A stretch of DNA of 64,000 nucleotides from a virus. The DNA lies in the IMG/VR virus record IMGVR_UViG_3300042691_020140, positions 12,100 through 76,099 of that record; one strand, written 5' to 3'. Made by a program: the position numbers and the translations under genes. The notes under the pieces are model-generated. The model searched no databases, had not been told where the DNA came from, and saw nothing but the letters and a program-made list of their open reading frames with translations. Position 1 is the first letter of the stretch. The number at the start of each line of letters is the position of its first letter. Below are positions 1 through 64,000 of this stretch, piece by piece.

Positions 1-1253
1 TGAGAAACTGGCTGGTCTGGTAGGTCAAGCATAATAAACTGTCTAGCTTCTGTGTTACCATAAAATCTAAAGTTTAAATAAAGTGTATTGTATACATCAA
101 AATAAGGACTCCAAGCAAATGTAGCTAGATTAGTCTGTGCATTAAATGACCGGTTCATATCTAACATTTTACCTACGTCTTCGATGCTGTCCTTATCCTT
201 GTCTAGTAATGAAGTTCCTTTATTGTCAGTAGGCAACCAATAGTTTTCTATAAAATAGTCCCACTCACCTTTAACAATATCTTGTTCTAGTAGTCTTGAT
301 GAGGCAGTACCACCCCAAGCACTTAGATAAACTATAGATCCTGTAAGTGGCATAGGTCTGTTTCTGAGACGCTCTACAACATATTTTTGTTTTTGAGTTA
401 ATATAGATAAGTTATTCTGACTTAGTACATTATTTCCTGTAGTGGTAAAAGCGGTTGCGGGCCAGTTAGCAGTGTAAGATAAGTCACCGTCAACCTTTGC
501 ATAAAGCATTGAGTAAAAAATGTGTGAGTTAGCTACATTAAATCCGCTAAACTTAGCTTTCCAAAAGAACTTGTTAAAGAAGCTATCATAGCCATTACCT
601 CTAGACGCAGTTATGGTAGGATTAGAGTGTGTAACAAGAACTAACTTAATCTCAACAATCTCACCATCCTGAAGACCCATGTTGTCTAGTGACATTGTTA
701 GAGTAGACATTCTAGAGTCTCTTTTGATTACCTGTGTTTGTAGTATAGTTTCTCTGTTATTTTCGTCATTGTTTGCATGACCGTCTTTTATATTAAACGC
801 ATACGATATACCGCTTTTGACTATGGTAGAAGTACCTAATGAACTTAATGGTGTAGCGGCGCAAAATCTACTCAATGAGTTTGAGTAAAGTGTTTTATAG
901 TCAAAAGATGTGTACTTAACAATAACTGCTATACTTACATCGTTAAATTGTGTGTAGTTATACTCATTAAATACATTATGTAACCCACTATCTAGTTTTA
1001 TATGAAAGCCCAAGTAGGCGTTCTTCATACCCTCTCGGTACATAAAACTACCTTTCCATATGTCATAGTCAGGACTTTTCCAAGTTAGTGGAAGCACCTT
1101 AGGTGCGTAAGCGTGGCTATCCATAAATAGTGGTTGCGGCGAATTCAACAGGTTCTTGGCAGTAGTGTTATTGTGGTAAAAGTTATTTAAATCTTCTGCT
1201 GCAATAGGTTGTCCAAAAAAGAACTCTGGTACTGCTTGAAAGTCTACATTCAT
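1..1253 (-). CDS. Tail/baseplate-associated protein, runs off the left edge (MNVDFQAVPEFFFGQPIAAEDLNN...)
   Basis: ATG at 1253 with GGAGG RBS; N-terminal part read open by hand; position downstream of tail genes; absent from the ORF track, consistent with truncation. Confidence 0.65.
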   Translation of the reverse strand, partial: MNVDFQAVPEFFFGQPIAAEDLNNFYHNNTTAKNLLNSPQPLFMDSHAYAPKVLPLTWKSPDYDIWKGSFMYREGMKNAYLGFHIKLDSGLHNVFNEYNYTQFNDVSIAVIVKYTSFDYKTLYSNSLSRFCAATPLSSLGTSTIVKSGISYAFNIKDGHANNDENNRETILQTQVIKRDSRMSTLTMSLDNMGLQDGEIVEIKLVLVTHSNPTITASRGNGYDSFFNKFFWKAKFSGFNVANSHIFYSMLYAKVDGDLSYTANWPATAFTTTGNNVLSQNNLSILTQKQKYVVERLRNRPMPLTGSIVYLSAWGGTASSRLLEQDIVKGEWDYFIENYWLPTDNKGTSLLDKDKDSIEDVGKMLDMNRSFNAQTNLATFAWSPYFDVYNTLYLNFRFYGNTEARQFIMLDLPDQPVS

Positions 1254-1262
1254 TAAAACCTC

Positions 1263-2957
1263 CTAGAAAGATAGTACACGCTGGTCGTTAGTGTTGTAAG
1301 TAGTCCCTACTTCAAAAACATCAGATTCTGTGTATAAACCAGAAACTGATATTAACTCTAAGTCTATTGTGTGCATGTTGTTTGATATTATGTAACCGTA
1401 TACTTTAAATGAATCATTAATACCGTAAGCTGTGCTGTTGACATTAATTACGTCACCTATATTTATACTGTCGCTATAAGGTACCGACTTGACTGATATT
1501 TTTTGCCGGGTGTTCTGCATAAGATTAGCAGCTACATCAGCAAATCTACGGGCCTGACTCTTTGACTGTATGTATGGATTATCCCCCAACTTAAGTTGAC
1601 GATAACCACTGATAGTAGCGAATTGATTTATTTGCTTGATGTAAGATTCTGGTGGACCACCATCTAATGCCCTACCGAACAAAGTAACCTGAGCCATGTA
1701 TACTGAAGATTGGTCTGGTATGACATCATTAGTTACATGTAGAGTTGTACTCTGACTTGAGCTAACCCCTGTGTCTCTTACTTGCACAAAATTACCTAAA
1801 GCACCAGAAGCTACATATTTAGGGATATAAAAAGTATTGTGTGGGGCTACTCTAGCATTGATGTTTCTCTGTCTACCAAATAAGTCAACCGCAGTTATCT
1901 TGTCCTTTACTACTTTGTTAACTGAAGAAACTATAGTATCAGTGAGTTGTCCTGATATAGTCTTGTTAACCAACTTCCACACAGGTTTTTCAAACTCAAC
2001 TCTGCGCTCAAGTGACTCGCCAAACTTTAGGTACTCATCAAAAACTCCACTAAAAACTTCTTGAGAAGCTGACAAGTATCTAGGATTAAATGTGACTACT
2101 AAGTCTTTATAAGGTTCTGTATTATAATCACCTAATTCTATATCTGAGTAGTTAGAGTCGGTAAGAGTTACGCCTGTAGAAGTTTTTCTAATATTAAAAA
2201 CATTCTCATATACAATCATACCATCTTGGTCTTGAAAAAGCAAACCGCCAGATGCTTTACACAGTAACGACAAGTCATTGAATAAATTCTCGTAGTTAAA
2301 CCAAATCCACTCAGGATTTATAATTGAAGATTGACAGTCATAATAAAATTTAGGTAAGTAATTAACTAAAGCATCCTCAAATGGTAAGTAGATAGTTCTG
2401 TACTTATGTGGCCTACCACCCATTAACCAAAGTATAGCATTGATTACTCCGACATTAGCTCCCTCGGCTCTTGTGGGGTCTTGAGCTAATGACAGAGTAT
2501 ATTTAGTCGCATTATCACCAGCCCCCGGTATGAACGTAGCAACTTTTCTGTTTCTAAATAATGGTGTTTCTAGTAGGGTGATATTAAGTAAGTCTAGGTA
2601 ACCTCTACAAGTAAAGGTTACTGATGTCTTGTCCTCTGAGCGTACAAAAGTTAATCCGTCAAACAATTTAAAGTAACTAACGCCGTTATTTACGCTGTAG
2701 TAAATCTCTACCTTGTTTAATCTCCAGTCAAATGACCTACCTAGAAAGTTAGCTATGGTTGTATCTTGACCAGCTTTAGGTTTGATGATATTTATGACTG
2801 TATTAGGCGGGTCAGCAACTCCTGTCAGTAACTCAGTGTTTTCTTGAAACTGAACGGATTGAGTAGGCTCGATAGACTGAATTAGTCTAGGCGGTATTAC
2901 AAAGCTAGTGCCATCGCCTATAGTAATCTTTATATAGCTATTTGTTTTGTAAATCAT
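1263..2957 (-). CDS. Baseplate hub / minor tail protein
   Basis: 564 aa, beta-rich, second gene after tape measure. Confidence 0.6.
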   Translation of the reverse strand: MIYKTNSYIKITIGDGTSFVIPPRLIQSIEPTQSVQFQENTELLTGVADPPNTVINIIKPKAGQDTTIANFLGRSFDWRLNKVEIYYSVNNGVSYFKLFDGLTFVRSEDKTSVTFTCRGYLDLLNITLLETPLFRNRKVATFIPGAGDNATKYTLSLAQDPTRAEGANVGVINAILWLMGGRPHKYRTIYLPFEDALVNYLPKFYYDCQSSIINPEWIWFNYENLFNDLSLLCKASGGLLFQDQDGMIVYENVFNIRKTSTGVTLTDSNYSDIELGDYNTEPYKDLVVTFNPRYLSASQEVFSGVFDEYLKFGESLERRVEFEKPVWKLVNKTISGQLTDTIVSSVNKVVKDKITAVDLFGRQRNINARVAPHNTFYIPKYVASGALGNFVQVRDTGVSSSQSTTLHVTNDVIPDQSSVYMAQVTLFGRALDGGPPESYIKQINQFATISGYRQLKLGDNPYIQSKSQARRFADVAANLMQNTRQKISVKSVPYSDSINIGDVINVNSTAYGINDSFKVYGYIISNNMHTIDLELISVSGLYTESDVFEVGTTYNTNDQRVLSF

Positions 2958-3328
2958 ACTTGGATTAACCCTATGTTGACATCGTACACTTTAACGCCAC
3001 GTAATGATATTTTAGTAGCTGCTACAGTCTCATCAAACGAGTCTTTTTCTGTTAAAACTGTGTACTTAGTCCCATCTATGTCTTGAAAGACAAATTGATC
3101 CGGAGTAGTAAACACAGTATGTAAGTTAACGGCGGTAGTTTCTGATACATTCTGAAACTTTAGTTTAAATTTCTTTTTAAAGTTTCTATGGAATCTATGG
3201 GTAGTACCGTCTAATGCCACTATGTCGTCACCTATGTTAACAATAGTGGTCTGTATATCATTAGGTTTGATTTCATATTGGAATTGGGTACCTCCTGTGA
3301 GGTACCCACTTATAAAAATTGTAGCCAT
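2954..3328 (-). CDS. Distal tail (Dit-like) protein
   Basis: 124 aa directly after tape measure; GGAG RBS; size and position typical. Confidence 0.5.
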   Translation of the reverse strand: MATIFISGYLTGGTQFQYEIKPNDIQTTIVNIGDDIVALDGTTHRFHRNFKKKFKLKFQNVSETTAVNLHTVFTTPDQFVFQDIDGTKYTVLTEKDSFDETVAATKISLRGVKVYDVNIGLIQV

Positions 3329-3336
3329 ATTTCTCC

Positions 3337-6300
3337 TTAAGGAGTGAGTGTCACTCTGAGTCTATTACCTATTACAACTCTACCAAGAGTGTTTACAAGA
3401 CCGGTAAGTGCAGTAGTATTGTCCGAAAGAGCATCAGTGTTATCAGACAGAGACCTGAGTTGCTGTACCACCGCTGGGTCTAAATCCTGAGCTGGACTGG
3501 CATCAAGAGAATCAAGAGAGTCAAACAATCCTTTAAAGATTGGTTTGAGTTCTGGGCCTGCTTGGTTCATAATCGCACTCTCACTGGTCTCAATTAATTT
3601 CTTTTGGTTTGCTATTGCTTGATCCGATGCGCCCATTGTGTACAGCTTAGCCAGTTGGTTTACTTTTACACGATACATCTCCAAAGAAATTACTAAGTTT
3701 CTGTTAGCTAACTCTTGCTTAGTCGCAGCGTCGTCAGTTTTTGACCTTTCTTCTACTGATTTGTTGTAAGCCTTTTCCATATCCGCAAGTTTGTCTTTAA
3801 AATCTTGCTCTCTTTTCTCTACTTCTTTTTTGTAATCAGTAGTTATTTGCTCTTCTTTCAGCCTAGCTTGCTCAACTTCCTCACGGTCAGCGTCAGCTCT
3901 TAGTTGTCTCAAGCCCTCAATTTGTTTAATTCTGTTTTCAGCGTCTAATTTATCTTGATTAGCTTTATCAATTTTTCTCTGTATTTCTTCTCGGTCGTCT
4001 TTCTCTTTTGCATCTTTTAAATCTTTCTGTAAATCAATAATCTCTTTATCAGCATCTTTTATTTTCTCTTTGTTATCTATAACTTCAGCATCGTATTTAG
4101 CTTGATTGAGTATTTGTTGACTACCAGTTTCAAGCACTGCTTCGGCGGCTGTGAAGTTACCCTCACCTCTAAGTTTAGTAGCTTCCGCTTCATATCCCTT
4201 AAACTGGTCTATGTAAGTAGCTCTCTGTTCGTTGGTCAAGTCCATGCCAAAAAGACTTTCGTAAAAGTCAGCTTTATTACCACGCTTACTTATTTCGCTT
4301 TCTTGTAAAAGCCTTTTCATATCTTCGTAGTATTCTTCAGCCAGTTCTTTCATGTCTTTTTGATAATCTTTTTCAGCATCTGCTCTGTCTTCCAAGTATT
4401 CTTTCTCAAGCTTAGCTAGTTTGTCAGCATCAGATTCTTTGTCTTCCTTGTCCATCATTTGTTTGGTAAGTCCAATAACTTGACTGGCTATATTAAAAGC
4501 TTCGTCTTGATTTCTTGGACCAGACGAGAAGTTAGCTCTAGTACCTTGAGTAAGTTGTTCCATTCTAAAACTTAACTGGTCTTGCAGTGACGTTAACGGT
4601 AGAATTGTTCCTAAGTTAAAGTTACTCATAGACTTATTGAACTCTAGAGCTAGTTCTACAATCTGTTGCATAGACAAATTAAATCTACCAGCTTCTGAAT
4701 TCAAAACCTGCAATACACTAACTGACCTATCAGCTTCAAACGCATACTCAGCTTGGAGTCTTTGTGCTTGACTAAGGGCTTCTAACTGCGCTAATGTACC
4801 TGCCTTAGCTTCGTCTGTAGTATCTACGACGTTTAAAAGCTCAGCGTTCTGCTTGACCATAAGCATGTTAGCATCGCCCAAACCCTTGTTGCGCTCGTAC
4901 TGTCTAATAACGGCATCGGCTACTACATCGGATTGTTGTCTTGAAAGCTCATTTAAAAATTCAGTAGCTTTGTTTACTCTGTCTACACCAAAGCTTTGGT
5001 CATTAGTAAGCTTTACAATCTTTGAAAGTTCTTCAGATATTTGAACATAAGGGTTTACTGGTGGTGTGTAAACAGCCGGTTGTTCTTCTTGAATACCTAG
5101 TAAGTCAATTAAAGTTTGTATGTAATCTGCATACTCAGCTCTACGCTTTTCCGCTGTATCTGCTAAAACTATATCAGCTCTTTGCATCTGCAACATGAGT
5201 TGAGCATCTTGAGTAGCATTTCCAGTCAACATACCAGTACTGTCTAACCGTTCTCTAGCCCCAGACCTAGTTAGGTATCTTTCTATAGCTGCATCAGCAT
5301 TACCAAAGTCTAATTGATAAGTCATCTCTGCTCTAGCTCTATCAGCTGGAGCCATATTAGCTAAGTCCTGTATAGGTCTTTCGAGTAAATCACGTATTTG
5401 AGGCATCAACTCGGTCTCAAGCATTACCATATCCTGAGGAGCTTGCTGCCTACTAGCCATTATCTGCGCTTGAATGTTGCCTCTGGCTAAAGGTCCCTCA
5501 ATACCAAACAACCCAGATTGACCAGTTTCAGCATATTCAATCATGTCAAACAAACGATTAAATCGCCCATCTACATTATTGACAAGCTCTGCAATCTGCA
5601 TCATCTCTTCAGTATTGAGTACGTCGTCAATCCCGCCTTGTAAGTTTTCTGGGTTTACTCTATTCTCTAGAATTCTGTTCGTATCTACACCAAACTGACC
5701 AGCTTGGTTAAGCAGTGTCGCAAAATCTGTCTCGTCTTGTCTAATGGTCGGTATAGCTAGTTCACCCGAGGCTATTCTCGCTTCGTTAATCTGTGCGATA
5801 TACTCGTTTAATTTTTCAATTAGACTGTCAAGGGCTGATTCGCTACCAGTAATTGACATGTTAATTGCATCGAAGTAATTAGGGCTTACTTCAGTACGTT
5901 CAAACTGTACAGACAACTCTCTGAAAGCGTCTGAAAGACTGGCTATTTGAGTTAAAGCCTCGTTAGTACTTTCTCGTCTGAGTTGTACATCCGCAAGTTC
6001 ATCTGAGTAATTGCTAAGCCAATCGTTAAGTGCCCTAGTGGTTGGTAAGAAAGCGTCCTGAAGACCAGTACCTACAAGCGTAGTGGCGTTCTGTATATTA
6101 CCTGTAAGTCTATCATACTCAGCCGCAGTCGATTGCGCTCTGGCTTCCAAAACAGCATTTGAAATACCTAAATCCGCAAGAACCTCATCAAGCTTCTGCA
6201 ATCTCTCAGTTTCGTCAGCAATATCTTTAACACTGTTAAGTGTTTTTCTATCGATTTCAAAACGTCTAGAAAGAGATGTAATGTCACCTGAAAAGAATTC

Positions 6301-8712
6301 TTTAAGTGCAATAGCAGCACCAGAGAATCCTTGTAAAGGGTCAATGATGGCAAGTCTTCTAGCAACATTATCGAGTTGCTCTAAGTCAACATTATACTTT
6401 CTAGTAATCTGTACTAAGCTTGTAAAACCTTGAAGTTGTTCGTTTAAGCTACCACCGAATTTTTGTTGTTGCGTTACCGCTACATCAACTACCTGTGAAA
6501 ACTTGTCGAACCCACCTGCAACCGCATTAATTGTGGCGGCTGTTCTTTCTAACTCGTTAGCTTGTTCGATAAACTGACGTAAGCTTACTACAACCTGACC
6601 AATTGTTAACTGAAGAAAACCAAATACAGCACTAGTTCTACCAGCAAAGGCTGAAATACGCTCAAAAGGAGTTCTTCTAGCGTCCTCTTCGGCTTGACGT
6701 GCTCTACGAATTTTCGCATCTCGTCGAGCCGCATCTTCACGGTTGTTGCTAACATCGCCGGTAGCAAATCCAGCGGCTCTGAGTTGGGCATCAGTTAAGT
6801 TACCCATAGCCATTTGGACGTTGTTAGGTCCTATAGTAGGTTGTAAGTTAGTAGGTACTACACCCGCAACAAACAGTTGACGAGCACGGAGTTCCATCGC
6901 ATCCTGTAGACGACCCTCAGAGATAGCTAACTCTTCAGCAGACCTTAGCTCTGCGAATCTTTGAACGTTTAGCTGTTCTACAGCTTTATCAAGAACTCTA
7001 TACGATTGTATAAGGTCTTGTATTTGTCTAAAAAGTTGACTAGTTACTGCCTCTAACTGTTCGTCACTAATTCCTGGGGAGGCTGCTCTCACTTGAGCAC
7101 GTAAGTTGTCTTGGGTAAACGTGCTAAGTGCCTGTATTCTACCACCAGTAGTTCCCTGATTAAAAAACCCTGTTCTATCTAGTAAATCTCTAAATAAAGT
7201 ATTTGGAAGACCAGTTGGTGTGGCTGTATTTAAAGTAGCTAAAGCGTCTCTAAACTTAACATCAACCAAGTTTCTAATTGCACGGTCTGTTGCATTGCTT
7301 AGTCTTACAAAGTTGTCTACAGTATCGCTTTGACCGCCGGGGCTACCTTTTTGAATGTCAACTTCTCTAGCGAGGTCGGATTCAAAAGAGCGAACAGTTG
7401 ACCTAAATTGAGCCAACGCTAAGTCTTGAGGACTTTTACCTCCGGTTGCTTTTGCGGAGGCTTTCTGAGCTCTGTCTAAAATCTGAGTACGCTCTAGTTG
7501 AAGTTGTCTATTTAAATCAGCAATACTTTGGTTAACTGCTGATTCCAATAATTGAACTGACCTAGATAAATCGTTATCTCCCGATACTATTGCAAAATCC
7601 CTCAACTGCTGTAACTGAAGAGTAACCATTGATATACGGTCTTGTACCGCTTGGTCTACTCTGTCAAGTTCAGTTATTAAAGCTGTGCTAGAAAAACCTG
7701 CTCCACCAGCACCAGCAGCCATTTTCTTAGCATCGGAGAATTCTCCCCTACGTATTTTTAATGACTTACCAGTGTCTTTCTCAAAACCTGCCAAAAGCTG
7801 TTGTCTAAGTGCACCGGCTACAGTTTGGTCAACTATACCCGATGTAGGTGAAAGTCCTTGAGGTATTAAAGTAGAGTAAACCTTTTCAAAAGCTTGTGCG
7901 TAATCCCCAGCGTTCTCTTTAACGGCTACTTTAAATAGATTCTCAGCGTTCTTTTGAGCAGTGTTTACAATTTTAGTAGCTTCTCCAGCTAGCTGAGCTA
8001 TACCAGTTTGAAATCCTCTAGGGGTGATTCGTTCCTCTAACAAACTCTGTTCGTAAAGGTCTAAGTTCTCCCGTAAAGATACGTTAGTTTGACCAACGCC
8101 CCTGATAAACTGAGTTACAGTTTCTAAGTAGCTACCAGCAGGAGAAAATCCACGACTGCGAAGTTCTGCTCCAAATGCTTCAATTTGTCTCTGAGCTTTT
8201 GAAGCCGCATTGTTCTCTTTAAGAACACTCTCAGGAACTAAGCTAGCTCTAACTTTGTCCCGAAGTTCTTGAGCTCTTTTTATCTGTGTAGTAAGCGAGT
8301 CAAGTGTCGGTGCATTAGCTGGGTCGTCAGCATCTAAAGTGCTTTTTACCTTAGAGTAAAATCTAATTAAGTCAGTTAGTGGCCTAGCCCCTTGTGCAGT
8401 TACACTACTAGCACCGGCTTCTAATTTACGAAGTAATTCCTCACCGTTAAATTGTTTGTAAAACTGACCGAGTAACCCTCTTGATTGTTGATTGATAAAA
8501 CTTTGAAGTTCACGGTCGGTCTCTACTGGTAATCTACTGGACGGGTTTCGTGCCTGTCTTACAGCAGTAGGCGGTGTTTGTAAACTCCTATTATTAGCGT
8601 TTCGGATTACTTCGCCTTGACGCTCAATCTCATTAAATATTCTTGATAACTGTGATTGGGCTTGCGGTATACCACTGGTACTTAAATTAATACCAATGTT
8701 TAGTTCAGCCAT
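3337..8712 (-). CDS. Tail tape measure protein
   Basis: 1791 aa, Ala/Gln/Glu-rich helical, hydrophobic segment near aa 690-715, follows tail chaperone genes. Confidence 0.9.
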   Translation of the reverse strand: MAELNIGINLSTSGIPQAQSQLSRIFNEIERQGEVIRNANNRSLQTPPTAVRQARNPSSRLPVETDRELQSFINQQSRGLLGQFYKQFNGEELLRKLEAGASSVTAQGARPLTDLIRFYSKVKSTLDADDPANAPTLDSLTTQIKRAQELRDKVRASLVPESVLKENNAASKAQRQIEAFGAELRSRGFSPAGSYLETVTQFIRGVGQTNVSLRENLDLYEQSLLEERITPRGFQTGIAQLAGEATKIVNTAQKNAENLFKVAVKENAGDYAQAFEKVYSTLIPQGLSPTSGIVDQTVAGALRQQLLAGFEKDTGKSLKIRRGEFSDAKKMAAGAGGAGFSSTALITELDRVDQAVQDRISMVTLQLQQLRDFAIVSGDNDLSRSVQLLESAVNQSIADLNRQLQLERTQILDRAQKASAKATGGKSPQDLALAQFRSTVRSFESDLAREVDIQKGSPGGQSDTVDNFVRLSNATDRAIRNLVDVKFRDALATLNTATPTGLPNTLFRDLLDRTGFFNQGTTGGRIQALSTFTQDNLRAQVRAASPGISDEQLEAVTSQLFRQIQDLIQSYRVLDKAVEQLNVQRFAELRSAEELAISEGRLQDAMELRARQLFVAGVVPTNLQPTIGPNNVQMAMGNLTDAQLRAAGFATGDVSNNREDAARRDAKIRRARQAEEDARRTPFERISAFAGRTSAVFGFLQLTIGQVVVSLRQFIEQANELERTAATINAVAGGFDKFSQVVDVAVTQQQKFGGSLNEQLQGFTSLVQITRKYNVDLEQLDNVARRLAIIDPLQGFSGAAIALKEFFSGDITSLSRRFEIDRKTLNSVKDIADETERLQKLDEVLADLGISNAVLEARAQSTAAEYDRLTGNIQNATTLVGTGLQDAFLPTTRALNDWLSNYSDELADVQLRRESTNEALTQIASLSDAFRELSVQFERTEVSPNYFDAINMSITGSESALDSLIEKLNEYIAQINEARIASGELAIPTIRQDETDFATLLNQAGQFGVDTNRILENRVNPENLQGGIDDVLNTEEMMQIAELVNNVDGRFNRLFDMIEYAETGQSGLFGIEGPLARGNIQAQIMASRQQAPQDMVMLETELMPQIRDLLERPIQDLANMAPADRARAEMTYQLDFGNADAAIERYLTRSGARERLDSTGMLTGNATQDAQLMLQMQRADIVLADTAEKRRAEYADYIQTLIDLLGIQEEQPAVYTPPVNPYVQISEELSKIVKLTNDQSFGVDRVNKATEFLNELSRQQSDVVADAVIRQYERNKGLGDANMLMVKQNAELLNVVDTTDEAKAGTLAQLEALSQAQRLQAEYAFEADRSVSVLQVLNSEAGRFNLSMQQIVELALEFNKSMSNFNLGTILPLTSLQDQLSFRMEQLTQGTRANFSSGPRNQDEAFNIASQVIGLTKQMMDKEDKESDADKLAKLEKEYLEDRADAEKDYQKDMKELAEEYYEDMKRLLQESEISKRGNKADFYESLFGMDLTNEQRATYIDQFKGYEAEATKLRGEGNFTAAEAVLETGSQQILNQAKYDAEVIDNKEKIKDADKEIIDLQKDLKDAKEKDDREEIQRKIDKANQDKLDAENRIKQIEGLRQLRADADREEVEQARLKEEQITTDYKKEVEKREQDFKDKLADMEKAYNKSVEERSKTDDAATKQELANRNLVISLEMYRVKVNQLAKLYTMGASDQAIANQKKLIETSESAIMNQAGPELKPIFKGLFDSLDSLDASPAQDLDPAVVQQLRSLSDNTDALSDNTTALTGLVNTLGRVVIGNRLRVTLTP

Positions 8713-8713
8713 G

Positions 8714-9091
8714 TTATTGCTCCAATAAAAGAGAGCGGACTATCGCTTCTTCTGCCTGTATTTCTTCCTTTTCTTTTTTAGCTATTTCTTCCTTACGTCT
8801 TGAGATTTCGCCTAGCTTATCTTTTGTAAGCACTCTAAATAAAATGTCAAAATCTAAAGATGTAGCGTTTCTCATTGACTTTACGTGTAACAAATTTATT
8901 TTATCACTTGGTACTAGATAAGATGTCCAATAAGCAACCTCATCTAATACCAAGTTGGCTATTTCTATGGTATGGTGTATTCCTACATAATTACTCAGGC
9001 TTTGGTAAATCTCTAAGTTCCTGTAGTGTCTTGATGTAGTCATCGAAAGTTCTCTTGTTAATTCGTCCAAGCTTCCAAATGTGTTCTGCAA
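8714..9091 (-). CDS. Second tail assembly chaperone segment (gpT-like), start uncertain
   Basis: Overlaps the chaperone gene in the +1 frame, lies just before tape measure, no good RBS/ATG. Confidence 0.55.
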   Translation of the reverse strand: MQNTFGSLDELTRELSMTTSRHYRNLEIYQSLSNYVGIHHTIEIANLVLDEVAYWTSYLVPSDKINLLHVKSMRNATSLDFDILFRVLTKDKLGEISRRKEEIAKKEKEEIQAEEAIVRSLLLEQ

Positions 9092-9386
9092 GTTCTTTCA
9101 CCGTTTCTCCGTGTCCATCTAAAAGCTTACGGGCTTGCACCGGGTTAAGCTTAGGACGAACCACGCCCTCAATTAGTGTATTCAATACAAACTCTGAGTT
9201 ATCTACTGTCCCGTCCTTTTGAGAGAGTTTATTAATCTTCTCCATTTGGGCGAAAGATAGTGCTCTGATTCTAAGCCTCTTTGTCATACCCTGTAACTGA
9301 ACATCAATTTCAATGGTTTGGTCTTCTTTAAGGAAATCATCTACGTCCTCGTAGTAATCCCCACTTCCCGTCATAAAATCAAGCAT
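8991..9386 (-). CDS. Tail assembly chaperone (gpG-like)
   Basis: 131 aa between tail tube and tape measure; AGGAG RBS. Confidence 0.7.
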   Translation of the reverse strand: MLDFMTGSGDYYEDVDDFLKEDQTIEIDVQLQGMTKRLRIRALSFAQMEKINKLSQKDGTVDNSEFVLNTLIEGVVRPKLNPVQARKLLDGHGETVKELAEHIWKLGRINKRTFDDYIKTLQELRDLPKPE

Positions 9387-9410
9387 GTGTTTCTCCTTTA
9401 AATAAAAACA

Positions 9411-9432
9411 CCCCCCACGCTTTGCATGGGGG
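9411..9432 (-). terminator. Intrinsic terminator after the tail tube gene
   Basis: CCCCCCA...TGGGGGG hairpin followed by a T-rich run on the minus strand. Confidence 0.6.
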
Positions 9433-9445
9433 ATGTTGGTTTAAT

Positions 9446-9889
9446 TTACGCTTCGCCACTCGAAGTGGTCGTTGTGCTAGCATACAAATTAAATCCGCCG
9501 TTATCCGTAAAGTCGAATGACATTGTAACAGCGTCCCCTGCACTATTCGTAACGTTATAGCCAGTAATAATTCCTGATGGAACTTCCCAAGTGTAACCGC
9601 CTTTAGAAATCAATCTAAGGCCTACCTCGATACCGCTATTTGCGGCGTTAATCAACGATGTATGTACATCGGTTCGGTTGATTGGCAGAGTAACATCGAA
9701 GCTACCCGTGATTCTCTTTGTGGTGGTAAACGTGTAAATCTTTCCGTCGTCGTTAAGAAATGGACCTTGATCCACCTGCGACGTATTCAAAGTTGCTTGC
9801 CACTGAGAGATGAATCTAGCATTAACGTACTCGTTGCTGCCAGAAGCCTTAATCTTCAGCCAACCATCAAGACCTTTGATAATGGTCAT
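9446..9889 (-). CDS. Major tail tube protein
   Basis: 147 aa, Ser/Thr/Gly-rich, beta-type, position after tail terminator. Confidence 0.75.
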   Translation of the reverse strand: MTIIKGLDGWLKIKASGSNEYVNARFISQWQATLNTSQVDQGPFLNDDGKIYTFTTTKRITGSFDVTLPINRTDVHTSLINAANSGIEVGLRLISKGGYTWEVPSGIITGYNVTNSAGDAVTMSFDFTDNGGFNLYASTTTTSSGEA

Positions 9890-9903
9890 GTCTGTTTTTT
9901 CTC

Positions 9904-10335
9904 CTAATAATCAGTTGGAAATATATAAGTTTCCATAGTAACGGCGGCCGTATAAATGTAACCATCCGTCAACCGCTCTACAGGAAAACTTGGAACTTCG
10001 TAAACACAGTATCTGACACTGTGGGGAACGTGCACTCCACTAACCGTAATGGTTTTTGTAGTAGAAATTTCAGTAATTACTTCTGCTAGTCTATCTTGAG
10101 CTTCACTAAACGTATTAGCCATAGAACGAAATGTAATCAGTCCCTCCCAATAGCTGTCGTTAAGCATAAGATTAGCATAAGACTGGTTAACTACTGGCTG
10201 GTACACTAAAACAGGAAATACTGAGTTAACTGGAGCTACTTGATAGTAAACACGACCGCTGTATGTAGGCATAATACCGCTTAAGGAACGGGCTATAAAT
10301 TTCCAAATATTTGCGTAAAGTAGCGGGTCGTACAT
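9904..10335 (-). CDS. Tail terminator/completion protein
   Basis: 143 aa, RVYYQVAP..FPVLVY motif, position. Confidence 0.65.
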   Translation of the reverse strand: MYDPLLYANIWKFIARSLSGIMPTYSGRVYYQVAPVNSVFPVLVYQPVVNQSYANLMLNDSYWEGLITFRSMANTFSEAQDRLAEVITEISTTKTITVSGVHVPHSVRYCVYEVPSFPVERLTDGYIYTAAVTMETYIFPTDY

Positions 10336-10336
10336 C

Positions 10337-11092
10337 TTATCTCCTAATTCTCAGTCCACCTAACGGTCGTCTACTGTACAGAAGACTATCGTCTATTCCA
10401 GCTTTTATAGGTATTTTTACTGTGCTGAAAGATCCTATTCTGGAAGTAAACTTACTAACTACTGGTTCGCTTGGGAAAACTACCTGCTTACTCATATACG
10501 AGGGAACAAGCGTTTTTTGGTTTTTTGAGTATGCTAAAGTAAATTTAGCTACTGCTTGTTGTAATCTAGCGGTAACTTCCTTACGGTAATCGTTAACTCT
10601 ACCGATAGGCGGTGATTTATCTGGGTTAAACCTGTCACTAAGCATTGCATCAGCAGCAAGAAGAATACCTACTCTTAAGTAACCTACTCCTTTTATTCGT
10701 GAGCCCGGTTTTCCTGCATATTCTTTTTTTCTTTTAGGATTTGGTCTGTACGGGGCTTTCCATAGGGGGTTTTCTTCTTTGTAACCAAATTCTTGTACAA
10801 TTGCTTTAGGTGAGTCATTTTCTACATTAACTACAAGACCGTCTTCATCATAATAACTTTCTATGGATTGTTTAAGAGTCGTTCCCCGATAATCATACCC
10901 AGCAGGACTATTAAGACCACGGTCTCCATAGTTAAAAGGGGCAATAGTAATAATAGCTTTACTTGCACGAGACCCGAATTTTTTTACAATATTATCAACG
11001 CCTTTAAAGTATTGGTCAATATAAAATTTAGGATTTATTGTACCCTTTGTTATTGCTATTTCTAATTTGGGAGGTATATAACGTACAGCCAT
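10337..11092 (-). CDS. Neck protein (HK97 gp10-like)
   Basis: Basic, TLKQSI...QEFG motif, position. Confidence 0.5.
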   Translation of the reverse strand: MAVRYIPPKLEIAITKGTINPKFYIDQYFKGVDNIVKKFGSRASKAIITIAPFNYGDRGLNSPAGYDYRGTTLKQSIESYYDEDGLVVNVENDSPKAIVQEFGYKEENPLWKAPYRPNPKRKKEYAGKPGSRIKGVGYLRVGILLAADAMLSDRFNPDKSPPIGRVNDYRKEVTARLQQAVAKFTLAYSKNQKTLVPSYMSKQVVFPSEPVVSKFTSRIGSFSTVKIPIKAGIDDSLLYSRRPLGGLRIRR

Positions 11093-11473
11093 TTAATCAA
11101 GTTCCTCCACAAAAATAATTTGGGCCCCCATCATCTCGTGCTTAATGGGTACATACTTAATGTCGTATTGCTTTCCGTTATAAATAATTCTATCTCTAAT
11201 AGTAACAGTTAAACTGTAAGGAATCTGTATTCTATAAAGTTGTCTAGTTGACGATTGTTGTAGTGCTCTAAACTGAGCAGCTACTGAGGAGGTAACGTCT
11301 CCAGAACGATTAATAATACGGCACATTATATTTTCAGGAGGTGCGTAGCTTTGTACTATACCACCATCTTCTGTAGTTGTACCTAAAAATCTTCTTAGTT
11401 GTGCGGGGCTTTTTAAAAACTCTTCGGCTTTCTGACGTATAAGTAGTACGTCGTTTAAATTAACTATTGTCAT
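11093..11473 (-). CDS. Head closure / head-tail joining protein
   Basis: 126 aa, DRIIYNGKQYDI motif typical of head-closure proteins. Confidence 0.6.
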   Translation of the reverse strand: MTIVNLNDVLLIRQKAEEFLKSPAQLRRFLGTTTEDGGIVQSYAPPENIMCRIINRSGDVTSSVAAQFRALQQSSTRQLYRIQIPYSLTVTIRDRIIYNGKQYDIKYVPIKHEMMGAQIIFVEELD

Positions 11474-11966
11474 TTAATTGTTTAATGCGGTCTTCGAGTA
11501 ACTGTACTCGTTTAACTGACTTGTTCAAATCAACTGCAAGTTGCTTCAACCGCACAAGAGTGAATGAGCTTGAGAGTTTAGTAACCTCAGATGCAAAGTC
11601 ATCATTACTGCGGATTGACAAGATTTGTACAAGTTGGTCATCACTCATTGTGTTAGTCTCATCAACTGACTCACCTGCACCAGTGTAAACTTTGAGCAAA
11701 CCTCTTTCAATAAGACGTTTATTCAAACGAACAAAAGCGTCGGCTTCGTATTGCGAGTAAAGCTCGATTACCTCATCCTCATAGTTGAACTTCAGCTCTT
11801 TGTTTACCGTGTCGTAATTATCAGGGTCTGTGGCTAAAATCCAGCTGACTGTATTTTTATGGTCGTAAGGATCAATTCTGTTTCCTGATACCATATGCAC
11901 AGGTACTTTAGCGTATCTGCGGAAAACTTTATCTGATAGTTCGTGGTAAATGTTTTGTTTAGACAT
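11460..11966 (-). CDS. Hypothetical virion-module protein
   Basis: 168 aa ORF directly after capsid gene. Confidence 0.55.
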   Translation of the reverse strand: MSKQNIYHELSDKVFRRYAKVPVHMVSGNRIDPYDHKNTVSWILATDPDNYDTVNKELKFNYEDEVIELYSQYEADAFVRLNKRLIERGLLKVYTGAGESVDETNTMSDDQLVQILSIRSNDDFASEVTKLSSSFTLVRLKQLAVDLNKSVKRVQLLEDRIKQLNDNS

Positions 11967-12011
11967 AATCCTCTAAGGGGGAATTTCTTCCCCCATCCTT
12001 TCTATAGTTTA

Positions 12012-12965
12012 TTAGGCAGTGAGCTTAATCACGCCGAGGTTCTCAGCAGCATCAACAACCATACCGTACTGCATCCAAGCATTGAGAACATAGTCAGCCG
12101 GTTGCATCGTCATATCAGTGTAATCCTGATACTCAACACCACCATACATCATAATCTCACCAGCGTTAGCACCGACAACAAGAATCTTGTCATCAGGAAT
12201 CAAACGCTGTCTCATCTGTGGAAGTTGGTTAGCGAACACCTGTGGCAACTCAACAAGGGTAATACCCTTATAGGCTGAAACTCTGTTGGTGTTCAAGTAC
12301 TCAAGCAACTTAGGAGTTACTGGGTAGGCCAAGTTGTTAATCGTGTTGTCCATGTATTGATACTCACGCCAACCAGCGAACTGGTAAATTGGCATAAGTG
12401 CTCTACGGGTACCGATAATCGCTCTGACCTGACCAGCGTAATCGAGAACGTTCTCAATCATCGTGTCCAAAGTCGTATAGGTGAGCGAAGCAGTCTCGAC
12501 GTAGTTCGATGGGGTATCAGTGTTGTTCCAAACTGACGAAAGGAGATTGAAGACCTTAGTGACCAAGTTGTCGGTCAAGTCGAGCTGCATTTGCTGACGC
12601 ATACGCTCCACACTGGTCAAATCGCCGTTACGTAGATTCCACGTTGACTCACGAGCACCGGTAATAAGCCGGTCGAACATGTACGTGTGGAAGTCCTGTA
12701 CGTCGGTTGGTTGGCTAACCAAGTGGTTAGTGCCCGGAACCATGCTTTGAACGCCATAACGTCCACGACGTACACGCTTGATGATAGTGTCACCAAGAGT
12801 AGCCTGTCGTACAGGCATAAAAGTTGAGAAGAGGTCAAGTGTCAGATGGTTTGGCTCAACCAACTGAATGATAATCTCGGCAAAGGCAGACTTACCATTA
12901 GGACCCTGACCTGCGGTCTTAGCGGCCTCCGCCAAAGCACGCATAATTTCTTGCTTATTTTCCAT
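12012..12965 (-). CDS. Major capsid protein
   Basis: About 317 aa from ATG 12965; codon usage looks high-expression; position after protease/decoration genes. Confidence 0.75.
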   Translation of the reverse strand: MENKQEIMRALAEAAKTAGQGPNGKSAFAEIIIQLVEPNHLTLDLFSTFMPVRQATLGDTIIKRVRRGRYGVQSMVPGTNHLVSQPTDVQDFHTYMFDRLITGARESTWNLRNGDLTSVERMRQQMQLDLTDNLVTKVFNLLSSVWNNTDTPSNYVETASLTYTTLDTMIENVLDYAGQVRAIIGTRRALMPIYQFAGWREYQYMDNTINNLAYPVTPKLLEYLNTNRVSAYKGITLVELPQVFANQLPQMRQRLIPDDKILVVGANAGEIMMYGGVEYQDYTDMTMQPADYVLNAWMQYGMVVDAAENLGVIKLTA

Positions 12966-12986
12966 TATTTTTTCTATTTTCTCCAA

Positions 12987-13514
12987 TTAGTAAAGAATGA
13001 TATAAAGGGTTTCGGTCAGAGCGTCGTATCTATCAATTTCACCAACAGCATTAGCTGAAGCGGTGTACTCGAACATACCACTGGCGGCAACCTTAATCTT
13101 ATTTCCGGGAATCTTAATGTTAGCACTATCTACAAAACAACCAGTCGTAATACCAATCTTACCCCAGTGAAGACCAATTAACTCACCACTAAAGGCAGAT
13201 GGCTCTTTCCATTGTGAGCGTGGGACAAGGTACTGAGTCTGAGTAAGCGTTGGATTACCGTAGATGCTTGCATCATTAATGTTGTACTGCTGTAAGAATG
13301 GAGCAGTGTACATATCGGCAATCGTCGGTCTTGGAAAATTGTCGGGTGGAAAGAAAGCCACGTAAACACCTTGAGTGGTGTTAGCGGCGGCGTAGGTCAC
13401 ATTGGGCAAGTCGTATCGAACACCCGAGGCACCTACAACAACAGCACGACCCTCGACGATAGTCGTAGCCGCCACGCCCTGACGAGAGCGCATTGAAGTA
13501 ACAAGTACAGCCAT
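12987..13514 (-). CDS. Capsid decoration/cement-like protein (copy 1)
   Basis: 175 aa upstream of capsid; paralogous to 13557-14093. Confidence 0.55.
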   Translation of the reverse strand: MAVLVTSMRSRQGVAATTIVEGRAVVVGASGVRYDLPNVTYAAANTTQGVYVAFFPPDNFPRPTIADMYTAPFLQQYNINDASIYGNPTLTQTQYLVPRSQWKEPSAFSGELIGLHWGKIGITTGCFVDSANIKIPGNKIKVAASGMFEYTASANAVGEIDRYDALTETLYIILY

Positions 13515-13556
13515 GTTTTATTTTTACCTCTTTGATTTTAGACTTCCGTCTAATTT

Positions 13557-14093
13557 TTAAAATACATTTATAAACAGCATCCCAGTAGAGTGAATGTAAT
13601 CAATCGTCTCTGCTACTGCAGTGGGATGGTTTTTGTCTACATTTAGAAATCTTCCATTGTTTGAAACAGCTAAGCTAGTACCGTGCTGAATTATCTGTGA
13701 TGTATGTTGATAACATTCTTCAGTTATTCCTATGATACCTTTGTATAAAGCTAATTTTTCATATCTATTAATAGTAGGAGCTTTCATTGTTGAATGTTTC
13801 ACTAACCAATACTCTTCAGAAAATATAGGATTATCATAAATAGCTGCATCTTCTAGATTATATATTGCTTTATATGTAGCTGTGTACAAATCTCTGGGTG
13901 TTGGTAGGGGAAAGTTATCTGGTGGATGTAAAGCTACCCAAACTTTTTTTGTGTTGTTGTTACTAGGGTATTCTACACTAGGTAAATCATCTACAAATTG
14001 GTTTACTTCAAAAATAACTGCCCTACCTTCAACCACATTATGTTTACCCGCAACCGCTTGAATACTGTAGCGAGGGTTTACAACTACAGCCAC
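13557..14093 (-). CDS. Capsid decoration/cement-like protein (copy 2)
   Basis: Shares VEGRAV and PPDNFPxPT..D.YTA with 12987-13514. Confidence 0.5.
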   Translation of the reverse strand: MAVVVNPRYSIQAVAGKHNVVEGRAVIFEVNQFVDDLPSVEYPSNNNTKKVWVALHPPDNFPLPTPRDLYTATYKAIYNLEDAAIYDNPIFSEEYWLVKHSTMKAPTINRYEKLALYKGIIGITEECYQHTSQIIQHGTSLAVSNNGRFLNVDKNHPTAVAETIDYIHSTGMLFINVF

Positions 14094-14311
14094 CTAGAGC
14101 GATTTTCCTTAAAAAGTTGTTTAACTTTTTGTGCGAGTTCTTTAGCTTCAGCAGTTGCTTCGGAAAAAAGTTGTTCTCCAATGGTCAATCCCATCCAGTA
14201 AGCTTGGGCCTCCTCAGGAGTCTCGAAACACTGCATAGGTTCCGTATCTCCCTCTCGGTAAACACAGTAGTTGTGAACTCTATTTCCACCCTCTTTGTAT
14301 TCAAACGGCAT
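14084..14311 (-). CDS. Hypothetical protein
   Basis: 75 aa, tightly packed in operon. Confidence 0.55.
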   Translation of the reverse strand: MPFEYKEGGNRVHNYCVYREGDTEPMQCFETPEEAQAYWMGLTIGEQLFSEATAEAKELAQKVKQLFKENRSRWL

Positions 14312-14316
14312 AGTTA

Positions 14317-15534
14317 TTAACCCTTCTTGATTTTCTTAATTGCGTCCACTAATTTAGCCACGTCACTTACGTTACTTTGTGGGACTCTGGGTTCTGGAAT
14401 AACAGGGTCATCTTGATTCTTTGAGGCTTGAGTTCTCTTTGAAGCAAAATCTTTGATAACATACTCAAGTGACTCTTCGTCAAGCTTAGCGTAAAACTCT
14501 ACCTTTTCCTCGGCTTCTGACTGATTAAAACCAGCCTGAATAAGACGGTTGATTACATTCTGCCGCTTTTCGGCTTCGACCCGCTTTGCTTCGGCTTCTT
14601 TGTAGGTTTCATTTTCTTTCCGTACTGCATCAAGTTCTGACTCCTTTTCTGTGAGGGATGCTTTAAGCATCTCAATTTCTTTTTGTAATTCTTCCATTTT
14701 TTGTTTTTCTGCAACCTTTAGTAATTTAGTTCGGTTTCCATAAGCTGGTGTATCTACGATACAAGTACCAGCAAAAGTGACATTCCTCAGCCAGTTTACT
14801 CCATCGACCTCATCGGCTTGTGTGTAATAAACTTCCCAAGAAGTGCCAATGTACTCACGCTCCTCAGCGACTGACTTAAGGAGTTTGTATACATCTGAAA
14901 ATTCGTCTCCCCAAATCATAGCCTCTGCTTTAATTACGTCTCGTCCCTCATGAACATCCTCGTAAACAGATGTAATCGGTCCGATAGGTACTGCATTAGC
15001 ATGACCACCGTAGGATGACTCTGACATTGCAATTTTAATAGGCATATTAAGCGCAGTCTTGATAATGTTCTGCTTTTCCTCTAAAGGAATACCCTCATTG
15101 TTTGCATTTGGTTCAAAGTCGGTTAAGATAAGTTCTATCTTTCTAAGTAACGGATTGTTTACGTCAGTCTCTGCTAACTTTAACTTTCCGGGGAGAGTGG
15201 CTGAAGTTGATTTTTTATCTGCGCTATCCATTTGCCTCACTAAGCTAGAGAACCATGCTTTACCAGCACCGCCACCCCAGAGTAACCAACTCACCCAAGC
15301 AGGTGAGTCCTTAGGGGCATTTGCAAAACGAGCATTGCGCCCGAAGAATCTGTTACCCATTCGTGCACGTTCTGGTGAAACGTTGTCTCCGCTGACATAT
15401 TTTCTAGCCCAAGCAACGGTAGCTGGCTCTAGACCGCTACCGCTTAGACCTTTCTCATGAAGTTCAAGACCTCTCCGTGCAGCACTTTTAACGCCGTCTG
15501 GAGGGCTGAAGTTAATATTTGAATACTTAGACAA
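14317..15534 (-). CDS. Prohead protease-scaffold fusion with extra N-terminal domain
   Basis: Central PNAN...H...PIG...GTSWE...FAGTCIVDTPAY protease-like motifs; C-terminal coiled coil. Confidence 0.7.
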   Translation of the reverse strand: MSKYSNINFSPPDGVKSAARRGLELHEKGLSGSGLEPATVAWARKYVSGDNVSPERARMGNRFFGRNARFANAPKDSPAWVSWLLWGGGAGKAWFSSLVRQMDSADKKSTSATLPGKLKLAETDVNNPLLRKIELILTDFEPNANNEGIPLEEKQNIIKTALNMPIKIAMSESSYGGHANAVPIGPITSVYEDVHEGRDVIKAEAMIWGDEFSDVYKLLKSVAEEREYIGTSWEVYYTQADEVDGVNWLRNVTFAGTCIVDTPAYGNRTKLLKVAEKQKMEELQKEIEMLKASLTEKESELDAVRKENETYKEAEAKRVEAEKRQNVINRLIQAGFNQSEAEEKVEFYAKLDEESLEYVIKDFASKRTQASKNQDDPVIPEPRVPQSNVSDVAKLVDAIKKIKKG

Positions 15535-16084
15535 GGTAGGTTTCCTCTTCTTCTTCGTCTGGTTCTTCCATTTGGTTGAGTCCTAAATACTCTTCCTCAA
15601 TTATCCATAGCTTACATGCAGCGTCCTCTTCAATGTCACCACTGACAATAGCACATGCGCCGGAATCTTCAGCGAAGAAAACACAATTTTTACAGGCGAT
15701 CCCCTCAGATGCAAAGACATTTTTCTCTGCTGGTATGTAGTGTGCACCGTTAGCACCTACGCCTTTATCAAACATACCCATATACTCGACTGAGGTAATA
15801 TAGGAACTAATAAGAAACTGTTGTCTATCATTAAGTTCTTCATCCTCAGCAAGTGATTTAATACCCCTAAGTTCTGTAAGCTTGTGACCTACAAAAACAT
15901 CGGTGGCTTCGTAATTTCCATCTGAATCTTTTCTGTATACTTGAATACGAGCAGCAGGTTCATCTGGAGTTCCGGTGACTTTAGCGTCAATACCGGGGAC
16001 TGTACCATTTCTAACGATACGTACAATCTTACCTCTGGCAGTACCGCCTGAAGAGTCCCATTCAACAAATTGACCTGATTTCAT
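15527..16084 (-). CDS. Two-domain protein: N-terminal Tudor/DUF2945-like domain plus C-terminal HiPIP-like 4-Cys domain
   Basis: GQFVEWDSSGGTARGKI; CKNCVFF-x6-C-x12-CKLW. Confidence 0.5.
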   Translation of the reverse strand: MKSGQFVEWDSSGGTARGKIVRIVRNGTVPGIDAKVTGTPDEPAARIQVYRKDSDGNYEATDVFVGHKLTELRGIKSLAEDEELNDRQQFLISSYITSVEYMGMFDKGVGANGAHYIPAEKNVFASEGIACKNCVFFAEDSGACAIVSGDIEEDAACKLWIIEEEYLGLNQMEEPDEEEEETYLV

Positions 16085-16870
16085 TTAAGCTCCCTTACTA
16101 GCGTATATTTCAAAAGAACCGGTTACAGGTTGGGTCGGGCTAATAGCTATAAAAATACCTGCGAGTGGGCTATCTAGTGCAGGTATGTAGCTAAAAGCAG
16201 TACCAGAAGTAGTCGGGTTATAACAAACAAATGCTCTAGTAGCGTCTTGACCGGCGATACCACTAAGTGTACCTGAGTACAACTCAAAATCAACATCAAA
16301 CTGACCAAAGTCGCCGAAGATTGAAATAGGTAAAGCATGACCTGTAGCATCAGTGTCGTTGGTTAACGTATGCTTGAAAAACACTGATACTCTTCTAAAA
16401 CCAGAGCGAGATAGTGGTATGTACACCTGCTTAGCTGTATTATTTGACGAGTAGTTAAAGAACGTCGAGTATGCAGAAACCACAGTACCGTTAAACGAAC
16501 CAGAAGAAACAACTACGTCGTGGTAATTGCTAGTTTGGGATGAGTTGAGTACAGTTACTTGACCGTCAGAAGCAGCCATAATAGCTCTTCGGTTGTTTAG
16601 TCTAATTGTACCCATTTCACCATCAACCATTTCGGTAAAATCACCGCCGGTTAAATCATTTATGTAAACACCGCCAATAGGAACTACAGTTCCTTGATAC
16701 GATGCTGATATACTAGAGTAACCAGAGAGCGATACGTTAACTGGAATTGGGTTTGCGTAATCAATTAAAGCACCAGTACTATCCGCAAAAGTAAAGGTTT
16801 GATAATATTCTGAATTAGATTCAACTGCCGCTATTGTAATCGGCGTAGAACTCGGGACTGGTATTCCCAT
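16085..16870 (-). CDS. Hypothetical virion structural protein
   Basis: 261 aa, Ser/Thr/Gly-rich, GGAGG RBS. Confidence 0.55.
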   Translation of the reverse strand: MGIPVPSSTPITIAAVESNSEYYQTFTFADSTGALIDYANPIPVNVSLSGYSSISASYQGTVVPIGGVYINDLTGGDFTEMVDGEMGTIRLNNRRAIMAASDGQVTVLNSSQTSNYHDVVVSSGSFNGTVVSAYSTFFNYSSNNTAKQVYIPLSRSGFRRVSVFFKHTLTNDTDATGHALPISIFGDFGQFDVDFELYSGTLSGIAGQDATRAFVCYNPTTSGTAFSYIPALDSPLAGIFIAISPTQPVTGSFEIYASKGA

Positions 16871-16911
16871 AGGACCTCCTTAACATAAAATATGTCCTCT
16901 ATTATTATATA

Positions 16912-17280
16912 CTATTTTTGTGTCAGAATTCTTCTTACGGTTTCTCTAGATATAATTATGTCGCTCTTTTTACACATTTCTTCTATTTCCCTGATTGAAA
17001 TCTGGGGAAAGTCTCTCTTTATGTTTTTAATTAACTCGATTACAACTAACGATACTTTAGGTCTACCTTTGTTTCTATTTCTGTAATAGTTACTGTTAGC
17101 GGATTGGTCGTATATAGAAAATCTTTCCCTATAATCAATTTGACGCTGTTGTTTCATAAGCGCAGTTAACTCTACAAACCACGGTTCTTTCTCTACACCA
17201 TTATAGATAATTTCACAATCTTTACAAAATATAGAATTGCTGCTAGAGTAATTATCACAGACAGCGCACAATTTATTCAT
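16912..17280 (-). CDS. Zn-finger plus HTH putative transcription regulator
   Basis: CxxC...CxxC at N-terminus; GRPK and ISRETVRRIL HTH-like C-terminus; heads the late operon. Confidence 0.55.
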   Translation of the reverse strand: MNKLCAVCDNYSSSNSIFCKDCEIIYNGVEKEPWFVELTALMKQQRQIDYRERFSIYDQSANSNYYRNRNKGRPKVSLVVIELIKNIKRDFPQISIREIEEMCKKSDIIISRETVRRILTQK

Positions 17281-17355
17281 GTCTTCCTCCTGACAACTTA
17301 ATGGGTATATTAATACCCAGTAATATTTTAGCAGATTGAGCTAAAAATAGCAAAT

Positions 17356-17384
17356 TTGACAAGAACTAAATTATGTGTTATATT
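17356..17384 (+). promoter_or_regulatory. Sigma70-type promoter
   Basis: TTGACA-17-TATATT with TG extension. Confidence 0.6.
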
Positions 17385-17480
17385 TGGGGGGTAAGGGGGG
17401 CTAGGCCCCAAGTACCATATAATTAATATATTTGATTATTTATAATAACTATGATATAATTAATTATATTAAGGAGTTAT

Positions 17481-18416
17481 ATGAGAGTTTTAAGTTTATT
17501 TAGCGGTATTGGTGGTTTTGATTTAGGACTTATGCGCTCTGGTATGGAAATTGTAGCTACTTGCGAAATTGACAAACATTGTCAAAAAGTACTCAAGACT
17601 CAGTTTCCTAATGTACCCATTTATTCTGACGTTAAGGAGATTAAATTTGAACGACACTCAGTTGACCTTGTTTGTGGAGGATTCCCTTGCCAAGACCTCT
17701 CAGTCGCTGGAAGACGACGTGGGCTTGATGGAGAACGCTCTGGCCTCTGGTTTGAGTATCAGCGAATTATCGACGAAATTGAGCCTAAGTGGGTCATCAT
17801 CGAAAACGTTCCGGGTCTACTCTATTCCGCCAAAGGAGAAGACTTTACCGTCATCATTCGCTGGTTGGCAGACAGGGGGTATGGCGTGGGCTGGAGAGTG
17901 CTTGACAGTCAAGGTTTTGGACTTGCCCAAAGACGCAAGAGAGTCTTCATTGTCGCAAGTTTTGGAAGTCCAAGCGGATGCACGTTACTTCTTGAGCCCG
18001 AAAGCCTGCGCCGGGATTCTCTACCGAGCAAAGAAGAAGGGGAAGAACATCCCAGAACCATTGCGAAGTGCCTTAGCACGCACGGCTGGAGAAACGACGC
18101 TTCAGTAGAAACCTATGTAGAGTATGTACTGTGGGAAGCTTCTCATGGTTACGATCCGGCTAGAGTAAGTCCTGACCCTGAGTTAGTTCCTACTTTATCA
18201 GCTAAAATGGGCACTGGTGGTAACAATGTTCCGCTAGTTGGCTTACGTAGGCTAACCCCAGTCGAGTGTGAGAGGTTGCAGGGATTTCCCGACAACTGGA
18301 CAGCCGGTAATTCTGACACACAGCGTTATAAACAATTAGGTAATGCTGTTTCAGTTCCGGTTATTGAATGGATAGGTAATAAAATTATGGGAGTATCGAA
18401 TGGACAACAAGGCTAA
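17481..18416 (+). CDS. dcm: DNA (cytosine-5) methyltransferase
   Basis: FSGIGG, GFPCQD, ENV, QRRKRVF, RRLTPVECERLQGFPD, YKQLGNAV motifs. Confidence 0.95.
   Translation: MRVLSLFSGIGGFDLGLMRSGMEIVATCEIDKHCQKVLKTQFPNVPIYSDVKEIKFERHSVDLVCGGFPCQDLSVAGRRRGLDGERSGLWFEYQRIIDEIEPKWVIIENVPGLLYSAKGEDFTVIIRWLADRGYGVGWRVLDSQGFGLAQRRKRVFIVASFGSPSGCTLLLEPESLRRDSLPSKEEGEEHPRTIAKCLSTHGWRNDASVETYVEYVLWEASHGYDPARVSPDPELVPTLSAKMGTGGNNVPLVGLRRLTPVECERLQGFPDNWTAGNSDTQRYKQLGNAVSVPVIEWIGNKIMGVSNGQQG
17569..18108 (+). CDS. Out-of-frame ORF nested in the methyltransferase gene (possible second subunit); start uncertain
   Basis: SSLSQVLE...RYFLSPKACAGILYRA resembles a C5-MTase variable-region segment. Confidence 0.45.
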   Translation: MTNIVKKYSRLSFLMYPFILTLRRLNLNDTQLTLFVEDSLAKTSQSLEDDVGLMENALASGLSISELSTKLSLSGSSSKTFRVYSIPPKEKTLPSSFAGWQTGGMAWAGECLTVKVLDLPKDARESSLSQVLEVQADARYFLSPKACAGILYRAKKKGKNIPEPLRSALARTAGETTLQ

Positions 18417-18726
18417 TGGGTACGTTAAGTACCCTGAACAGACAAAGGAGTTGGAGGAGATTCTTGAGACTATGCGGCACATTCTTATTGTTAAGAATCA
18501 AGATTACTCTCCGTGGAACATGCTGGGAACTGGTGATATTGGTTCTGTAGTACGTATTTGGGATAAGACAGCCCGTCTTATGAACCTTTATGGTTTTGAT
18601 ATTGCTACAGGGACGTTTACCGGTAAGAGAAGTCCTAAGAACGAGAGCATTGAGGACAATTTGCTTGATTTGGCGAATTATGCTATAATTTCATTATTAC
18701 TTTTAAGGGGGAAGTGGGGAAAATGA
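18400..18726 (+). CDS. DUF1599 / nucleotide-modification-associated domain protein
   Basis: KNQDY...RIWDK.ARL...ESIEDNLLDLANYAII. Confidence 0.7.
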   Translation: MDNKANGYVKYPEQTKELEEILETMRHILIVKNQDYSPWNMLGTGDIGSVVRIWDKTARLMNLYGFDIATGTFTGKRSPKNESIEDNLLDLANYAIISLLLLRGKWGK

Positions 18727-19100
18727 CAATGGACATTAATCCAGAGACTGGTGAAGTAGCGGAAATTAACATGGACACTCTTGAGGGTTATCAAGCTTTC
18801 GTTCGTTCGACTAAGGCGTATGACCCTGAGTACCAGTTAGTTTATCCTATTCTTGGTTTGGCTAACGAGGCTGGTGAAGTTGCTGGTAAGCTCAAGAAAA
18901 TTATGCGTGACGAAAATGGGCAGTTATCACAGGAATCGTTCAAGGCTCTTGTAGCCGAGTTGGGTGATGTTTTGTGGTACGTTACAGCCACAGCCGACGA
19001 TTTGGGTATTACTATTTCGGATATTTTCTACGAGAATTATCAGAAGCTTAGCAGTCGAAAAGCCCGTGGTGTAATTAAGGGTAGTGGAGACAATCGATGA
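18723..19100 (+). CDS. MazG-like NTP pyrophosphohydrolase
   Basis: LGLANEAGEVAGKLKK...ELGDVLWY. Confidence 0.85.
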   Translation: MTMDINPETGEVAEINMDTLEGYQAFVRSTKAYDPEYQLVYPILGLANEAGEVAGKLKKIMRDENGQLSQESFKALVAELGDVLWYVTATADDLGITISDIFYENYQKLSSRKARGVIKGSGDNR

Positions 19101-19372
19101 CTGACTCCGGTTACGGCTTTAGAGCCAAATTCAGCGTAACTGAGTGGTCTTACAACGAGGACAACAAGACTTTTCGTATTAAGTTGATTGTTGCTCCTCA
19201 GGGTACTGATGAGTATGATTACATCGAGATTGTAGTTAATGACTACAATGAAAGTCACCATGACTTTGCACTACGTGTGACCACGTTAGCTTCTATAGCG
19301 TACACCGACATTCTAAAACTTCGGGAGAAGAAGCGTGTTCTCACCGATTTAACATTCTACGCTAAAATATAA
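19097..19372 (+). CDS. Hypothetical protein
   Basis: 91 aa, ATGA overlap with upstream gene. Confidence 0.6.
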   Translation: MTDSGYGFRAKFSVTEWSYNEDNKTFRIKLIVAPQGTDEYDYIEIVVNDYNESHHDFALRVTTLASIAYTDILKLREKKRVLTDLTFYAKI

Positions 19373-19386
19373 TATAAGAGGTAATA

Positions 19387-21537
19387 ATGTATCTTAAGCC
19401 TGAGTTTTTGAATAAGTACCCTGATAACCCCCAATGGAACTCTCTGTTGGGGCAGTTTGTTTATCTTCGCACGTATTCACGATTTGACCACATCAAAGGT
19501 CGCCGTGAGCACTGGAAAGAGACCTGTGCTCGTGTGGTTAACTACAGTATGAGTTTGTACGAGGGTCCAGCTGACACCGCTGAGTTGCGGGATGAGGCTG
19601 AGAAGTTGTTTCACGAGATGTTTAATCTCCGTTTGTTCACTGCCGGTCGTACAATGTGGATTGGCGGTACTGAAGCTGCACGTAAGTTCCCTTTGTCGAA
19701 CTTTAACTGTTCGTTCACGGTAGTGGACTCGTACCGTGCGTTTGTCGATGCCTTTTATCTTATGATGCTCGGTACTGGGGTTGGTTTCCGCGTTCTTCAG
19801 AACGACGTTAGTCAGCTTAAGGCTATCAAAACTAACGTAGTTGTAGCCCACAAGCCTTACCATCCTAAGATGCAGGAAAACCGTGTGGATAATACCACTG
19901 TTTATGAAGACAGTGGTGGCGTGTACATTATCGTAGGCGACTCAAAAGAGGGTTGGGTAGATGCACTTAATATTTACTTTGACGTTCTGACTAGTAATAA
20001 GCAGATTGAATCAATCATGATTAACTACGATAATGTTCGTCAGCAGGGTGAGATTCTTAAGACTTTCGGCGGTCGTGCCTCTGGTCATACTGCTTTGCGT
20101 GACATGTTTAAGCAAATTCATAAGGTTGTTTGTCGTGGTACTAACAAGTTGTCAACAGTTCAAGCTATGGACATTATGAACATCATCGGTTCATGTGTTG
20201 TCGTAGGTGGAGTGCGCCGTTCGTCGGAGATTACTCTTTTTGATATTGGTGACAAGGAAGTTATGGATGCTAAGGTGGACTTGTGGTCGGATCCGGCTAA
20301 GGCTGACTTCTACTACCGTGGTATGAGTAATAACTCAATCTACTTTACCTCGAAGCCGACCAAAGCGCAGCTTGAGGATATTTTTAAGCGTGTCCTTAAT
20401 AACGGCGAGCCGGGCTTCATTAACGCAACTGCCGCAGCTAAACGACGGCCCAACTATGCGGGCACTAACCCATGTGCTGAAATCTTGCTTGCTGACAACG
20501 GTGTTTGTAACTTGTCCGAGGTTAACGTGGCCGGTTTTGTTGGTTATGACGCCAGTAAACGTCCGTACATCGACTTTAACAAGTTAGCAGATGCTATCAA
20601 GCTTGCTACCCGTGTTGGTCTCCGTATGACTAATGTTGAGCTTGAACTTGCTCACTGGGACGTGGTTCAGAAGCGTGACCGCTTGACTGGTGTTTCGTTG
20701 ACTGGTTTTGTCGAGGCTATGGACGCTGTAGGTGTCGATAGTTCAGACCCGAACTCTTTTGTACCAATCACTACAGAGGACGGTTCGTACTATTCATTGT
20801 TGTTGGGTGACTTCTTGCGGACTCTCAATATTACGGCTAACGAGGAGGCGAATATTTACGCAAAAGAAATGCGTATTCCAGCCCCGTTGTTGGTCACGAC
20901 CGTAAAGCCGTCGGGTACGATTTCTCAGCTCCCGACTGTATCATCAGGCGGTCATAGTTCATATGCACCATACTACATCCGCCGTGTTCGTATTTCGTCT
21001 TTTGACCCATTGGCAAAGACTATGTTGGCTGTTGGCTATCCAGTATACCCAGAAGCTACTACCATGCGTCCGGAAGAGTTTGTCAAATTGTCAAACTTCG
21101 AGCGTATGAAAGTGTTGGATAGTGCTCAGACTTGGGTAATTGAATTCCCAATTAAGACCAGTGCTAAGCGTTCTGCTAACTCAGAATCAGCCGTTGAGCA
21201 ACTCAGTCGCTATTTTACTTTGCAGGAGTACTGGACTGACCATAACACTTCAATTACAATCACTTTCTCACCTGAGGAGGTTGATGAGATTATTGAAATG
21301 ATTCTGGAGAATTGGGACCATTATATCGGCGTATCATTCCTGCCAAAGAACACCACTGCTTACCCTCTTCTTCCTTACGAAGAGATTAATGCAGAAGAGT
21401 TTGCAAAGCGACGTAACCAAGTCGAGCATATCACTTGGGAAAACATCGTAGCTGAGTTGGTTCAGCGTGAGTCTAAGCAGACTGAAGAAGACGAGTTTGA
21501 CCCAGATTGTGTCGGTGGCGCATGCCCTGTGCGCTGA
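19387..21537 (+). CDS. nrdJ: Class II (adenosylcobalamin-dependent) ribonucleotide reductase
   Basis: VVGGVRRS, TNPCAEI, TVKPSGT, C-terminal CVGGACPVR. Confidence 0.92.
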   Translation: MYLKPEFLNKYPDNPQWNSLLGQFVYLRTYSRFDHIKGRREHWKETCARVVNYSMSLYEGPADTAELRDEAEKLFHEMFNLRLFTAGRTMWIGGTEAARKFPLSNFNCSFTVVDSYRAFVDAFYLMMLGTGVGFRVLQNDVSQLKAIKTNVVVAHKPYHPKMQENRVDNTTVYEDSGGVYIIVGDSKEGWVDALNIYFDVLTSNKQIESIMINYDNVRQQGEILKTFGGRASGHTALRDMFKQIHKVVCRGTNKLSTVQAMDIMNIIGSCVVVGGVRRSSEITLFDIGDKEVMDAKVDLWSDPAKADFYYRGMSNNSIYFTSKPTKAQLEDIFKRVLNNGEPGFINATAAAKRRPNYAGTNPCAEILLADNGVCNLSEVNVAGFVGYDASKRPYIDFNKLADAIKLATRVGLRMTNVELELAHWDVVQKRDRLTGVSLTGFVEAMDAVGVDSSDPNSFVPITTEDGSYYSLLLGDFLRTLNITANEEANIYAKEMRIPAPLLVTTVKPSGTISQLPTVSSGGHSSYAPYYIRRVRISSFDPLAKTMLAVGYPVYPEATTMRPEEFVKLSNFERMKVLDSAQTWVIEFPIKTSAKRSANSESAVEQLSRYFTLQEYWTDHNTSITITFSPEEVDEIIEMILENWDHYIGVSFLPKNTTAYPLLPYEEINAEEFAKRRNQVEHITWENIVAELVQRESKQTEEDEFDPDCVGGACPVR

Positions 21538-21562
21538 CACAAAAATAGGGTATATTAGTAGA

Positions 21563-21635
21563 GAGGTAGTTTTACAGGAGTTTCATCCACCTAAAAGTGG
21601 GTTTACTTCTCTAAAACTACCTCGATTTTTTATTT
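21563..21635 (+). terminator. Long hairpin plus T-run after nrdJ
   Basis: GAGGTAGTTTTA...TAAAACTACCTC stem with inner helices, then T-rich tail. Confidence 0.55.
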
Positions 21636-21646
21636 TAGGGGTACTT

Positions 21647-22294
21647 ATGGCTAAGAAATCAAGGTTTCAAGAAATATTAGAGGAATATAGCCTTAAATAC
21701 GACTTAGAGACGTTAAATTCTCCTAACGACCGAGCTAATTTGGAAATGTTGATTAACAACCAAGTGCTTGTGGAACGTCTTCAGGGGGAGTTGCTTCAGT
21801 TAACAGAAGAATCCGCAGTTGACAATATCGATGACATAAAAAACATCAGTAACGCTATGCGTGATATTATTGAAAGAAACTTGCAGATTGAGCGTGCTCT
21901 CGCTTTAGACCGCAAGACACGTAAGTCAGAAAACAGTGACAGTATAGCATCGTACATTACTAATCTTAAAGTTGTAGCTCAAAACTTTCTCGAAAAAAGG
22001 TTAATTAAAGTCTACTGCCCGGACTGTAAAGTTCTTGTGGCTAGATTTGCCCCAGTTATGGACCACACGGCGTTTCATTTCGAGACTCAGTGTAGTCAGT
22101 GCGGACAGCGTGTTATAATGGGGCGTAAAGCCGAGGCTGAGGGCGTATTCTTCGACATCAAAGACTACCGCTGGAGAAAGCAATATCTCTATGAGGTAGT
22201 GCAGCCGGATATGGCTAAAGATACTCCAGAGTTAGACAGCGAAGAGGAGTTATTTATTATAGAGGACGAAGATGGCACTACAGAAAAAGATTGA
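21647..22294 (+). CDS. Putative terminase small subunit (Zn ribbon)
   Basis: Immediately precedes TerL; helical region then CPDC...CSQC; likely start MAKKSRF. Confidence 0.5.
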   Translation: MAKKSRFQEILEEYSLKYDLETLNSPNDRANLEMLINNQVLVERLQGELLQLTEESAVDNIDDIKNISNAMRDIIERNLQIERALALDRKTRKSENSDSIASYITNLKVVAQNFLEKRLIKVYCPDCKVLVARFAPVMDHTAFHFETQCSQCGQRVIMGRKAEAEGVFFDIKDYRWRKQYLYEVVQPDMAKDTPELDSEEELFIIEDEDGTTEKD

Positions 22295-24875
22295 AGAAGC
22301 TGAGATAGCCCTACTCGAAGTTATTGAGGATCCAATATGGTTCAGTGAGTTTCTACGCTCGACCAATCAGGGTGACATGAACAAAAACAACTGGCCGTCG
22401 GACGAGTTTAAGCACAGACCGTACCAGAAAGAAATCCTGACCGACCAAAATAAACATATTGTAATTACTGGTGGACGTTCAATCGGTAAATGTCAGCCGC
22501 TAAGCTCTAGAGTGTTTACAACCGAGGGCTACAAAACTGTAGGACAGCTAGTCAGACTAAAAGGTAGAGCGTTTATGGCTTATGCCTACGGTACTGATGG
22601 TAAATTTAGACCCAGAAGAGCTGTAGTTACTAAAGATAAGTGGAAAAAGCTAGTAAAACTCTACATGCCTAACAACATTGAGCTCGAGTGTACTGAAAAC
22701 CACCCTATCCTAACCACAGAGGGATTTAAACTAGCCGGTGATATAAAAATAGGCGAGTTAGTTGCCGTTACAAATATTCTCCCGTCAGTGCACTGTGTGA
22801 ATGATAGCTTTTCTTGGTTTGAACTTAGACTTTTAGGTTACTCAGCACTAAATCGCTTAAAGCTTGTAGGTTATGTGGGTATTAAACCTAAGTTTAACCA
22901 AATTGCAGAAGAGCTAGAACTTATCGCAAAAGAAACCTACTGTAACTTACGTGTAGAAGACGGTGCATACTTCCTAGATAGAATAAAGACTGGTCAGAAC
23001 AGACACTACCTAAGAAACTTGTGGCACGAAATTGGTATGTATGCTGTAGATAAGCGAAGAATTACCAAACTTACTTTCCTGAAAAAGGAGAAGTTAGACA
23101 ACATTAAAGTATTTCTCGAAGCGGTGTTTGCTCAGTATGCTACCCTCTCCAGAGACAAGATTACTTTAGAAGTGTTCAACAAAGAGTACGTTAAAGACTT
23201 TCAGGAGTTGTTGATGTACTTTGGAGTTAACACAGTCATAACTAAGACAGAACGGCGATTCAAGGACACAGTTAGCTTCCCCATCGACGACCGCATCTAC
23301 ATCCTAGAAACTATCGATAAGGAAAACGCTCACAGATTCTGGTCTATTTTTAAGTTACCCGGTGTTAAAACTAATTTCCAACCAACCACTTTGGAAGAAG
23401 TGGAACCCTTGCGATGGGAGCCAGTATTACGTAAAACTAAAAAGGACTATGAGACGGTTACCTACGCTGTGTCGGTTTACACAGATGAGACCTACATCTC
23501 AGAACACGTAGTTGTTCATAATTCTGTAATTATCGAAGACTTATTAACATACCAAATTGTAAACAACGACGTAGAATTCCCAAAGACATCTGAGCAAGTT
23601 CTTGTTACACCAAATACCAGTCAAATGACTCCGCTGTTAGATAGGTTAATTCTTAAGTTTACAACCTCACCCCTACTTAGTGAGTTTCTAGGCAATAATG
23701 TAAATAGGTCTAAAGGAACTCTTGACTTTAAGTTTGGCGGTAGAAATCATAGATTTTACGCCCGTATTGCAGGCTCTAAAGAATCGAATAACTTGGTAGG
23801 TTTACACATTCCTAAAATTGCTGGTGATGAAATGCAATTGTTCCCAATGACCGCATTTAATCAGTTACAACCAACGTTAAACACATGGGAGCCTAAAGTT
23901 CAGGAAGTATATTGCGGAGTTCCTAATGGGTTAAGAAATTCGGCTCTGTACGACCTAGATATTCGTAGACCTAAGTACAAAAAATACAGAATACCATCAC
24001 CCAATAATCCTTACTTTACACTAGATGATTGGAACGATGCCCTGCGAAAGTACGGTGGTATTGAGGAGGACATTTTCCAGCAACTAGTTTTAGGTAGACA
24101 CGGATCTGCTAGTTTTCAAGTTATTCCAAGAGATTCAATCGTTACTGAGGCTTTCGACTTCTATGCGTATAGATTTTCAAATAACGACAAACTTAAGGGT
24201 AAGAAATTTGAAGACGTACTTAAACTACACCAGTTAAAGGGTCAGGATGCGATACTCTTTGCTATAGACACTGGGTTTTCAGACCCGACTATCATCCAAG
24301 TAATAGGGATGAAAGATAATAAATACAGAACTTTTGTACGGTATAGACTAACTAAAATAGACTATCCAGAACAAGAGAGAATTATTCACTATCTATCAAA
24401 GCATTACAATCCAAGTAGAATAGCAATCGACGTAGGTGCTGGTGGTGGTGGTGCAGGTATGTACCAATCACTGTCTTCACGAGAAGAATATGCTTCAGGA
24501 AAATATAATGAACGAATTATTACTGTTCTCTTTAATGAGCGTGTACCAGTCGGCAGAACCGACGATGATACAGAACTTACTGAGGTTTTTCGTTCTTGGG
24601 GCTCGAAAGAGCTTGCAAGGATGGTCACAGAGGGTGACATGATTTTCTCAGAAATTGACGTTGAGGGTATTTCTCAGCTAGAGCGATTAACCCGACAGAA
24701 AAGAATGACTGGTAATGACCATTACTTTGTCATGGGAGAAAGGGGCAACGGCGCATCGGACGATGACCACATATTTGCGTCGTACTTATGTTTTATCTAC
24801 GCATTACGAGGTAAGACACAAACAATAACTAGCGTTGGTCTGGGTAGACCAGTTTCCAACACAACATCGAGGTAA
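22272..24875 (+). CDS. terL: Terminase large subunit with intein
   Basis: RPYQ, GGRSIGK/S Walker A split by the intein, AGDE Walker B, IDTG and DDH nuclease motifs. Confidence 0.9.
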   Translation: MALQKKIEEAEIALLEVIEDPIWFSEFLRSTNQGDMNKNNWPSDEFKHRPYQKEILTDQNKHIVITGGRSIGKCQPLSSRVFTTEGYKTVGQLVRLKGRAFMAYAYGTDGKFRPRRAVVTKDKWKKLVKLYMPNNIELECTENHPILTTEGFKLAGDIKIGELVAVTNILPSVHCVNDSFSWFELRLLGYSALNRLKLVGYVGIKPKFNQIAEELELIAKETYCNLRVEDGAYFLDRIKTGQNRHYLRNLWHEIGMYAVDKRRITKLTFLKKEKLDNIKVFLEAVFAQYATLSRDKITLEVFNKEYVKDFQELLMYFGVNTVITKTERRFKDTVSFPIDDRIYILETIDKENAHRFWSIFKLPGVKTNFQPTTLEEVEPLRWEPVLRKTKKDYETVTYAVSVYTDETYISEHVVVHNSVIIEDLLTYQIVNNDVEFPKTSEQVLVTPNTSQMTPLLDRLILKFTTSPLLSEFLGNNVNRSKGTLDFKFGGRNHRFYARIAGSKESNNLVGLHIPKIAGDEMQLFPMTAFNQLQPTLNTWEPKVQEVYCGVPNGLRNSALYDLDIRRPKYKKYRIPSPNNPYFTLDDWNDALRKYGGIEEDIFQQLVLGRHGSASFQVIPRDSIVTEAFDFYAYRFSNNDKLKGKKFEDVLKLHQLKGQDAILFAIDTGFSDPTIIQVIGMKDNKYRTFVRYRLTKIDYPEQERIIHYLSKHYNPSRIAIDVGAGGGGAGMYQSLSSREEYASGKYNERIITVLFNERVPVGRTDDDTELTEVFRSWGSKELARMVTEGDMIFSEIDVEGISQLERLTRQKRMTGNDHYFVMGERGNGASDDDHIFASYLCFIYALRGKTQTITSVGLGRPVSNTTSR
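22491..23522 (+). mobile_element. Intein (344 aa) in TerL Walker A with degenerate LAGLIDADG-type domain
   Basis: Begins CQPLSS, block B TENHPILT, ends VVHN followed by Ser. Confidence 0.9.
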
Positions 24876-24876
24876 A

Positions 24877-26364
24877 ATGAGTAATAGTTTAGCAAAGTCC
24901 ACCGCCGCTTACCAACCATCCCCGTTTATGGTTAACGGACAGTTCGTAGCTGGTTACTACGACCCAACTATGCTTCCGTTCGATAACTCGAAGAAGTATA
25001 AGTACCACGACATTATCAAGTTCTGTAGATTTTACTACGATAATGACACAATCGTGGGTACGGTAATTGACCGTATGGTAGACATGGCAATCACCAAACT
25101 TAGAAATAGAAAAGACCGTGATAATCCAGACGTTGCTGTAGAGTACTACAACGCTGTAGCAGAATATCTGCAACCATACCTGAAGTTAATGGCACTTGAC
25201 TATTTTTTGCACGGCATGGCTATTCCTGAGTATACCTACGAGACTATCATGGGTAACAAAGTAGATCCTACTTTGGGTAGGAAGCGTGTGCAATTTCCCA
25301 CAAACTTTTGGGTAAGAAACGCTGAGTACATTGAGCTTCGTAGAAGACCATTAGGAACTGAGCGTGCGGTGTTTATGAAAATCCCAGATGCTGAAGTCAA
25401 CTTCATTCTTACTAAAGGTATGCGAGATGATGGTTCTAGTGATAAAGCCGGTTATCAGGAATTGGTACGTGAGTACCCTAATTATGTAAAAGCGATTGTC
25501 AGTGGTCAGCGTATTTTTCCGTTACCAGATGCACGCCCAATCTACAGAAAGCTTCGTTCTTACGACGATTATCCAAAACCATTCTTACAAAACGCTCTGT
25601 ACGCTCTTCAACACAAGTACTACTTAAAGCTTATGGATAGAAGTATTGCAGCCAGAGCTAGCGAGCTTCTCCGCCACGTAAAAATTGGTAGCGATACTTT
25701 TCCAGCTACAGATGACGACATTAAGTCAACTGAAACTGTACTTGCGACTGCCAGTGTTACTGGTGATAGAGTATTTAATCTTTTTACTAATCACACAGTA
25801 GATATTAGTTGGGTTACTCCGCCTATGGATGCCCTACTTAATGAAGCTAAGTACATTGAGCCCAACGCTGACATTTTCTTAGCTCTTGGATTTCCTAGAA
25901 TCCTCGCAGTAGGCGAAACTATGCGTAGTAACGCTACAGACAACAAGACGGCTTCTCTTGGACCTATCAGTACCCTAAATGACCTACGTGAGGCCATAGT
26001 AAATTGGGTAGAAAGAACCTACGAAGAGTTAGCAGAAAGAAATGGGTTCACTTGGTACCCAAAGCCGTTCTTTAGTCCTATTGCACTTCAAGACATCACT
26101 GCATTGACCCAGCTTGCTATCCAAGCTCAGCAGATTGGGGCAATTAGCAAGGACACGATTGCTCAGTTGTATGGTACGACCTACGAGGAGGAGCAGGAAA
26201 AAATCGAGACAGAATATCAAGAGGTTCCGCAAGATGATACTAACCAAACCAGAGCTCCAGAAGAACAGTCACCTCCCGCCGGGGATGGGATACAGCCTGA
26301 GGAGCCCGAATCTACCACACAACAGTCTAGTAATTCATACAACAAACGGAAGAGTAGGGACTAA
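24877..26364 (+). CDS. Portal protein
   Basis: About 495 aa directly after TerL; helical pattern, acidic disordered tail. Confidence 0.75.
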   Translation: MSNSLAKSTAAYQPSPFMVNGQFVAGYYDPTMLPFDNSKKYKYHDIIKFCRFYYDNDTIVGTVIDRMVDMAITKLRNRKDRDNPDVAVEYYNAVAEYLQPYLKLMALDYFLHGMAIPEYTYETIMGNKVDPTLGRKRVQFPTNFWVRNAEYIELRRRPLGTERAVFMKIPDAEVNFILTKGMRDDGSSDKAGYQELVREYPNYVKAIVSGQRIFPLPDARPIYRKLRSYDDYPKPFLQNALYALQHKYYLKLMDRSIAARASELLRHVKIGSDTFPATDDDIKSTETVLATASVTGDRVFNLFTNHTVDISWVTPPMDALLNEAKYIEPNADIFLALGFPRILAVGETMRSNATDNKTASLGPISTLNDLREAIVNWVERTYEELAERNGFTWYPKPFFSPIALQDITALTQLAIQAQQIGAISKDTIAQLYGTTYEEEQEKIETEYQEVPQDDTNQTRAPEEQSPPAGDGIQPEEPESTTQQSSNSYNKRKSRD

Positions 26365-26941
26365 GTTCGAGAATGAGCTTCGGTTCTTAATTAATTCCCA
26401 GAATGTCAGTGCACATTATTTAGTAAGTAAACAAGGCGTAATTGTACAGATGTTAGACCCATTTAGGTATACAGCGTGGCACGCTGGTAATGTGTCTAAT
26501 GTTAAGTACTCGAACGCACACTCGGTCGGTGTTGAAGTCCACTACACACCGGGTGAGGGAGTATGGACTGGTGAGATGTGGGAAGCTATAACACATTTAG
26601 CTAGATTATACTCTTCCCTTGAAGTCGTAACTCATAGGGGTATTGCAGTACCTAGAGGTAGGAAAATTGACCCGTCTGGTGTTTCAGATGCTGAGTTTGC
26701 TTACTGGAAACTTAATTTAAATAGAGCAAACAGTATCTACAAAACTAGTTTTAGGTCTAATTTACGTGAAGCACCCACTACTCAGTCTAAGATTGTCTCG
26801 ACAATCCCAGAAAACAGTACCTTGTTTAGTTTTGTGGACGATGTAGTAGAGGGTCAAACGGTTTCTGGTACGAACAGATGGCGTAAAGTGAATAACGGTG
26901 CTTTTATTTTAGAGAGCTTAATTACTAAAGTGGAGAAGTGA
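26234..26941 (+). CDS. Endolysin: N-acetylmuramoyl-L-alanine amidase (Amidase_2) plus SH3-like domain
   Basis: VIHTT, SAHYLV, AWHAG, SVGVE, THR, KIDP; C-terminal NLREAPTTQSKIV. Confidence 0.88.
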   Translation: MILTKPELQKNSHLPPGMGYSLRSPNLPHNSLVIHTTNGRVGTKFENELRFLINSQNVSAHYLVSKQGVIVQMLDPFRYTAWHAGNVSNVKYSNAHSVGVEVHYTPGEGVWTGEMWEAITHLARLYSSLEVVTHRGIAVPRGRKIDPSGVSDAEFAYWKLNLNRANSIYKTSFRSNLREAPTTQSKIVSTIPENSTLFSFVDDVVEGQTVSGTNRWRKVNNGAFILESLITKVEK

Positions 26942-27330
26942 TGTCAGACCAGATGGACAATAATAGTGTAATAGGAATCATAGCCGGATTAGTTACCGGT
27001 ATTATTGGCTCGTTCGTTGCGTTTAAAAACAACAAGGCATCAGCTGAGGCTAAGTTTAGAGAAGACCTGCTCTTGCTAATTAAGCAACATTCTGATAGAA
27101 TAAGTGCATTGGAGGAAGAGAACCGAGAATTGCTCCACACAAACCAAGAGCTAGCTCACGCTAATGTAGATGAGCACAGGAAGCAGCAAGAGATGATGAA
27201 AAAGATTGCAGACTTGGAGCAAGAGCGGAGTCGGATGGCGAGTAGAATCGAGTATTTGGAAAACCGCCTCCAAGAAGTTAACACACATTTAGAGAGGATT
27301 TTGAATGAACGAAGAAATCAAGGCAGTTGA
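26938..27330 (+). CDS. Membrane-anchored coiled-coil lysis-module protein
   Basis: N-terminal TM helix then coiled coil, next to endolysin. Confidence 0.55.
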   Translation: MMSDQMDNNSVIGIIAGLVTGIIGSFVAFKNNKASAEAKFREDLLLLIKQHSDRISALEEENRELLHTNQELAHANVDEHRKQQEMMKKIADLEQERSRMASRIEYLENRLQEVNTHLERILNERRNQGS

Positions 27331-27733
27331 GATGTTGTATACACTACTTACGGGTACCATCATTCCCGTAGTTGTTTTGTGGTTGCAGAGAGTTAGTTGG
27401 CCCGGGTACTATAAGTTCGGTCTTGCGGTTATGTTGAGTGTTATTGCAGCTACTATGCTCTCTCTTATTGACGGTAAACTGACACCTGCTAATACTATTG
27501 AAAACTTTGTAACTCTGTTTACTATTTCACAAACGGTTTACTTTACGTTCTTTAGGGCACTTAACCTGCACGCATTTTTGTACCCTGATGATGTTTTGGT
27601 TAATAAGACCAAAGATATTGTAGCCAAGTCGATTGAACAAGCTATCTCACCGGAGTTAGCAAGGAACATTCTGGATGACGAGCAACCAGAGGAGCTTACA
27701 GTTAAGATTGACGTATCTGAAGCGCAAGGTTAA
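27305..27733 (+). CDS. Holin-like membrane protein
   Basis: 2-3 TM helices, lysis cluster. Confidence 0.55.
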   Translation: MNEEIKAVEMLYTLLTGTIIPVVVLWLQRVSWPGYYKFGLAVMLSVIAATMLSLIDGKLTPANTIENFVTLFTISQTVYFTFFRALNLHAFLYPDDVLVNKTKDIVAKSIEQAISPELARNILDDEQPEELTVKIDVSEAQG

Positions 27734-27739
27734 TACAAA

Positions 27740-27770
27740 GCACCCCCTCTGAGAGGGGGTGCACTTTTTT
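27740..27770 (+). terminator. Intrinsic terminator
   Basis: GCACCCCCTC-TGA-GAGGGGGTGC then T-run. Confidence 0.8.
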
Positions 27771-27783
27771 ATTGGAGAAAAAT

Positions 27784-29100
27784 ATGAACACAATTTTGAA
27801 TAATGATTGTATGGAAGAGCTTAAGAACTTTCCGGACAATATTCTAGACAGCGTAGTCACCGACCCGCCTTATGGTCTTAGTGACTTATCGCCAGAGAAG
27901 ATTACTACAACTATGATGGAGTGGGCTAGTGGTAATCACTCGTTTATTCCTAAGGGTAGAGGATTTATGAATAAAGATTGGGACTCTTTTGTACCACCAC
28001 CGGCAGTTTGGAAAGAAGTTTTGAGAGTACTTAAACCCGGTGGGCATATTCTTTGTTTTGCTGGGTCAAGAACTGTTGACTTAATGACTATCAGTCTTCG
28101 CATTGCTGGATTTGAGATTAGAGATACGCTCATGTGGATATACGGTTCTGGATTCCCTAAGTCTATGAGTGTCGGTAAAGCTATCGACAAGCACACTGGG
28201 GACGCTCCTGAAAGCCCTAATAAAGGAAAATGGAGACCCGGGCCTCAGGGCAGCGCACCAACTCACCAAGAGGGATGGGGTACTACAGAGGTATTTGATT
28301 GGGACTTAGTTAATGAGGAAGCTCAGAAATGGGTTGGGTGGGGTACTGCTCTTAAACCAGCCGTTGAACCAATTATCTTAGCTAGAAAACCGTTAGACGG
28401 TAATGTAGCCAACAATGTACTTAAGTGGGGAGTTGGTGGAATAAACGTGGATGAGTGTAGAGTTGGTAGTGAGTCATTGCCCGAGAAGAAATCCGGTATA
28501 AATTCTCTGATGGGTGGATTGAAAAATAAAACTAGCAATACTACCGGTATAACGCCTGAGCGCTCCGGTCGTTGGCCCGCAAACGTAATTTTTGATGAGG
28601 ATGCCGCAGTTATACTTGATAAACAGACGGGTCAGCTGAGTATGCGATTTAGTGAATCGTCTGGTTCTGAGGGCTTCTTTGGCGGTGGTAGGGCATTTAA
28701 AAGTTACGACGACGGTGATAACATGGGGGCTTCCAGATTTTTCTACGTGGCTAAGACTTCTAAGAAAGAGCGTGAAGCTGGTTTAGACGGAATGGAGGTA
28801 CGACAAACTGGTGCTATGCAGGGTAATGTCACTGGCGGGAGGCTTGGTGGAGACGGCTCAGAAATCAAGCCGATACATCGAGCTAACCACCATCCGACTG
28901 TTAAACCAGTTAAGTTGATGACATACTTATGTAGATTGATTACCCCACCCGGAGGGACTGTACTAGATCCGTTTGTAGGCTCTGGTTCAACGGGTATTGC
29001 CGCAGTATTAGAGGGCTTTAATTTTATCGGCATAGAGCAAAACCAAGAGTACGCAGAAATCGCACGCAAACGAATTGACTACCATTTGACAAGTAAATAA
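27784..29100 (+). CDS. DNA N6-adenine/N4-cytosine methyltransferase (beta class)
   Basis: TDPPY, HPTVKP, VLDPFVGSGSTG. Confidence 0.92.
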   Translation: MNTILNNDCMEELKNFPDNILDSVVTDPPYGLSDLSPEKITTTMMEWASGNHSFIPKGRGFMNKDWDSFVPPPAVWKEVLRVLKPGGHILCFAGSRTVDLMTISLRIAGFEIRDTLMWIYGSGFPKSMSVGKAIDKHTGDAPESPNKGKWRPGPQGSAPTHQEGWGTTEVFDWDLVNEEAQKWVGWGTALKPAVEPIILARKPLDGNVANNVLKWGVGGINVDECRVGSESLPEKKSGINSLMGGLKNKTSNTTGITPERSGRWPANVIFDEDAAVILDKQTGQLSMRFSESSGSEGFFGGGRAFKSYDDGDNMGASRFFYVAKTSKKEREAGLDGMEVRQTGAMQGNVTGGRLGGDGSEIKPIHRANHHPTVKPVKLMTYLCRLITPPGGTVLDPFVGSGSTGIAAVLEGFNFIGIEQNQEYAEIARKRIDYHLTSK

Positions 29101-29114
29101 ACTTGTGCTATACT
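29086..29114 (+). promoter_or_regulatory. Consensus sigma70 promoter
   Basis: TTGACA-17-TATACT with TG extension. Confidence 0.75.
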
Positions 29115-29129
29115 ACTTGCATAGGTTGA

Positions 29130-29284
29130 GCGTAGTTTCTACTCTTCTTGGTAGCCCTAGTGAGGCTGGGGCGTGCATGATAACGAAGTACTAGCCATAC
29201 TGGTTATTATCATGGCTGTATGAAAGAGCAGTTAGACGAACCTCAGTTGGCTACTGAAACGGTGAAAGTGGCACACCACTACGC
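29130..29284 (+). ncRNA. Putative structured leader RNA upstream of the BMP gene
   Basis: Nested helices GCGTAG/CTACGC, GTTTC/GAAAC, GTAGCC/GGCTAC, TGAGG/CCTCA, CATGATAA/TTATCATG. Confidence 0.4.
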
Positions 29285-29316
29285 ATTAAGCCACGCCATT
29301 AAATTTAGGAGAGTAT

Positions 29317-30471
29317 ATGTTGCGAAAAGTCTTGTTGATGCTGGTTGCTTTGGTTTTGGTCTCGTGTGCAGTTGCTCCTGCTGAGACCGGTAACACCACA
29401 ATCGGTATGGTTCTGGTCGGTCCAATTAATGATGGCGGTTGGAGCCAGTCACACTACGACGCAATGAAGCGTGTGGAAAAGGACGCTGGTATCAAGTTTG
29501 TCTACGTAGACAAGGTAAACCCAGCTGACCGTCCGAATGTGAAAGTCGAGCAGGTAATTGAGGAGTTGATTGGTCAAGGTGCTACCATGATTATCACCAA
29601 CTCAGACGATTTCAAGGACGGCACTCGTAATGCCGCACTCAGTCACCCAGAGATTAAGTTTGTACACGCATCTGGTGATGACCGCATTACAGGTAAGGCA
29701 CCGGATAACTTGGGTAATGTAATGGGTAAGATGGAGTATGGGAAGATGATTGCCGGTTGTGCAGCAGCACTGACAACCAAGACCGGTAAGATTGGGTATG
29801 TCGGGCCACTCATCAATGACGAGACCCGGCGGTTGGTTAACTCCGCTTACTTGGGTGCGAACTACTGTTGGACTGCTCTTCGTGGGGAAACTACTCCACT
29901 TGAGTTCAACGTGGTCTGGGTAGGTTTCTGGTTTAACATTCCGGGAGTAACGCTTGACCCAGTTAACATCATTGGTGACTTCGTATCAACCAATCATGAC
30001 GTAATCATGGGTGGTATTGACACTCCAGATGTCGCTACTCAGGTTGGCAAGCATCGTGCTGATGGTAAGGACGTGTACTCACTCCCTTATGACCATCCAG
30101 AAGCTTGTGAAAAGGGTCCGGAAGCTTGTTTGGGTGTTCCCTACTTCAACTGGTACCCAGAGTACATGAAGTTGGCCGAAGCACATAAGACCAACAGCTA
30201 CAAGCCGGATTTTGTTTGGTACGGTCCAGATTGGGATAACTTCGCTAATATGGACACAAACGGTATTGGTTTCAAGCGTGGGCAAGCGTTTACAGAAAAT
30301 GCAGCACTTGACCAGTTCATCGGGGTTCTTTCAAGCGGTACTAGCCTTTGGAAAGGTCCGCTGGAGTATCAAGATGGAAGCGTATTCCTCGAAGCTGAGG
30401 TGGTAGCTTCAACGGAGCAAATCTGGTATCAGAAGAAGTTGCTCAAGGGTATTACCGGAAAGTCTGAGTGA
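29317..30471 (+). CDS. BMP-family ABC transporter substrate-binding lipoprotein (auxiliary gene)
   Basis: Signal peptide with lipobox LVSC; VGPINDGGWSQSH, TKTGKIGYVG, WVGFWF motifs. Confidence 0.88.
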   Translation: MLRKVLLMLVALVLVSCAVAPAETGNTTIGMVLVGPINDGGWSQSHYDAMKRVEKDAGIKFVYVDKVNPADRPNVKVEQVIEELIGQGATMIITNSDDFKDGTRNAALSHPEIKFVHASGDDRITGKAPDNLGNVMGKMEYGKMIAGCAAALTTKTGKIGYVGPLINDETRRLVNSAYLGANYCWTALRGETTPLEFNVVWVGFWFNIPGVTLDPVNIIGDFVSTNHDVIMGGIDTPDVATQVGKHRADGKDVYSLPYDHPEACEKGPEACLGVPYFNWYPEYMKLAEAHKTNSYKPDFVWYGPDWDNFANMDTNGIGFKRGQAFTENAALDQFIGVLSSGTSLWKGPLEYQDGSVFLEAEVVASTEQIWYQKKLLKGITGKSE

Positions 30472-30872
30472 CAAAGTTAATTTGTTATTTCGATGGGGGG
30501 ACGCAACATGGTAGCTATGTTATCTATGTTGATAACGTCTCCCCAAAGACTATTTTATACCACCATAAATTTGACATGGACGGAATTGGCGATAGTAATC
30601 AGGGTGAGTTTACTATGCTCTTACGCATGTTACGCCGACTCCATATCCATTATGAAGATACAAGCGACATCTACTTAGACATCTACGGAGATAACACCCT
30701 AGTACCGAAGATGATTGGGAAACGAGTAGATGGGAACTGGAAAGGTGAGCTGCACACGAATGAAGCATTTACTTACCTAACAGGGAAAATCAGAGAGCGT
30801 CTGGAACGCTTCAAGGGGTTTCACTGCTACACGGTGAAACGAAAGGAGATTGCAGCACGTCTTGGACACTAA
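30468..30872 (+). CDS. RNase H-like protein
   Basis: YFDGG, SNQGEF, IYGDNTLV acidic triad pattern. Confidence 0.65.
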   Translation: MTKLICYFDGGTQHGSYVIYVDNVSPKTILYHHKFDMDGIGDSNQGEFTMLLRMLRRLHIHYEDTSDIYLDIYGDNTLVPKMIGKRVDGNWKGELHTNEAFTYLTGKIRERLERFKGFHCYTVKRKEIAARLGH

Positions 30873-31152
30873 CAAGTATTATGACTTAGATATTCCTGCT
30901 ATCTATAAGTGTGTAAGTCTAGACCAGTTAGCTTCGTATGGTTATATCTTCAATAACAAAGAGTGTTATGAGGAACCTGCACCAGATGTTAATATTCTGG
31001 ACGTTGGTCTTAATAATGCCATCTTCGGGTTTCTCTACCGCTTCTTAGGTAATGGGACAGTTAACCTAAGACAAAACGGTAAGGAACTGCTGATTTATTA
31101 TAAGATGTTCGCCGGTAATAGAATTAAAGTTACTCATGTGGAGGAAGCATGA
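30850..31152 (+). CDS. Hypothetical protein
   Basis: 100 aa, AAGGAG RBS before TTG. Confidence 0.5.
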   Translation: MQHVLDTNKYYDLDIPAIYKCVSLDQLASYGYIFNNKECYEEPAPDVNILDVGLNNAIFGFLYRFLGNGTVNLRQNGKELLIYYKMFAGNRIKVTHVEEA

Positions 31153-31409
31153 ACATACACTTACTTATGCACGTAGGCAGTCTTGATGAACTACGTGAGT
31201 ACGGCACAGTCTCCGACGTTACCTATGTCCACACTCACAAGGCTTTTCATAATGGTGGTGACGGTGTAGACTTCTGGTACGAACTCTACAAACTATACCC
31301 AAATGAGTACACGGTTACATTCGAGGACAGCGACGGTAAGTACTTAATCACTTACCAACAAGATGCACCAGATGAGGGAATTATAATTACACAGATTGAG
31401 AAGCTATGA
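31149..31409 (+). CDS. Hypothetical protein
   Basis: 86 aa, GGAGG RBS, ATGA overlap. Confidence 0.6.
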   Translation: MNIHLLMHVGSLDELREYGTVSDVTYVHTHKAFHNGGDGVDFWYELYKLYPNEYTVTFEDSDGKYLITYQQDAPDEGIIITQIEKL

Positions 31410-31460
31410 GGTCATAAAAATACAGGAGGTAAAAACACACAGTGTTGTAAATATAAATTA

Positions 31461-31994
31461 ATGAGAAAAATTAAATGGAGATTTGTGATTGTCTATTGGC
31501 TACTCGCCAGTCTTATGTTCATACCAAACAGAGTGGAGATAATCTCCTCGCCGCTACCGTCTGGTACAGCTATAGAACATAATATTCAGCAGATCCTCCC
31601 AGTGCTAGAGGAGTTTACGATATACCCCGGAGAAACATGGTCTTTTAACGAAGCCGTGGGCCATCCGGATAAATACCAGTTGGAAACAGTCTACGGAATC
31701 TACGGCGGCGGTTGGTGCGACCTAGCATCCAGATACGCCGAGGTTGCAAGAAAACATGGTCTATTACTTGAGTTTAAATTACACTCCACACCGCTTCTTG
31801 GTGTAGAAAGGCAGGATAACGTATCAATATGGAACGAAGATGGTTCAGGCACGCAAGAGCAAGACTTGAGGATTACAAACAACAAATCCTATCCTATCAG
31901 CTTCCGGGTGAGCTTAGAGGACAAGAACTACCTAGTACAATCGTCCTACTCTCAGCCATTGTTCTTGCGGGGGTCTCTTTTTACTATGCCCTAA
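31461..31994 (+). CDS. VanW-like domain exported protein
   Basis: N-terminal TM; PGETWSFNEAVG, GGGWCDLAS, DLRITN. Confidence 0.65.
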   Translation: MRKIKWRFVIVYWLLASLMFIPNRVEIISSPLPSGTAIEHNIQQILPVLEEFTIYPGETWSFNEAVGHPDKYQLETVYGIYGGGWCDLASRYAEVARKHGLLLEFKLHSTPLLGVERQDNVSIWNEDGSGTQEQDLRITNNKSYPISFRVSLEDKNYLVQSSYSQPLFLRGSLFTMP

Positions 31995-32189
31995 TCTATG
32001 ACTGGCTTCCTGACCTATACAATAACCCAATCTATCTTCTAGCAATTCCTATGATTTTCTGGAAGTATACATGGTCAGCCGCCGCTATCCTGTTGTTACT
32101 GGATAATACTAACTTCTTCCCGGCGGAGTTCACGCTTATCCTGTCACTAGCCTATATCTACGAAATCTACAGCTATTACATTCAGGGGG

Positions 32190-32456
32190 TTGTCTATGAA
32201 ACTAGTGAACAAGTTTGACGAGGAGATTCCACCGCTTAACCTCCTGACCGTTCGTCTTAAACTTAAGGAATGGCCCGAGTACGCAAAGATACACAAGTTA
32301 ATCAGAGAGATTGAGTCGCACACCGGCTGTCCTGCATTTACCATCAATGACTCTACGATGTTCCTGATTCAGGTGCATGTCCAGCATGTAGACCAGAAGT
32401 TCTGGAAGTCTATCGAGAACATCGAAGTCTTCGTGGTAGATATGCGAAAAATCTAA
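32190..32456 (+). CDS. Hypothetical protein
   Basis: 88 aa before terminator. Confidence 0.55.
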   Translation: MSMKLVNKFDEEIPPLNLLTVRLKLKEWPEYAKIHKLIREIESHTGCPAFTINDSTMFLIQVHVQHVDQKFWKSIENIEVFVVDMRKI

Positions 32457-32459
32457 TCG

Positions 32460-32494
32460 TTCCCCTAGAGAAATCTAGGGGAATTTTTTTTTTT
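32460..32494 (+). terminator. Strong intrinsic terminator ending the plus-strand middle module
   Basis: TTCCCCTAGA-GAAA-TCTAGGGGAA then T12. Confidence 0.85.
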
Positions 32495-32771
32495 ACAAGT
32501 GGAAACAAGTGGAGACCAAGTGGGAACCCTAAAACCAAAAGGGACCTTTTAAAATTTTGTGAGGGTCAGTGTACCGGTCTGGGCGATTTGAGGTGCCTGA
32601 TTTTTTCTACCCTATACGACGCTCGGAAAAAATGGCGCCGTCGATTCTGAGCAATCCTAGCTATGCTAGCGACGATTATTTACGCACTCGGTCTATACGT
32701 ATGCGTATGCTAGCATGGTATATACCCGATCGTGCGTTAAAAATTGATACAAAATTGATTGTATTTTGCTA

Positions 32772-32801
32772 TTGACACGGTATGAATATTCATGCTACTA
32801 T
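32772..32801 (+). promoter_or_regulatory. Sigma70 promoter for the HNH gene
   Basis: TTGACA-18-TACTAT with TG extension. Confidence 0.6.
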
Positions 32802-32870
32802 GCGTCTCGTTGACACAACACACGCCTGACCCATACGTCATATGGCAAGTGTCAATAGCACCTTCACAAG

Positions 32871-33548
32871 TGAATAACGCCTGACCTATCGCACATGATA
32901 GGATTGATGATTATGGCTAAGGCTAAAAGTAGCGTATCAGGCGTCGCAATGCGACGCACCATGTCAGGCAAGGACGTACTATACAAGGTTATGACCTTGA
33001 AACTTGACTATGGTATCAATTACGAGGCGCTTAAGATGGATGCCGAGTTTATCGCATTGCAATCGATAATGCGCCTCAACGACGAGCAGGACATGACATA
33101 CGACGGGTTAAAATACGTCGTTGCAGGTCCGGATGCCGGACGGGATAACCCGTCAAAAGGACTAGAGGTCCTCATTGCAAGTGTAAAAGGCGAGCTATTA
33201 TCGCCGACAGGACGCCTTGTGAAGGCACCTGCCGGATGGGAGAACTTGCAATGGATAACGCCTGAGGATGCAACGGTATGTCCTGTATGTAATGCACCTG
33301 TAGGACGCAACGTTAAGATAACTAAGGATGACGGAACTATAGGTACGTCGCCTTCGTTATCACTATCGCATGCAGTACCGAGCATCATGTTTGGAGCTAC
33401 ACATGACGGCAACGTGTATGTGGAGTGTCGTAAATGCAACGCACGCCGAGGCGATAGGATGCCAAAAGTGGTGCGTGCATGGTACGAATCACTAAAATTC
33501 ACGGTATACAAGGTTAAGTAATAGCATAGATAGGTCAGGCGTTATTCA
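32871..33548. repeat. Perfect 20-bp inverted repeat pair framing the HNH gene
   Basis: TGAATAACGCCTGACCTATC (32871-32890) and GATAGGTCAGGCGTTATTCA (33529-33548). Confidence 0.9.
32913..33521 (+). CDS. HNH endonuclease-like protein
   Basis: CPVC...SHAVP...GATHDGNVYVECRKCNARRG. Confidence 0.7.
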   Translation: MAKAKSSVSGVAMRRTMSGKDVLYKVMTLKLDYGINYEALKMDAEFIALQSIMRLNDEQDMTYDGLKYVVAGPDAGRDNPSKGLEVLIASVKGELLSPTGRLVKAPAGWENLQWITPEDATVCPVCNAPVGRNVKITKDDGTIGTSPSLSLSHAVPSIMFGATHDGNVYVECRKCNARRGDRMPKVVRAWYESLKFTVYKVK

Positions 33549-33573
33549 ATAGGTACGATTAATCGATTTTAGT

Positions 33574-33837
33574 ATGAGGATGATTACAATGGGTATTAAC
33601 CTGCACTACGATGCAAAATATTCACGGGTTGACGAATACACGCACTCACGCATCAACGAAATGTTAATTGCAACGGTATACAATAACTACGGGCGCACTC
33701 TTAACCCGATAACATTCACTATGGTTGACGTTGACACGGAATGGTTGCGCTACGCCTGCTACTGGTTGACACGACGGCAATTCACGGCAACCGAGGTTAT
33801 TGCAATGGCAATAATAAGTGCGAAATTCTCACGATAA
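33574..33837 (+). CDS. Hypothetical protein
   Basis: ORF ending at a terminator. Confidence 0.55.
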   Translation: MRMITMGINLHYDAKYSRVDEYTHSRINEMLIATVYNNYGRTLNPITFTMVDVDTEWLRYACYWLTRRQFTATEVIAMAIISAKFSR

Positions 33838-33850
33838 CACACACACACAA

Positions 33851-33884
33851 AATACCGCAGGCGTCGCCTGCGGTATTTTTTTTT
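33851..33884 (+). terminator. Intrinsic terminator
   Basis: AATACCGCAGGC-GTC-GCCTGCGGTATT then T-run. Confidence 0.85.
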
Positions 33885-34326
33885 GTTGCTCATCCGTATC
33901 GAAATTGAAAATTGAAAATTGCAAAATTCAAAATTCAAAATTCAAAATACACGCACGATCGGGGATGCAGCGTAGCTTAACATAATTTTTTGGGGAGTCT
34001 GCGAGTCCCCCATTTTTTATGTCAACGTGGCCAACCCGCCCACCCCCGCCGTCCCCCAAGCCCAACCGCACGCGATTAGGGTTAAGCCCCTGACACTTTT
34101 TATGATAGGGCCAGAGAGCATTTGGAAAATTCAGAATTTGAAAATAAAATCTGAAATTTTTAGGGGACTCTACGAGTCCCCCATTTTTAAAGTCAGGGGT
34201 GTCCGGCAGTCCCCCAAAAACTCGTCAAAAATTGCTCAAAATTGCTATTGCATTTTAGTTTTAAGTGTGCTAAAATGAAAATATCAAAAAGTAATTCGAC
34301 TTTTTGACTTTTGCGGAGATTTTGCC

Positions 34327-34494
34327 ATGACTATGCTGATTTTGGGCGTGATGACGGTGTTTGTGATTCTTTTGGGCGCAGCTACTCTGATAATAGCTAA
34401 CGAGTACGGCGCAAGTCAGAAAATGGTTACGCTATGGTTGTGGGCGATTTTGTTGTGGGCGATTATGTGCAAAATCATAATTGACATTATCTAA
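34327..34494 (+). CDS. 55-aa two-TM membrane protein (cassette)
   Basis: Hand-translated MTMLILGVMTVFVILLG...; GCGGAG RBS; TTGCAT/TAAAAT promoter. Confidence 0.65.
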   Translation: MTMLILGVMTVFVILLGAATLIIANEYGASQKMVTLWLWAILLWAIMCKIIIDII

Positions 34495-34738
34495 AATCAA
34501 AACCCAAAATTTGGGGGAGTCGCAGCTCCCCCATTTTTTATGTAAATGAGTTTTTGGGGGAGTCGAAGAGTCCCCTATTATTTTTCAATTTTAGGGGTGT
34601 CCGGCAGTCCCCCAAAAATCAGCATCTGGCCTGGCTGCCGTCAAAATCTAAAAATTCGTTATTGACATTATTTTCAATCTGTGCTAAAATTCTTTTGTGG
34701 GGCTACTCTTGCCTTGCGTCTATAGCGGAGATTTTATT

Positions 34739-35032
34739 ATGTCAATCATTACGCCTGAAAACACAATCGCCGTCTTTACCGGCGAAATTGCCGGTATCAT
34801 CGTGTACACGGTAAAGCATTGGACCTTTGCCGAAATTGTCGCCCGTGTTTCTGAAAATGAGTTTTCGGAATACCGCACCGGCACAATGACCGCCATGCCG
34901 GACGATTTGTCGGTTATCGATTGGACGGTATACTACGCAGAATCGTGGCAGATGCAAGAAATACCGGTAAATAAATTTTTCGCCGAAAATAAAATTTACG
35001 CTACAAATCAATACAATGAAATAATTTTCTAA
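34739..35032 (+). CDS. Hypothetical cassette protein
   Basis: MSIITPEN; GCGGAG RBS; TTGACA-17-TAAAAT promoter at 34662-34690. Confidence 0.65.
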   Translation: MSIITPENTIAVFTGEIAGIIVYTVKHWTFAEIVARVSENEFSEYRTGTMTAMPDDLSVIDWTVYYAESWQMQEIPVNKFFAENKIYATNQYNEIIF

Positions 35033-35293
35033 AATTCAAAATTCAAATTTCAAAATTCAAATTTGGGGGAGCCACAGCTCCCCTAAAAATGTGTGGATTT
35101 TTGGGGGGCTCGAAGAGTCCCCCATTTTTGATAGATTTTAGGGGTGTCCCGCAGTCCCCCATTTTCTCTCATCTGGCTCTCATCTAATTCTCATCTAAAT
35201 CTATTGCTTTCGCAGCTGACATCTGCTAGAATACCCTCATAGGCTAATTTAATACGTGGGCTCGCCTATGCCCTATTTTCGGAGGCTACTCTT

Positions 35294-35614
35294 ATGTCAA
35301 GCGCAAATCTCTTGGTGACCGTGACCGTCCTGACCGCTTACGAGGCTAGCAGCAAGGTCCTGACTCTGACCGCCATTGACGAGGTCCTGTATGAGCATCG
35401 TCAGCTCATCGTGCCGGTTATCGATGCGGTCAAGGGTACGAAAGCGTACAACACCTTGCCGGTCTTGACTTTCGGTACTGTTATCGTAGTAGCGTCATGG
35501 CGTGATGAGTGCTATACGCTCAAGACCGATACCCATGCGATGTATAGCCACGTCGAAGAATTCTTTCAAGGTCTCTGCTACGACGAGGACGTGCGAAAGA
35601 TACGGGTAATCTAA
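35294..35614 (+). CDS. Hypothetical cassette protein
   Basis: GGAGG RBS, own promoter. Confidence 0.7.
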   Translation: MSSANLLVTVTVLTAYEASSKVLTLTAIDEVLYEHRQLIVPVIDAVKGTKAYNTLPVLTFGTVIVVASWRDECYTLKTDTHAMYSHVEEFFQGLCYDEDVRKIRVI

Positions 35615-35984
35615 AATAGCCCGAAAAATGGGGGAGTCGCAGCTCCCCTATTTTTTATGTCTACAATTTTTGGGGGACTGCGGGAGTCCCCTATTTTTAA
35701 TTTTGGGGGAGTCTTCGAGTCCCCTATTTTTTATGTCAATTTCTCCCTCCGTCCCGCCCCCGTCTCCCCCAAGCCCCCTATTCCTGCGACATCATCAAAC
35801 CCATCGCACTTATACACTAAGGGAGCTCGTGAGCATTTTTTGGGGGACTCCAGCAGTCCCCCAAATTTTTTTCTTTCTCATAATCTTCTCATCTAACTCT
35901 CATTTTCGCAGCGGTGTTTTTATGGTATTATATAAGTGTAGACAAAACCGGCGGACGAGCTACACCGCCACCCTGGGGGATGCC

Positions 35985-36278
35985 ATGAAGCATCAACGCA
36001 AACCGGTTAAGCCGATTTATGCCATCGTGTTTATCAACGAGGATGGCACCGGCGGTATGTATTTTGATGACTATCTGCATGTTGTCCGTGGACTGCACGG
36101 TATACGCAAAGATAGTCCTGAAATGAAGCTCGGTATCGTCAAGTTTGACCTGTATCGTCGCCGTGTATCGTTGCTCAAAGTGCATAATTATGGTATAGAT
36201 ACCATAGACGATACGCAACCATTTTGGACAAAAGAGACTATGGTAAAATTACTCTGCTTCACACCACCGACGTACTAA
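35985..36278 (+). CDS. Hypothetical cassette protein (MKHQRKPVKP...)
   Basis: 3' part of ORF 35628-36278; GGGGGA RBS. Confidence 0.6.
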   Translation: MKHQRKPVKPIYAIVFINEDGTGGMYFDDYLHVVRGLHGIRKDSPEMKLGIVKFDLYRRRVSLLKVHNYGIDTIDDTQPFWTKETMVKLLCFTPPTY

Positions 36279-36441
36279 AACGACCACAGAAATGGGGGAG
36301 CTACGGCTCCCCCATTTTTTATGTCTACAATTTTTGGGGGACTCGAAGAGTCCCCTATTTTCTAGTTTTAGGGGTGTCCCGCAGTCCCCCATTTTTTGCT
36401 ATGATTTTAGGGGAGCCGTAGCTCCCCCAAAACCGTGTCGG

Positions 36442-36609
36442 TTACATAGTACCGATTACTACGAACACAAACAACGCCCACATCAAAAGAAACGCCAAGT
36501 ACCCATGACGCACACGGCTATCCACATCGTACTCGATGACAATTGACCAGGACCACACGACGATACCCATGATTACGATAGTAGCCACACCCAAAGATGC
36601 CATCAACAT
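36442..36609 (-). CDS. 55-aa two-TM membrane protein in an inverted cassette
   Basis: Hand-translated MLMASLGVATIVIMGIVVW...; GAAAGG RBS; minus-strand TTGTAT/TATACT promoter and CTCTCAT boxes. Confidence 0.65.
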   Translation of the reverse strand: MLMASLGVATIVIMGIVVWSWSIVIEYDVDSRVRHGYLAFLLMWALFVFVVIGTM

Positions 36610-36871
36610 GTCCGTAGCCTTTCTGTTAACTTAATCCTCTTACAGTATACACTATGTCGGCTGCCGATACAAGGGATTTAGATGAGAGTTAGATGAGAGA
36701 AAAATGAGAGAAAATGGGGGACTCGGGCAGTCCCCCAAAAATCAAAAATCTAAAATTGAAAATTCAGAATTCATTAATCAAATTCTAATCTAAAATGCTT
36801 GTATTGTATACTTGCATATGGTACAATTCTAGTGTAATCAAATGATTACATGCTAGTAGCGGAGGTCGGCT

Positions 36872-37006
36872 ATGGTGTGCGATATTTGCGGCGGCGATGT
36901 TTCGAGCGACAACGTCCACGAGGAGTCCTGGTCGCCATTTTTCGTCTGTTGCTCAGAGTGCGGCGGCGCAGCTGAGGACGTGCTAGACGACGACAACGCC
37001 GAGTAG
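36872..37006 (+). CDS. 44-aa acidic Zn-ribbon miniprotein (cassette)
   Basis: MVCDICGG...CCSECGG; GGAGG RBS. Confidence 0.6.
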   Translation: MVCDICGGDVSSDNVHEESWSPFFVCCSECGGAAEDVLDDDNAE

Positions 37007-37267
37007 TACAATCAAGCGGAATGGGGGAGTTACGGCTCCCCCATTTTTTATGTCAATAAATTTTTGGGGGACTGTGGGAGTCCCCTATTTTTGATAGATT
37101 TTGGGGGTGTCCCACACTCCCCTAAAAATTTTAGGGGAGACCCAGCTCCCCCATTTTCTCTCATAATTCTCTCATCTAATTCTAATCTAATTTGCTTGCG
37201 TGTGACCTGGTTATAGTGTATACTAGTATTGTAATCAAATGATTACATCGCAGCGACGGAGGATGTC

Positions 37268-37483
37268 ATGGGTGAGTATACTGTAGTAGTGGTGAGTGCC
37301 ATCGAGGGTGTCGTGTGGGTGCGTGAGAGTGTGACGATAGCACATCCTCACATGGTAGACGCTGTCAAGATTGCCTACGAGGAATCACTTGCATCTGAGT
37401 GTCAGTGCGTTGTGCATGTGTATCGCAATCGTCACTTGCAGCGGTCAATAACGATTAGTCATCCTGAGTTAGAAAAAGAGTAA
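37268..37483 (+). CDS. Hypothetical cassette protein
   Basis: GGAGG RBS, own promoter. Confidence 0.65.
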   Translation: MGEYTVVVVSAIEGVVWVRESVTIAHPHMVDAVKIAYEESLASECQCVVHVYRNRHLQRSITISHPELEKE

Positions 37484-37889
37484 GAAAATGGGGGAGTCGC
37501 AGCTCCCCCAAATTCTAAAAATGGGGGAGTCCCAGCTCCCCTATTTTTTATGTCTATTAAATTTTAGGGGACTGCGGGAGTCCCCTATTTTTAATTTTGG
37601 GGGAGTCTTCGAGTCCCCTATTTTTTATGTCAATTCCTCCCTCCTACCCCAACCCCCCGCAAGCCCCCCTAGCGTTGGATAACGTGAACGCCCTAGCACT
37701 TATACACTAAGGGAGCTTCAGAGCATTTTAGGGGACTCTTCGACTCCCCCATTTTTTGCAATTTTTGGGGGAGCTGCACTTCCCCTATTTTCTCTCATCT
37801 TTCTCTAATCTAAATTACTACTATTCGCAGCGAACATAGTGTATAATACTATTGTAATCAGATGATTACACGATAGCTAAGGAGACGGT

Positions 37890-38117
37890 ATGTATACTCT
37901 CAAAGTGGATGGCTACACGCTCGGTCAATGGAACACGATAGCAGAAGTGGAAGTTATTTTCAACGTGTTACCGTTAATGCTCAACAAAATGACCGCCGGT
38001 GATGGCTACTTTGCCGGTATCTATGCGGCGGACAATTCTTTGGTCAAGTGGGATACGATACACGCCCCTAAGACCAACGACGACGACGCAGAAGATTTGA
38101 TGCTCGAATTCAACTAA
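37890..38117 (+). CDS. Hypothetical cassette protein
   Basis: AAGGAG RBS, TATAAT -10. Confidence 0.65.
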   Translation: MYTLKVDGYTLGQWNTIAEVEVIFNVLPLMLNKMTAGDGYFAGIYAADNSLVKWDTIHAPKTNDDDAEDLMLEFN

Positions 38118-38333
38118 GCACGGCAAGAATGGGGGAGTCGCAGCTCCCCCATTTTTTATGTCTACAAAATTTTGGGGGAGTCGAAGAGTCCCCTAAAAAC
38201 TTAGGGGTGTCCGGCAGTCCCCCATTTTAGCTGCACAGATTACTCATAATTCTCTCATCATTTACTCATACTATTGCGTATGAATGTAGTGTATACTTAG
38301 TATTGTAAGTTAGCTTAGATATGGAGGTTACCG

Positions 38334-38522
38334 ATGGCGACGGCACAAGTTAAGCGCATCCGCATAGATGGGGTGCATGTATCAATGTGGCGGTATGGTA
38401 GCAAAGAATGGTCATTCACCATCTACGGACCTCGTGAGACGCAAGAGCTGTTGGTTAAGCGTATGGACTATTGGAAAGCTTACCGTACTGCTAAATTGAT
38501 GATTAACCTCTATCACAAGTAG
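38334..38522 (+). CDS. Hypothetical basic cassette protein
   Basis: GGAGG RBS, TTGCGT/TATACT promoter. Confidence 0.65.
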   Translation: MATAQVKRIRIDGVHVSMWRYGSKEWSFTIYGPRETQELLVKRMDYWKAYRTAKLMINLYHK

Positions 38523-38763
38523 TACACCGGCGGTTTTTTAGGGGAGCTACAACTCCCCTATTTTTTATGTCTATCAAATTTGGGGGTCTCGAAGAGTCCC
38601 CTAAAAATTTAGGGGTGTCCCGCAGTCCCCCAAAAATCAAAAATACAAAATCGAAAATTGAAAATTCATTAATCTAATTTTAATCTAAAATGCTTGCATC
38701 TGCTATATACACATGTTATAATGACTATGTAATCAAATGATTACACGATATACGGAGGCTACG

Positions 38764-39042
38764 ATGTACAACGTTACAATTCACGGCGACTGTCGCACTA
38801 GCGACGATGGTTCGGGCTACTCATTCGTATTCGACTTTCAAGAGGAACGCCTCGGTATGACTTGGGTCGTCGCCGGTATGAAAATTCGTGAAACTATGAC
38901 GTGGCAAGAAATTCCTAGCGGATCCGTCGTCAACGTGGAAATGCGTGTGTGGACGTTGGAAAAAGGCACTATCGCTAGCGTGCCTGGCAAGATGATAAAA
39001 TTGCCGAACGGTGAAAAATCGTACCTAGAATTAATCGGCTAG
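38764..39042 (+). CDS. Hypothetical cassette protein
   Basis: GGAGG RBS, TTGCAT/TATAAT promoter. Confidence 0.65.
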   Translation: MYNVTIHGDCRTSDDGSGYSFVFDFQEERLGMTWVVAGMKIRETMTWQEIPSGSVVNVEMRVWTLEKGTIASVPGKMIKLPNGEKSYLELIG

Positions 39043-39207
39043 GTATCAAAGAAAATGGGGGAGTCGCAGCTCCCCTATTTTTTGTGGTCGTCGTTTTTGG
39101 GGGAGTCGAAGAGTCCCCCATTTTTTCTCATCTTTCTCTAATGTTGGCTGCAAGTTTTTCATGGTACAATACTTGTGTAGGGTCAATCTTGACCCGTGGA
39201 GGATGTC

Positions 39208-39453
39208 ATGAACCGCCAAAAATTCGCTCAGTTCCTAGAGGACACCCGTTGCCACTTGTCCGGCAAGGCACACAATCTGACCGACCACCGGCTAGGTGAA
39301 ATCGACCGGATGCTCGACAATGCCCACAATCTGATTTTCGCCAACGATGCCGGTTATTCTCGGGCGGACATGGACACCGCCGTTGCTATGGTTCGGTATG
39401 TCCGTCGCCGTCTTGACCCGTTGCCGTGGGTAACTCTCGACGACATAATGTAA
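39208..39453 (+). CDS. Hypothetical cassette protein
   Basis: GGAGG RBS. Confidence 0.65.
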   Translation: MNRQKFAQFLEDTRCHLSGKAHNLTDHRLGEIDRMLDNAHNLIFANDAGYSRADMDTAVAMVRYVRRRLDPLPWVTLDDIM

Positions 39454-39624
39454 TCTAGGTACTTTTGGGGGAGCTACGGCTCCCCTAAAAGATGTGAAAT
39501 TTTTGGGGGACTCTTCGAGTCCCCTATTTTTCCTCATCGTTCTCTAATGTTGGGGCTTTCGCCCTATGATATAATACAAATAGGTCAAGTTGACCCTAGC
39601 ACTTATCAGTATAAGGAGCATAAG

Positions 39625-39867
39625 ATGTATCAGGTAGTTATCGAATTCCGTGATGCGTACATTGAGACTGAGATGGAAAAGTTGACAGATTTGCGTGACA
39701 TAATATCAGAGACTATTCCGAATTATATTCAGTATGCTGAGCTGTATCTCGGCGAGCCCGTCCGTAAGGCACACGCTACAATATCGTCTAATGGTGTACT
39801 TATCGGCGTTAAGTTGTTTTCATTCTATCGTCAAAAGTTATCTGAAAAGTTGGAGGTCTTCATCTAG
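39625..39867 (+). CDS. Hypothetical cassette protein
   Basis: AAGGAG RBS. Confidence 0.65.
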   Translation: MYQVVIEFRDAYIETEMEKLTDLRDIISETIPNYIQYAELYLGEPVRKAHATISSNGVLIGVKLFSFYRQKLSEKLEVFI

Positions 39868-40102
39868 TGATTACCCTACCCCTAATGGTTGCAGCTATCC
39901 TACTGGTAGTAGTACTCGATACTAAATAGTCCCTAGACCCTCGCTAGTAGCTAGCGGGGGTCTTTTATTGTCAAGTAGATTTGGGGGTCTCTTCGAGTCC
40001 CCTATTTTCTCTCATCTAGCTCTAATCTAATTCGTGCATAGACGTGTGATATGTTTGTTATAATAAGTATGTAAGTTAGTTTAGTAGACAGGATGGTAAC
40101 AG

Positions 40103-40459
40103 ATGCGAATACGCAAGCCAAAGTACTATTACGTGATTCTGAATGAGCAACGTGCTAACGTTGACAGTAGCGTAGAGGCGTATGAGGATTTTTCAGAGCG
40201 TGTAAAAAGTGTGCCTATTCTTGTGTGGAAACGCACGCCGTTTACTATTGAGCAGCTTAGCCGTCTCGAGTGTGAATTAAACGGTATTGATATGTGGCAA
40301 TTTACGCAAATTGACGAGAATTTTTACGGCAATGAATTGCCACGTCATATCCATCAAAAGTGGCAATACGGCGAATATATCAGAGAAGAGGAAAAATTCC
40401 GTAAGGCGGTACGCAAGCAATTAGCAGACTATAAGAAAAAACATCCTATAGTCAAATAA
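40103..40459 (+). CDS. Hypothetical cassette protein
   Basis: 118 aa, own TATAAT promoter. Confidence 0.65.
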   Translation: MRIRKPKYYYVILNEQRANVDSSVEAYEDFSERVKSVPILVWKRTPFTIEQLSRLECELNGIDMWQFTQIDENFYGNELPRHIHQKWQYGEYIREEEKFRKAVRKQLADYKKKHPIVK

Positions 40460-40635
40460 TCACCGGCGGTATTTTTGGGGGAGCTAAGGCTCCCCTAAAA
40501 AATTACGAAAAAATTGGGGGACTCTTCGAGCCCCCTAAAATCCAAAATCTAAAATTCAATTTTCTAATCTTGCTCTCATAATTATGTACTATAATACAAA
40601 TAGGTCAAATTGACCATATGGAAAGGCGAACGGCG

Positions 40636-40977
40636 ATGAAGATGATACTAATCTATGTACAGGATGAGCATGACATTTTTAATCTTGTGTATAGCACACA
40701 CAATGACACAATGCCGGACGAAACAATACACGATATTGCACGCACACACGCACGGCACGCATGTACTGAGAATCGTTGGGATTGGACTATGATACGTATT
40801 GTTAAGGCACACGTCTCGCCGTCCACGCAAGAATTACCTACATTGTCAGTAACATTCATGATAGACGTTGAATATACGCTAGATTACAGCGACGGCGAGG
40901 AAACAATGGAATTAGCAGACTACATAAAACAAGTACGGCGTGATTATTCAGACGGTATAGGTAATCCATTTAAGTAA
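40636..40977 (+). CDS. Hypothetical cassette protein
   Basis: GAAAGG RBS. Confidence 0.65.
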   Translation: MKMILIYVQDEHDIFNLVYSTHNDTMPDETIHDIARTHARHACTENRWDWTMIRIVKAHVSPSTQELPTLSVTFMIDVEYTLDYSDGEETMELADYIKQVRRDYSDGIGNPFK

Positions 40978-41131
40978 ATATCGGCGGAATTTAGGGGAGT
41001 CGCAGCTCCCCTAAAAAATTACTCAAAATTTAGGGGACTCTTCGAGCCCCCCATTTTCTCTCATCTGGCTCTCATAATTATTGTTTATAATACAGATAGG
41101 TCAAAATTGACCACACAGAAAGGCGGACGGT

Positions 41132-41338
41132 ATGAAAATTGCACAAATGCTACTGAATGACGCATCATTCACGCAACAGGATGTCGAGGAATTCTACGCA
41201 GACTACCAACCAACCGAGCAAGATATTGCCGACATGCAACGTGGATGGGACGAGATTGAGACCAACTTGTCAGAGGTCGATTATGTCGAGCAATTCGAGA
41301 ACGCCCTGCTCTATGGTGATGGCGATTTGCCGTGGTAA
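41132..41338 (+). CDS. Very acidic 68-aa cassette protein
   Basis: Many D/E, only 1 K and 1 R; GAAAGG RBS. Confidence 0.65.
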   Translation: MKIAQMLLNDASFTQQDVEEFYADYQPTEQDIADMQRGWDEIETNLSEVDYVEQFENALLYGDGDLPW

Positions 41339-41488
41339 TCTAACCGCCGGACTTTTGGGGGAGCTGCGGCTCCCCTAAAAAATTTGCAAATTTGGGGGGC
41401 TCGAAGAGTCCCCCATTTTTTTTCTCATCTGGCTCTCATAATTATCGTGTATACTATAAATGGTTAGATAACAGTATAGGAGGTTAGC

Positions 41489-41749
41489 ATGTTTGGTATG
41501 ATGGATTTGGTAAGTTTGGCAAAAGATGCGATTGTAGGCATTAATCAATTAGGGACGTATGGCGAGCGACGTTATGAGGCAAATACGCCTGAGGCTATCA
41601 TGGCTATTCACCACTTTTTTGAGAATCGTATGTTTGGCGGTTATGCTACGGTATACCTGACGTGTGGATGTCAGTACATGTTCAACGCCCGTGATAGTCT
41701 GACTAGTGAAAGCTTGTGCGAGGGTCACGCAGAAACATTAGACATGTAA
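41489..41749 (+). CDS. Hypothetical cassette protein
   Basis: AGGAGG RBS. Confidence 0.65.
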   Translation: MFGMMDLVSLAKDAIVGINQLGTYGERRYEANTPEAIMAIHHFFENRMFGGYATVYLTCGCQYMFNARDSLTSESLCEGHAETLDM

Positions 41750-41907
41750 ACGACCACGATTTTTGGGGGAGCTGCGGCTCCCCTAAAAAATATGCAAAAT
41801 TTGGGGGACTCTTCGAGACCCCCATTTTCTCTCATCTGATTCTTATCTAATTAGCTTTTTGCTATGATATAATTACAGTGTAGTCAAGTTATACGGAGGT
41901 AGCACTT

Positions 41908-42195
41908 ATGAAGTATGCGAACAAACAATTTTCCCACGGAACGCTCAACCCTCGGCACTTGCTAGTAATTTCCTTAGATTTTATTAAGGATGTTGCTGAC
42001 CTGCTGAGTGAAGTTAAGGATGTGTTACGTAAGGCGGCGTATCTTTCACATGCTGACGAGTGGCACGAGCTGACTGAGATGTGGATGACTGTGTTTGAGT
42101 ATCTCGAAACACTTGCAGAAGATGGCTATTACTTCGGGTGTACTGAGGGTGATGGTAGCGACATCGGATGGTGGCAAGTGGTGGGGGAGGACTAG
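41908..42195 (+). CDS. Conserved-looking phage hypothetical protein
   Basis: GYYFGCTEGDGSDIGWW motif; GGAGG RBS. Confidence 0.65.
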   Translation: MKYANKQFSHGTLNPRHLLVISLDFIKDVADLLSEVKDVLRKAAYLSHADEWHELTEMWMTVFEYLETLAEDGYYFGCTEGDGSDIGWWQVVGED

Positions 42196-42321
42196 CTCCA
42201 ACCCCACGTCGTTTTTGGGGGACTCGAAGAGACCCCCATTTTCTCTAATCTGGTTCTCATAAATGTGTTGTATAATAAGAATGTAGTCAAGTTGTGGCTA
42301 CTTACATGATGGAGGTTTGAG

Positions 42322-42738
42322 ATGGGATTAGACATGTACGCATGGGCAGTGCCGACCGAGATTCGTGATGGTTTGTTGGGCGAGGATGGTTTCGATTTGG
42401 ATGCCGTGGATTTGTCAGCAGCGGGCGTTAACACCGATTTGGCGTATTGGCGAAAACATCATCACTTGCACGGATGGATGCAACGCCTGTATGCTGAAAA
42501 GACCGGCAACGAGGACGAGTCAGCGTTTAATTGTGTGTATGTGGAATTGACCGCCGATGATTTGGACCGATTAGAAGAGGCAATTACCAACGATGAATTA
42601 ACACCGACCGAGGGATTTTTCTTTGGCAGTCATACTGATATTTGCGACGACGACCGAGAGTCTGACTTGAAGTTTTTAGTAGACGCACGAGAAGCAATCG
42701 CAGACGGCTATCACGTACTCTATCATTCATGGTGGTAG
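42322..42738 (+). CDS. Conserved phage hypothetical protein (MGLDMY...YWRK...FNC...GFFFG type), acidic
   Basis: Recognisable motif pattern; GGAGG RBS. Confidence 0.7.
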   Translation: MGLDMYAWAVPTEIRDGLLGEDGFDLDAVDLSAAGVNTDLAYWRKHHHLHGWMQRLYAEKTGNEDESAFNCVYVELTADDLDRLEEAITNDELTPTEGFFFGSHTDICDDDRESDLKFLVDAREAIADGYHVLYHSWW

Positions 42739-42941
42739 ATTAGAGTAGGATAAGAACCGCTCTCATAATCGGGGGCGGTTTCTTATTGTCAAGTGGAAAT
42801 GGGGGAGTCGAAGAGCCCCCCATTTTTAGATTAATAGAAAATTAAAATTCAAAATTCAGAATTCAAAATTCAATTTTCATATTGACACCGGCTAGAATCT
42901 AGTGTACAATATAGATGTAAGTTAGATAGAGAGGATTTTAC

Positions 42942-43145
42942 ATGGCATCTTTTGACCGGTCCGTAGATTCACGCAAGTTTGGGGCAGAGATTGAGTATTA
43001 TGAGTATCATCTACTCGCATCCGTTGACGATGGTACTTTTAATGCAAAAGACGCATTACGCATCAAAGACCGTCTTGACCAATTGTTGGAAGTTATCGGC
43101 GTACTTGTAAGTGAGGAGCTAGACCATGACCAAAGTGACGATTAA
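42942..43145 (+). CDS. Hypothetical cassette protein
   Basis: TTGACA-17-TACAAT promoter; GAGG RBS. Confidence 0.6.
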   Translation: MASFDRSVDSRKFGAEIEYYEYHLLASVDDGTFNAKDALRIKDRLDQLLEVIGVLVSEELDHDQSDD

Positions 43146-43428
43146 ACCTGCCGTGTATGATGATAAGATTTATGACTATAAGGAAGTTTCACCGCTTGAC
43201 TTTGTGGATGGTACAGAGGATAATTATCGCTCGCTATGTGCTAACTATGCTATCAAGTATCTTAAGAAGCGTGGCCTGCGTAGTGCGATGTTCCAATTTT
43301 GGATTATCATGGATGAGACAGGTGAGCTGCTAGATGTAGTAGAATATACTTACATGATTGACCGAGCCACGTATAACAAAACCGATGTTTCTTGCCCATC
43401 CTCGTGTATGTTTCATCCCGACCGATAG
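43126..43428 (+). CDS. Hypothetical protein with a C-terminus matching part of the Gp88-like gene
   Basis: Ends VSCPSSCMFHP, as in 45773-46477. Confidence 0.6.
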   Translation: MTKVTIKPAVYDDKIYDYKEVSPLDFVDGTEDNYRSLCANYAIKYLKKRGLRSAMFQFWIIMDETGELLDVVEYTYMIDRATYNKTDVSCPSSCMFHPDR

Positions 43429-43609
43429 CGTAGAAATCCCCAAAGAGTAAAATCGGCGGGGATTTTTATTGTCAAGTAAAAATAGGGGACTCTTCGAGCC
43501 CCCCAACTTCTCTCATTTTTCTCTCATCATTCTCTAACGTTACGGCGTATGTGGTATGCTATAATAAAGATGGTTAGGAAAGCAGTAGTAATAACGAAAG
43601 GTCAAGACA

Positions 43610-44209
43610 ATGAGCAAGAAACATGTGGTGCGTGAGATGGATTTCGGTTTCAAGACTGACGTGCAATTGATTTGTGCCGTCACCGGTGCGAGTGCTGACA
43701 AAGTGACAAAGCCACTTGCGTACCTGTCTGAGGCTAGTGAAGCAGAATTGTCACAATGGTTTACGCCTACGCAAATCACACGCCTCAAGTCTGCTTTTGA
43801 GCTGTCTAAGCGTCGTGCCGTATCGTTGCCCACGCAAATCCGTGCCCCTGCTGATGCAGCTACGTACCTGATGGCTAACTATCAAGACAAGATGCAAGAG
43901 CATTTTATCGTGTTGTGTCTGAATACGAAAAATCGCATCATCTCGACGGTAGAATTGTACAAAGGTGCATTGAACACTAGCGTAGTACGCACCGGCGAAG
44001 TATTCCGTGAGGCTATCAAAGTTAACGCATGTGCTATCATCATCGCACATAATCATCCGAGTGGTGATATTACGCCGTCTGCTGAGGATGTCAGTACTAC
44101 CCGAGATATTGCAAGTGCCGGTAAATTGTTAGACATCGATTTACTAGACCACTTGATTATCGGGCATGGTCAATGGACTAGTCTGCGTGAGCGTGGCTTA
44201 GGATTCTAG
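43610..44209 (+). CDS. radC: RadC family JAB-domain protein
   Basis: QEHFIVLCLNTKN, AHNHPSGD..PS.ED, LLDHLIIG. Confidence 0.92.
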   Translation: MSKKHVVREMDFGFKTDVQLICAVTGASADKVTKPLAYLSEASEAELSQWFTPTQITRLKSAFELSKRRAVSLPTQIRAPADAATYLMANYQDKMQEHFIVLCLNTKNRIISTVELYKGALNTSVVRTGEVFREAIKVNACAIIIAHNHPSGDITPSAEDVSTTRDIASAGKLLDIDLLDHLIIGHGQWTSLRERGLGF

Positions 44210-44376
44210 ACCACGCCGGTTTTTGGGGGAGCTACGGCTCCCCTAAAAATTTCGGCAAAGTTGGGGGGCTCGAAGAGTCCCCCATTTTCTCTCATCATTC
44301 TCTCATACTATTCTGTTTGTAGACATGCTATACTATAAATGGTTAGGAAAGCAGTAGCAGTAATAAGGAGACAAAC

Positions 44377-44568
44377 ATGAAGCAGGTACAGGACATGGAG
44401 CAGACCATTAATCGCAAGGTTATCAATCCGTTTAAGACGATTTTGGACCTTATGACGATGGGGCACTCGTATCGTGACGGCGCAATCATGCGTGTGATGC
44501 TCGCCGGTTATCTCATCAACTGGTTAGAGGGGTATCGCCGATACTGGGATAGCCAAATCGGGCGGTAA
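44377..44568 (+). CDS. Hypothetical cassette protein
   Basis: AAGGAG RBS. Confidence 0.6.
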   Translation: MKQVQDMEQTINRKVINPFKTILDLMTMGHSYRDGAIMRVMLAGYLINWLEGYRRYWDSQIGR

Positions 44569-44723
44569 ATTCCACAGGATTTGGGGGAGCTGCGGCTCCC
44601 CTAAATTCATCGCCAAAAATGGGGGGCTCGAAGAGTCCCCCAAATCCTCTCATTATTCTCTAATGTAGCACACACTTTTTGTATGCTATACTATAGATGT
44701 AAGTTAGTTAGATAGGAGATTTT

Positions 44724-44939
44724 ATGAAGGCTAAACTTCGTATCGGTGATGATGGTCGGTTAGAAAGATACTACGCTACACATTGTCAGACATGTGGGAT
44801 TGAGCAACGTCACTTGCGTGCGTTTGGCTTCCCACTAAAGTTTTATGACTTTTATCACTACTGCTTCTTCGATGGTCACAGAGGTACTAAACATATTTGC
44901 AAAGTGTGTGAACACAAGTATTCGCAATATCAGCCATAG
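44724..44939 (+). CDS. Small Zn-finger-like cassette protein
   Basis: CQTC...CKVC; AGGAG RBS. Confidence 0.6.
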   Translation: MKAKLRIGDDGRLERYYATHCQTCGIEQRHLRAFGFPLKFYDFYHYCFFDGHRGTKHICKVCEHKYSQYQP

Positions 44940-44949
44940 GAGTTACAGA

Positions 44950-45153
44950 ATGAGTACAAGATTTCGTATAGGGCGTGAATTGTTTGTGGTGGAATCTCCT
45001 AGCAAAAAATGGATAGTACTAATTGTGCTTGAAGTACCGAACAAAGGATGGGTAGTTAATATTACTAGGGATATGGAAATTGTGGAATCTCAATATTGGT
45101 TTGACTCTCAAGAGCAAGCCGGCGAATTCGCCGAGAAGTGGATGCCCACGTAG
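44950..45153 (+). CDS. Hypothetical protein
   Basis: AGGAG RBS before MSTRFRIG. Confidence 0.6.
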   Translation: MSTRFRIGRELFVVESPSKKWIVLIVLEVPNKGWVVNITRDMEIVESQYWFDSQEQAGEFAEKWMPT

Positions 45154-45309
45154 TCTTTGAGGCTTAAATCAATACCCGATGCAGCTTAGGCTACGTCGGG
45201 TACGATTTTTAGGGGACTCTTCGAGCCCCCCAATTTCTCTCATCTTTCTCTAATGTTTCTAAGCATATACGCATGGTATACTAAGTATGTAAGTTAGTTA
45301 TAGGAGGTA

Positions 45310-45561
45310 GTGATGATTAGCGTTTTGATTGTCGGTGGTGACCGCTCGAGCATGGTAGACGGTTTGGCGTATGACTTGCATAAGGGTATCATTTTCTTGC
45401 GATTCAAGACGACGCAAAAATGGTACGCAAAGCATGTCGGTTTGGAATACATCATGGAAGCTATTGACGTGTGGATGGATGAGAATCAGTCATTTGGCAA
45501 GTGGGCAAATCAGAATCACATTACTAAGAATATGACATTTTTTAGTGATGTAGACCTGTAA
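45310..45561 (+). CDS. KTSC-like domain protein
   Basis: SSMVDGLAYD...LRFKT...SFGKWAN.HI. Confidence 0.55.
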   Translation: MMISVLIVGGDRSSMVDGLAYDLHKGIIFLRFKTTQKWYAKHVGLEYIMEAIDVWMDENQSFGKWANQNHITKNMTFFSDVDL

Positions 45562-45772
45562 GCACCACGGAGTTTTGGGGGAGCTGCGGCTCCCCTAAAA
45601 TTTTTGTCGATTTTTGGGGGACTCTTCGAGACCCCCATTTTCCTACCCGAGCTGCCAGCTGGCCCACGGCCACTCTCATCTGTCTCTCATTTAATTCTAA
45701 GCACTTATTAATATAGGGCGGTCGTGAGCATGTTATACTATGAATGTAAGTTAATTATATGTGAGGTGTGAG

Positions 45773-46477
45773 ATGCGTTTTGTAGTAGCTTCAAAAAATG
45801 ACAAATTGTCCCGTGGTAAAAATGTCATTGCCACGTATAGCCGGACCGGTGTTTCTTGTCCGTCGTCGTGTATGTTTCATCCCGAGCCCGATGCGTATGC
45901 CGTTGAGAAGCGTAATGCTTTCGGACGTGTCACAACGTGCTACACGTTGAAAGGCAACACACGCTATCATCAAAAGAGTCTTACATCTATCGATGCTCTT
46001 AAGGTGCGTGTAAGTGTTAAGAAGTTTCTTGATTTACGTAATGCTAAACGTGGTAAAGGTGTCACGCAAGCTAAACGTATTGATACAATCCGGTGGAATG
46101 TGTCCGGCGATGTTTTTGACGGCAATCTACCTAACGTTGAGTATATTGACGCAATTGTTTGGGCGTGTCAACAATTAGATAACGCAGGCATTAAATCGTT
46201 AGGTTATACACACGGATGGCACTTGCCTGAATTGCAAGCCCTTAAACAATGGTTTATGGCTTCATGTGATACAAAAGAAGAGGTATTGCAAGCTCAAGAG
46301 ATGGGATGGATGACCGCCCTCGTTATCGGCGATAATACAGACGTTAGCGGTCTTAAAATCGGTAAGTGTCCAAATCAGCTGACAAAAGGCAAAATTAAAT
46401 GTGATGAGTGTATGCTATGCTCGCCCTCAAGCTTGCCAAAGTTTAGCTCTCGTGTGGTAGGTTTAAGCTATCACTAG
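45773..46477 (+). CDS. Gp88-like Cys-rich phage protein
   Basis: SCPSSC, CYTLKG, RWNVSGD, GYTH, ASCD, CPNQ..C..C.LC. Confidence 0.65.
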   Translation: MRFVVASKNDKLSRGKNVIATYSRTGVSCPSSCMFHPEPDAYAVEKRNAFGRVTTCYTLKGNTRYHQKSLTSIDALKVRVSVKKFLDLRNAKRGKGVTQAKRIDTIRWNVSGDVFDGNLPNVEYIDAIVWACQQLDNAGIKSLGYTHGWHLPELQALKQWFMASCDTKEEVLQAQEMGWMTALVIGDNTDVSGLKIGKCPNQLTKGKIKCDECMLCSPSSLPKFSSRVVGLSYH

Positions 46478-46792
46478 ACGGTATATCCTCGTGATACCCC
46501 TAACGCCAGTTAGGGGTATTTTTATTGTCAAGTGGAATTGGGGGGCTCGAAGAGTCCCCTAAAACTACGGATCTACTCTATTTTATACTACAATAGATAG
46601 TAGTAAATTATTCAAAAGTAGAAAAGAAAAATTCTCAAAAATTCAAAATTCAAAATCCAAAATCTAAAATTCAAATCTCAAACTTCGCTGCACTTGTACA
46701 CTAAGGGACTTAAGGAGCATTGGAATTTTTTAGATCCGTAATTTAGGCACAGAAAAGCCCCAGACTTGGGGCCGTTCTGTAAAATTCAAATT

Positions 46793-47038
46793 CTAATCTT
46801 CGCTTACGTAGATTGAGCCTACCTTTTTAAACGTACTAGGATTATATTCCTTACCGACATCCCATGTAGCGTATTGCTTCTCAATCATGGTAATAAGTAC
46901 GTATGTGTATAACTCCGGCGGGGTTTCTTTTCGGAACATCTCCGCCCTACGTTCTGCATAGTAAGAAGAGCTACAACGACTGTACCAATACCGTTTATAA
47001 TCGGGCCCGATAATCCAAATGTTAAATTCAAACTTCAC
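46793..47038 (-). CDS. Hypothetical protein
   Basis: 81 aa, GAGG RBS. Confidence 0.55.
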   Translation of the reverse strand: MKFEFNIWIIGPDYKRYWYSRCSSSYYAERRAEMFRKETPPELYTYVLITMIEKQYATWDVGKEYNPSTFKKVGSIYVSED

Positions 47039-47039
47039 T

Positions 47040-47663
47040 CTAGTATTCCTCCTCTTTACTTCGGTATTCCTCTAATAAGTCATGAATAGCAAACTCAATC
47101 CCCTTAGCGATAACTGTACGACAGATGTTAGATACTAAGTCTGTTGTGTTGACCGCCTTAACAGCATGGCTCTCTAACTCAAGTGCATCGAATGATTCTA
47201 CACCTGCATATAAGTGCGGCATATATACACCGCCGAGTAATCTATGCAGTAGAATCTTACGCTGTCCCTCTGTAATACACTCCCAGACAGACATGAATCT
47301 AAGCTCTGCAAATTCGTACACTAGGTCAACATCAAGCCATTCACGCTGATTATCGTTTCGCCACCGTAATCGCTTAGATAAGTTGTGTAAGAATTCATAG
47401 GCGATACCCTGTAAGTTTCTTGGCGTAAACTCTACACAGTACATATTAGCATCTGTAATAACAAACTTAATACCCAAGTCACCAAACGCATTAGCAAATG
47501 ACTCCAACTCACGGACAAAGAACGCCTTGTTAGCTTTCTCTACAACTGAAGCGTTGTAGTAAGGACAAACTTTGATAGAATACTTAGCGTCTGAAATCCA
47601 AGTCTCCCTCTGAATACAAAACTTCTGCAAATCCAAAATTGAAAATTCAAAATTCACTTCCAT
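47040..47663 (-). CDS. Hypothetical protein
   Basis: 207 aa, AGGAGG RBS. Confidence 0.65.
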   Translation of the reverse strand: MEVNFEFSILDLQKFCIQRETWISDAKYSIKVCPYYNASVVEKANKAFFVRELESFANAFGDLGIKFVITDANMYCVEFTPRNLQGIAYEFLHNLSKRLRWRNDNQREWLDVDLVYEFAELRFMSVWECITEGQRKILLHRLLGGVYMPHLYAGVESFDALELESHAVKAVNTTDLVSNICRTVIAKGIEFAIHDLLEEYRSKEEEY

Positions 47664-47848
47664 AACTACCTCCTATAAATCTCGACTACACGTTTAGTAT
47701 AGCACAGATAATCACCAGATTACATTAGAGCCACGTTAGAATTAATAGGGGACTCTTCGATACCCCCATTCTCTCTCTCATCTAATTCTAATGTTGACAT
47801 TTCTAATGTATGCTATAATACAAATGGGTTAAGTTTTAGTAGGAGTTA

Positions 47849-48697
47849 GTGATGATTACTAAGTTTGTGTTCACCTCAAATGGTGCGGGCGGGATGAATG
47901 TTGTCGTCAATGGTGAGAATGTCGGTGCTATGTACCCTGATACGACTGGCATGTACGAGCTTTATCAAATCACCGATGTTGACACCGAAAACGAGAGTTT
48001 GAAAGTCAGCTACAACGCTATTGATTTGCGTAAGCGTATGACTACTAAACAGGCTGTCGAAGAAATGCTTAAGTGGAACACTGGACGGCATATGTTAGAT
48101 AGTGGCGGTTATGGTAATCGTGGATGGGAGCGTTTGCAGGGCGTTGATTTAATGGCACGTCCTGAAGCTGTTATCGATGAACATGGTTATACGCAAGACT
48201 TGTTTCACTACCTGATTGAGCGTGTACACTTCTGTCAAGAAGCACAAGAATACTTCGATAAGGTGGACGCTGAGAATCCTGACTTGTCATATGCTGAGAT
48301 TCTTAAGAAGCTCTATGATGAAGATGTGATTATCCACAACTGCTCGGGCTTGACTGCTAATGAAGATAATACCCTGTCACAGGACTTCATTTGGCATAGC
48401 GTAGAAGTCAAGTTGCCACAGTGGGATGATTATGAGACTATGACTATTATTCAATCGCACAATGGTGCAGATATTCGGGGCGGTTATTCTAAGCCATTCT
48501 TCTTTATGACTGAGTACGAAAACATCTTGTTAGATATTAATCGTGCTTGTGTATACTGTGATAGCTGTCATACTAACTGGTACAGTGATGATGGTTCTAA
48601 CACATGGGAGAGTGATGACGATGGGGCGTGTGATTGGACTAACAACTGGAATGGCACAAACTTTGTATGTGCATGTGGCGGAGTAATTAAGGCATGA
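47849..48697 (+). CDS. Conserved phage hypothetical protein
   Basis: NTGRHMLDSGG, HNGADIRGGYS, C-terminal Cys; TTGACA/TATAAT promoter. Confidence 0.7.
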   Translation: MMITKFVFTSNGAGGMNVVVNGENVGAMYPDTTGMYELYQITDVDTENESLKVSYNAIDLRKRMTTKQAVEEMLKWNTGRHMLDSGGYGNRGWERLQGVDLMARPEAVIDEHGYTQDLFHYLIERVHFCQEAQEYFDKVDAENPDLSYAEILKKLYDEDVIIHNCSGLTANEDNTLSQDFIWHSVEVKLPQWDDYETMTIIQSHNGADIRGGYSKPFFFMTEYENILLDINRACVYCDSCHTNWYSDDGSNTWESDDDGACDWTNNWNGTNFVCACGGVIKA

Positions 48698-49050
48698 AAA
48701 TCACGGAATATGTAGCGAAGCTAGTAGACGGTCGTATTGACGGATGGTATCTCGAAAATCCCTATGTAGTGCTTCGCTACATAGGGTATGAGGGGGAAGA
48801 CCAAGACCCTTTTATTATGGAGACTGACTGGTATAGCATGGCTTGGTGTGCGTTGATTCAAATTTTGCCCGACGATGTTATTGTTAATATCATGTGCGAG
48901 CCTAACTGGTTTATGAAAGCTGCACACCAAAAGTACTATGAAGTGGTAGCAGAGGTTGAATTAATCTCTGGCGTGTGTTATAATGTAGATGTGTTCGATG
49001 GTGATATTATTCTAGTGAAGAAAGGTGATGTAGATGAATGTACCGATTAA
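48694..49050 (+). CDS. Hypothetical protein
   Basis: ATGA coupling. Confidence 0.6.
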   Translation: MKITEYVAKLVDGRIDGWYLENPYVVLRYIGYEGEDQDPFIMETDWYSMAWCALIQILPDDVIVNIMCEPNWFMKAAHQKYYEVVAEVELISGVCYNVDVFDGDIILVKKGDVDECTD

Positions 49051-49336
49051 CGTGTCAGCAATGACAAAGACAGAGCGCAAAGCTCTAATCAAGATTTTGC
49101 AGGGCAATTTCACAGACCGTCTGATTATCCAACTTGGTGATACTATGGTGACTGCTCACGGTTGGGAGTACGCCGAGAATCCATCATGGTACACTCTGTA
49201 CTACAAAGACAAGATGGTACACCAAGACGCTACGTTGGATGAGTTGTTTGATACCGATAACTATATCACGAACGTGGATGATGATGAATTAGATGCAATT
49301 CGAAAATGGTTTGATACATTCCAACCTGAATGGTAA
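49034..49336 (+). CDS. Hypothetical protein
   Basis: Operonic. Confidence 0.6.
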   Translation: MNVPINVSAMTKTERKALIKILQGNFTDRLIIQLGDTMVTAHGWEYAENPSWYTLYYKDKMVHQDATLDELFDTDNYITNVDDDELDAIRKWFDTFQPEW

Positions 49337-49509
49337 GCAGTGGCCCTCGGTGCTAGCATCGGGGGCCATCTCTTTGGCTTAGAAAATAGGGGAGTCGAAG
49401 AGTCCCCCATTCTCACTCATCAAATTCTCATTTTACTTTTGCCTAAAGTAGTGTATAATAAAGATGTTAGCAAATGACTAACACAGATTCGATTAGAGGA
49501 GTTAGACAG

Positions 49510-49959
49510 ATGGACATCAAGCAGTTTATTCAGGAGATGCAGGCGTTCGAGCGTACACTTAACAACGTGTACGACGAGATTGATTCAAGCGTGGTAGACA
49601 GTTTGGAAAACGAGATTGACGGATTGCGTGATTCTCTCCGTGACATCGAGAGTACTGTCAGCGATTGGTCAAATCAGCTTGACGAGGTGCGTGACGAATT
49701 CAACGCCCTCAAAGGGATGGTCAATGACATCGAGGATGAGCCGGTCAAGACTGAGATTGTGCTTATGTCAGATTGGCAGATGCAACAAAAGAAGACCTTT
49801 GTCCGCAACAACTTGCGTAACACAGAGCTTCTGACATCAATGCTCAAAGCAGACCCACAATCATTTTGGGTGACTATCGCTACCTGTATCGTAGAAGACC
49901 CATTCCATTGTTCGGACCTCGCTGATTTTGTGGTGAATTATGAGCAGTACATTAAGTGA
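49510..49959 (+). CDS. Acidic coiled-coil protein
   Basis: Heptad pattern, D/E rich; GAGGAG RBS. Confidence 0.65.
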   Translation: MDIKQFIQEMQAFERTLNNVYDEIDSSVVDSLENEIDGLRDSLRDIESTVSDWSNQLDEVRDEFNALKGMVNDIEDEPVKTEIVLMSDWQMQQKKTFVRNNLRNTELLTSMLKADPQSFWVTIATCIVEDPFHCSDLADFVVNYEQYIK

Positions 49960-50221
49960 TTTGGTGCTGAGCTATCGTGGGACCCCTACCCTTTGTGTGG
50001 TAGGGGACTCCCTCCCACGGGAGCAATGGCTATGGAAGAATTACAGTTTCTTGTCTAAGTTTGCTACGCCTGTCGGGCCACTACCCGAGAATGAAGCTAA
50101 CTTCACAGACAATCTAGCGTTTGTCGTACACGAAATGTTTTGGGATGTCAATGCACAGTTAGAGAAGTATAAGTTGCAGCTAGAATATGCCGGCGGTAAT
50201 CTTTATCTAGTCCGTATGTAG
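49940..50221 (+). CDS. Hypothetical protein
   Basis: Operonic, ends at terminator. Confidence 0.55.
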   Translation: MSSTLSDLVLSYRGTPTLCVVGDSLPREQWLWKNYSFLSKFATPVGPLPENEANFTDNLAFVVHEMFWDVNAQLEKYKLQLEYAGGNLYLVRM

Positions 50222-50365
50222 GCCCGAAGCATCCCTAGAAATAGGGGTGCTTCTTTTTGGTGCAAATATTAGGGGACTCTTCGAGTCCCCCATTTCTTAC
50301 GTCAAGCTGCACCGGCCAACAAAAAACCCCTCCCTTTGTGGGGGAGGGGCTTGGGTAGGGCTAGC

Positions 50366-50644
50366 CTACCATTCTAACTTGTTGTTCTGATAGGCGTACA
50401 CGAGAACAGAGCCCTCGGCTTCTGTGATGTGCCCCTTATCTACTGCCAGCTTAACAGCAAGGTCAATGAAAGCACCATCAACAACCACGTCACCATCAAG
50501 CGAGATGTCAAAGTACATTGGCTCTGGATAGTTCTCATAACCGTTGCCCCACAAAGTGATTTCCGAATCACCACGGATGATGTTGTACACAGCCTTAACC
50601 ACAAACTTACCACGGATTTGCTCAATTTGCTCACGAATAGTCAT
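50366..50644 (-). CDS. Hypothetical protein
   Basis: AAGGAG RBS; minus-strand TTGACA/TATACT promoter at about 50679-50707. Confidence 0.65.
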   Translation of the reverse strand: MTIREQIEQIRGKFVVKAVYNIIRGDSEITLWGNGYENYPEPMYFDISLDGDVVVDGAFIDLAVKLAVDKGHITEAEGSVLVYAYQNNKLEW

Positions 50645-50703
50645 AGCTCACATACTCCTTAATTAAGATTACTCAGTCAGTATAACACACATTCAGTCAT
50701 TTG

Positions 50704-50850
50704 TCAACGTCGGCGATTATCTCGCTCGATTGCGTCGAACAGTCCCAAGATACCGATAACTCCCACCACGATACGAACAACCGGAATGAACAACATGATA
50801 GCCAACAATTCCATAACCATGCGTTCACCCTCTGGGCTAAGATAACTCAA
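50704..50850 (-). CDS. 48-aa membrane miniprotein
   Basis: Hand-translated MSYLSPEGERMVMELLAIMLF...; AAGGAGG RBS; TTGCAT/TAGAAT promoter. Confidence 0.55.
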   Translation of the reverse strand: MSYLSPEGERMVMELLAIMLFIPVVRIVVGVIGILGLFDAIERDNRRR

Positions 50851-50944
50851 TACTTAGCACCTCCTTTCTTGATTACATATGTATTCTACCATATATATAA
50901 GCGATATGCAAGTAAATAGCGGCGCTCTCATCTTACTCTCATTT

Positions 50945-51200
50945 TCGGTATATATACATATATAACATAATACATATATACATATATACACATATATAGA
51001 TTTAGCCCTGCACTTGTATATTATGGCCCCCTCGAGAGTTCCTGAGCGGGCACTTTAATGCGTTTTTGGGGAGTTTTGCCCTGTTTTGAGGGTTTTGAGT
51101 GCACAAATGTGGACAAGTGTATTGGGAGAGTTACATCCTCTCCCTTATTTTTATCCACATTCTCTCCACATTCCAGCATTAATCTGTGGAAAACTCTAGG
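50945..51200. other. Candidate replication origin: TA-rich repeat tract plus DnaA-box cluster
   Basis: TATATACA-type repeats at 50949-50998; TTATCCACA at 51151, near-matches at 51108, 51162 and 51185. Confidence 0.45.
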
Positions 51201-51358
51201 GTATAGGTTAGGGTGGTAGGTTACTGGGGTTGATTACCTACCTTTATATATTGTTTGTTTATATATTTGTAGATAGAAATAAAAATAGAGCGGCGGAACT
51301 TTTTCTGAAAATCTAAAATCTAAATTTCAAATTTCATTTCTGCTCCACCGCTCTGGTT

Positions 51359-51883
51359 CTACAACAATGGGATTTTATCTCCATAGTTATCTTTGAGTAG
51401 GCTTATATAATAAGTTAGTGTATTATCCCAAGATTTAAGCCACGGGTATTTATCTTGGTCATGTCCGTAATCTATCTTATCTTTATAGTATTTAAGAACG
51501 TAGTATGTAGTTTGGGCGGGCAACTTTTTATCTAGGAAGTTATCAAGTACTAGACTTAAGTAGCTACGTTCCCAGTGAGTAGTTCCGCCGGAATATGTTG
51601 GTACCAGCTCATACATAATTATTGGGTTATCAATAATAGCACCAGCTGTCTGGGGTCTGGCATCTACCCAAACCCGACATTCAAATCTGTCATAAGAAGC
51701 TGTGGTAAAGTTGTTCACCAACTTCATAACATAGAAAACAGGAATTCGTGAGTGATCCTCTAGAACTTGCACAGTCTCAAATCCAAGACGAATAAAATCG
51801 TTCATTGTCCTAAGGCCAACTGTAGCATAGTGGTAAATAGAGCCAGTCATTAGGTGCGGAGCACCGTAATCAGTACTTGACAT
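51359..51883 (-). CDS. Hypothetical protein
   Basis: 174 aa. Confidence 0.6.
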   Translation of the reverse strand: MSSTDYGAPHLMTGSIYHYATVGLRTMNDFIRLGFETVQVLEDHSRIPVFYVMKLVNNFTTASYDRFECRVWVDARPQTAGAIIDNPIIMYELVPTYSGGTTHWERSYLSLVLDNFLDKKLPAQTTYYVLKYYKDKIDYGHDQDKYPWLKSWDNTLTYYISLLKDNYGDKIPLL

Positions 51884-52002
51884 AATATATAAAAACCCTT
51901 TCGAGAGTGAAATAAAAAAATTCCGAAAAATCCGAAAGACTAAAGAAATTTTGAAAAATTCAAAAATCTAAAATCTAAAATTCAAAATCTAAAATCTAAA
52001 TT

Positions 52003-52344
52003 TCAAAATCGAACTTTCCATTCGTTAGTATCTGACTTGGTTTTGGGCTTTGGAAGTTTGATAGCTGCAACAGCCCACAATGGAGGTTGCTTCTCATCAC
52101 CCTCGTAAGGTCCTAGTACAATATGTTCATCATAACCCTCTGGTAATTCCTCTCCCTCAAGTACAAGCTGGCCGAAAATCTTTTCGACTGGCTTAGTCGG
52201 ATCTCCCTCACAGTAGAGAAAGACCTCTGAACCATCTTGAAAGATTTGGTAATCTCCATCAATCGGAATTTCAAATGAGAACTCTGACGGAATCTCATCG
52301 TCCTCAAATGAGAAAATTGGTGTCACTGTAAAAATCTTGGGCAT
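52003..52344 (-). CDS. Acidic hypothetical protein
   Basis: AAGGAG RBS. Confidence 0.65.
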   Translation of the reverse strand: MPKIFTVTPIFSFEDDEIPSEFSFEIPIDGDYQIFQDGSEVFLYCEGDPTKPVEKIFGQLVLEGEELPEGYDEHIVLGPYEGDEKQPPLWAVAAIKLPKPKTKSDTNEWKVRF

Positions 52345-52346
52345 AC

Positions 52347-52670
52347 TTATTTCTCCTTTCCTGCTTCCTGTAAAAGTAATATGTCCAGCGTTGTAAATTG
52401 AACGTATATGCTACTAGATACTATACCTAGTCTTTTAGCTCTTCGCTGTAACTCATGGCTGAAACCTATCCAACACCTATACCTAGCTTGCTCGCTGTTA
52501 ATGACATCGTGTACAGTTGTCCTGAATATGTACAACGTATCATACTCAGTGTCTTTTACTCTACACTCCCACACATATGGATTTACCTGCCAGTATTCCA
52601 TCTCGTATAATACGCCGTCAACTTTATACGAGTCAGTGTTTACTGTAGCTAGTTTATTCGGGCCATTCAT
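52347..52670 (-). CDS. Hypothetical protein
   Basis: Likely start MNGPNK with GGAG RBS. Confidence 0.5.
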   Translation of the reverse strand: MNGPNKLATVNTDSYKVDGVLYEMEYWQVNPYVWECRVKDTEYDTLYIFRTTVHDVINSEQARYRCWIGFSHELQRRAKRLGIVSSSIYVQFTTLDILLLQEAGKEK

Positions 52671-53064
52671 ATGGTATAAACTCCATTTCAAATTGTGGAT
52701 AATCCGCCGGGGATTTATGATATAAGTTAGCCCGATGTGATACGTGGAAAGACTCAGCACCTAACCAGTGTGGCATCTGTATCGTATTTGGTAACTCATA
52801 CTTACTCATAGTGTTCTTGTAACCACGTTTAATCCACTCATCAATACAAAGATTGCAGTATAGTTTAAGAGCGTCGGGATATTTACGCCACATCTTTGTA
52901 GCTGGGTGATTTACCCAACCACGATATGGCTTACCGTCTAACGTGGGTACTTGCTCGATTGCCTTGATTAATTGCATAGCCTCAACACGCTGTTTGCCTA
53001 GACGACGATAGTCTAGAACCTCGAATGACTTACGAAAATCTGCATATGGTAAGAATGTTTGCAT
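52654..53064 (-). CDS. denV: Pyrimidine-dimer DNA glycosylase / endonuclease V family
   Basis: MQTFLPY.DF..S...LD.RRLGKQRVEA.Q, HPATKMW, SHRANL; own TTGACA-17-TAGAAT promoter at 53085-53113. Confidence 0.85.
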   Translation of the reverse strand: MQTFLPYADFRKSFEVLDYRRLGKQRVEAMQLIKAIEQVPTLDGKPYRGWVNHPATKMWRKYPDALKLYCNLCIDEWIKRGYKNTMSKYELPNTIQMPHWLGAESFHVSHRANLYHKSPADYPQFEMEFIPYEWPE

Positions 53065-53113
53065 GTCTTACTCCTTTCATAAGTATTCTAACAGGTGTTG
53101 AGGCTTTTGTCAA

Positions 53114-53671
53114 CTACTTAGGTTTGTGCATCAACCAGTGACATGTATCTGGCACGATGTAAAACTCTACGCCGATTTCTTTTGAGAACTCATTGACTGC
53201 TTTGATAACCCCGGGCCAGCTAGGTTGATAATCATCACCTGCGAAGATACCACCCGGCTTAACTTTCTTGTACCATGCCTTAAGGTCAGCAATTACTGAG
53301 TCATAATCATGAGAAGCGTCTACAAATACAAAATCCAAAGAGTTATCTTTGTAATTCTTTACAGCTGTAGGGCTGTCCATTTTTACAACGTTTACATAAT
53401 CCTTTACAGGTTCTAGGTTCTTCATACAAGCATCGTATAACGTTGCTGATAAATCACCATGCTCTGCTGACCCCTTAAAGTGGTCAATAGCATCAAACTT
53501 AATGTCGATACCACGGTTAGCAATTTCAACTGCCATAAAAGCAGCTGAGCGTCCGTGATATACTCCAATTTCTACAAAGTGCTCACCGCTTACTGCCCTG
53601 TCAAGGGCTTTTCGGTAGGTCGGATTGTCACCAACCCACCCGGGAATGTTCTGCCAAAAATGTTGCATCAT
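53114..53671 (-). CDS. Class I SAM-dependent methyltransferase (Methyltransf_24-like)
   Basis: VEIGVYHGRS, FVFVDASHDY, KPGGIFAGDDY. Confidence 0.85.
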   Translation of the reverse strand: MMQHFWQNIPGWVGDNPTYRKALDRAVSGEHFVEIGVYHGRSAAFMAVEIANRGIDIKFDAIDHFKGSAEHGDLSATLYDACMKNLEPVKDYVNVVKMDSPTAVKNYKDNSLDFVFVDASHDYDSVIADLKAWYKKVKPGGIFAGDDYQPSWPGVIKAVNEFSKEIGVEFYIVPDTCHWLMHKPK

Positions 53672-54321
53672 AACTCCAAATAATTTAATTTTTCATAGGT
53701 ATACTGTGCATGATCCGGATGCTTATTGTGGAATAGAATCTCGCTAGCTGGGAACATAACATTATTAATAGTGTTTCTCTCGCTACTGGTTTTAATAGTA
53801 GAAGATGCGACGTGTGTAATATGCCCTACATTAGCCTGAATAAATCTAAATCCAGCTTTGTGCAGTCTAATATGCAAATCATTGTCCAGAAAGTACCATT
53901 GAAATCTAAGATAGTCCCAACCACCTATATCAGATATAGCTTGAACTCTGTACGCACAGAGAGTGTCGTAGTGGGTGTGAATAACGCCCCAATTAATGTC
54001 TAGACTGTGTGCTATATCGTGCAGTTTAAGTAGACTAGAAATATCAAAGCTAGCGTCTGAGTGTTGCCAAGTAAAGAATCCGGTAGGATGATACTTTGCG
54101 GCTACTCTCCACATCCAATTCATGGTCTGTGATGTAGAGAGCGGTGCTGGAGAAACGAATATTTGATGGTGTTTTTCTAAGCCCAATTCTTTAGGACTCG
54201 TTTCAGTAGAATGTAAGTCCCGATTATCTATAATGATTACAGGACCGTCGTAATCCCTACAAGACTCATAAGCCTTAACCAGTAAAGAGAAGTTATTTAC
54301 ATACGGTATGAAGTGAATCAT
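53668..54321 (-). CDS. Glycosyltransferase family 2-like protein
   Basis: IIIDN, WQHSD, IGGWD...WYFLDND. Confidence 0.6.
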   Translation of the reverse strand: MIHFIPYVNNFSLLVKAYESCRDYDGPVIIIDNRDLHSTETSPKELGLEKHHQIFVSPAPLSTSQTMNWMWRVAAKYHPTGFFTWQHSDASFDISSLLKLHDIAHSLDINWGVIHTHYDTLCAYRVQAISDIGGWDYLRFQWYFLDNDLHIRLHKAGFRFIQANVGHITHVASSTIKTSSERNTINNVMFPASEILFHNKHPDHAQYTYEKLNYLEL

Positions 54322-54992
54322 TCGTTCTCTATTACGATGTTGTTCAGCGAGGGGAACTCCTGAAGTATTATCTTCCAACATGCTTCTGCTACCTCTCTAT
54401 GTTCCTTTTGTGTGTCTGGTTTCATTCTAGTCAAGCAGTAGTGCATCCAAGAACGAAGAGTACCATTCATATACATTCTAGACATTGTAAGACCCTCTGG
54501 TAAAATAACCCGGGCTTGTTCTTTTGCTATACCATGCTCAATAGCCCACTTGTAGGCCATCTCAGCTTGATTAGACAGCTTGTCCTGAAGCTCAATCCAC
54601 GTCTGACTAATAAACATATGTTCTTGATTCTCTGGGTCAAGCTCAATACTGTTCTGACGATTCTGAGTGTCCTGTAGGCGTGCTTCTCTTTTTATGAAAC
54701 CCATAGACTTGCTAGGGTCTGCATACCTTTGAGAAAATTCTTGGAATGAAAAGCTGCGATGTCTTAAAATTTGTCTGCCAATATCACGGGGCACTTCCAA
54801 TTCAATAACCAAGTTGACCATCTCAAAAGGGCTCCAGTGTTTATGCTTAACTAAGTACTTAAGCAACTTGGGAGCAGTCAGATGATTATTCTGATTACTT
54901 GGGTTACTTACTCTAGCTACATACGCCAAGAATTGTTCTACATTTAACTCAGGATTTACCGGCTGAGTAATGGCTTCTAGCTTTGCTTTCAT
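54318..54992 (-). CDS. thyX: FAD-dependent thymidylate synthase
   Basis: HWSPFE, RHRSFSFQEFSQRY, AKEQARVILP, TQKEHR. Confidence 0.95.
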   Translation of the reverse strand: MKAKLEAITQPVNPELNVEQFLAYVARVSNPSNQNNHLTAPKLLKYLVKHKHWSPFEMVNLVIELEVPRDIGRQILRHRSFSFQEFSQRYADPSKSMGFIKREARLQDTQNRQNSIELDPENQEHMFISQTWIELQDKLSNQAEMAYKWAIEHGIAKEQARVILPEGLTMSRMYMNGTLRSWMHYCLTRMKPDTQKEHREVAEACWKIILQEFPSLNNIVIENE

Positions 54993-54993
54993 T

Positions 54994-55626
54994 CTACTTC
55001 ACTTTCTTAATGAATGATGTAAGGTCGTTAATCCATCCTTGAATGTTGGGGTCGTTAGACCAACCGGCGTTCATACCCATACGAATAAGGTAGAAAGAGT
55101 CCCACAACTTTGACCACACAATATCTGCAATTTTTTGCTCAGAAATTTGTGACCCACCACTGTTATTCTTCTTAAGGTCTTCGATTTCTTTGGCTTGCCG
55201 TGAGTTTACTGCTTCTACAGCACTAACTCTAGGGGCTAGTTGATTCACAGAAGCTGCAAGATTGTTAATCATCTGCTTTAGTTCTGCTACTTGCTTATCG
55301 TTGATGTTTACTGTAGTTCCACTAACTTTACTATCAGGTGGAATATACCCCTCGATTTCTATTAGGGCTTGTTTCTTATTAGGGTAGTTAACAGCTAAGT
55401 AAAGAACACCGTTAATTACATGAAGAGATCCGTGACAACCTGGGAACGATACAATTAACTGTGGCGGTTGATTTCTAGGTGTCTTCCATACATTGATGCC
55501 GAAGTCAATACTTGGTGATGGTTTACCCATACTAGTACTGTAGAGTGCTCCAGTCTTGTCCGGCTCAACCTCTGTTCTTGTGGCAGTGTAATTACCGCCG
55601 GGCTTACTGATGTCGATTGATTTCAT
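54994..55626 (-). CDS. Hypothetical protein with coiled coil
   Basis: GGAGG RBS before MKSIDI. Confidence 0.6.
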   Translation of the reverse strand: MKSIDISKPGGNYTATRTEVEPDKTGALYSTSMGKPSPSIDFGINVWKTPRNQPPQLIVSFPGCHGSLHVINGVLYLAVNYPNKKQALIEIEGYIPPDSKVSGTTVNINDKQVAELKQMINNLAASVNQLAPRVSAVEAVNSRQAKEIEDLKKNNSGGSQISEQKIADIVWSKLWDSFYLIRMGMNAGWSNDPNIQGWINDLTSFIKKVK

Positions 55627-55636
55627 ATGTCCTCCA

Positions 55637-55813
55637 TTATGATGCAAAGATACCCTTAAACCTGACAGGTATGTCAAAGTCGAGTATCTTGTGTGTTACG
55701 TAGTAATTAACTTTTTGGTTCACTGTACGTCGTACTGATTTGTTATGTGACTTGTAGATTGAGTTGCGTCCGCCGGACAATTTGCACTGCTTACATAGAC
55801 AATTTAAAATCAT
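55637..55813 (-). CDS. 58-aa basic hypothetical protein
   Basis: Hand-translated MILNCLCKQCK...; GAGGTG RBS. Confidence 0.5.
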   Translation of the reverse strand: MILNCLCKQCKLSGGRNSIYKSHNKSVRRTVNQKVNYYVTHKILDFDIPVRFKGIFAS

Positions 55814-55830
55814 AACTCACCTCTTTAGAA

Positions 55831-55907
55831 TGGTACCGACGGAGGGACTCGAACCCCCGACCAACGGTTTAGAAGACCGTTGCTCTAATCCACTGAGCTA
55901 CGTCGGC
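55831..55907 (-). tRNA. tRNA-Arg (anticodon TCT), CCA encoded
   Basis: Cloverleaf GCCGACG...CTTCTAA...TTCGA...ACCA. Confidence 0.93.
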
Positions 55908-55922
55908 ACTGTAGTTTTAGTC

Positions 55923-55978
55923 TGGATGCCTTTTGTTAATTACGCTTGAATTAAATATAGGGTTGCTGCAAGCATCCA
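55923..55978 (-). ncRNA. CAGCAA stem-loop element, copy 4 (between the tRNAs)
   Basis: TGGATGC-TTGCAGCAA-...-GCATCCA with inner TTAATT/AATTAA hairpin. Confidence 0.6.
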
Positions 55979-55980
55979 AG

Positions 55981-56056
55981 TGGTGGGCCAGATAGGGGTC
56001 GAACCTATAACCAACTCGTTATGAGCGAGGTGCTCTAACCTTTGAGCTACTGGCCC
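55981..56056 (-). tRNA. tRNA with CAT anticodon (probably Ile2/lysidine type, possibly Met), CCA encoded
   Basis: GGGCCAG TAGCTCA...CTCATAA...TTCGA...CTGGCCC ACCA. Confidence 0.88.
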
Positions 56057-56370
56057 TTAGGTTTTTTACCTCGTCTGGGTTTACTGAAAAAAGCTTCCTC
56101 TCGCATGTCCCAAACATGTTTATGTTGTTTAGCTATAGTCTTGAGAATTGCTGTAGCATGGTCATCAGTACTGTAGTCAAACCAAAAATCTGGAGCAAGC
56201 CGTGAGGAGTATTTAAGCTCCCCACTAACCATGCGTACATAATAGTGGTATACATTGCAAAGCTTACTGTCTTCCACTACCACAGTCAAGCGGGTATTCT
56301 TTGTAGGTGAAACCTCGTGGATTACCCGCTCTTCTTTCTTGGTCTTAGGCTTTCTCGGCTTGTTTACCAT
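56047..56370 (-). CDS. Basic hypothetical protein; stop codon lies inside the tRNA 5' end
   Basis: 107 aa ORF. Confidence 0.55.
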   Translation of the reverse strand: MVNKPRKPKTKKEERVIHEVSPTKNTRLTVVVEDSKLCNVYHYYVRMVSGELKYSSRLAPDFWFDYSTDDHATAILKTIAKQHKHVWDMREEAFFSKPRRGKKPKGQ

Positions 56371-57785
56371 AACACACCCGGAATCTCGTATCGGTCTTGC
56401 ATGATTGTGCGGAGCATAATATTGAACGGTGTAAATGAGCCCTTGTCCATTGTAAGAACAGACTCCATGATTGCCGGTGAGTAACCACTTACCAAAGCTA
56501 CCCCATTCTCATGAGCCGACACAGGAACTCCACCGCTATCATTAATATTCCAAAACACAATCAAAGGCATCTCATACCCAGCATCAGCGTACAGCTTCTT
56601 GGTAAGTTCAAACGCCGTAGCATCTGTGTAGTCCTCATGTACTGCTTGATTAAACTGCATATCAGAGAGAATCAACAAAGTATCAGGCATCTCTGACTGT
56701 GGTAAGTTTGACTGCTTACCTACGTTTAAAATAGCCTCGAGCGCAGCTTCGATGTCGGTACTCATCCCCCACTCAACTCTAGCCAGTTGATGTAACTTAT
56801 CTACTACACTACCCTTAAGAACCTCAAACTTAGGGTTTGACGAGAAAGTAAGAATCAAGTCCTTAAACTTTCCTGTGTTCTTACCAGACATGTACAGACC
56901 GAGGGCGAGTGCGATGTCAATAGCCGGTGGGCTACTATTAGTAAACATAGAACCGCTAACATCAACCATCGGAATAACTTTAGCGTTCCCTACGTAGTTT
57001 GGCATAGCGTCCCATTGTGCATTGATAGCCTGAACTTCTGAGGTAGATAACCGAGTGAACGAGCCGGTAACAACAACTCCCTTGATAACATCGTGTGGGT
57101 AAACAGCCCCGGCGTTAATCTTAGCCTCCCCTGTAGACAACTTACTGGTGTACTCAGCGTACTTAGTAGAGTTGCGAGCGAAAGCTTTACGATACCGAGA
57201 ATGAGCCAGAGATGGGACATGATTAAAGTTAATCTCGTTCCACTCCTTGTTACACATTTGAGTCTCAACAACCTGAGTCAAACCTACAATAAGCTTGCGG
57301 TAGTTCTTAGGTGTGAGTCCCAAGTGAATTGCGAGCTGCTTAGCGATGTAACCCTTTCGGGGCATCCACTTAGCACAGAGACCATTCTTAGCTTGAAGCG
57401 CATCAGCAATCATGTTAAAAACAAATCGCTTAGCACCGGGAGTCTTTACACAAAGCAAGTCATCCCAACGACCAAGTTCCGGAACTCGACTGAGCAAGTC
57501 AAAAGCACTAGGTGGCCGAACAACTTCAAGGTAACGAATGATGCTTCGGAACAACTCACGCTCACCTGCACCCTTACGAGCATCACGTAACCACAGGGCA
57601 ATTCGCATAGCAAGCTCTGGGTCGGTGTTGTAGGCAAGAGAGAACATCGGAATGATGTCTTTACCCCGCATAGCTCCGCCCTTGTAGAACAAGTCCATCA
57701 GTGGCTGACCACTGGTCTGAAGAGTGTCCATACCGTTAGTGGTCTGGATGCGAAGACTCTTCAACGATTCAATAAAACTAGTCAT
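56364..57785 (-). CDS. DUF2828 / TROVE (Ro60-like) protein with C-terminal vWA domain
   Basis: LRDARKGAGER, GRWDDL, AKWMPR, GAVYPHD, vWA MIDAS DVSGSM, ILSDMQF, FWN, VSGYSP. Confidence 0.85.
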   Translation of the reverse strand: MTSFIESLKSLRIQTTNGMDTLQTSGQPLMDLFYKGGAMRGKDIIPMFSLAYNTDPELAMRIALWLRDARKGAGERELFRSIIRYLEVVRPPSAFDLLSRVPELGRWDDLLCVKTPGAKRFVFNMIADALQAKNGLCAKWMPRKGYIAKQLAIHLGLTPKNYRKLIVGLTQVVETQMCNKEWNEINFNHVPSLAHSRYRKAFARNSTKYAEYTSKLSTGEAKINAGAVYPHDVIKGVVVTGSFTRLSTSEVQAINAQWDAMPNYVGNAKVIPMVDVSGSMFTNSSPPAIDIALALGLYMSGKNTGKFKDLILTFSSNPKFEVLKGSVVDKLHQLARVEWGMSTDIEAALEAILNVGKQSNLPQSEMPDTLLILSDMQFNQAVHEDYTDATAFELTKKLYADAGYEMPLIVFWNINDSGGVPVSAHENGVALVSGYSPAIMESVLTMDKGSFTPFNIMLRTIMQDRYEIPGVLW

Positions 57786-57800
57786 ACTAAATCCTTTCTC

Positions 57801-57987
57801 TGGTTGACATATTGTTGAATTAGCTATTCTTAAGAGTTGCTGAAGTCAACCAATCAATTAGTACCTTGACCTGACTGACGTTTAAACGTCCCAGTTTAAA
57901 TGTAGTTGCGGAAGTCAGTCAATCAAAAAATCAGGTTGGCGTTTGGCTATGTGCAATATAGTTTAATTAGTATGCTGAAACCAACCT
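57801..57987 (-). ncRNA. Three tandem CAGCAA stem-loop elements in the leader of the DUF2828 gene
   Basis: 57801-57852, 57872-57921, 57933-57987; different but complementary 7-8 bp closing stems, conserved TTCAGCAA-like motif, inner hairpin. Confidence 0.7.
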
Positions 57988-57994
57988 ATAAGTA

Positions 57995-58023
57995 AGTATA
58001 CCACGTTGTCTACTACTTGTCAA
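57995..58023 (-). promoter_or_regulatory. Consensus sigma70 promoter for the CAGCAA/DUF2828/tRNA transcript
   Basis: TTGACA-17-TATACT, TG extension; predicted +1 at about 57988. Confidence 0.8.
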
Positions 58024-58402
58024 GAGGTGAGGTAATGATTGCTCGGTTATTGTCAAACGTTGCCCATTTACCCCAACACGCCTTGCTAGAAGACCAGTGT
58101 TTCCACCCGTAACCATTGTCCCACAATTTGTAGAACATGTCAAGTTGCTTAGAACCGGGTGCATCTTTAGCATGTCCCTCAGTACCAGTCAACCAAGCCC
58201 ACGTCTTGTCATTGAATTGAAATGCCCCAGTGTCATTGGTATGACTAACCGCATCCCACGAGATTGTACCCCAATTAAGACCGTCCCCAGATTCACACGA
58301 ACTAATCGCAATAACTTCTGGCGTAACAGGAACCAACTTACAATACCCAAAGTCACAGACTTTAAAACTAATCTCTAACAAAACAAATAAAAGTAAACTC
58401 AA
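58013..58402 (-). CDS. Lysozyme-like/transglycosylase (Rpf/SLT-like) exported protein
   Basis: Signal-like N-terminus; CESG, GAFQF..KTW, GWKHW. Confidence 0.65.
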   Translation of the reverse strand: MSLLLFVLLEISFKVCDFGYCKLVPVTPEVIAISSCESGDGLNWGTISWDAVSHTNDTGAFQFNDKTWAWLTGTEGHAKDAPGSKQLDMFYKLWDNGYGWKHWSSSKACWGKWATFDNNRAIITSPLDK

Positions 58403-58445
58403 TAGTACCTCCTAAATTTGATTACATGACTTATTATATCATGTT

Positions 58446-59432
58446 TTAGACATTTGTCAAATCACTTAAGTGAATGACTTTATCTACAGCAGCTGTCTTA
58501 CCGTCCCAAGACATTAGGCGGAGTGTGTTGTAGTTACTTACTACCGCATACCCACACTGGATTGCTGGATAGGAATTGAAAGATGCTTTCTTGTAATAAA
58601 TATTCTCAGGGACAAGAGCCGCACCAACAGAGATACCATAGTGACTGCTATCGTTCTCGGTATAAATACCACGGATGTGGTCATGATTTACGATTGCGTG
58701 TCTATTATACTGCTGTGCAATTTTCCAAGCCAAGAAGCCCGGAACCTGATTCCACTCTTCCAGATGACCCACGATAGCATTGTTGTTAAGGTAAACATAA
58801 CCATACTGCGATACAGTAATACCATGAGTACCCAGCATCTCATCAATCAACTGCTTCATCTGCATCTCGAAGTAATCAAGAACCCATCCATCATGGTTGC
58901 CCGGTAGTACATACACATCATTAAACATTGTATCAAAGTATCGTAAATAATGACGCATGTAGTTTAACTCATCCGTCGCTGGTGCGGTATATTCCGGGGG
59001 GTTTTTGTGCCTCCCTGTGAACTGACCGTCAATCAAATCACCTGCTAAAATAAGCGTATCAATATTGTTACGGTGACTATCTTCCATCACTGCTTCTACC
59101 AACGCTCTGTCTACATGAGGACAATGTAAGTCACCCATAATGATAACGTCTTTAGCGTTAACTGTAGGAGCAGGTGGGAGATTCATAATATATTGTTCTG
59201 GAAGCTCAGTAGGGTCTCCGATGTAAGGGTCTTCCGGTCTCGGTAGAATCTTACGTCGTTCTAATTTCATCACAGAAACTTCAGAGTCTCTCTGTAGTTC
59301 GGCGATGTACTTTCGCAAAGCACCGGCATAGTCCGGATCACCTAGAAGTATTTCGGCAATTTGCCGGAAAGTAATTCTAGATTTCTCAGCTTTCATTCGT
59401 AGTGCTTCTTGTACAATTTCAGTTGTAATCAT
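58446..59432 (-). CDS. Calcineurin-like metallophosphoesterase
   Basis: GDLH, GDLID, GNHD, HDH. Confidence 0.8.
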   Translation of the reverse strand: MITTEIVQEALRMKAEKSRITFRQIAEILLGDPDYAGALRKYIAELQRDSEVSVMKLERRKILPRPEDPYIGDPTELPEQYIMNLPPAPTVNAKDVIIMGDLHCPHVDRALVEAVMEDSHRNNIDTLILAGDLIDGQFTGRHKNPPEYTAPATDELNYMRHYLRYFDTMFNDVYVLPGNHDGWVLDYFEMQMKQLIDEMLGTHGITVSQYGYVYLNNNAIVGHLEEWNQVPGFLAWKIAQQYNRHAIVNHDHIRGIYTENDSSHYGISVGAALVPENIYYKKASFNSYPAIQCGYAVVSNYNTLRLMSWDGKTAAVDKVIHLSDLTNV

Positions 59433-59845
59433 TCTATCTCCACAAAGTTTTCGTAGATTTTTGTAAGTACGTCTTGTGCGGCAATTCTCAGAGGCTTATC
59501 TACTCTGCGAATAATCATTGCGTCGTCTAGTTGCAGTACTTCACCGAGTACAGCAAAGGTATACAGCAAAGTATCTTGTACTTCCTGAGTCATTGCACCT
59601 ACCATCTCTGCAATCTCCTCTGGTGAATATCCTATAGAGTAACGCACTAGATAAAAAGGGGCTAGTGCGCTACGTTCTACGAGTAAACCATACACCGATT
59701 GGTATGCTGCCTGAATCTCCACAACTTCTTCAAAAGATAATTTACCCTTGTAGAAATCTCTAAATTTTTCCCTAACTATCGTCTTGGACACTTTCTTCTC
59801 CCCAGCAAACGCTATAGAAATGACATACTTTTTCACAGAATCCAC
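59429..59845 (-). CDS. Hypothetical protein (sigma region 4/HTH-like)
   Basis: GYSPEEIAEMVG motif; start uncertain. Confidence 0.45.
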   Translation of the reverse strand: MDSVKKYVISIAFAGEKKVSKTIVREKFRDFYKGKLSFEEVVEIQAAYQSVYGLLVERSALAPFYLVRYSIGYSPEEIAEMVGAMTQEVQDTLLYTFAVLGEVLQLDDAMIIRRVDKPLRIAAQDVLTKIYENFVEIE

Positions 59846-60515
59846 TCTTAGGGATTTTTGTATACTCAGTGTCTGCTATAATTTGTCTAATATCATCGGC
59901 GATAATCTCAATTCGTTTGTCTAAGTCGCTAAGAACGTCCGCCTCTAAAAACTCATGAGTTCTTAAATGATGCCAGTAAACCTTATCAGGTAGAACTCCA
60001 TACAACTCTCTGTAAGCCCAAGCATACAGAGTAAACTGGTAATTCTCAGATAGTTTCTTGAGAGACGGTTTAACCTTAGTTGACTTATGGTCAATGATTA
60101 CACCACCACTAATAATCATATCGATTACCCCTCTTAAGGTGCAAACCGGCGATTCTTTGTTAGGAAAAGGTAGACTAAAAGCCATCTCAAGCTCAGTCGG
60201 TTTTAGCGACCAGTCTAAGGAGTCTAGAATAGCTTGACCTAACAAAGCAACCTGTGTCGGACTATCTTTACCGACAGTACCAACTGAAGACTCAGCGTAA
60301 GATACACCGTTGTAAAATTCCTTATTGAAAGTTAACTTAGGTGGTGTAGCATTAGCGTAGAACTCTTCGATGGATTTATGGAGGGCACTCCCAAGCACCG
60401 TAAGAATGTGCTTGGGCTCCTCCTGTTTATCAATGTATTTAAATTTATACAGTCTAGGACAAGTCTTGTAGGTATTAATCCTAGATGCACTAAACTCAGG
60501 TAGCGTCGTAGTCAC
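59772..60515 (-). CDS. PD-(D/E)XK nuclease (RecB/Cas4-like exonuclease)
   Basis: SASRINTYKTCPR, GVID, IDHKS, QFTLY, C-terminal Cys cluster. Confidence 0.85.
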   Translation of the reverse strand: MTTTLPEFSASRINTYKTCPRLYKFKYIDKQEEPKHILTVLGSALHKSIEEFYANATPPKLTFNKEFYNGVSYAESSVGTVGKDSPTQVALLGQAILDSLDWSLKPTELEMAFSLPFPNKESPVCTLRGVIDMIISGGVIIDHKSTKVKPSLKKLSENYQFTLYAWAYRELYGVLPDKVYWHHLRTHEFLEADVLSDLDKRIEIIADDIRQIIADTEYTKIPKSGFCEKVCHFYSVCWGEESVQDDS

Positions 60516-60864
60516 TTTCTGTTACCTCCAATCGTAACTTAGCAGTGTAAGCTGCTGATGAGAACATAGATTTGCGGTACTCCAGAGACTTAACTAACGT
60601 TTCCTGTACTGCTGTTTTCGCTTCAATATCTGCCAATGAGTCCTTGAGTACTGACGTTGCTTGTAAACGCCGACTCCGGGCCTCGTTCGACCGTGGTCGT
60701 TCCTCTTCGATGGACACTTGTTCTTCAACTCTTTCTATCTCCCGTTTAAGTCGAATAGTTTGCGCCCTTAGTTCTCCGAGTCTTTCGTATGCCTTAGTCA
60801 TATCATAGTAGTCAGGCACGTTATCAATCCACTCGTGAATCTTACTTCTTGGTAGTAAACTCAT
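60496..60864 (-). CDS. Coiled-coil protein (possible recombination mediator)
   Basis: Between recA and nuclease. Confidence 0.5.
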   Translation of the reverse strand: MSLLPRSKIHEWIDNVPDYYDMTKAYERLGELRAQTIRLKREIERVEEQVSIEEERPRSNEARSRRLQATSVLKDSLADIEAKTAVQETLVKSLEYRKSMFSSAAYTAKLRLEVTESDYDAT

Positions 60865-61810
60865 TAATTAATTCCCTTTCTACCAACAGACGAATCTCGT
60901 CCATTGGGAACAGCTCGATTGCAGTATCTGAACCCTGTGCTTTAGTACCATTGTACTCATACCATGAACCGCTCTTACGTACAATTCCTTGCTCTATAGC
61001 TAAGTCCATGATGTCGTGGTTAGCAGATACTCCTTGACCCTTAATCATAGTGTACTCAACTTTCATACCCTCTGCCGCTTGCTTATTCTTAGACACAGTC
61101 AGCTGAATAGTAGAGCGTGTTTCTTCTGTCTTGATTTTTACTAGCTCCAAGATAATCTTAGAGAAATATCGTAAAGCTCTGGGACCGAATGGCTTCTTCT
61201 CTGACCTAGCCATAGGTGAGAGGTTAGCTCTATACTGATTGATGAAGATAAACAAAGCGTCTGAGTTATCTACCAAACCAAGCAAACGGATTAACCAACG
61301 TGATAAGATGTTAGCAGATCCGGCCATTCTGGCCGGCTCATCAACGTCTTTCTCGAACTCGTCTTTCGTAATCATAGCCGGTACACTATCGAACACTACC
61401 AACTGAAGTCCCTCAGAGAGTAACTGCTCTAGAGCAGGTAAAGCTTTCTCTGCGAAGTCAGGTTTGTATACTGCTAATTTACTTGTGTCTACTCCAATCT
61501 TCTTAGCGTACTCTGGGTCAAAGGTACGCTCTAAATCTACAAACACAGCGTTAACTGTTACTGTAGACTTACCCAACTTAATGTCTACTGTCTTTAGGTT
61601 GCCAGACTTTTGAGCTTGTGCAATAAAGTCTAGTGCGAGGGTGGTTTTTCCGTGCCCCGGTTCAGCTAACAACTGCACAATACTACCGCCCTGAATTCCC
61701 CTTAAATCACCTAGAGCTACGTTAACAGACGGTAAACTTGACCGAAAGTAAGTGTGCTCCTTAGTAGTGTCCCCTAACATCATTCCATCGAACGTAATCT
61801 GTCTAGCCAA
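60842..61810 (-). CDS. recA: RecA-like recombinase
   Basis: EPGHGKTT, DLERTFDP, VVFDSV, FINQYR, KSGSWY. Confidence 0.92.
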   Translation of the reverse strand: MARQITFDGMMLGDTTKEHTYFRSSLPSVNVALGDLRGIQGGSIVQLLAEPGHGKTTLALDFIAQAQKSGNLKTVDIKLGKSTVTVNAVFVDLERTFDPEYAKKIGVDTSKLAVYKPDFAEKALPALEQLLSEGLQLVVFDSVPAMITKDEFEKDVDEPARMAGSANILSRWLIRLLGLVDNSDALFIFINQYRANLSPMARSEKKPFGPRALRYFSKIILELVKIKTEETRSTIQLTVSKNKQAAEGMKVEYTMIKGQGVSANHDIMDLAIEQGIVRKSGSWYEYNGTKAQGSDTAIELFPMDEIRLLVERELINEFTTKK

Positions 61811-62010
61811 TCGTCACCTCCTAAAGTTGCTTTAATAACATTTATAGCCTTTAACTGAGCCTCTAGTCTAGTTCTTCCAGTAACCCTCTCGTGAAGTACC
61901 ACACTATCAGCGGTACTGCAATGAAGAACAACACAACACCAAAAACTACGTCCATCTTGACCTCCTGTAACCACGATTTCATACAGTTTATCCTCCTCTC
62001 TACTTGTCAT
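61780..62010 (-). CDS. Hypothetical protein
   Basis: 76 aa between polA and recA. Confidence 0.45.
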   Translation of the reverse strand: MTSREEDKLYEIVVTGGQDGRSFWCCVVLHCSTADSVVLHERVTGRTRLEAQLKAINVIKATLGGDDWLDRLRSME

Positions 62011-63925
62011 ATTTATTTGAGATGGCAGGTTCTACTATAACCGTATTACCTAAGTTAGGTAGTACTTCTCTAGCAGCTTCTTCCATAGCCTCCTTAAGAA
62101 TCTTAGACGCTGTATCAGCATACATAGCACTTGACTCTACAATAATTTCATCGTGCACTGTAGATACAATGCGTGCCTTTTTATTGTCGAGTCTATTGAA
62201 GGCGTACACCAAAGCTAGCTTAACCATAGAAGCTGACAGAGCTTGAATTGGGAAGTTCATAGCCTCTCGCTCAGCAGCGGCCACTTTCCATTTGTTACCA
62301 AACTCGCTTCTATCCCAGAATCGCATACGACCATACCCGTCTTTTACATTACCGTACAAGACTACAGACCGGGCACTCTTACGTAGCCACTGCGCCGCTT
62401 GAGGGAATCGACTCTTCCAGTCTTCGATAATTTGGTCAGCACGCTCGGCTGAAATCTTCTCACCTAAGGGCGAAAGAGCAATAGACATCTGCTTACCCAA
62501 GCTATCACCACCTACATTATAGGCAATAGAATAGTTAACCATCTTAGCCACGTCACGCCAGATTTTGTACGGGTGTTCTTTTTTGTTCTTGTTGGTGATT
62601 CCCTTAACCCCAAGAACTTCACGAGCCACATACGTATGCAAGTCCTCTAGGTTATTGATAAGACCCTCGTCACCGGATGCATCTGCAATGATAACAAGCT
62701 CAATGGTAGAATAGTCTGCGATGATTAACCTACGTCCATCAGCTACTTTGAAAGCGTGGCGAATACTCGAGTCAATACCTAGATTACGCATCTTCTGGTC
62801 TGACGGAATATTCTGTAGGTTAGGTGCAGAGCTAGAGAATCTACCCGTAGCTGCACCGTACTGCTTAAATGAGCAGTGAATACGACCAGTAACTGGGTTT
62901 CTCATAGTCGGTAAAGACTTGATGTACGTGCTATAAATCTTCTTAGTAGCTGTATAGAAAGAGTACGCTTGAATGTACTTGTTCTCAAAGCTACCAAACT
63001 TATCCATAGCATCACTAATGTCTTCCTCATCACTGAACTCAGAGAAATCAACCTCGAAGTTCTTTGCCTTTTTGCGGTTCTTGAAGTCCCACTGCATAAC
63101 GATTCGTGCATTGAGGCTTGGTACGTCAATACCTACTTTGTTGAACATCTCTACCATCTGCTTACTAGACGATGGATTAAATGCACTGTAACCGTCCCGT
63201 GAAAAAACAATCTGATTACATACTCCGGCACTAATAAACATGTCCTGCAACATACGCTCAGACTCTAACAAGATTCTCTCGAACTGTGGGTCTAGCTGTA
63301 GTAAATGATTGTCATCAAACGGCATACCGGTAAACTCAATCATAGCTACCACTGGACATAAGTCCATCTCAAGTTTGTGTACTTTCTGTAGTTCGTGTTG
63401 TTCAATCTCTACAACCTGAAGAGCCTGAATCATAGGAAGTACAAGAACGTCACGAACAGCGTAGTCGATTTGTTCCTGACTAAGCTCACTAATCTCACCC
63501 TCAGTAAATGTAGAGCGGATAGTTTTGTCAAGTTTAATCTTAAGCCTACGCTCTGCGACTGCTTGAAGCGAGTTCATCATGCGAGGCATACCAGCGGTCA
63601 ACATCTGTTCAGTAATCATCGTGTCGTAGATATTACGACATAGAATATTGGACAGCTTGTAAATAATCTTCAAGTCGTAGGAAGCGTTGTGAAATACTTT
63701 AAGGCTATTATTAGACCACACTGGGTTAAGCAGACTTAAATCTACCGTACCAGTGCAGTCAATAACATAGGCACTAACCCCATCATAAAGCTGAATCATG
63801 AGAATTCTAGCTTGATGGGGGTCAAGGTGGGTGGTCTCCGTATCGATGTACAATACAGGGCACTGTACAAAGTGTGGAATAACTGATTGAAGATGTTGTG
63901 TTGATTTAATGATTGTGTAGTTCAT
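62000..63925 (-). CDS. polA: Family A DNA polymerase with 3'-5' exonuclease
   Basis: DTETT, HNASYD, TGRFSSSAPNLQNIP, ADYSTIEL, AKMVNY, NFPIQ, VHDE. Confidence 0.95.
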   Translation of the reverse strand: MNYTIIKSTQHLQSVIPHFVQCPVLYIDTETTHLDPHQARILMIQLYDGVSAYVIDCTGTVDLSLLNPVWSNNSLKVFHNASYDLKIIYKLSNILCRNIYDTMITEQMLTAGMPRMMNSLQAVAERRLKIKLDKTIRSTFTEGEISELSQEQIDYAVRDVLVLPMIQALQVVEIEQHELQKVHKLEMDLCPVVAMIEFTGMPFDDNHLLQLDPQFERILLESERMLQDMFISAGVCNQIVFSRDGYSAFNPSSSKQMVEMFNKVGIDVPSLNARIVMQWDFKNRKKAKNFEVDFSEFSDEEDISDAMDKFGSFENKYIQAYSFYTATKKIYSTYIKSLPTMRNPVTGRIHCSFKQYGAATGRFSSSAPNLQNIPSDQKMRNLGIDSSIRHAFKVADGRRLIIADYSTIELVIIADASGDEGLINNLEDLHTYVAREVLGVKGITNKNKKEHPYKIWRDVAKMVNYSIAYNVGGDSLGKQMSIALSPLGEKISAERADQIIEDWKSRFPQAAQWLRKSARSVVLYGNVKDGYGRMRFWDRSEFGNKWKVAAAEREAMNFPIQALSASMVKLALVYAFNRLDNKKARIVSTVHDEIIVESSAMYADTASKILKEAMEEAAREVLPNLGNTVIVEPAISNKYDK

Positions 63926-63931
63926 GATTGT

Positions 63932-63961
63932 ATTCTACCACATCTACATACATATTGTCAA
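63932..63961 (-). promoter_or_regulatory. Sigma70 promoter for polA (probably leaderless)
   Basis: TTGACA-18-TAGAAT ending 7 nt before the ATG. Confidence 0.6.
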
Positions 63962-64000
63962 GTATCAGACGAACACCATCACTCTTCACAACTACTGTTG

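Follow-up and report, generated by a model that had tools for sequence, protein, structure and literature searches.

A phage accessory-gene array of promoter/stem-loop modules, probably shuffled by homologous recombination

A 76-kb uncultured freshwater phage carries about 36 small ORFs, mostly of unassigned function, in 27 promoter-gene-terminator units. This 16-kb block is probably an insulated accessory-gene region of about 27 units, shuffled by homologous recombination in the style of promoter-early stem-loop (PeSL) cassettes. The reading is based on a recurrent spacer grammar that five lineages conserve, on differences between relatives that involve whole cassettes and break in spacers, and on the lack of a dedicated site-specific recombinase. 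Array coordinates are those of the window, the whole 64,000-nucleotide stretch of DNA that was analysed.

Organization of the array

About 60 GGGG...CCCC palindromes had been predicted, and 61 distinct GGGG-N9-12-CCCC palindromes were counted at 33992-50291 after overlapping matches were collapsed; the rest of the 76,099-bp genome has only one more, at 11977. Overlapping matches in the window numbered 32 for GGGG-N10-CCCC and 70 for GGGG-N11-CCCC, whereas shuffled sequences give 0.2-0.3. The palindromes were sorted into type B (n = 28), type A (n = 19), type C (n = 7), and others (n = 7). Nearly every spacer keeps the order of elements described in the original prediction, and the units follow a fixed grammar: terminator hairpin, palindrome, CTCTCAT boxes phased at 11 bp, extended -10, leader palindrome, RBS, and small ORF. 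Against the earlier estimate of about 30 cassettes, 27 transcription units were counted, of which 25 lie on the plus and 2 on the minus strand. The predicted gradient of palindromes per spacer is real and runs parallel to gene novelty: the first 10 spacers hold 34 palindromes, the following 14 hold 23, and the final 4 hold 4. The repeat is the entire spacer, 45-140 nt at 60-95% identity, rather than the palindrome alone. TCTCAT is in excess, with 64 copies where 37 ± 6 are expected. The stretch 35167-49431 holds 37 of these copies, many spaced exactly 11 bp apart, and about five units have an AT run and a TTGACA -35 instead of boxes. Nearly all array ORFs were without any family assignment. 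The features are as follows, with palindromes given by type and position.

33992-50291, plus: whole array, 27 transcription units, ~36 ORFs, 61 G4...C4 palindromes
33036-33521, plus: HNH endonuclease gene heading the array, highly divergent (27% identity to its counterpart in relative G001)
33838-34494, plus: unit 1; B 33992, B 34163, C 34196; C-rich element of 100 nt, 34020-34115; -10 at 34271; ORF 34327-34494 (55-aa membrane protein, common to G001)
34495-35032, plus: unit 2; A 34513, B 34556, C 34594; TTGACA 34662; -10 at 34685; ORF 34739-35032
35033-35614, plus: unit 3; AAAATTC run; A 35065, B 35103, C 35141; three TCTCAT boxes, 35167/35178/35189; -10 at 35227; ORF 35294-35614
35615-36278, plus: unit 4; palindromes 35630, 35672, 35705, 35842; C-rich/GCACTTATACACTAAGGGAG element 35735-35840; boxes 35876-35903; -10 at 35926; ORF 35985-36278
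36279-36409, plus: unit 4 terminator block; A 36294, B 36336, C 36371
36410-36736, minus: unit 5, complete inverted cassette; reverse-complement type A at 36410; ORF 36442-36609 (minus); reversed boxes 36682-36709; palindrome 36716-36736
36737-37006, plus: unit 6; AT run; -10 at 36822; leader palindrome GTAATCAAATGATTAC; ORF 36872-37006 (44 aa)
37007-37483, plus: unit 7; palindromes 37023, 37066, 37103, 37134; boxes; -10 at 37219; ORF 37268-37483
37484-38117, plus: unit 8; six palindromes, 37490, 37523, 37567, 37599, 37731, 37767; C-rich element 37630-37730; -10 at 37842; ORF 37890-38117
38118-38522, plus: unit 9; palindromes 38131, 38174, 38204; boxes; -10 at 38292; ORF 38334-38522
38523-39042, plus: unit 10; palindromes 38541, 38582, 38612; AT run; -10 at 38717; ORF 38764-39042 (common to G001)
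39043-39453, plus: unit 11; A 39057, B 39099; -10 at 39165; leader GGGTCAATCTTGACCC; ORF 39208-39453
39454-39929, plus: unit 12; A 39467, B 39505; -10 at 39570; ORFs 39625-39867 and 39867-39929 (the second 20 aa, hydrophobic)
39930-40459, plus: unit 13; ordinary terminator 39935-39963, then TTATTGTCAAGT; B 39983; -10 at 40059; ORF 40103-40459
40460-40977, plus: unit 14; A 40477, B 40516; -10 at 40590; ORF 40636-40977
40978-41338, plus: unit 15; A 40994, B 41033; boxes 41059/41070; -10 at 41086; ORF 41132-41338 (66% identity to G001)
41339-41749, plus: unit 16; A 41357, B 41394; -10 at 41450; ORF 41489-41749
41750-42195, plus: unit 17; A 41765, B 41803; -10 at 41868; ORF 41908-42195
42196-42738, plus: unit 18; B 42217; -10 at 42271; ORF 42322-42738 (138 aa, phrog_7971)
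42739-43428, plus: unit 19; ordinary terminator; B 42801; AAAATTC run; TTGACA 42882; -10 at 42905; ORFs 42942-43145, 43126-43428
43429-44209, plus: unit 20; ordinary terminator; B 43485; -10 at 43560; RadC-like JAB gene 43610-44209
44210-44568, plus: unit 21; A 44225, B 44263; -10 at 44329; ORF 44377-44568
44569-45153, plus: unit 22; A 44583, B 44621; -10 at 44687; ORFs 44724-44939, 44950-45153
45154-45561, plus: unit 23; B 45212; -10 at 45277; ORF 45313-45561
45562-46477, plus: unit 24; A 45577, B 45616; -10 at 45734; DUF7227/GP88-like gene 45773-46477
46478-46792, no strand: convergent spacer; terminator 46493-46520; B 46540; AT run; GCACTTGTACACTAAGGGA motif at 46690; minus-strand terminator 46756-46773
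46793-47663, minus: unit 25; ORFs 46793-47038, 47040-47663 (F05); -10 at 47696-47701
47748-47767, no strand: lone palindrome between divergent -10 hexamers, 56.5 bp from each
47768-49336, plus: unit 26; boxes; -10 at 47814; ORFs 47852-48697, 48694-49050, 49034-49336
49337-50221, plus: unit 27; ordinary hairpin; B 49389; -10 at 49454; ORFs 49510-49959, 49940-50221
50222-50365, no strand: array end; terminator 50226-50253; last B 50272-50291; bidirectional terminator 50324-50352

Palindromes as terminators or as DNA sites

The sequence of type A suggests that it behaves as an RNA terminator hairpin, with pairing variation of 8 G.U against 1 C.A in a hand count. Type C scarcely forms a hairpin (about -6 kcal/mol). 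Among the 28 type B copies, just 4 form a perfect palindrome; positions 1-4, 7-8, 12-13, and 16-19 are invariant, and among 26 unpaired or wobble cells no change is compensatory and G.T and A.C stand at 5:5. The loop is oriented TTC or GAA equally often (13:13).

The five related lineages have the grammar and boxes in common, the boxes and extended -10 being conserved in all lineages compared, while the palindrome is particular to each. The G001 palindrome, GGGGGTC-nnn-GACCCCC, occurs in 24 copies, every one inside the array, with identical arms in 24/24 and seven kinds of loop; lone half sites are also present. L137 has GGGGGGTCTsAGACCCCCC, G003 and L139-L143 have GGGGG[TC][AT]GGGGG-w-CCCCC..CCCCC, and the G002 motif is GGGGGTAGGGGGTGCCCC. 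The palindrome was swapped in situ at 4/4 orthologous spacers, where promoter and leader align. PolA of the phage is <28% identical to any GenBank phage record.

The distance from the palindrome centre to the -10 is periodic in both genomes (10.25-11 bp; p <= 2e-4). Spacers growing by 11-bp box units could be an alternative source of such helical phasing. Six genomes retain the palindrome between the divergent promoters (47748-47767), in a version particular to each. With its invariant blocks, uncompensated variation, balanced orientations, helical phasing, and place between divergent promoters, type B looks like an element acting at the DNA level. Type B and its counterparts in relatives could quite possibly be double-stranded DNA sites, not mere terminators, read sequence-specifically by a putative lineage-specific factor tied to promoters. 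The phage yielded no recognizable DNA-binding protein, whether of the HTH_3, OmpR-type, or sigma region 4 kind. Type B may also terminate transcription, because 21/28 copies have a T-rich tail.

That tail, found on 9/19 type A copies as well, the folding energies (-9 to -18 kcal/mol), and the 66 terminator-like sites where 13 ± 4 are expected speak for another explanation: all palindromes would be mere intrinsic terminators or insulators acting as RNA hairpins, made lineage-specific by concerted evolution, with gene conversion among dispersed modules, a freely drifting stem, and no specific reader. PeSL stem-loops of RB49 are proven terminators (PMC2839356), chimeric A/B arms such as GGGGAGTCGAAGAGTCCCC suggest that neighboring hairpins convert each other, and palindrome subtypes are grouped by position. 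However, 18/24 G001 palindromes have <5 T among the 9 nt that follow, and the copies read individually come after a separate, unique terminator. Conversion tracts should even out loops too, whereas the arms are invariant and the loops variable. The uncompensated type B variation with its 5:5 ratio, the divergent-promoter palindrome where no transcript ends, and the G002 motif, conserved as a 12-mer though barely a hairpin, also speak against this explanation, which we consider unlikely.

It is most improbable that the palindromes are selfish REP- or MITE-like miniature mobile elements, a different invader in each lineage and regulatory bystanders. Such elements would fit the occupation of the same places by another palindrome in each lineage, the two orientations, the up to six copies in variable spacers, and the lone half sites of G001. 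However, no RAYT/Y1 transposase was found, the homologous position always had a palindrome with no empty orthologous site seen, and the position is phase-locked to the -10. No other IMG/VR contig had many copies of either palindrome, and none was found in 301 sampled Chloroflexota genomes.

Cassette turnover and recombination genes

Alignment of relatives had been proposed as a check, and it revealed cassettes that were gained, lost, replaced, translocated, or inverted; the examined breakpoints are in spacers. This location is a weak test because nearly all genes have a flanking spacer. With the relatives at 55-80% identity, most events are old, and the precise sites of crossover are no longer sharp. 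Eight genes at 34.7-38.7 kb have no homologs in G001, and the unit 22 cassette is missing at that place in G001 and L137. One locus exists in three states, without a spacer, with one spacer, or with spacer, two genes, and spacer, the flanking spacers being look-alike. F38 stands in place of F35 between the same flanks, with the right breakpoint at the palindrome/box border. In the second clade the homolog of the unit 23 ORF (45313) is translocated to another place in the array, the homolog of 50366 is inverted in relatives, and unit 5 is an entire cassette inverted within this genome. The last 70 nt of unit 19 copy the 5' part of the gp88-like gene; this recombination scar inside a coding region indicates that illegitimate events occur too.

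The RecA, PD-(D/E)XK, and HNH genes named in the original prediction are all present. RecA was found in this genome, G001, and G002, and the PD-(D/E)XK and Mre11-like genes in this genome, where the three lie outside the array:

58446-61810, minus: recombination genes
58446-59432, minus: Mre11/SbcD-like phosphoesterase
59772-60515, minus: PD-(D/E)XK (Cas4-like)
60842-61810, minus: RecA

The complete genomes of this phage and G001 contained no tyrosine recombinase, serine recombinase, or Y1 HUH enzyme. The one protein with a faint Rep_trans nickase signal was F05 (47040-47663), fast-evolving and of no known fold; its confident model had no fold match.

The integron-like reading in the original prediction, in which a dedicated enzyme acting on hairpins or cruciforms excises and inserts cassette circles, fails on the recombinases missing from these two genomes, the promoter owned by each cassette, and repeats that are whole regulatory modules of 60-140 nt rather than attC-type sites. 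Arbiol et al. brought up this idea for GGGG...CCCC stems (PMC2839356), and such a system would suit the lineage-specific palindromes with invariant arms, the asymmetric variants in both orientations with un-inverted flanks, the palindromes bounding the inverted cassette, and the HNH gene heading the array in both this genome and G001. Nevertheless, the crossover base is not fixed, with a palindrome/box border junction in one case and whole spacers duplicated or deleted in another, and we regard this system as very unlikely. As RecA and associated genes are present and no dedicated site-specific recombinase is, a PeSL-type module array is favored over an integron.

From sequence we infer that the units are expressed early, that their terminators and promoters are active, and that homologous recombination drives the shuffling. 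The block would be a hyperplastic accessory-gene region, presumably early and presumably transcribed by host RNA polymerase. Each spacer would be a single copy of a recurring composite module of 60-150 bp. It would begin with a terminator hairpin, either a unique ordinary terminator or type A, which is RNA-level and has UNCG-like loops. Next would come type B, the G4...C4 palindrome particular to the lineage, and then two to five CTCTCAT-type boxes, spaced at 11 bp and standing for the -35. An extended -10, a leader palindrome at the transcript 5' end, and a strong RBS would complete the module. Because a module stands ahead of every gene, it may also serve as portable homology, through which a phage RecA-type system would add, delete, replace, move, and invert whole cassettes with the neighbors undisturbed. 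This would be the PeSL mechanism of T4-type phages.

Comparison with known systems

Integrons (IntI + attI + attC) likewise array small unrelated genes between imperfect palindromes, with content variable at one end. The phage array differs in having no IntI/tyrosine recombinase and no common Pc promoter, cassettes with their own promoters and terminators, and 19-bp palindromes in long regulatory modules, whereas attC sites are 57-141 bp with extrahelical bases. REP/BIME elements are similarly short, GC-rich, imperfect palindromes 3' of stop codons, single or clustered, in both orientations and genome-specific; here there is no RAYT, and the palindromes are confined to one 16-kb phage block at a fixed position helically phased upstream of promoters. 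Stoperators, such as those of Cluster A mycobacteriophages, are many short lineage-specific sites in intergenic gaps near stop codons and promoters, and the site co-varies with the phage regulator. Unlike these and other multi-copy operators, the present sites are palindromic and G/C-clamped, in a phage showing no recognizable repressor/HTH protein and no lysogeny genes.

PeSL and PmSL (promoter-middle stem-loop) cassettes were described in T4-type myoviruses (Arbiol et al. 2010, PMC2839356; Comeau et al. 2014, PMC4122927), and PeSLs include GGGG...CCCC stems differing between phage pairs. The present phage is unrelated and known from sequence alone. Its array is one contiguous 16-kb block with up to six palindromes per spacer, most units have 11-bp-phased CTCTCAT boxes for the -35 plus leader palindromes, the G001 palindrome is uncoupled from termination, and a palindrome also stands at the centre of divergent promoters. 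The comparison with PeSLs made in the original prediction nevertheless holds. Both are composite intergenic modules in which a stem-loop, often GGGG...CCCC, lies closely upstream of a host-type promoter, presumably early in this phage, with an AT-rich region before the promoter and SD and ATG after it, and the activator box in place of the -35 recalls PmSLs. In both, the module is repeated across a hyperplastic small-ORFan region, the stem sequence varies by phage lineage, relatives show indels, replacements, and displacements at the modules, and the phage encodes a RecA-family recombinase.

Architecture of the palindrome array

An array of GGGG...CCCC palindromes had been predicted for this phage (G000), and the count confirmed it: 61 G4-N9-12-C4 sites lie at 33992-50291 and one lies elsewhere in the genome, while shuffled sequences are expected to give fewer than one. 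Sites were counted as distinct after overlapping matches had been collapsed, and 61 of the 62 palindromes in the genome fall within 16.3 kb.

Palindrome classes in the G000 spacers
Type A: GGGGAG-N6-CTCCCC, 19 copies
Type B: GGGG-NN-TC-NNN-GA-NN-CCCC, 28 copies
Type C: GGGGTGTCCsGCAGTCCCC, hardly a hairpin, 7 copies
Other variants: 7 copies

The fixed spacer order of the original prediction was also recovered, as a single grammar read in the printed G000 spacers. Behind a stop codon comes a terminator hairpin that is either type A or a unique hairpin with TTATTGTCAAGT after it. Type B (sometimes also C) is next, ahead of 2-5 CTCTCAT-type boxes and the extended -10. The leader palindrome that follows belongs to one of a few families (GTAATCAAATGATTAC, GGTCAAnTTGACC, GTAAGTTAG and others), and the unit is completed by a strong RBS and its small ORFs, of which there are one to three. 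Every unit carries its own extended -10 promoter, as predicted from sequence. Phased boxes stand in for the -35 in about 20 of the 25 plus-strand units, an arrangement like the promoter-middle stem-loop (PmSL) variant; about five units have no boxes and carry (AAAATTC)n runs and a TTGACA -35 instead. The TCTCAT boxes are enriched, with adjacent boxes spaced exactly 11 bp, and entire spacers are direct repeats of 45-140 nt with 60-95% identity. About 30 cassettes had been proposed; the array stands, and the number becomes 27 transcription units with about 36 ORFs. The proposed gradient in palindromes per spacer holds as well: spacers 1-10 carry 34 palindromes between them, the following 14 spacers carry 23, and the final four carry 4. 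Most array ORFs match no Pfam or PHROG family, and an Rfam search of the window at 33-52 kb gave sub-threshold chance matches only.

Other repeated elements were observed in or near the array.

Additional repeats (window coordinates)
34020-34115, 35735-35840, 37630-37730, 46690-46730 and 51005-51050, plus strand: element of about 100 nt
33900-33950, 35035-35060, 36740-36780, 38640-38670, 42840-42880, 46630-46680, 47620-47660 and 51300-51340: heptamer runs AAAATTC/AAAATTG
50926-50942: two further TCTCAT boxes at 11-bp spacing, outside the array
50950-51005: low-complexity (TATA/CATA)n stretch after these boxes

The element of about 100 nt, with 4-5 copies, occurs only within or adjoining the array and consists of a C-rich stretch (CTCCCTCC..CCCC..CAAGCCCC) followed by GCACTT(A/G)TACACTAAGGGAGCT..GAGCATTTT; related motifs, CACT.GT..TACTAGGCCCTCGAGAGTTTCC, are found in two related contigs (L141 and L142). 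Its core is similar to T3/T7-type promoters, but reading GCACTTATACACTAAGGGAG as such a promoter was rejected, as only 4-5 copies exist, all in or beside the array, and no single-subunit RNA polymerase was recognised. The heptamer runs, A-tracts with a 7-bp period, lie upstream of promoters retaining a -35 and at some gene ends, and may act as UP-element-like or bent DNA.

Relatives, spread and cassette turnover

The termini of the 76,099-bp IMG/VR virus record, whose bases 12100-76099 make up the window, share a 69-bp overlap, which indicates a circular assembly. The record encodes class II RNR, a large terminase with an intein (window 22272-24875; Intein_splicing match, residues 83-417), portal, DNA methyltransferases, PolA and DnaB, together with a Bmp/PnrA lipoprotein, a glycosyltransferase, ThyX, RecA, a PD-(D/E)XK nuclease and an Mre11-like phosphoesterase. 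Blastn searches of GenBank phages with the array and with a 5.5-kb core block returned no match, and the best GenBank phage protein match of PolA has less than 28% identity. Near-identical DNA was found in 20 sequencing runs from 16 studies, mostly freshwater. The nearest bacterial relatives of the Bmp/PnrA-like lipoprotein gene (window 29317-30471) are in Chloroflexota MAGs (Chloroflexaceae, Roseiflexaceae and Anaerolineae; up to 58% amino-acid identity), a weak hint at this phylum as host.

The syntenic 77.8-kb genome G001 has 65-80% nucleotide identity to G000 and the same spacer grammar, with none of the G000 palindromes. Further relatives were located through the DUF7227/GP88-like gene (gp88; 45773-46477 in G000).

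Lineage palindromes in relatives
G001: GGGGGTC-nnn-GACCCCC, 24 copies, all inside its array
L137/L138: GGGGGGTCTsAGACCCCCC
G003 and L139-L143: GGGGG[TC][AT]GGGGG-w-CCCCC..CCCCC
G002: GGGGGTAGGGGGTGCCCC, barely a palindrome

The boxes, extended -10 and leader families are conserved in all these relatives. At the four orthologous spacers compared (RadC/F15, F15/F02, F02/gp88 and gp88/F03), promoter and leader could be aligned among G000, G001 and L137, and the palindrome in the shared position is the lineage's own. The G001 contig start (L012 1-104) lies inside its array and contains about 12 tandem copies of CCTTGACC, which include a word resembling a reverse half-site, GGTCAAGG; this repeat is probably where the assembly broke. 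A separate 16-bp perfect palindrome, TGTTTCACGTGAAACA, has six copies upstream of the G002 array (reverse complement 53650-55280, L148-L151) and one copy in L142 (840-855). It looks like an operator and is an element distinct from the G/C palindromes.

When relatives were aligned for content changes at the spacers, insertions, deletions and replacements were bounded by modules, as the original prediction expected, although this is only weakly discriminating because nearly every gene is flanked by a module. The gene order of G000 and G001 is colinear, and eight consecutive G000 genes (34.7-38.7 kb) have no G001 homolog. All lineages share the distal end, from the gp88-like gene to 50.3 kb, where each spacer has a single palindrome. 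In the second clade, which includes G003 and L141-L143, a tRNA-like gene lies within the arrays and forms the left border of one replacement.

Cassette-level differences and related features
Between genes 44377 and 45313: no spacer (18 bp) in G001, one spacer in L137, and spacer, two genes and spacer in G000
Behind the tRNA-like gene, second clade: F35 (L142, G003) versus unrelated F38 (L141, L143), same flanks
L141 1130-1270, L142 4735-4870 and G003 reverse complement 1790-1925: tRNA-like gene, end ...GGTTCGATTC..CTCCACCA
45313 homolog: downstream of the 49940 homolog in the second clade
50366 homolog: opposite strand in the second clade
44724 homolog (67% amino-acid identity): 4.7 kb further upstream in G002
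36410-36736: complete inverted cassette within G000

The two G000 spacers flanking the insert between 44377 and 45313 are alike down to the leader, and the right junction of the F35/F38 replacement is at the palindrome/box border. The 3' end of gene 43126-43428 (43366-43428) is a copy of about 70 nt, with 85% identity, of the 5' coding part of the gp88-like gene (45840-45900). The copied piece is the CPSSCMFHP motif region, followed by a 1-nt gap and a stop; it is a recombination scar specific to G000. The same kinds of events have been reported for promoter-early stem-loop (PeSL) cassettes (PMC2839356, PMC4122927).

Terminator or DNA site

The palindromes could be read as RNA terminators or as DNA sites, and the classes differ in this respect. 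Judged by its pairing, type A behaves as an RNA hairpin: 8 of 19 copies have a T.G pair, equivalent to G.U in the sense RNA, and one has C.A. Many of the loops resemble UNCG, and U tracts are present on the first-half copies. By sequence criteria, T tails follow 21 of the 28 type B and 9 of the 19 type A copies, so many B copies could double as terminators. A GC hairpin with a U tract is present in first-half type A and most type B, and absent from second-half A (TAAAAA tail), from most G001 palindromes and from divergent junctions.

In type B, positions 1-4, 7-8, 12-13 and 16-19 are invariant in 28/28 copies, while positions 5/15 and 6/14 vary without compensatory change. The cells at these two pairs comprise 30 Watson-Crick, 5 G.T and 21 mismatches, leaving only four perfect copies, and G.T to A.C is 5:5. 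TTC and GAA loops occur in 13 copies each, with flanks not inverted. All 24 G001 palindromes have identical arms with seven different loops; most have no T tail, and the copies read come after a separate, unique terminator. The distance from the palindrome centre to the -10 hexamer has a period of 10.25-11 bp in both genomes (Rayleigh R 0.64-0.74, p <= 2e-4), which may simply result from spacers built of 11-bp boxes.

The junction between F05 (minus-strand ORF 47040-47663, unit 25) and its plus-strand neighbour F06 contains, in six genomes, a single palindrome between two outward-facing extended -10 promoters, in each case the genome's own. In G000 the distances are 56.5/56.5 bp, in G001 they are 63/64 bp, and genomes of the second clade have 56-59/71-73 bp. 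From the promoter orientation, no transcript would end there. Taken together, the invariant blocks, the lack of compensation, the G001 loops and tails, the -10 periodicity and the divergent junction lead us to favour a sequence-specific, DNA-level role of type B and the corresponding palindromes of relatives, coupled to promoters.

The 3-nt loops are similar to those of N4-type hairpin promoters; a clear sigma70-type -10 follows every palindrome, and no giant virion RNA polymerase gene was found (the largest ORF, 1791 aa, has no Pfam match). IMG/VR pattern scans with two array palindromes revealed no other contig with many copies of either, and the scan for AGGGGGTAGGGGGT gave single chance hits among the matches listed.

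A phage-encoded reader of the palindromes was sought. HTH_3, OmpR-type winged helix and sigma region 4 domains were not recognisable in three genomes. F05 has 20-25% identity between palindrome lineages, compared with 69-75% for its neighbours, and ESM Atlas feature scores of 0.81-0.83 against Rep_trans clusters served as a lead only. Sequence searches of Pfam and PDB with F05 were negative, and its AF2 model, predicted with confidence (pLDDT 89), had no Foldseek match at E <= 1e-3 and a best VIA-wide match of Z 4.3. Since this fold resembles none that is known and the family comprises just eight of 1.84 billion cluster representatives, a Rep_trans-like nickase was not supported. The F05 variants P0001-P0004, 77-98% identical, are encoded on contigs of up to 16.7 kb. 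F06 (281 aa) had no usable match in the ESM Atlas. The HNH endonuclease gene at 33036-33521, which immediately precedes the array, has 27% identity to its G001 positional counterpart, while the flanking genome has 65-80% nucleotide identity; by this divergence it is a candidate reader. A host operator was rejected, as palindrome B was not found in the 301 Chloroflexota genomes sampled, a phylum that is itself only a weak host hint. A rather improbable reading is that a phage protein co-evolving with the lineage-specific palindrome recognises it; such a protein would gate all accessory-gene promoters and also nick or pair palindromes, and exchange and inversion would be targeted instead of a side effect of general recombination. 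Candidates for such a protein are the HNH at the array head or a fast-evolving core ORFan such as F05. Targeted exchange of this kind, if true, would answer a question that Arbiol et al. left open for PeSL stems (PMC2839356).

Recombination and comparison with known systems

Neither G000 nor G001, both rated 100% complete, has a match to tyrosine recombinase PF00589, serine recombinase PF00239 or the Y1 HUH transposase/RAYT PF01797, and control genomes were positive. RecA, PD-(D/E)XK and HNH genes are present in G000 as predicted; RecA also occurs in G001 and G002, and the PD-(D/E)XK nuclease and Mre11-like phosphoesterase adjoin it in G000. From the absence of site-specific recombinases and the presence of RecA, the PD-(D/E)XK nuclease and the phosphoesterase, general homologous recombination between repeated modules would be the simplest engine, as also proposed for PeSLs (PMC2839356, PMC4122927). 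Relative to the other copies, each palindrome is a direct and an inverted repeat at once, and could in principle support deletion as well as inversion. A host enzyme may also act on the palindromes in trans.

The integron-like library of the original prediction was not supported: integron cassettes are promoterless and use a common Pc promoter, whereas G000 cassettes have their own extended -10 promoters, and no IntI-type tyrosine recombinase was found in G000 or G001. REP/BIME elements differ by their RAYT, which both genomes lack. In contrast, the PeSL analogy was supported by motif, location and cassette-level changes between relatives. Both systems have a composite intergenic motif in which a stable stem-loop, often polyG...polyC, immediately precedes a sigma70-like promoter, SD and ATG, in many copies within a hyperplastic region of small ORFans, and gain, loss and replacement between relatives are bounded by modules.

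Two points are added to the PeSL picture. One is the exchange of the palindrome in all spacers of a lineage, with the promoters remaining orthologous. The other is that some lineages have a palindrome decoupled from termination and linked instead to the geometry of the promoter. Both favour sequence-specific reading of the palindrome. If it is read in this way, the arrays would be addressable, self-insulated exchange platforms for accessory genes and also a source of compact promoter/terminator parts.

In the literature found, PeSL cassettes are described only for T4-type myoviruses (PMC2839356, PMC4122927). The G000 array takes the PeSL design to an extreme and is very regular, and its freshwater phage lineage, unrelated to these myoviruses, occurs in runs from at least 16 studies. 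In summary, its new features compared with PeSLs are the unrelated lineage, the box-type promoters, the lineage-specific palindrome exchange in situ, and the signs that the palindrome is read as DNA.
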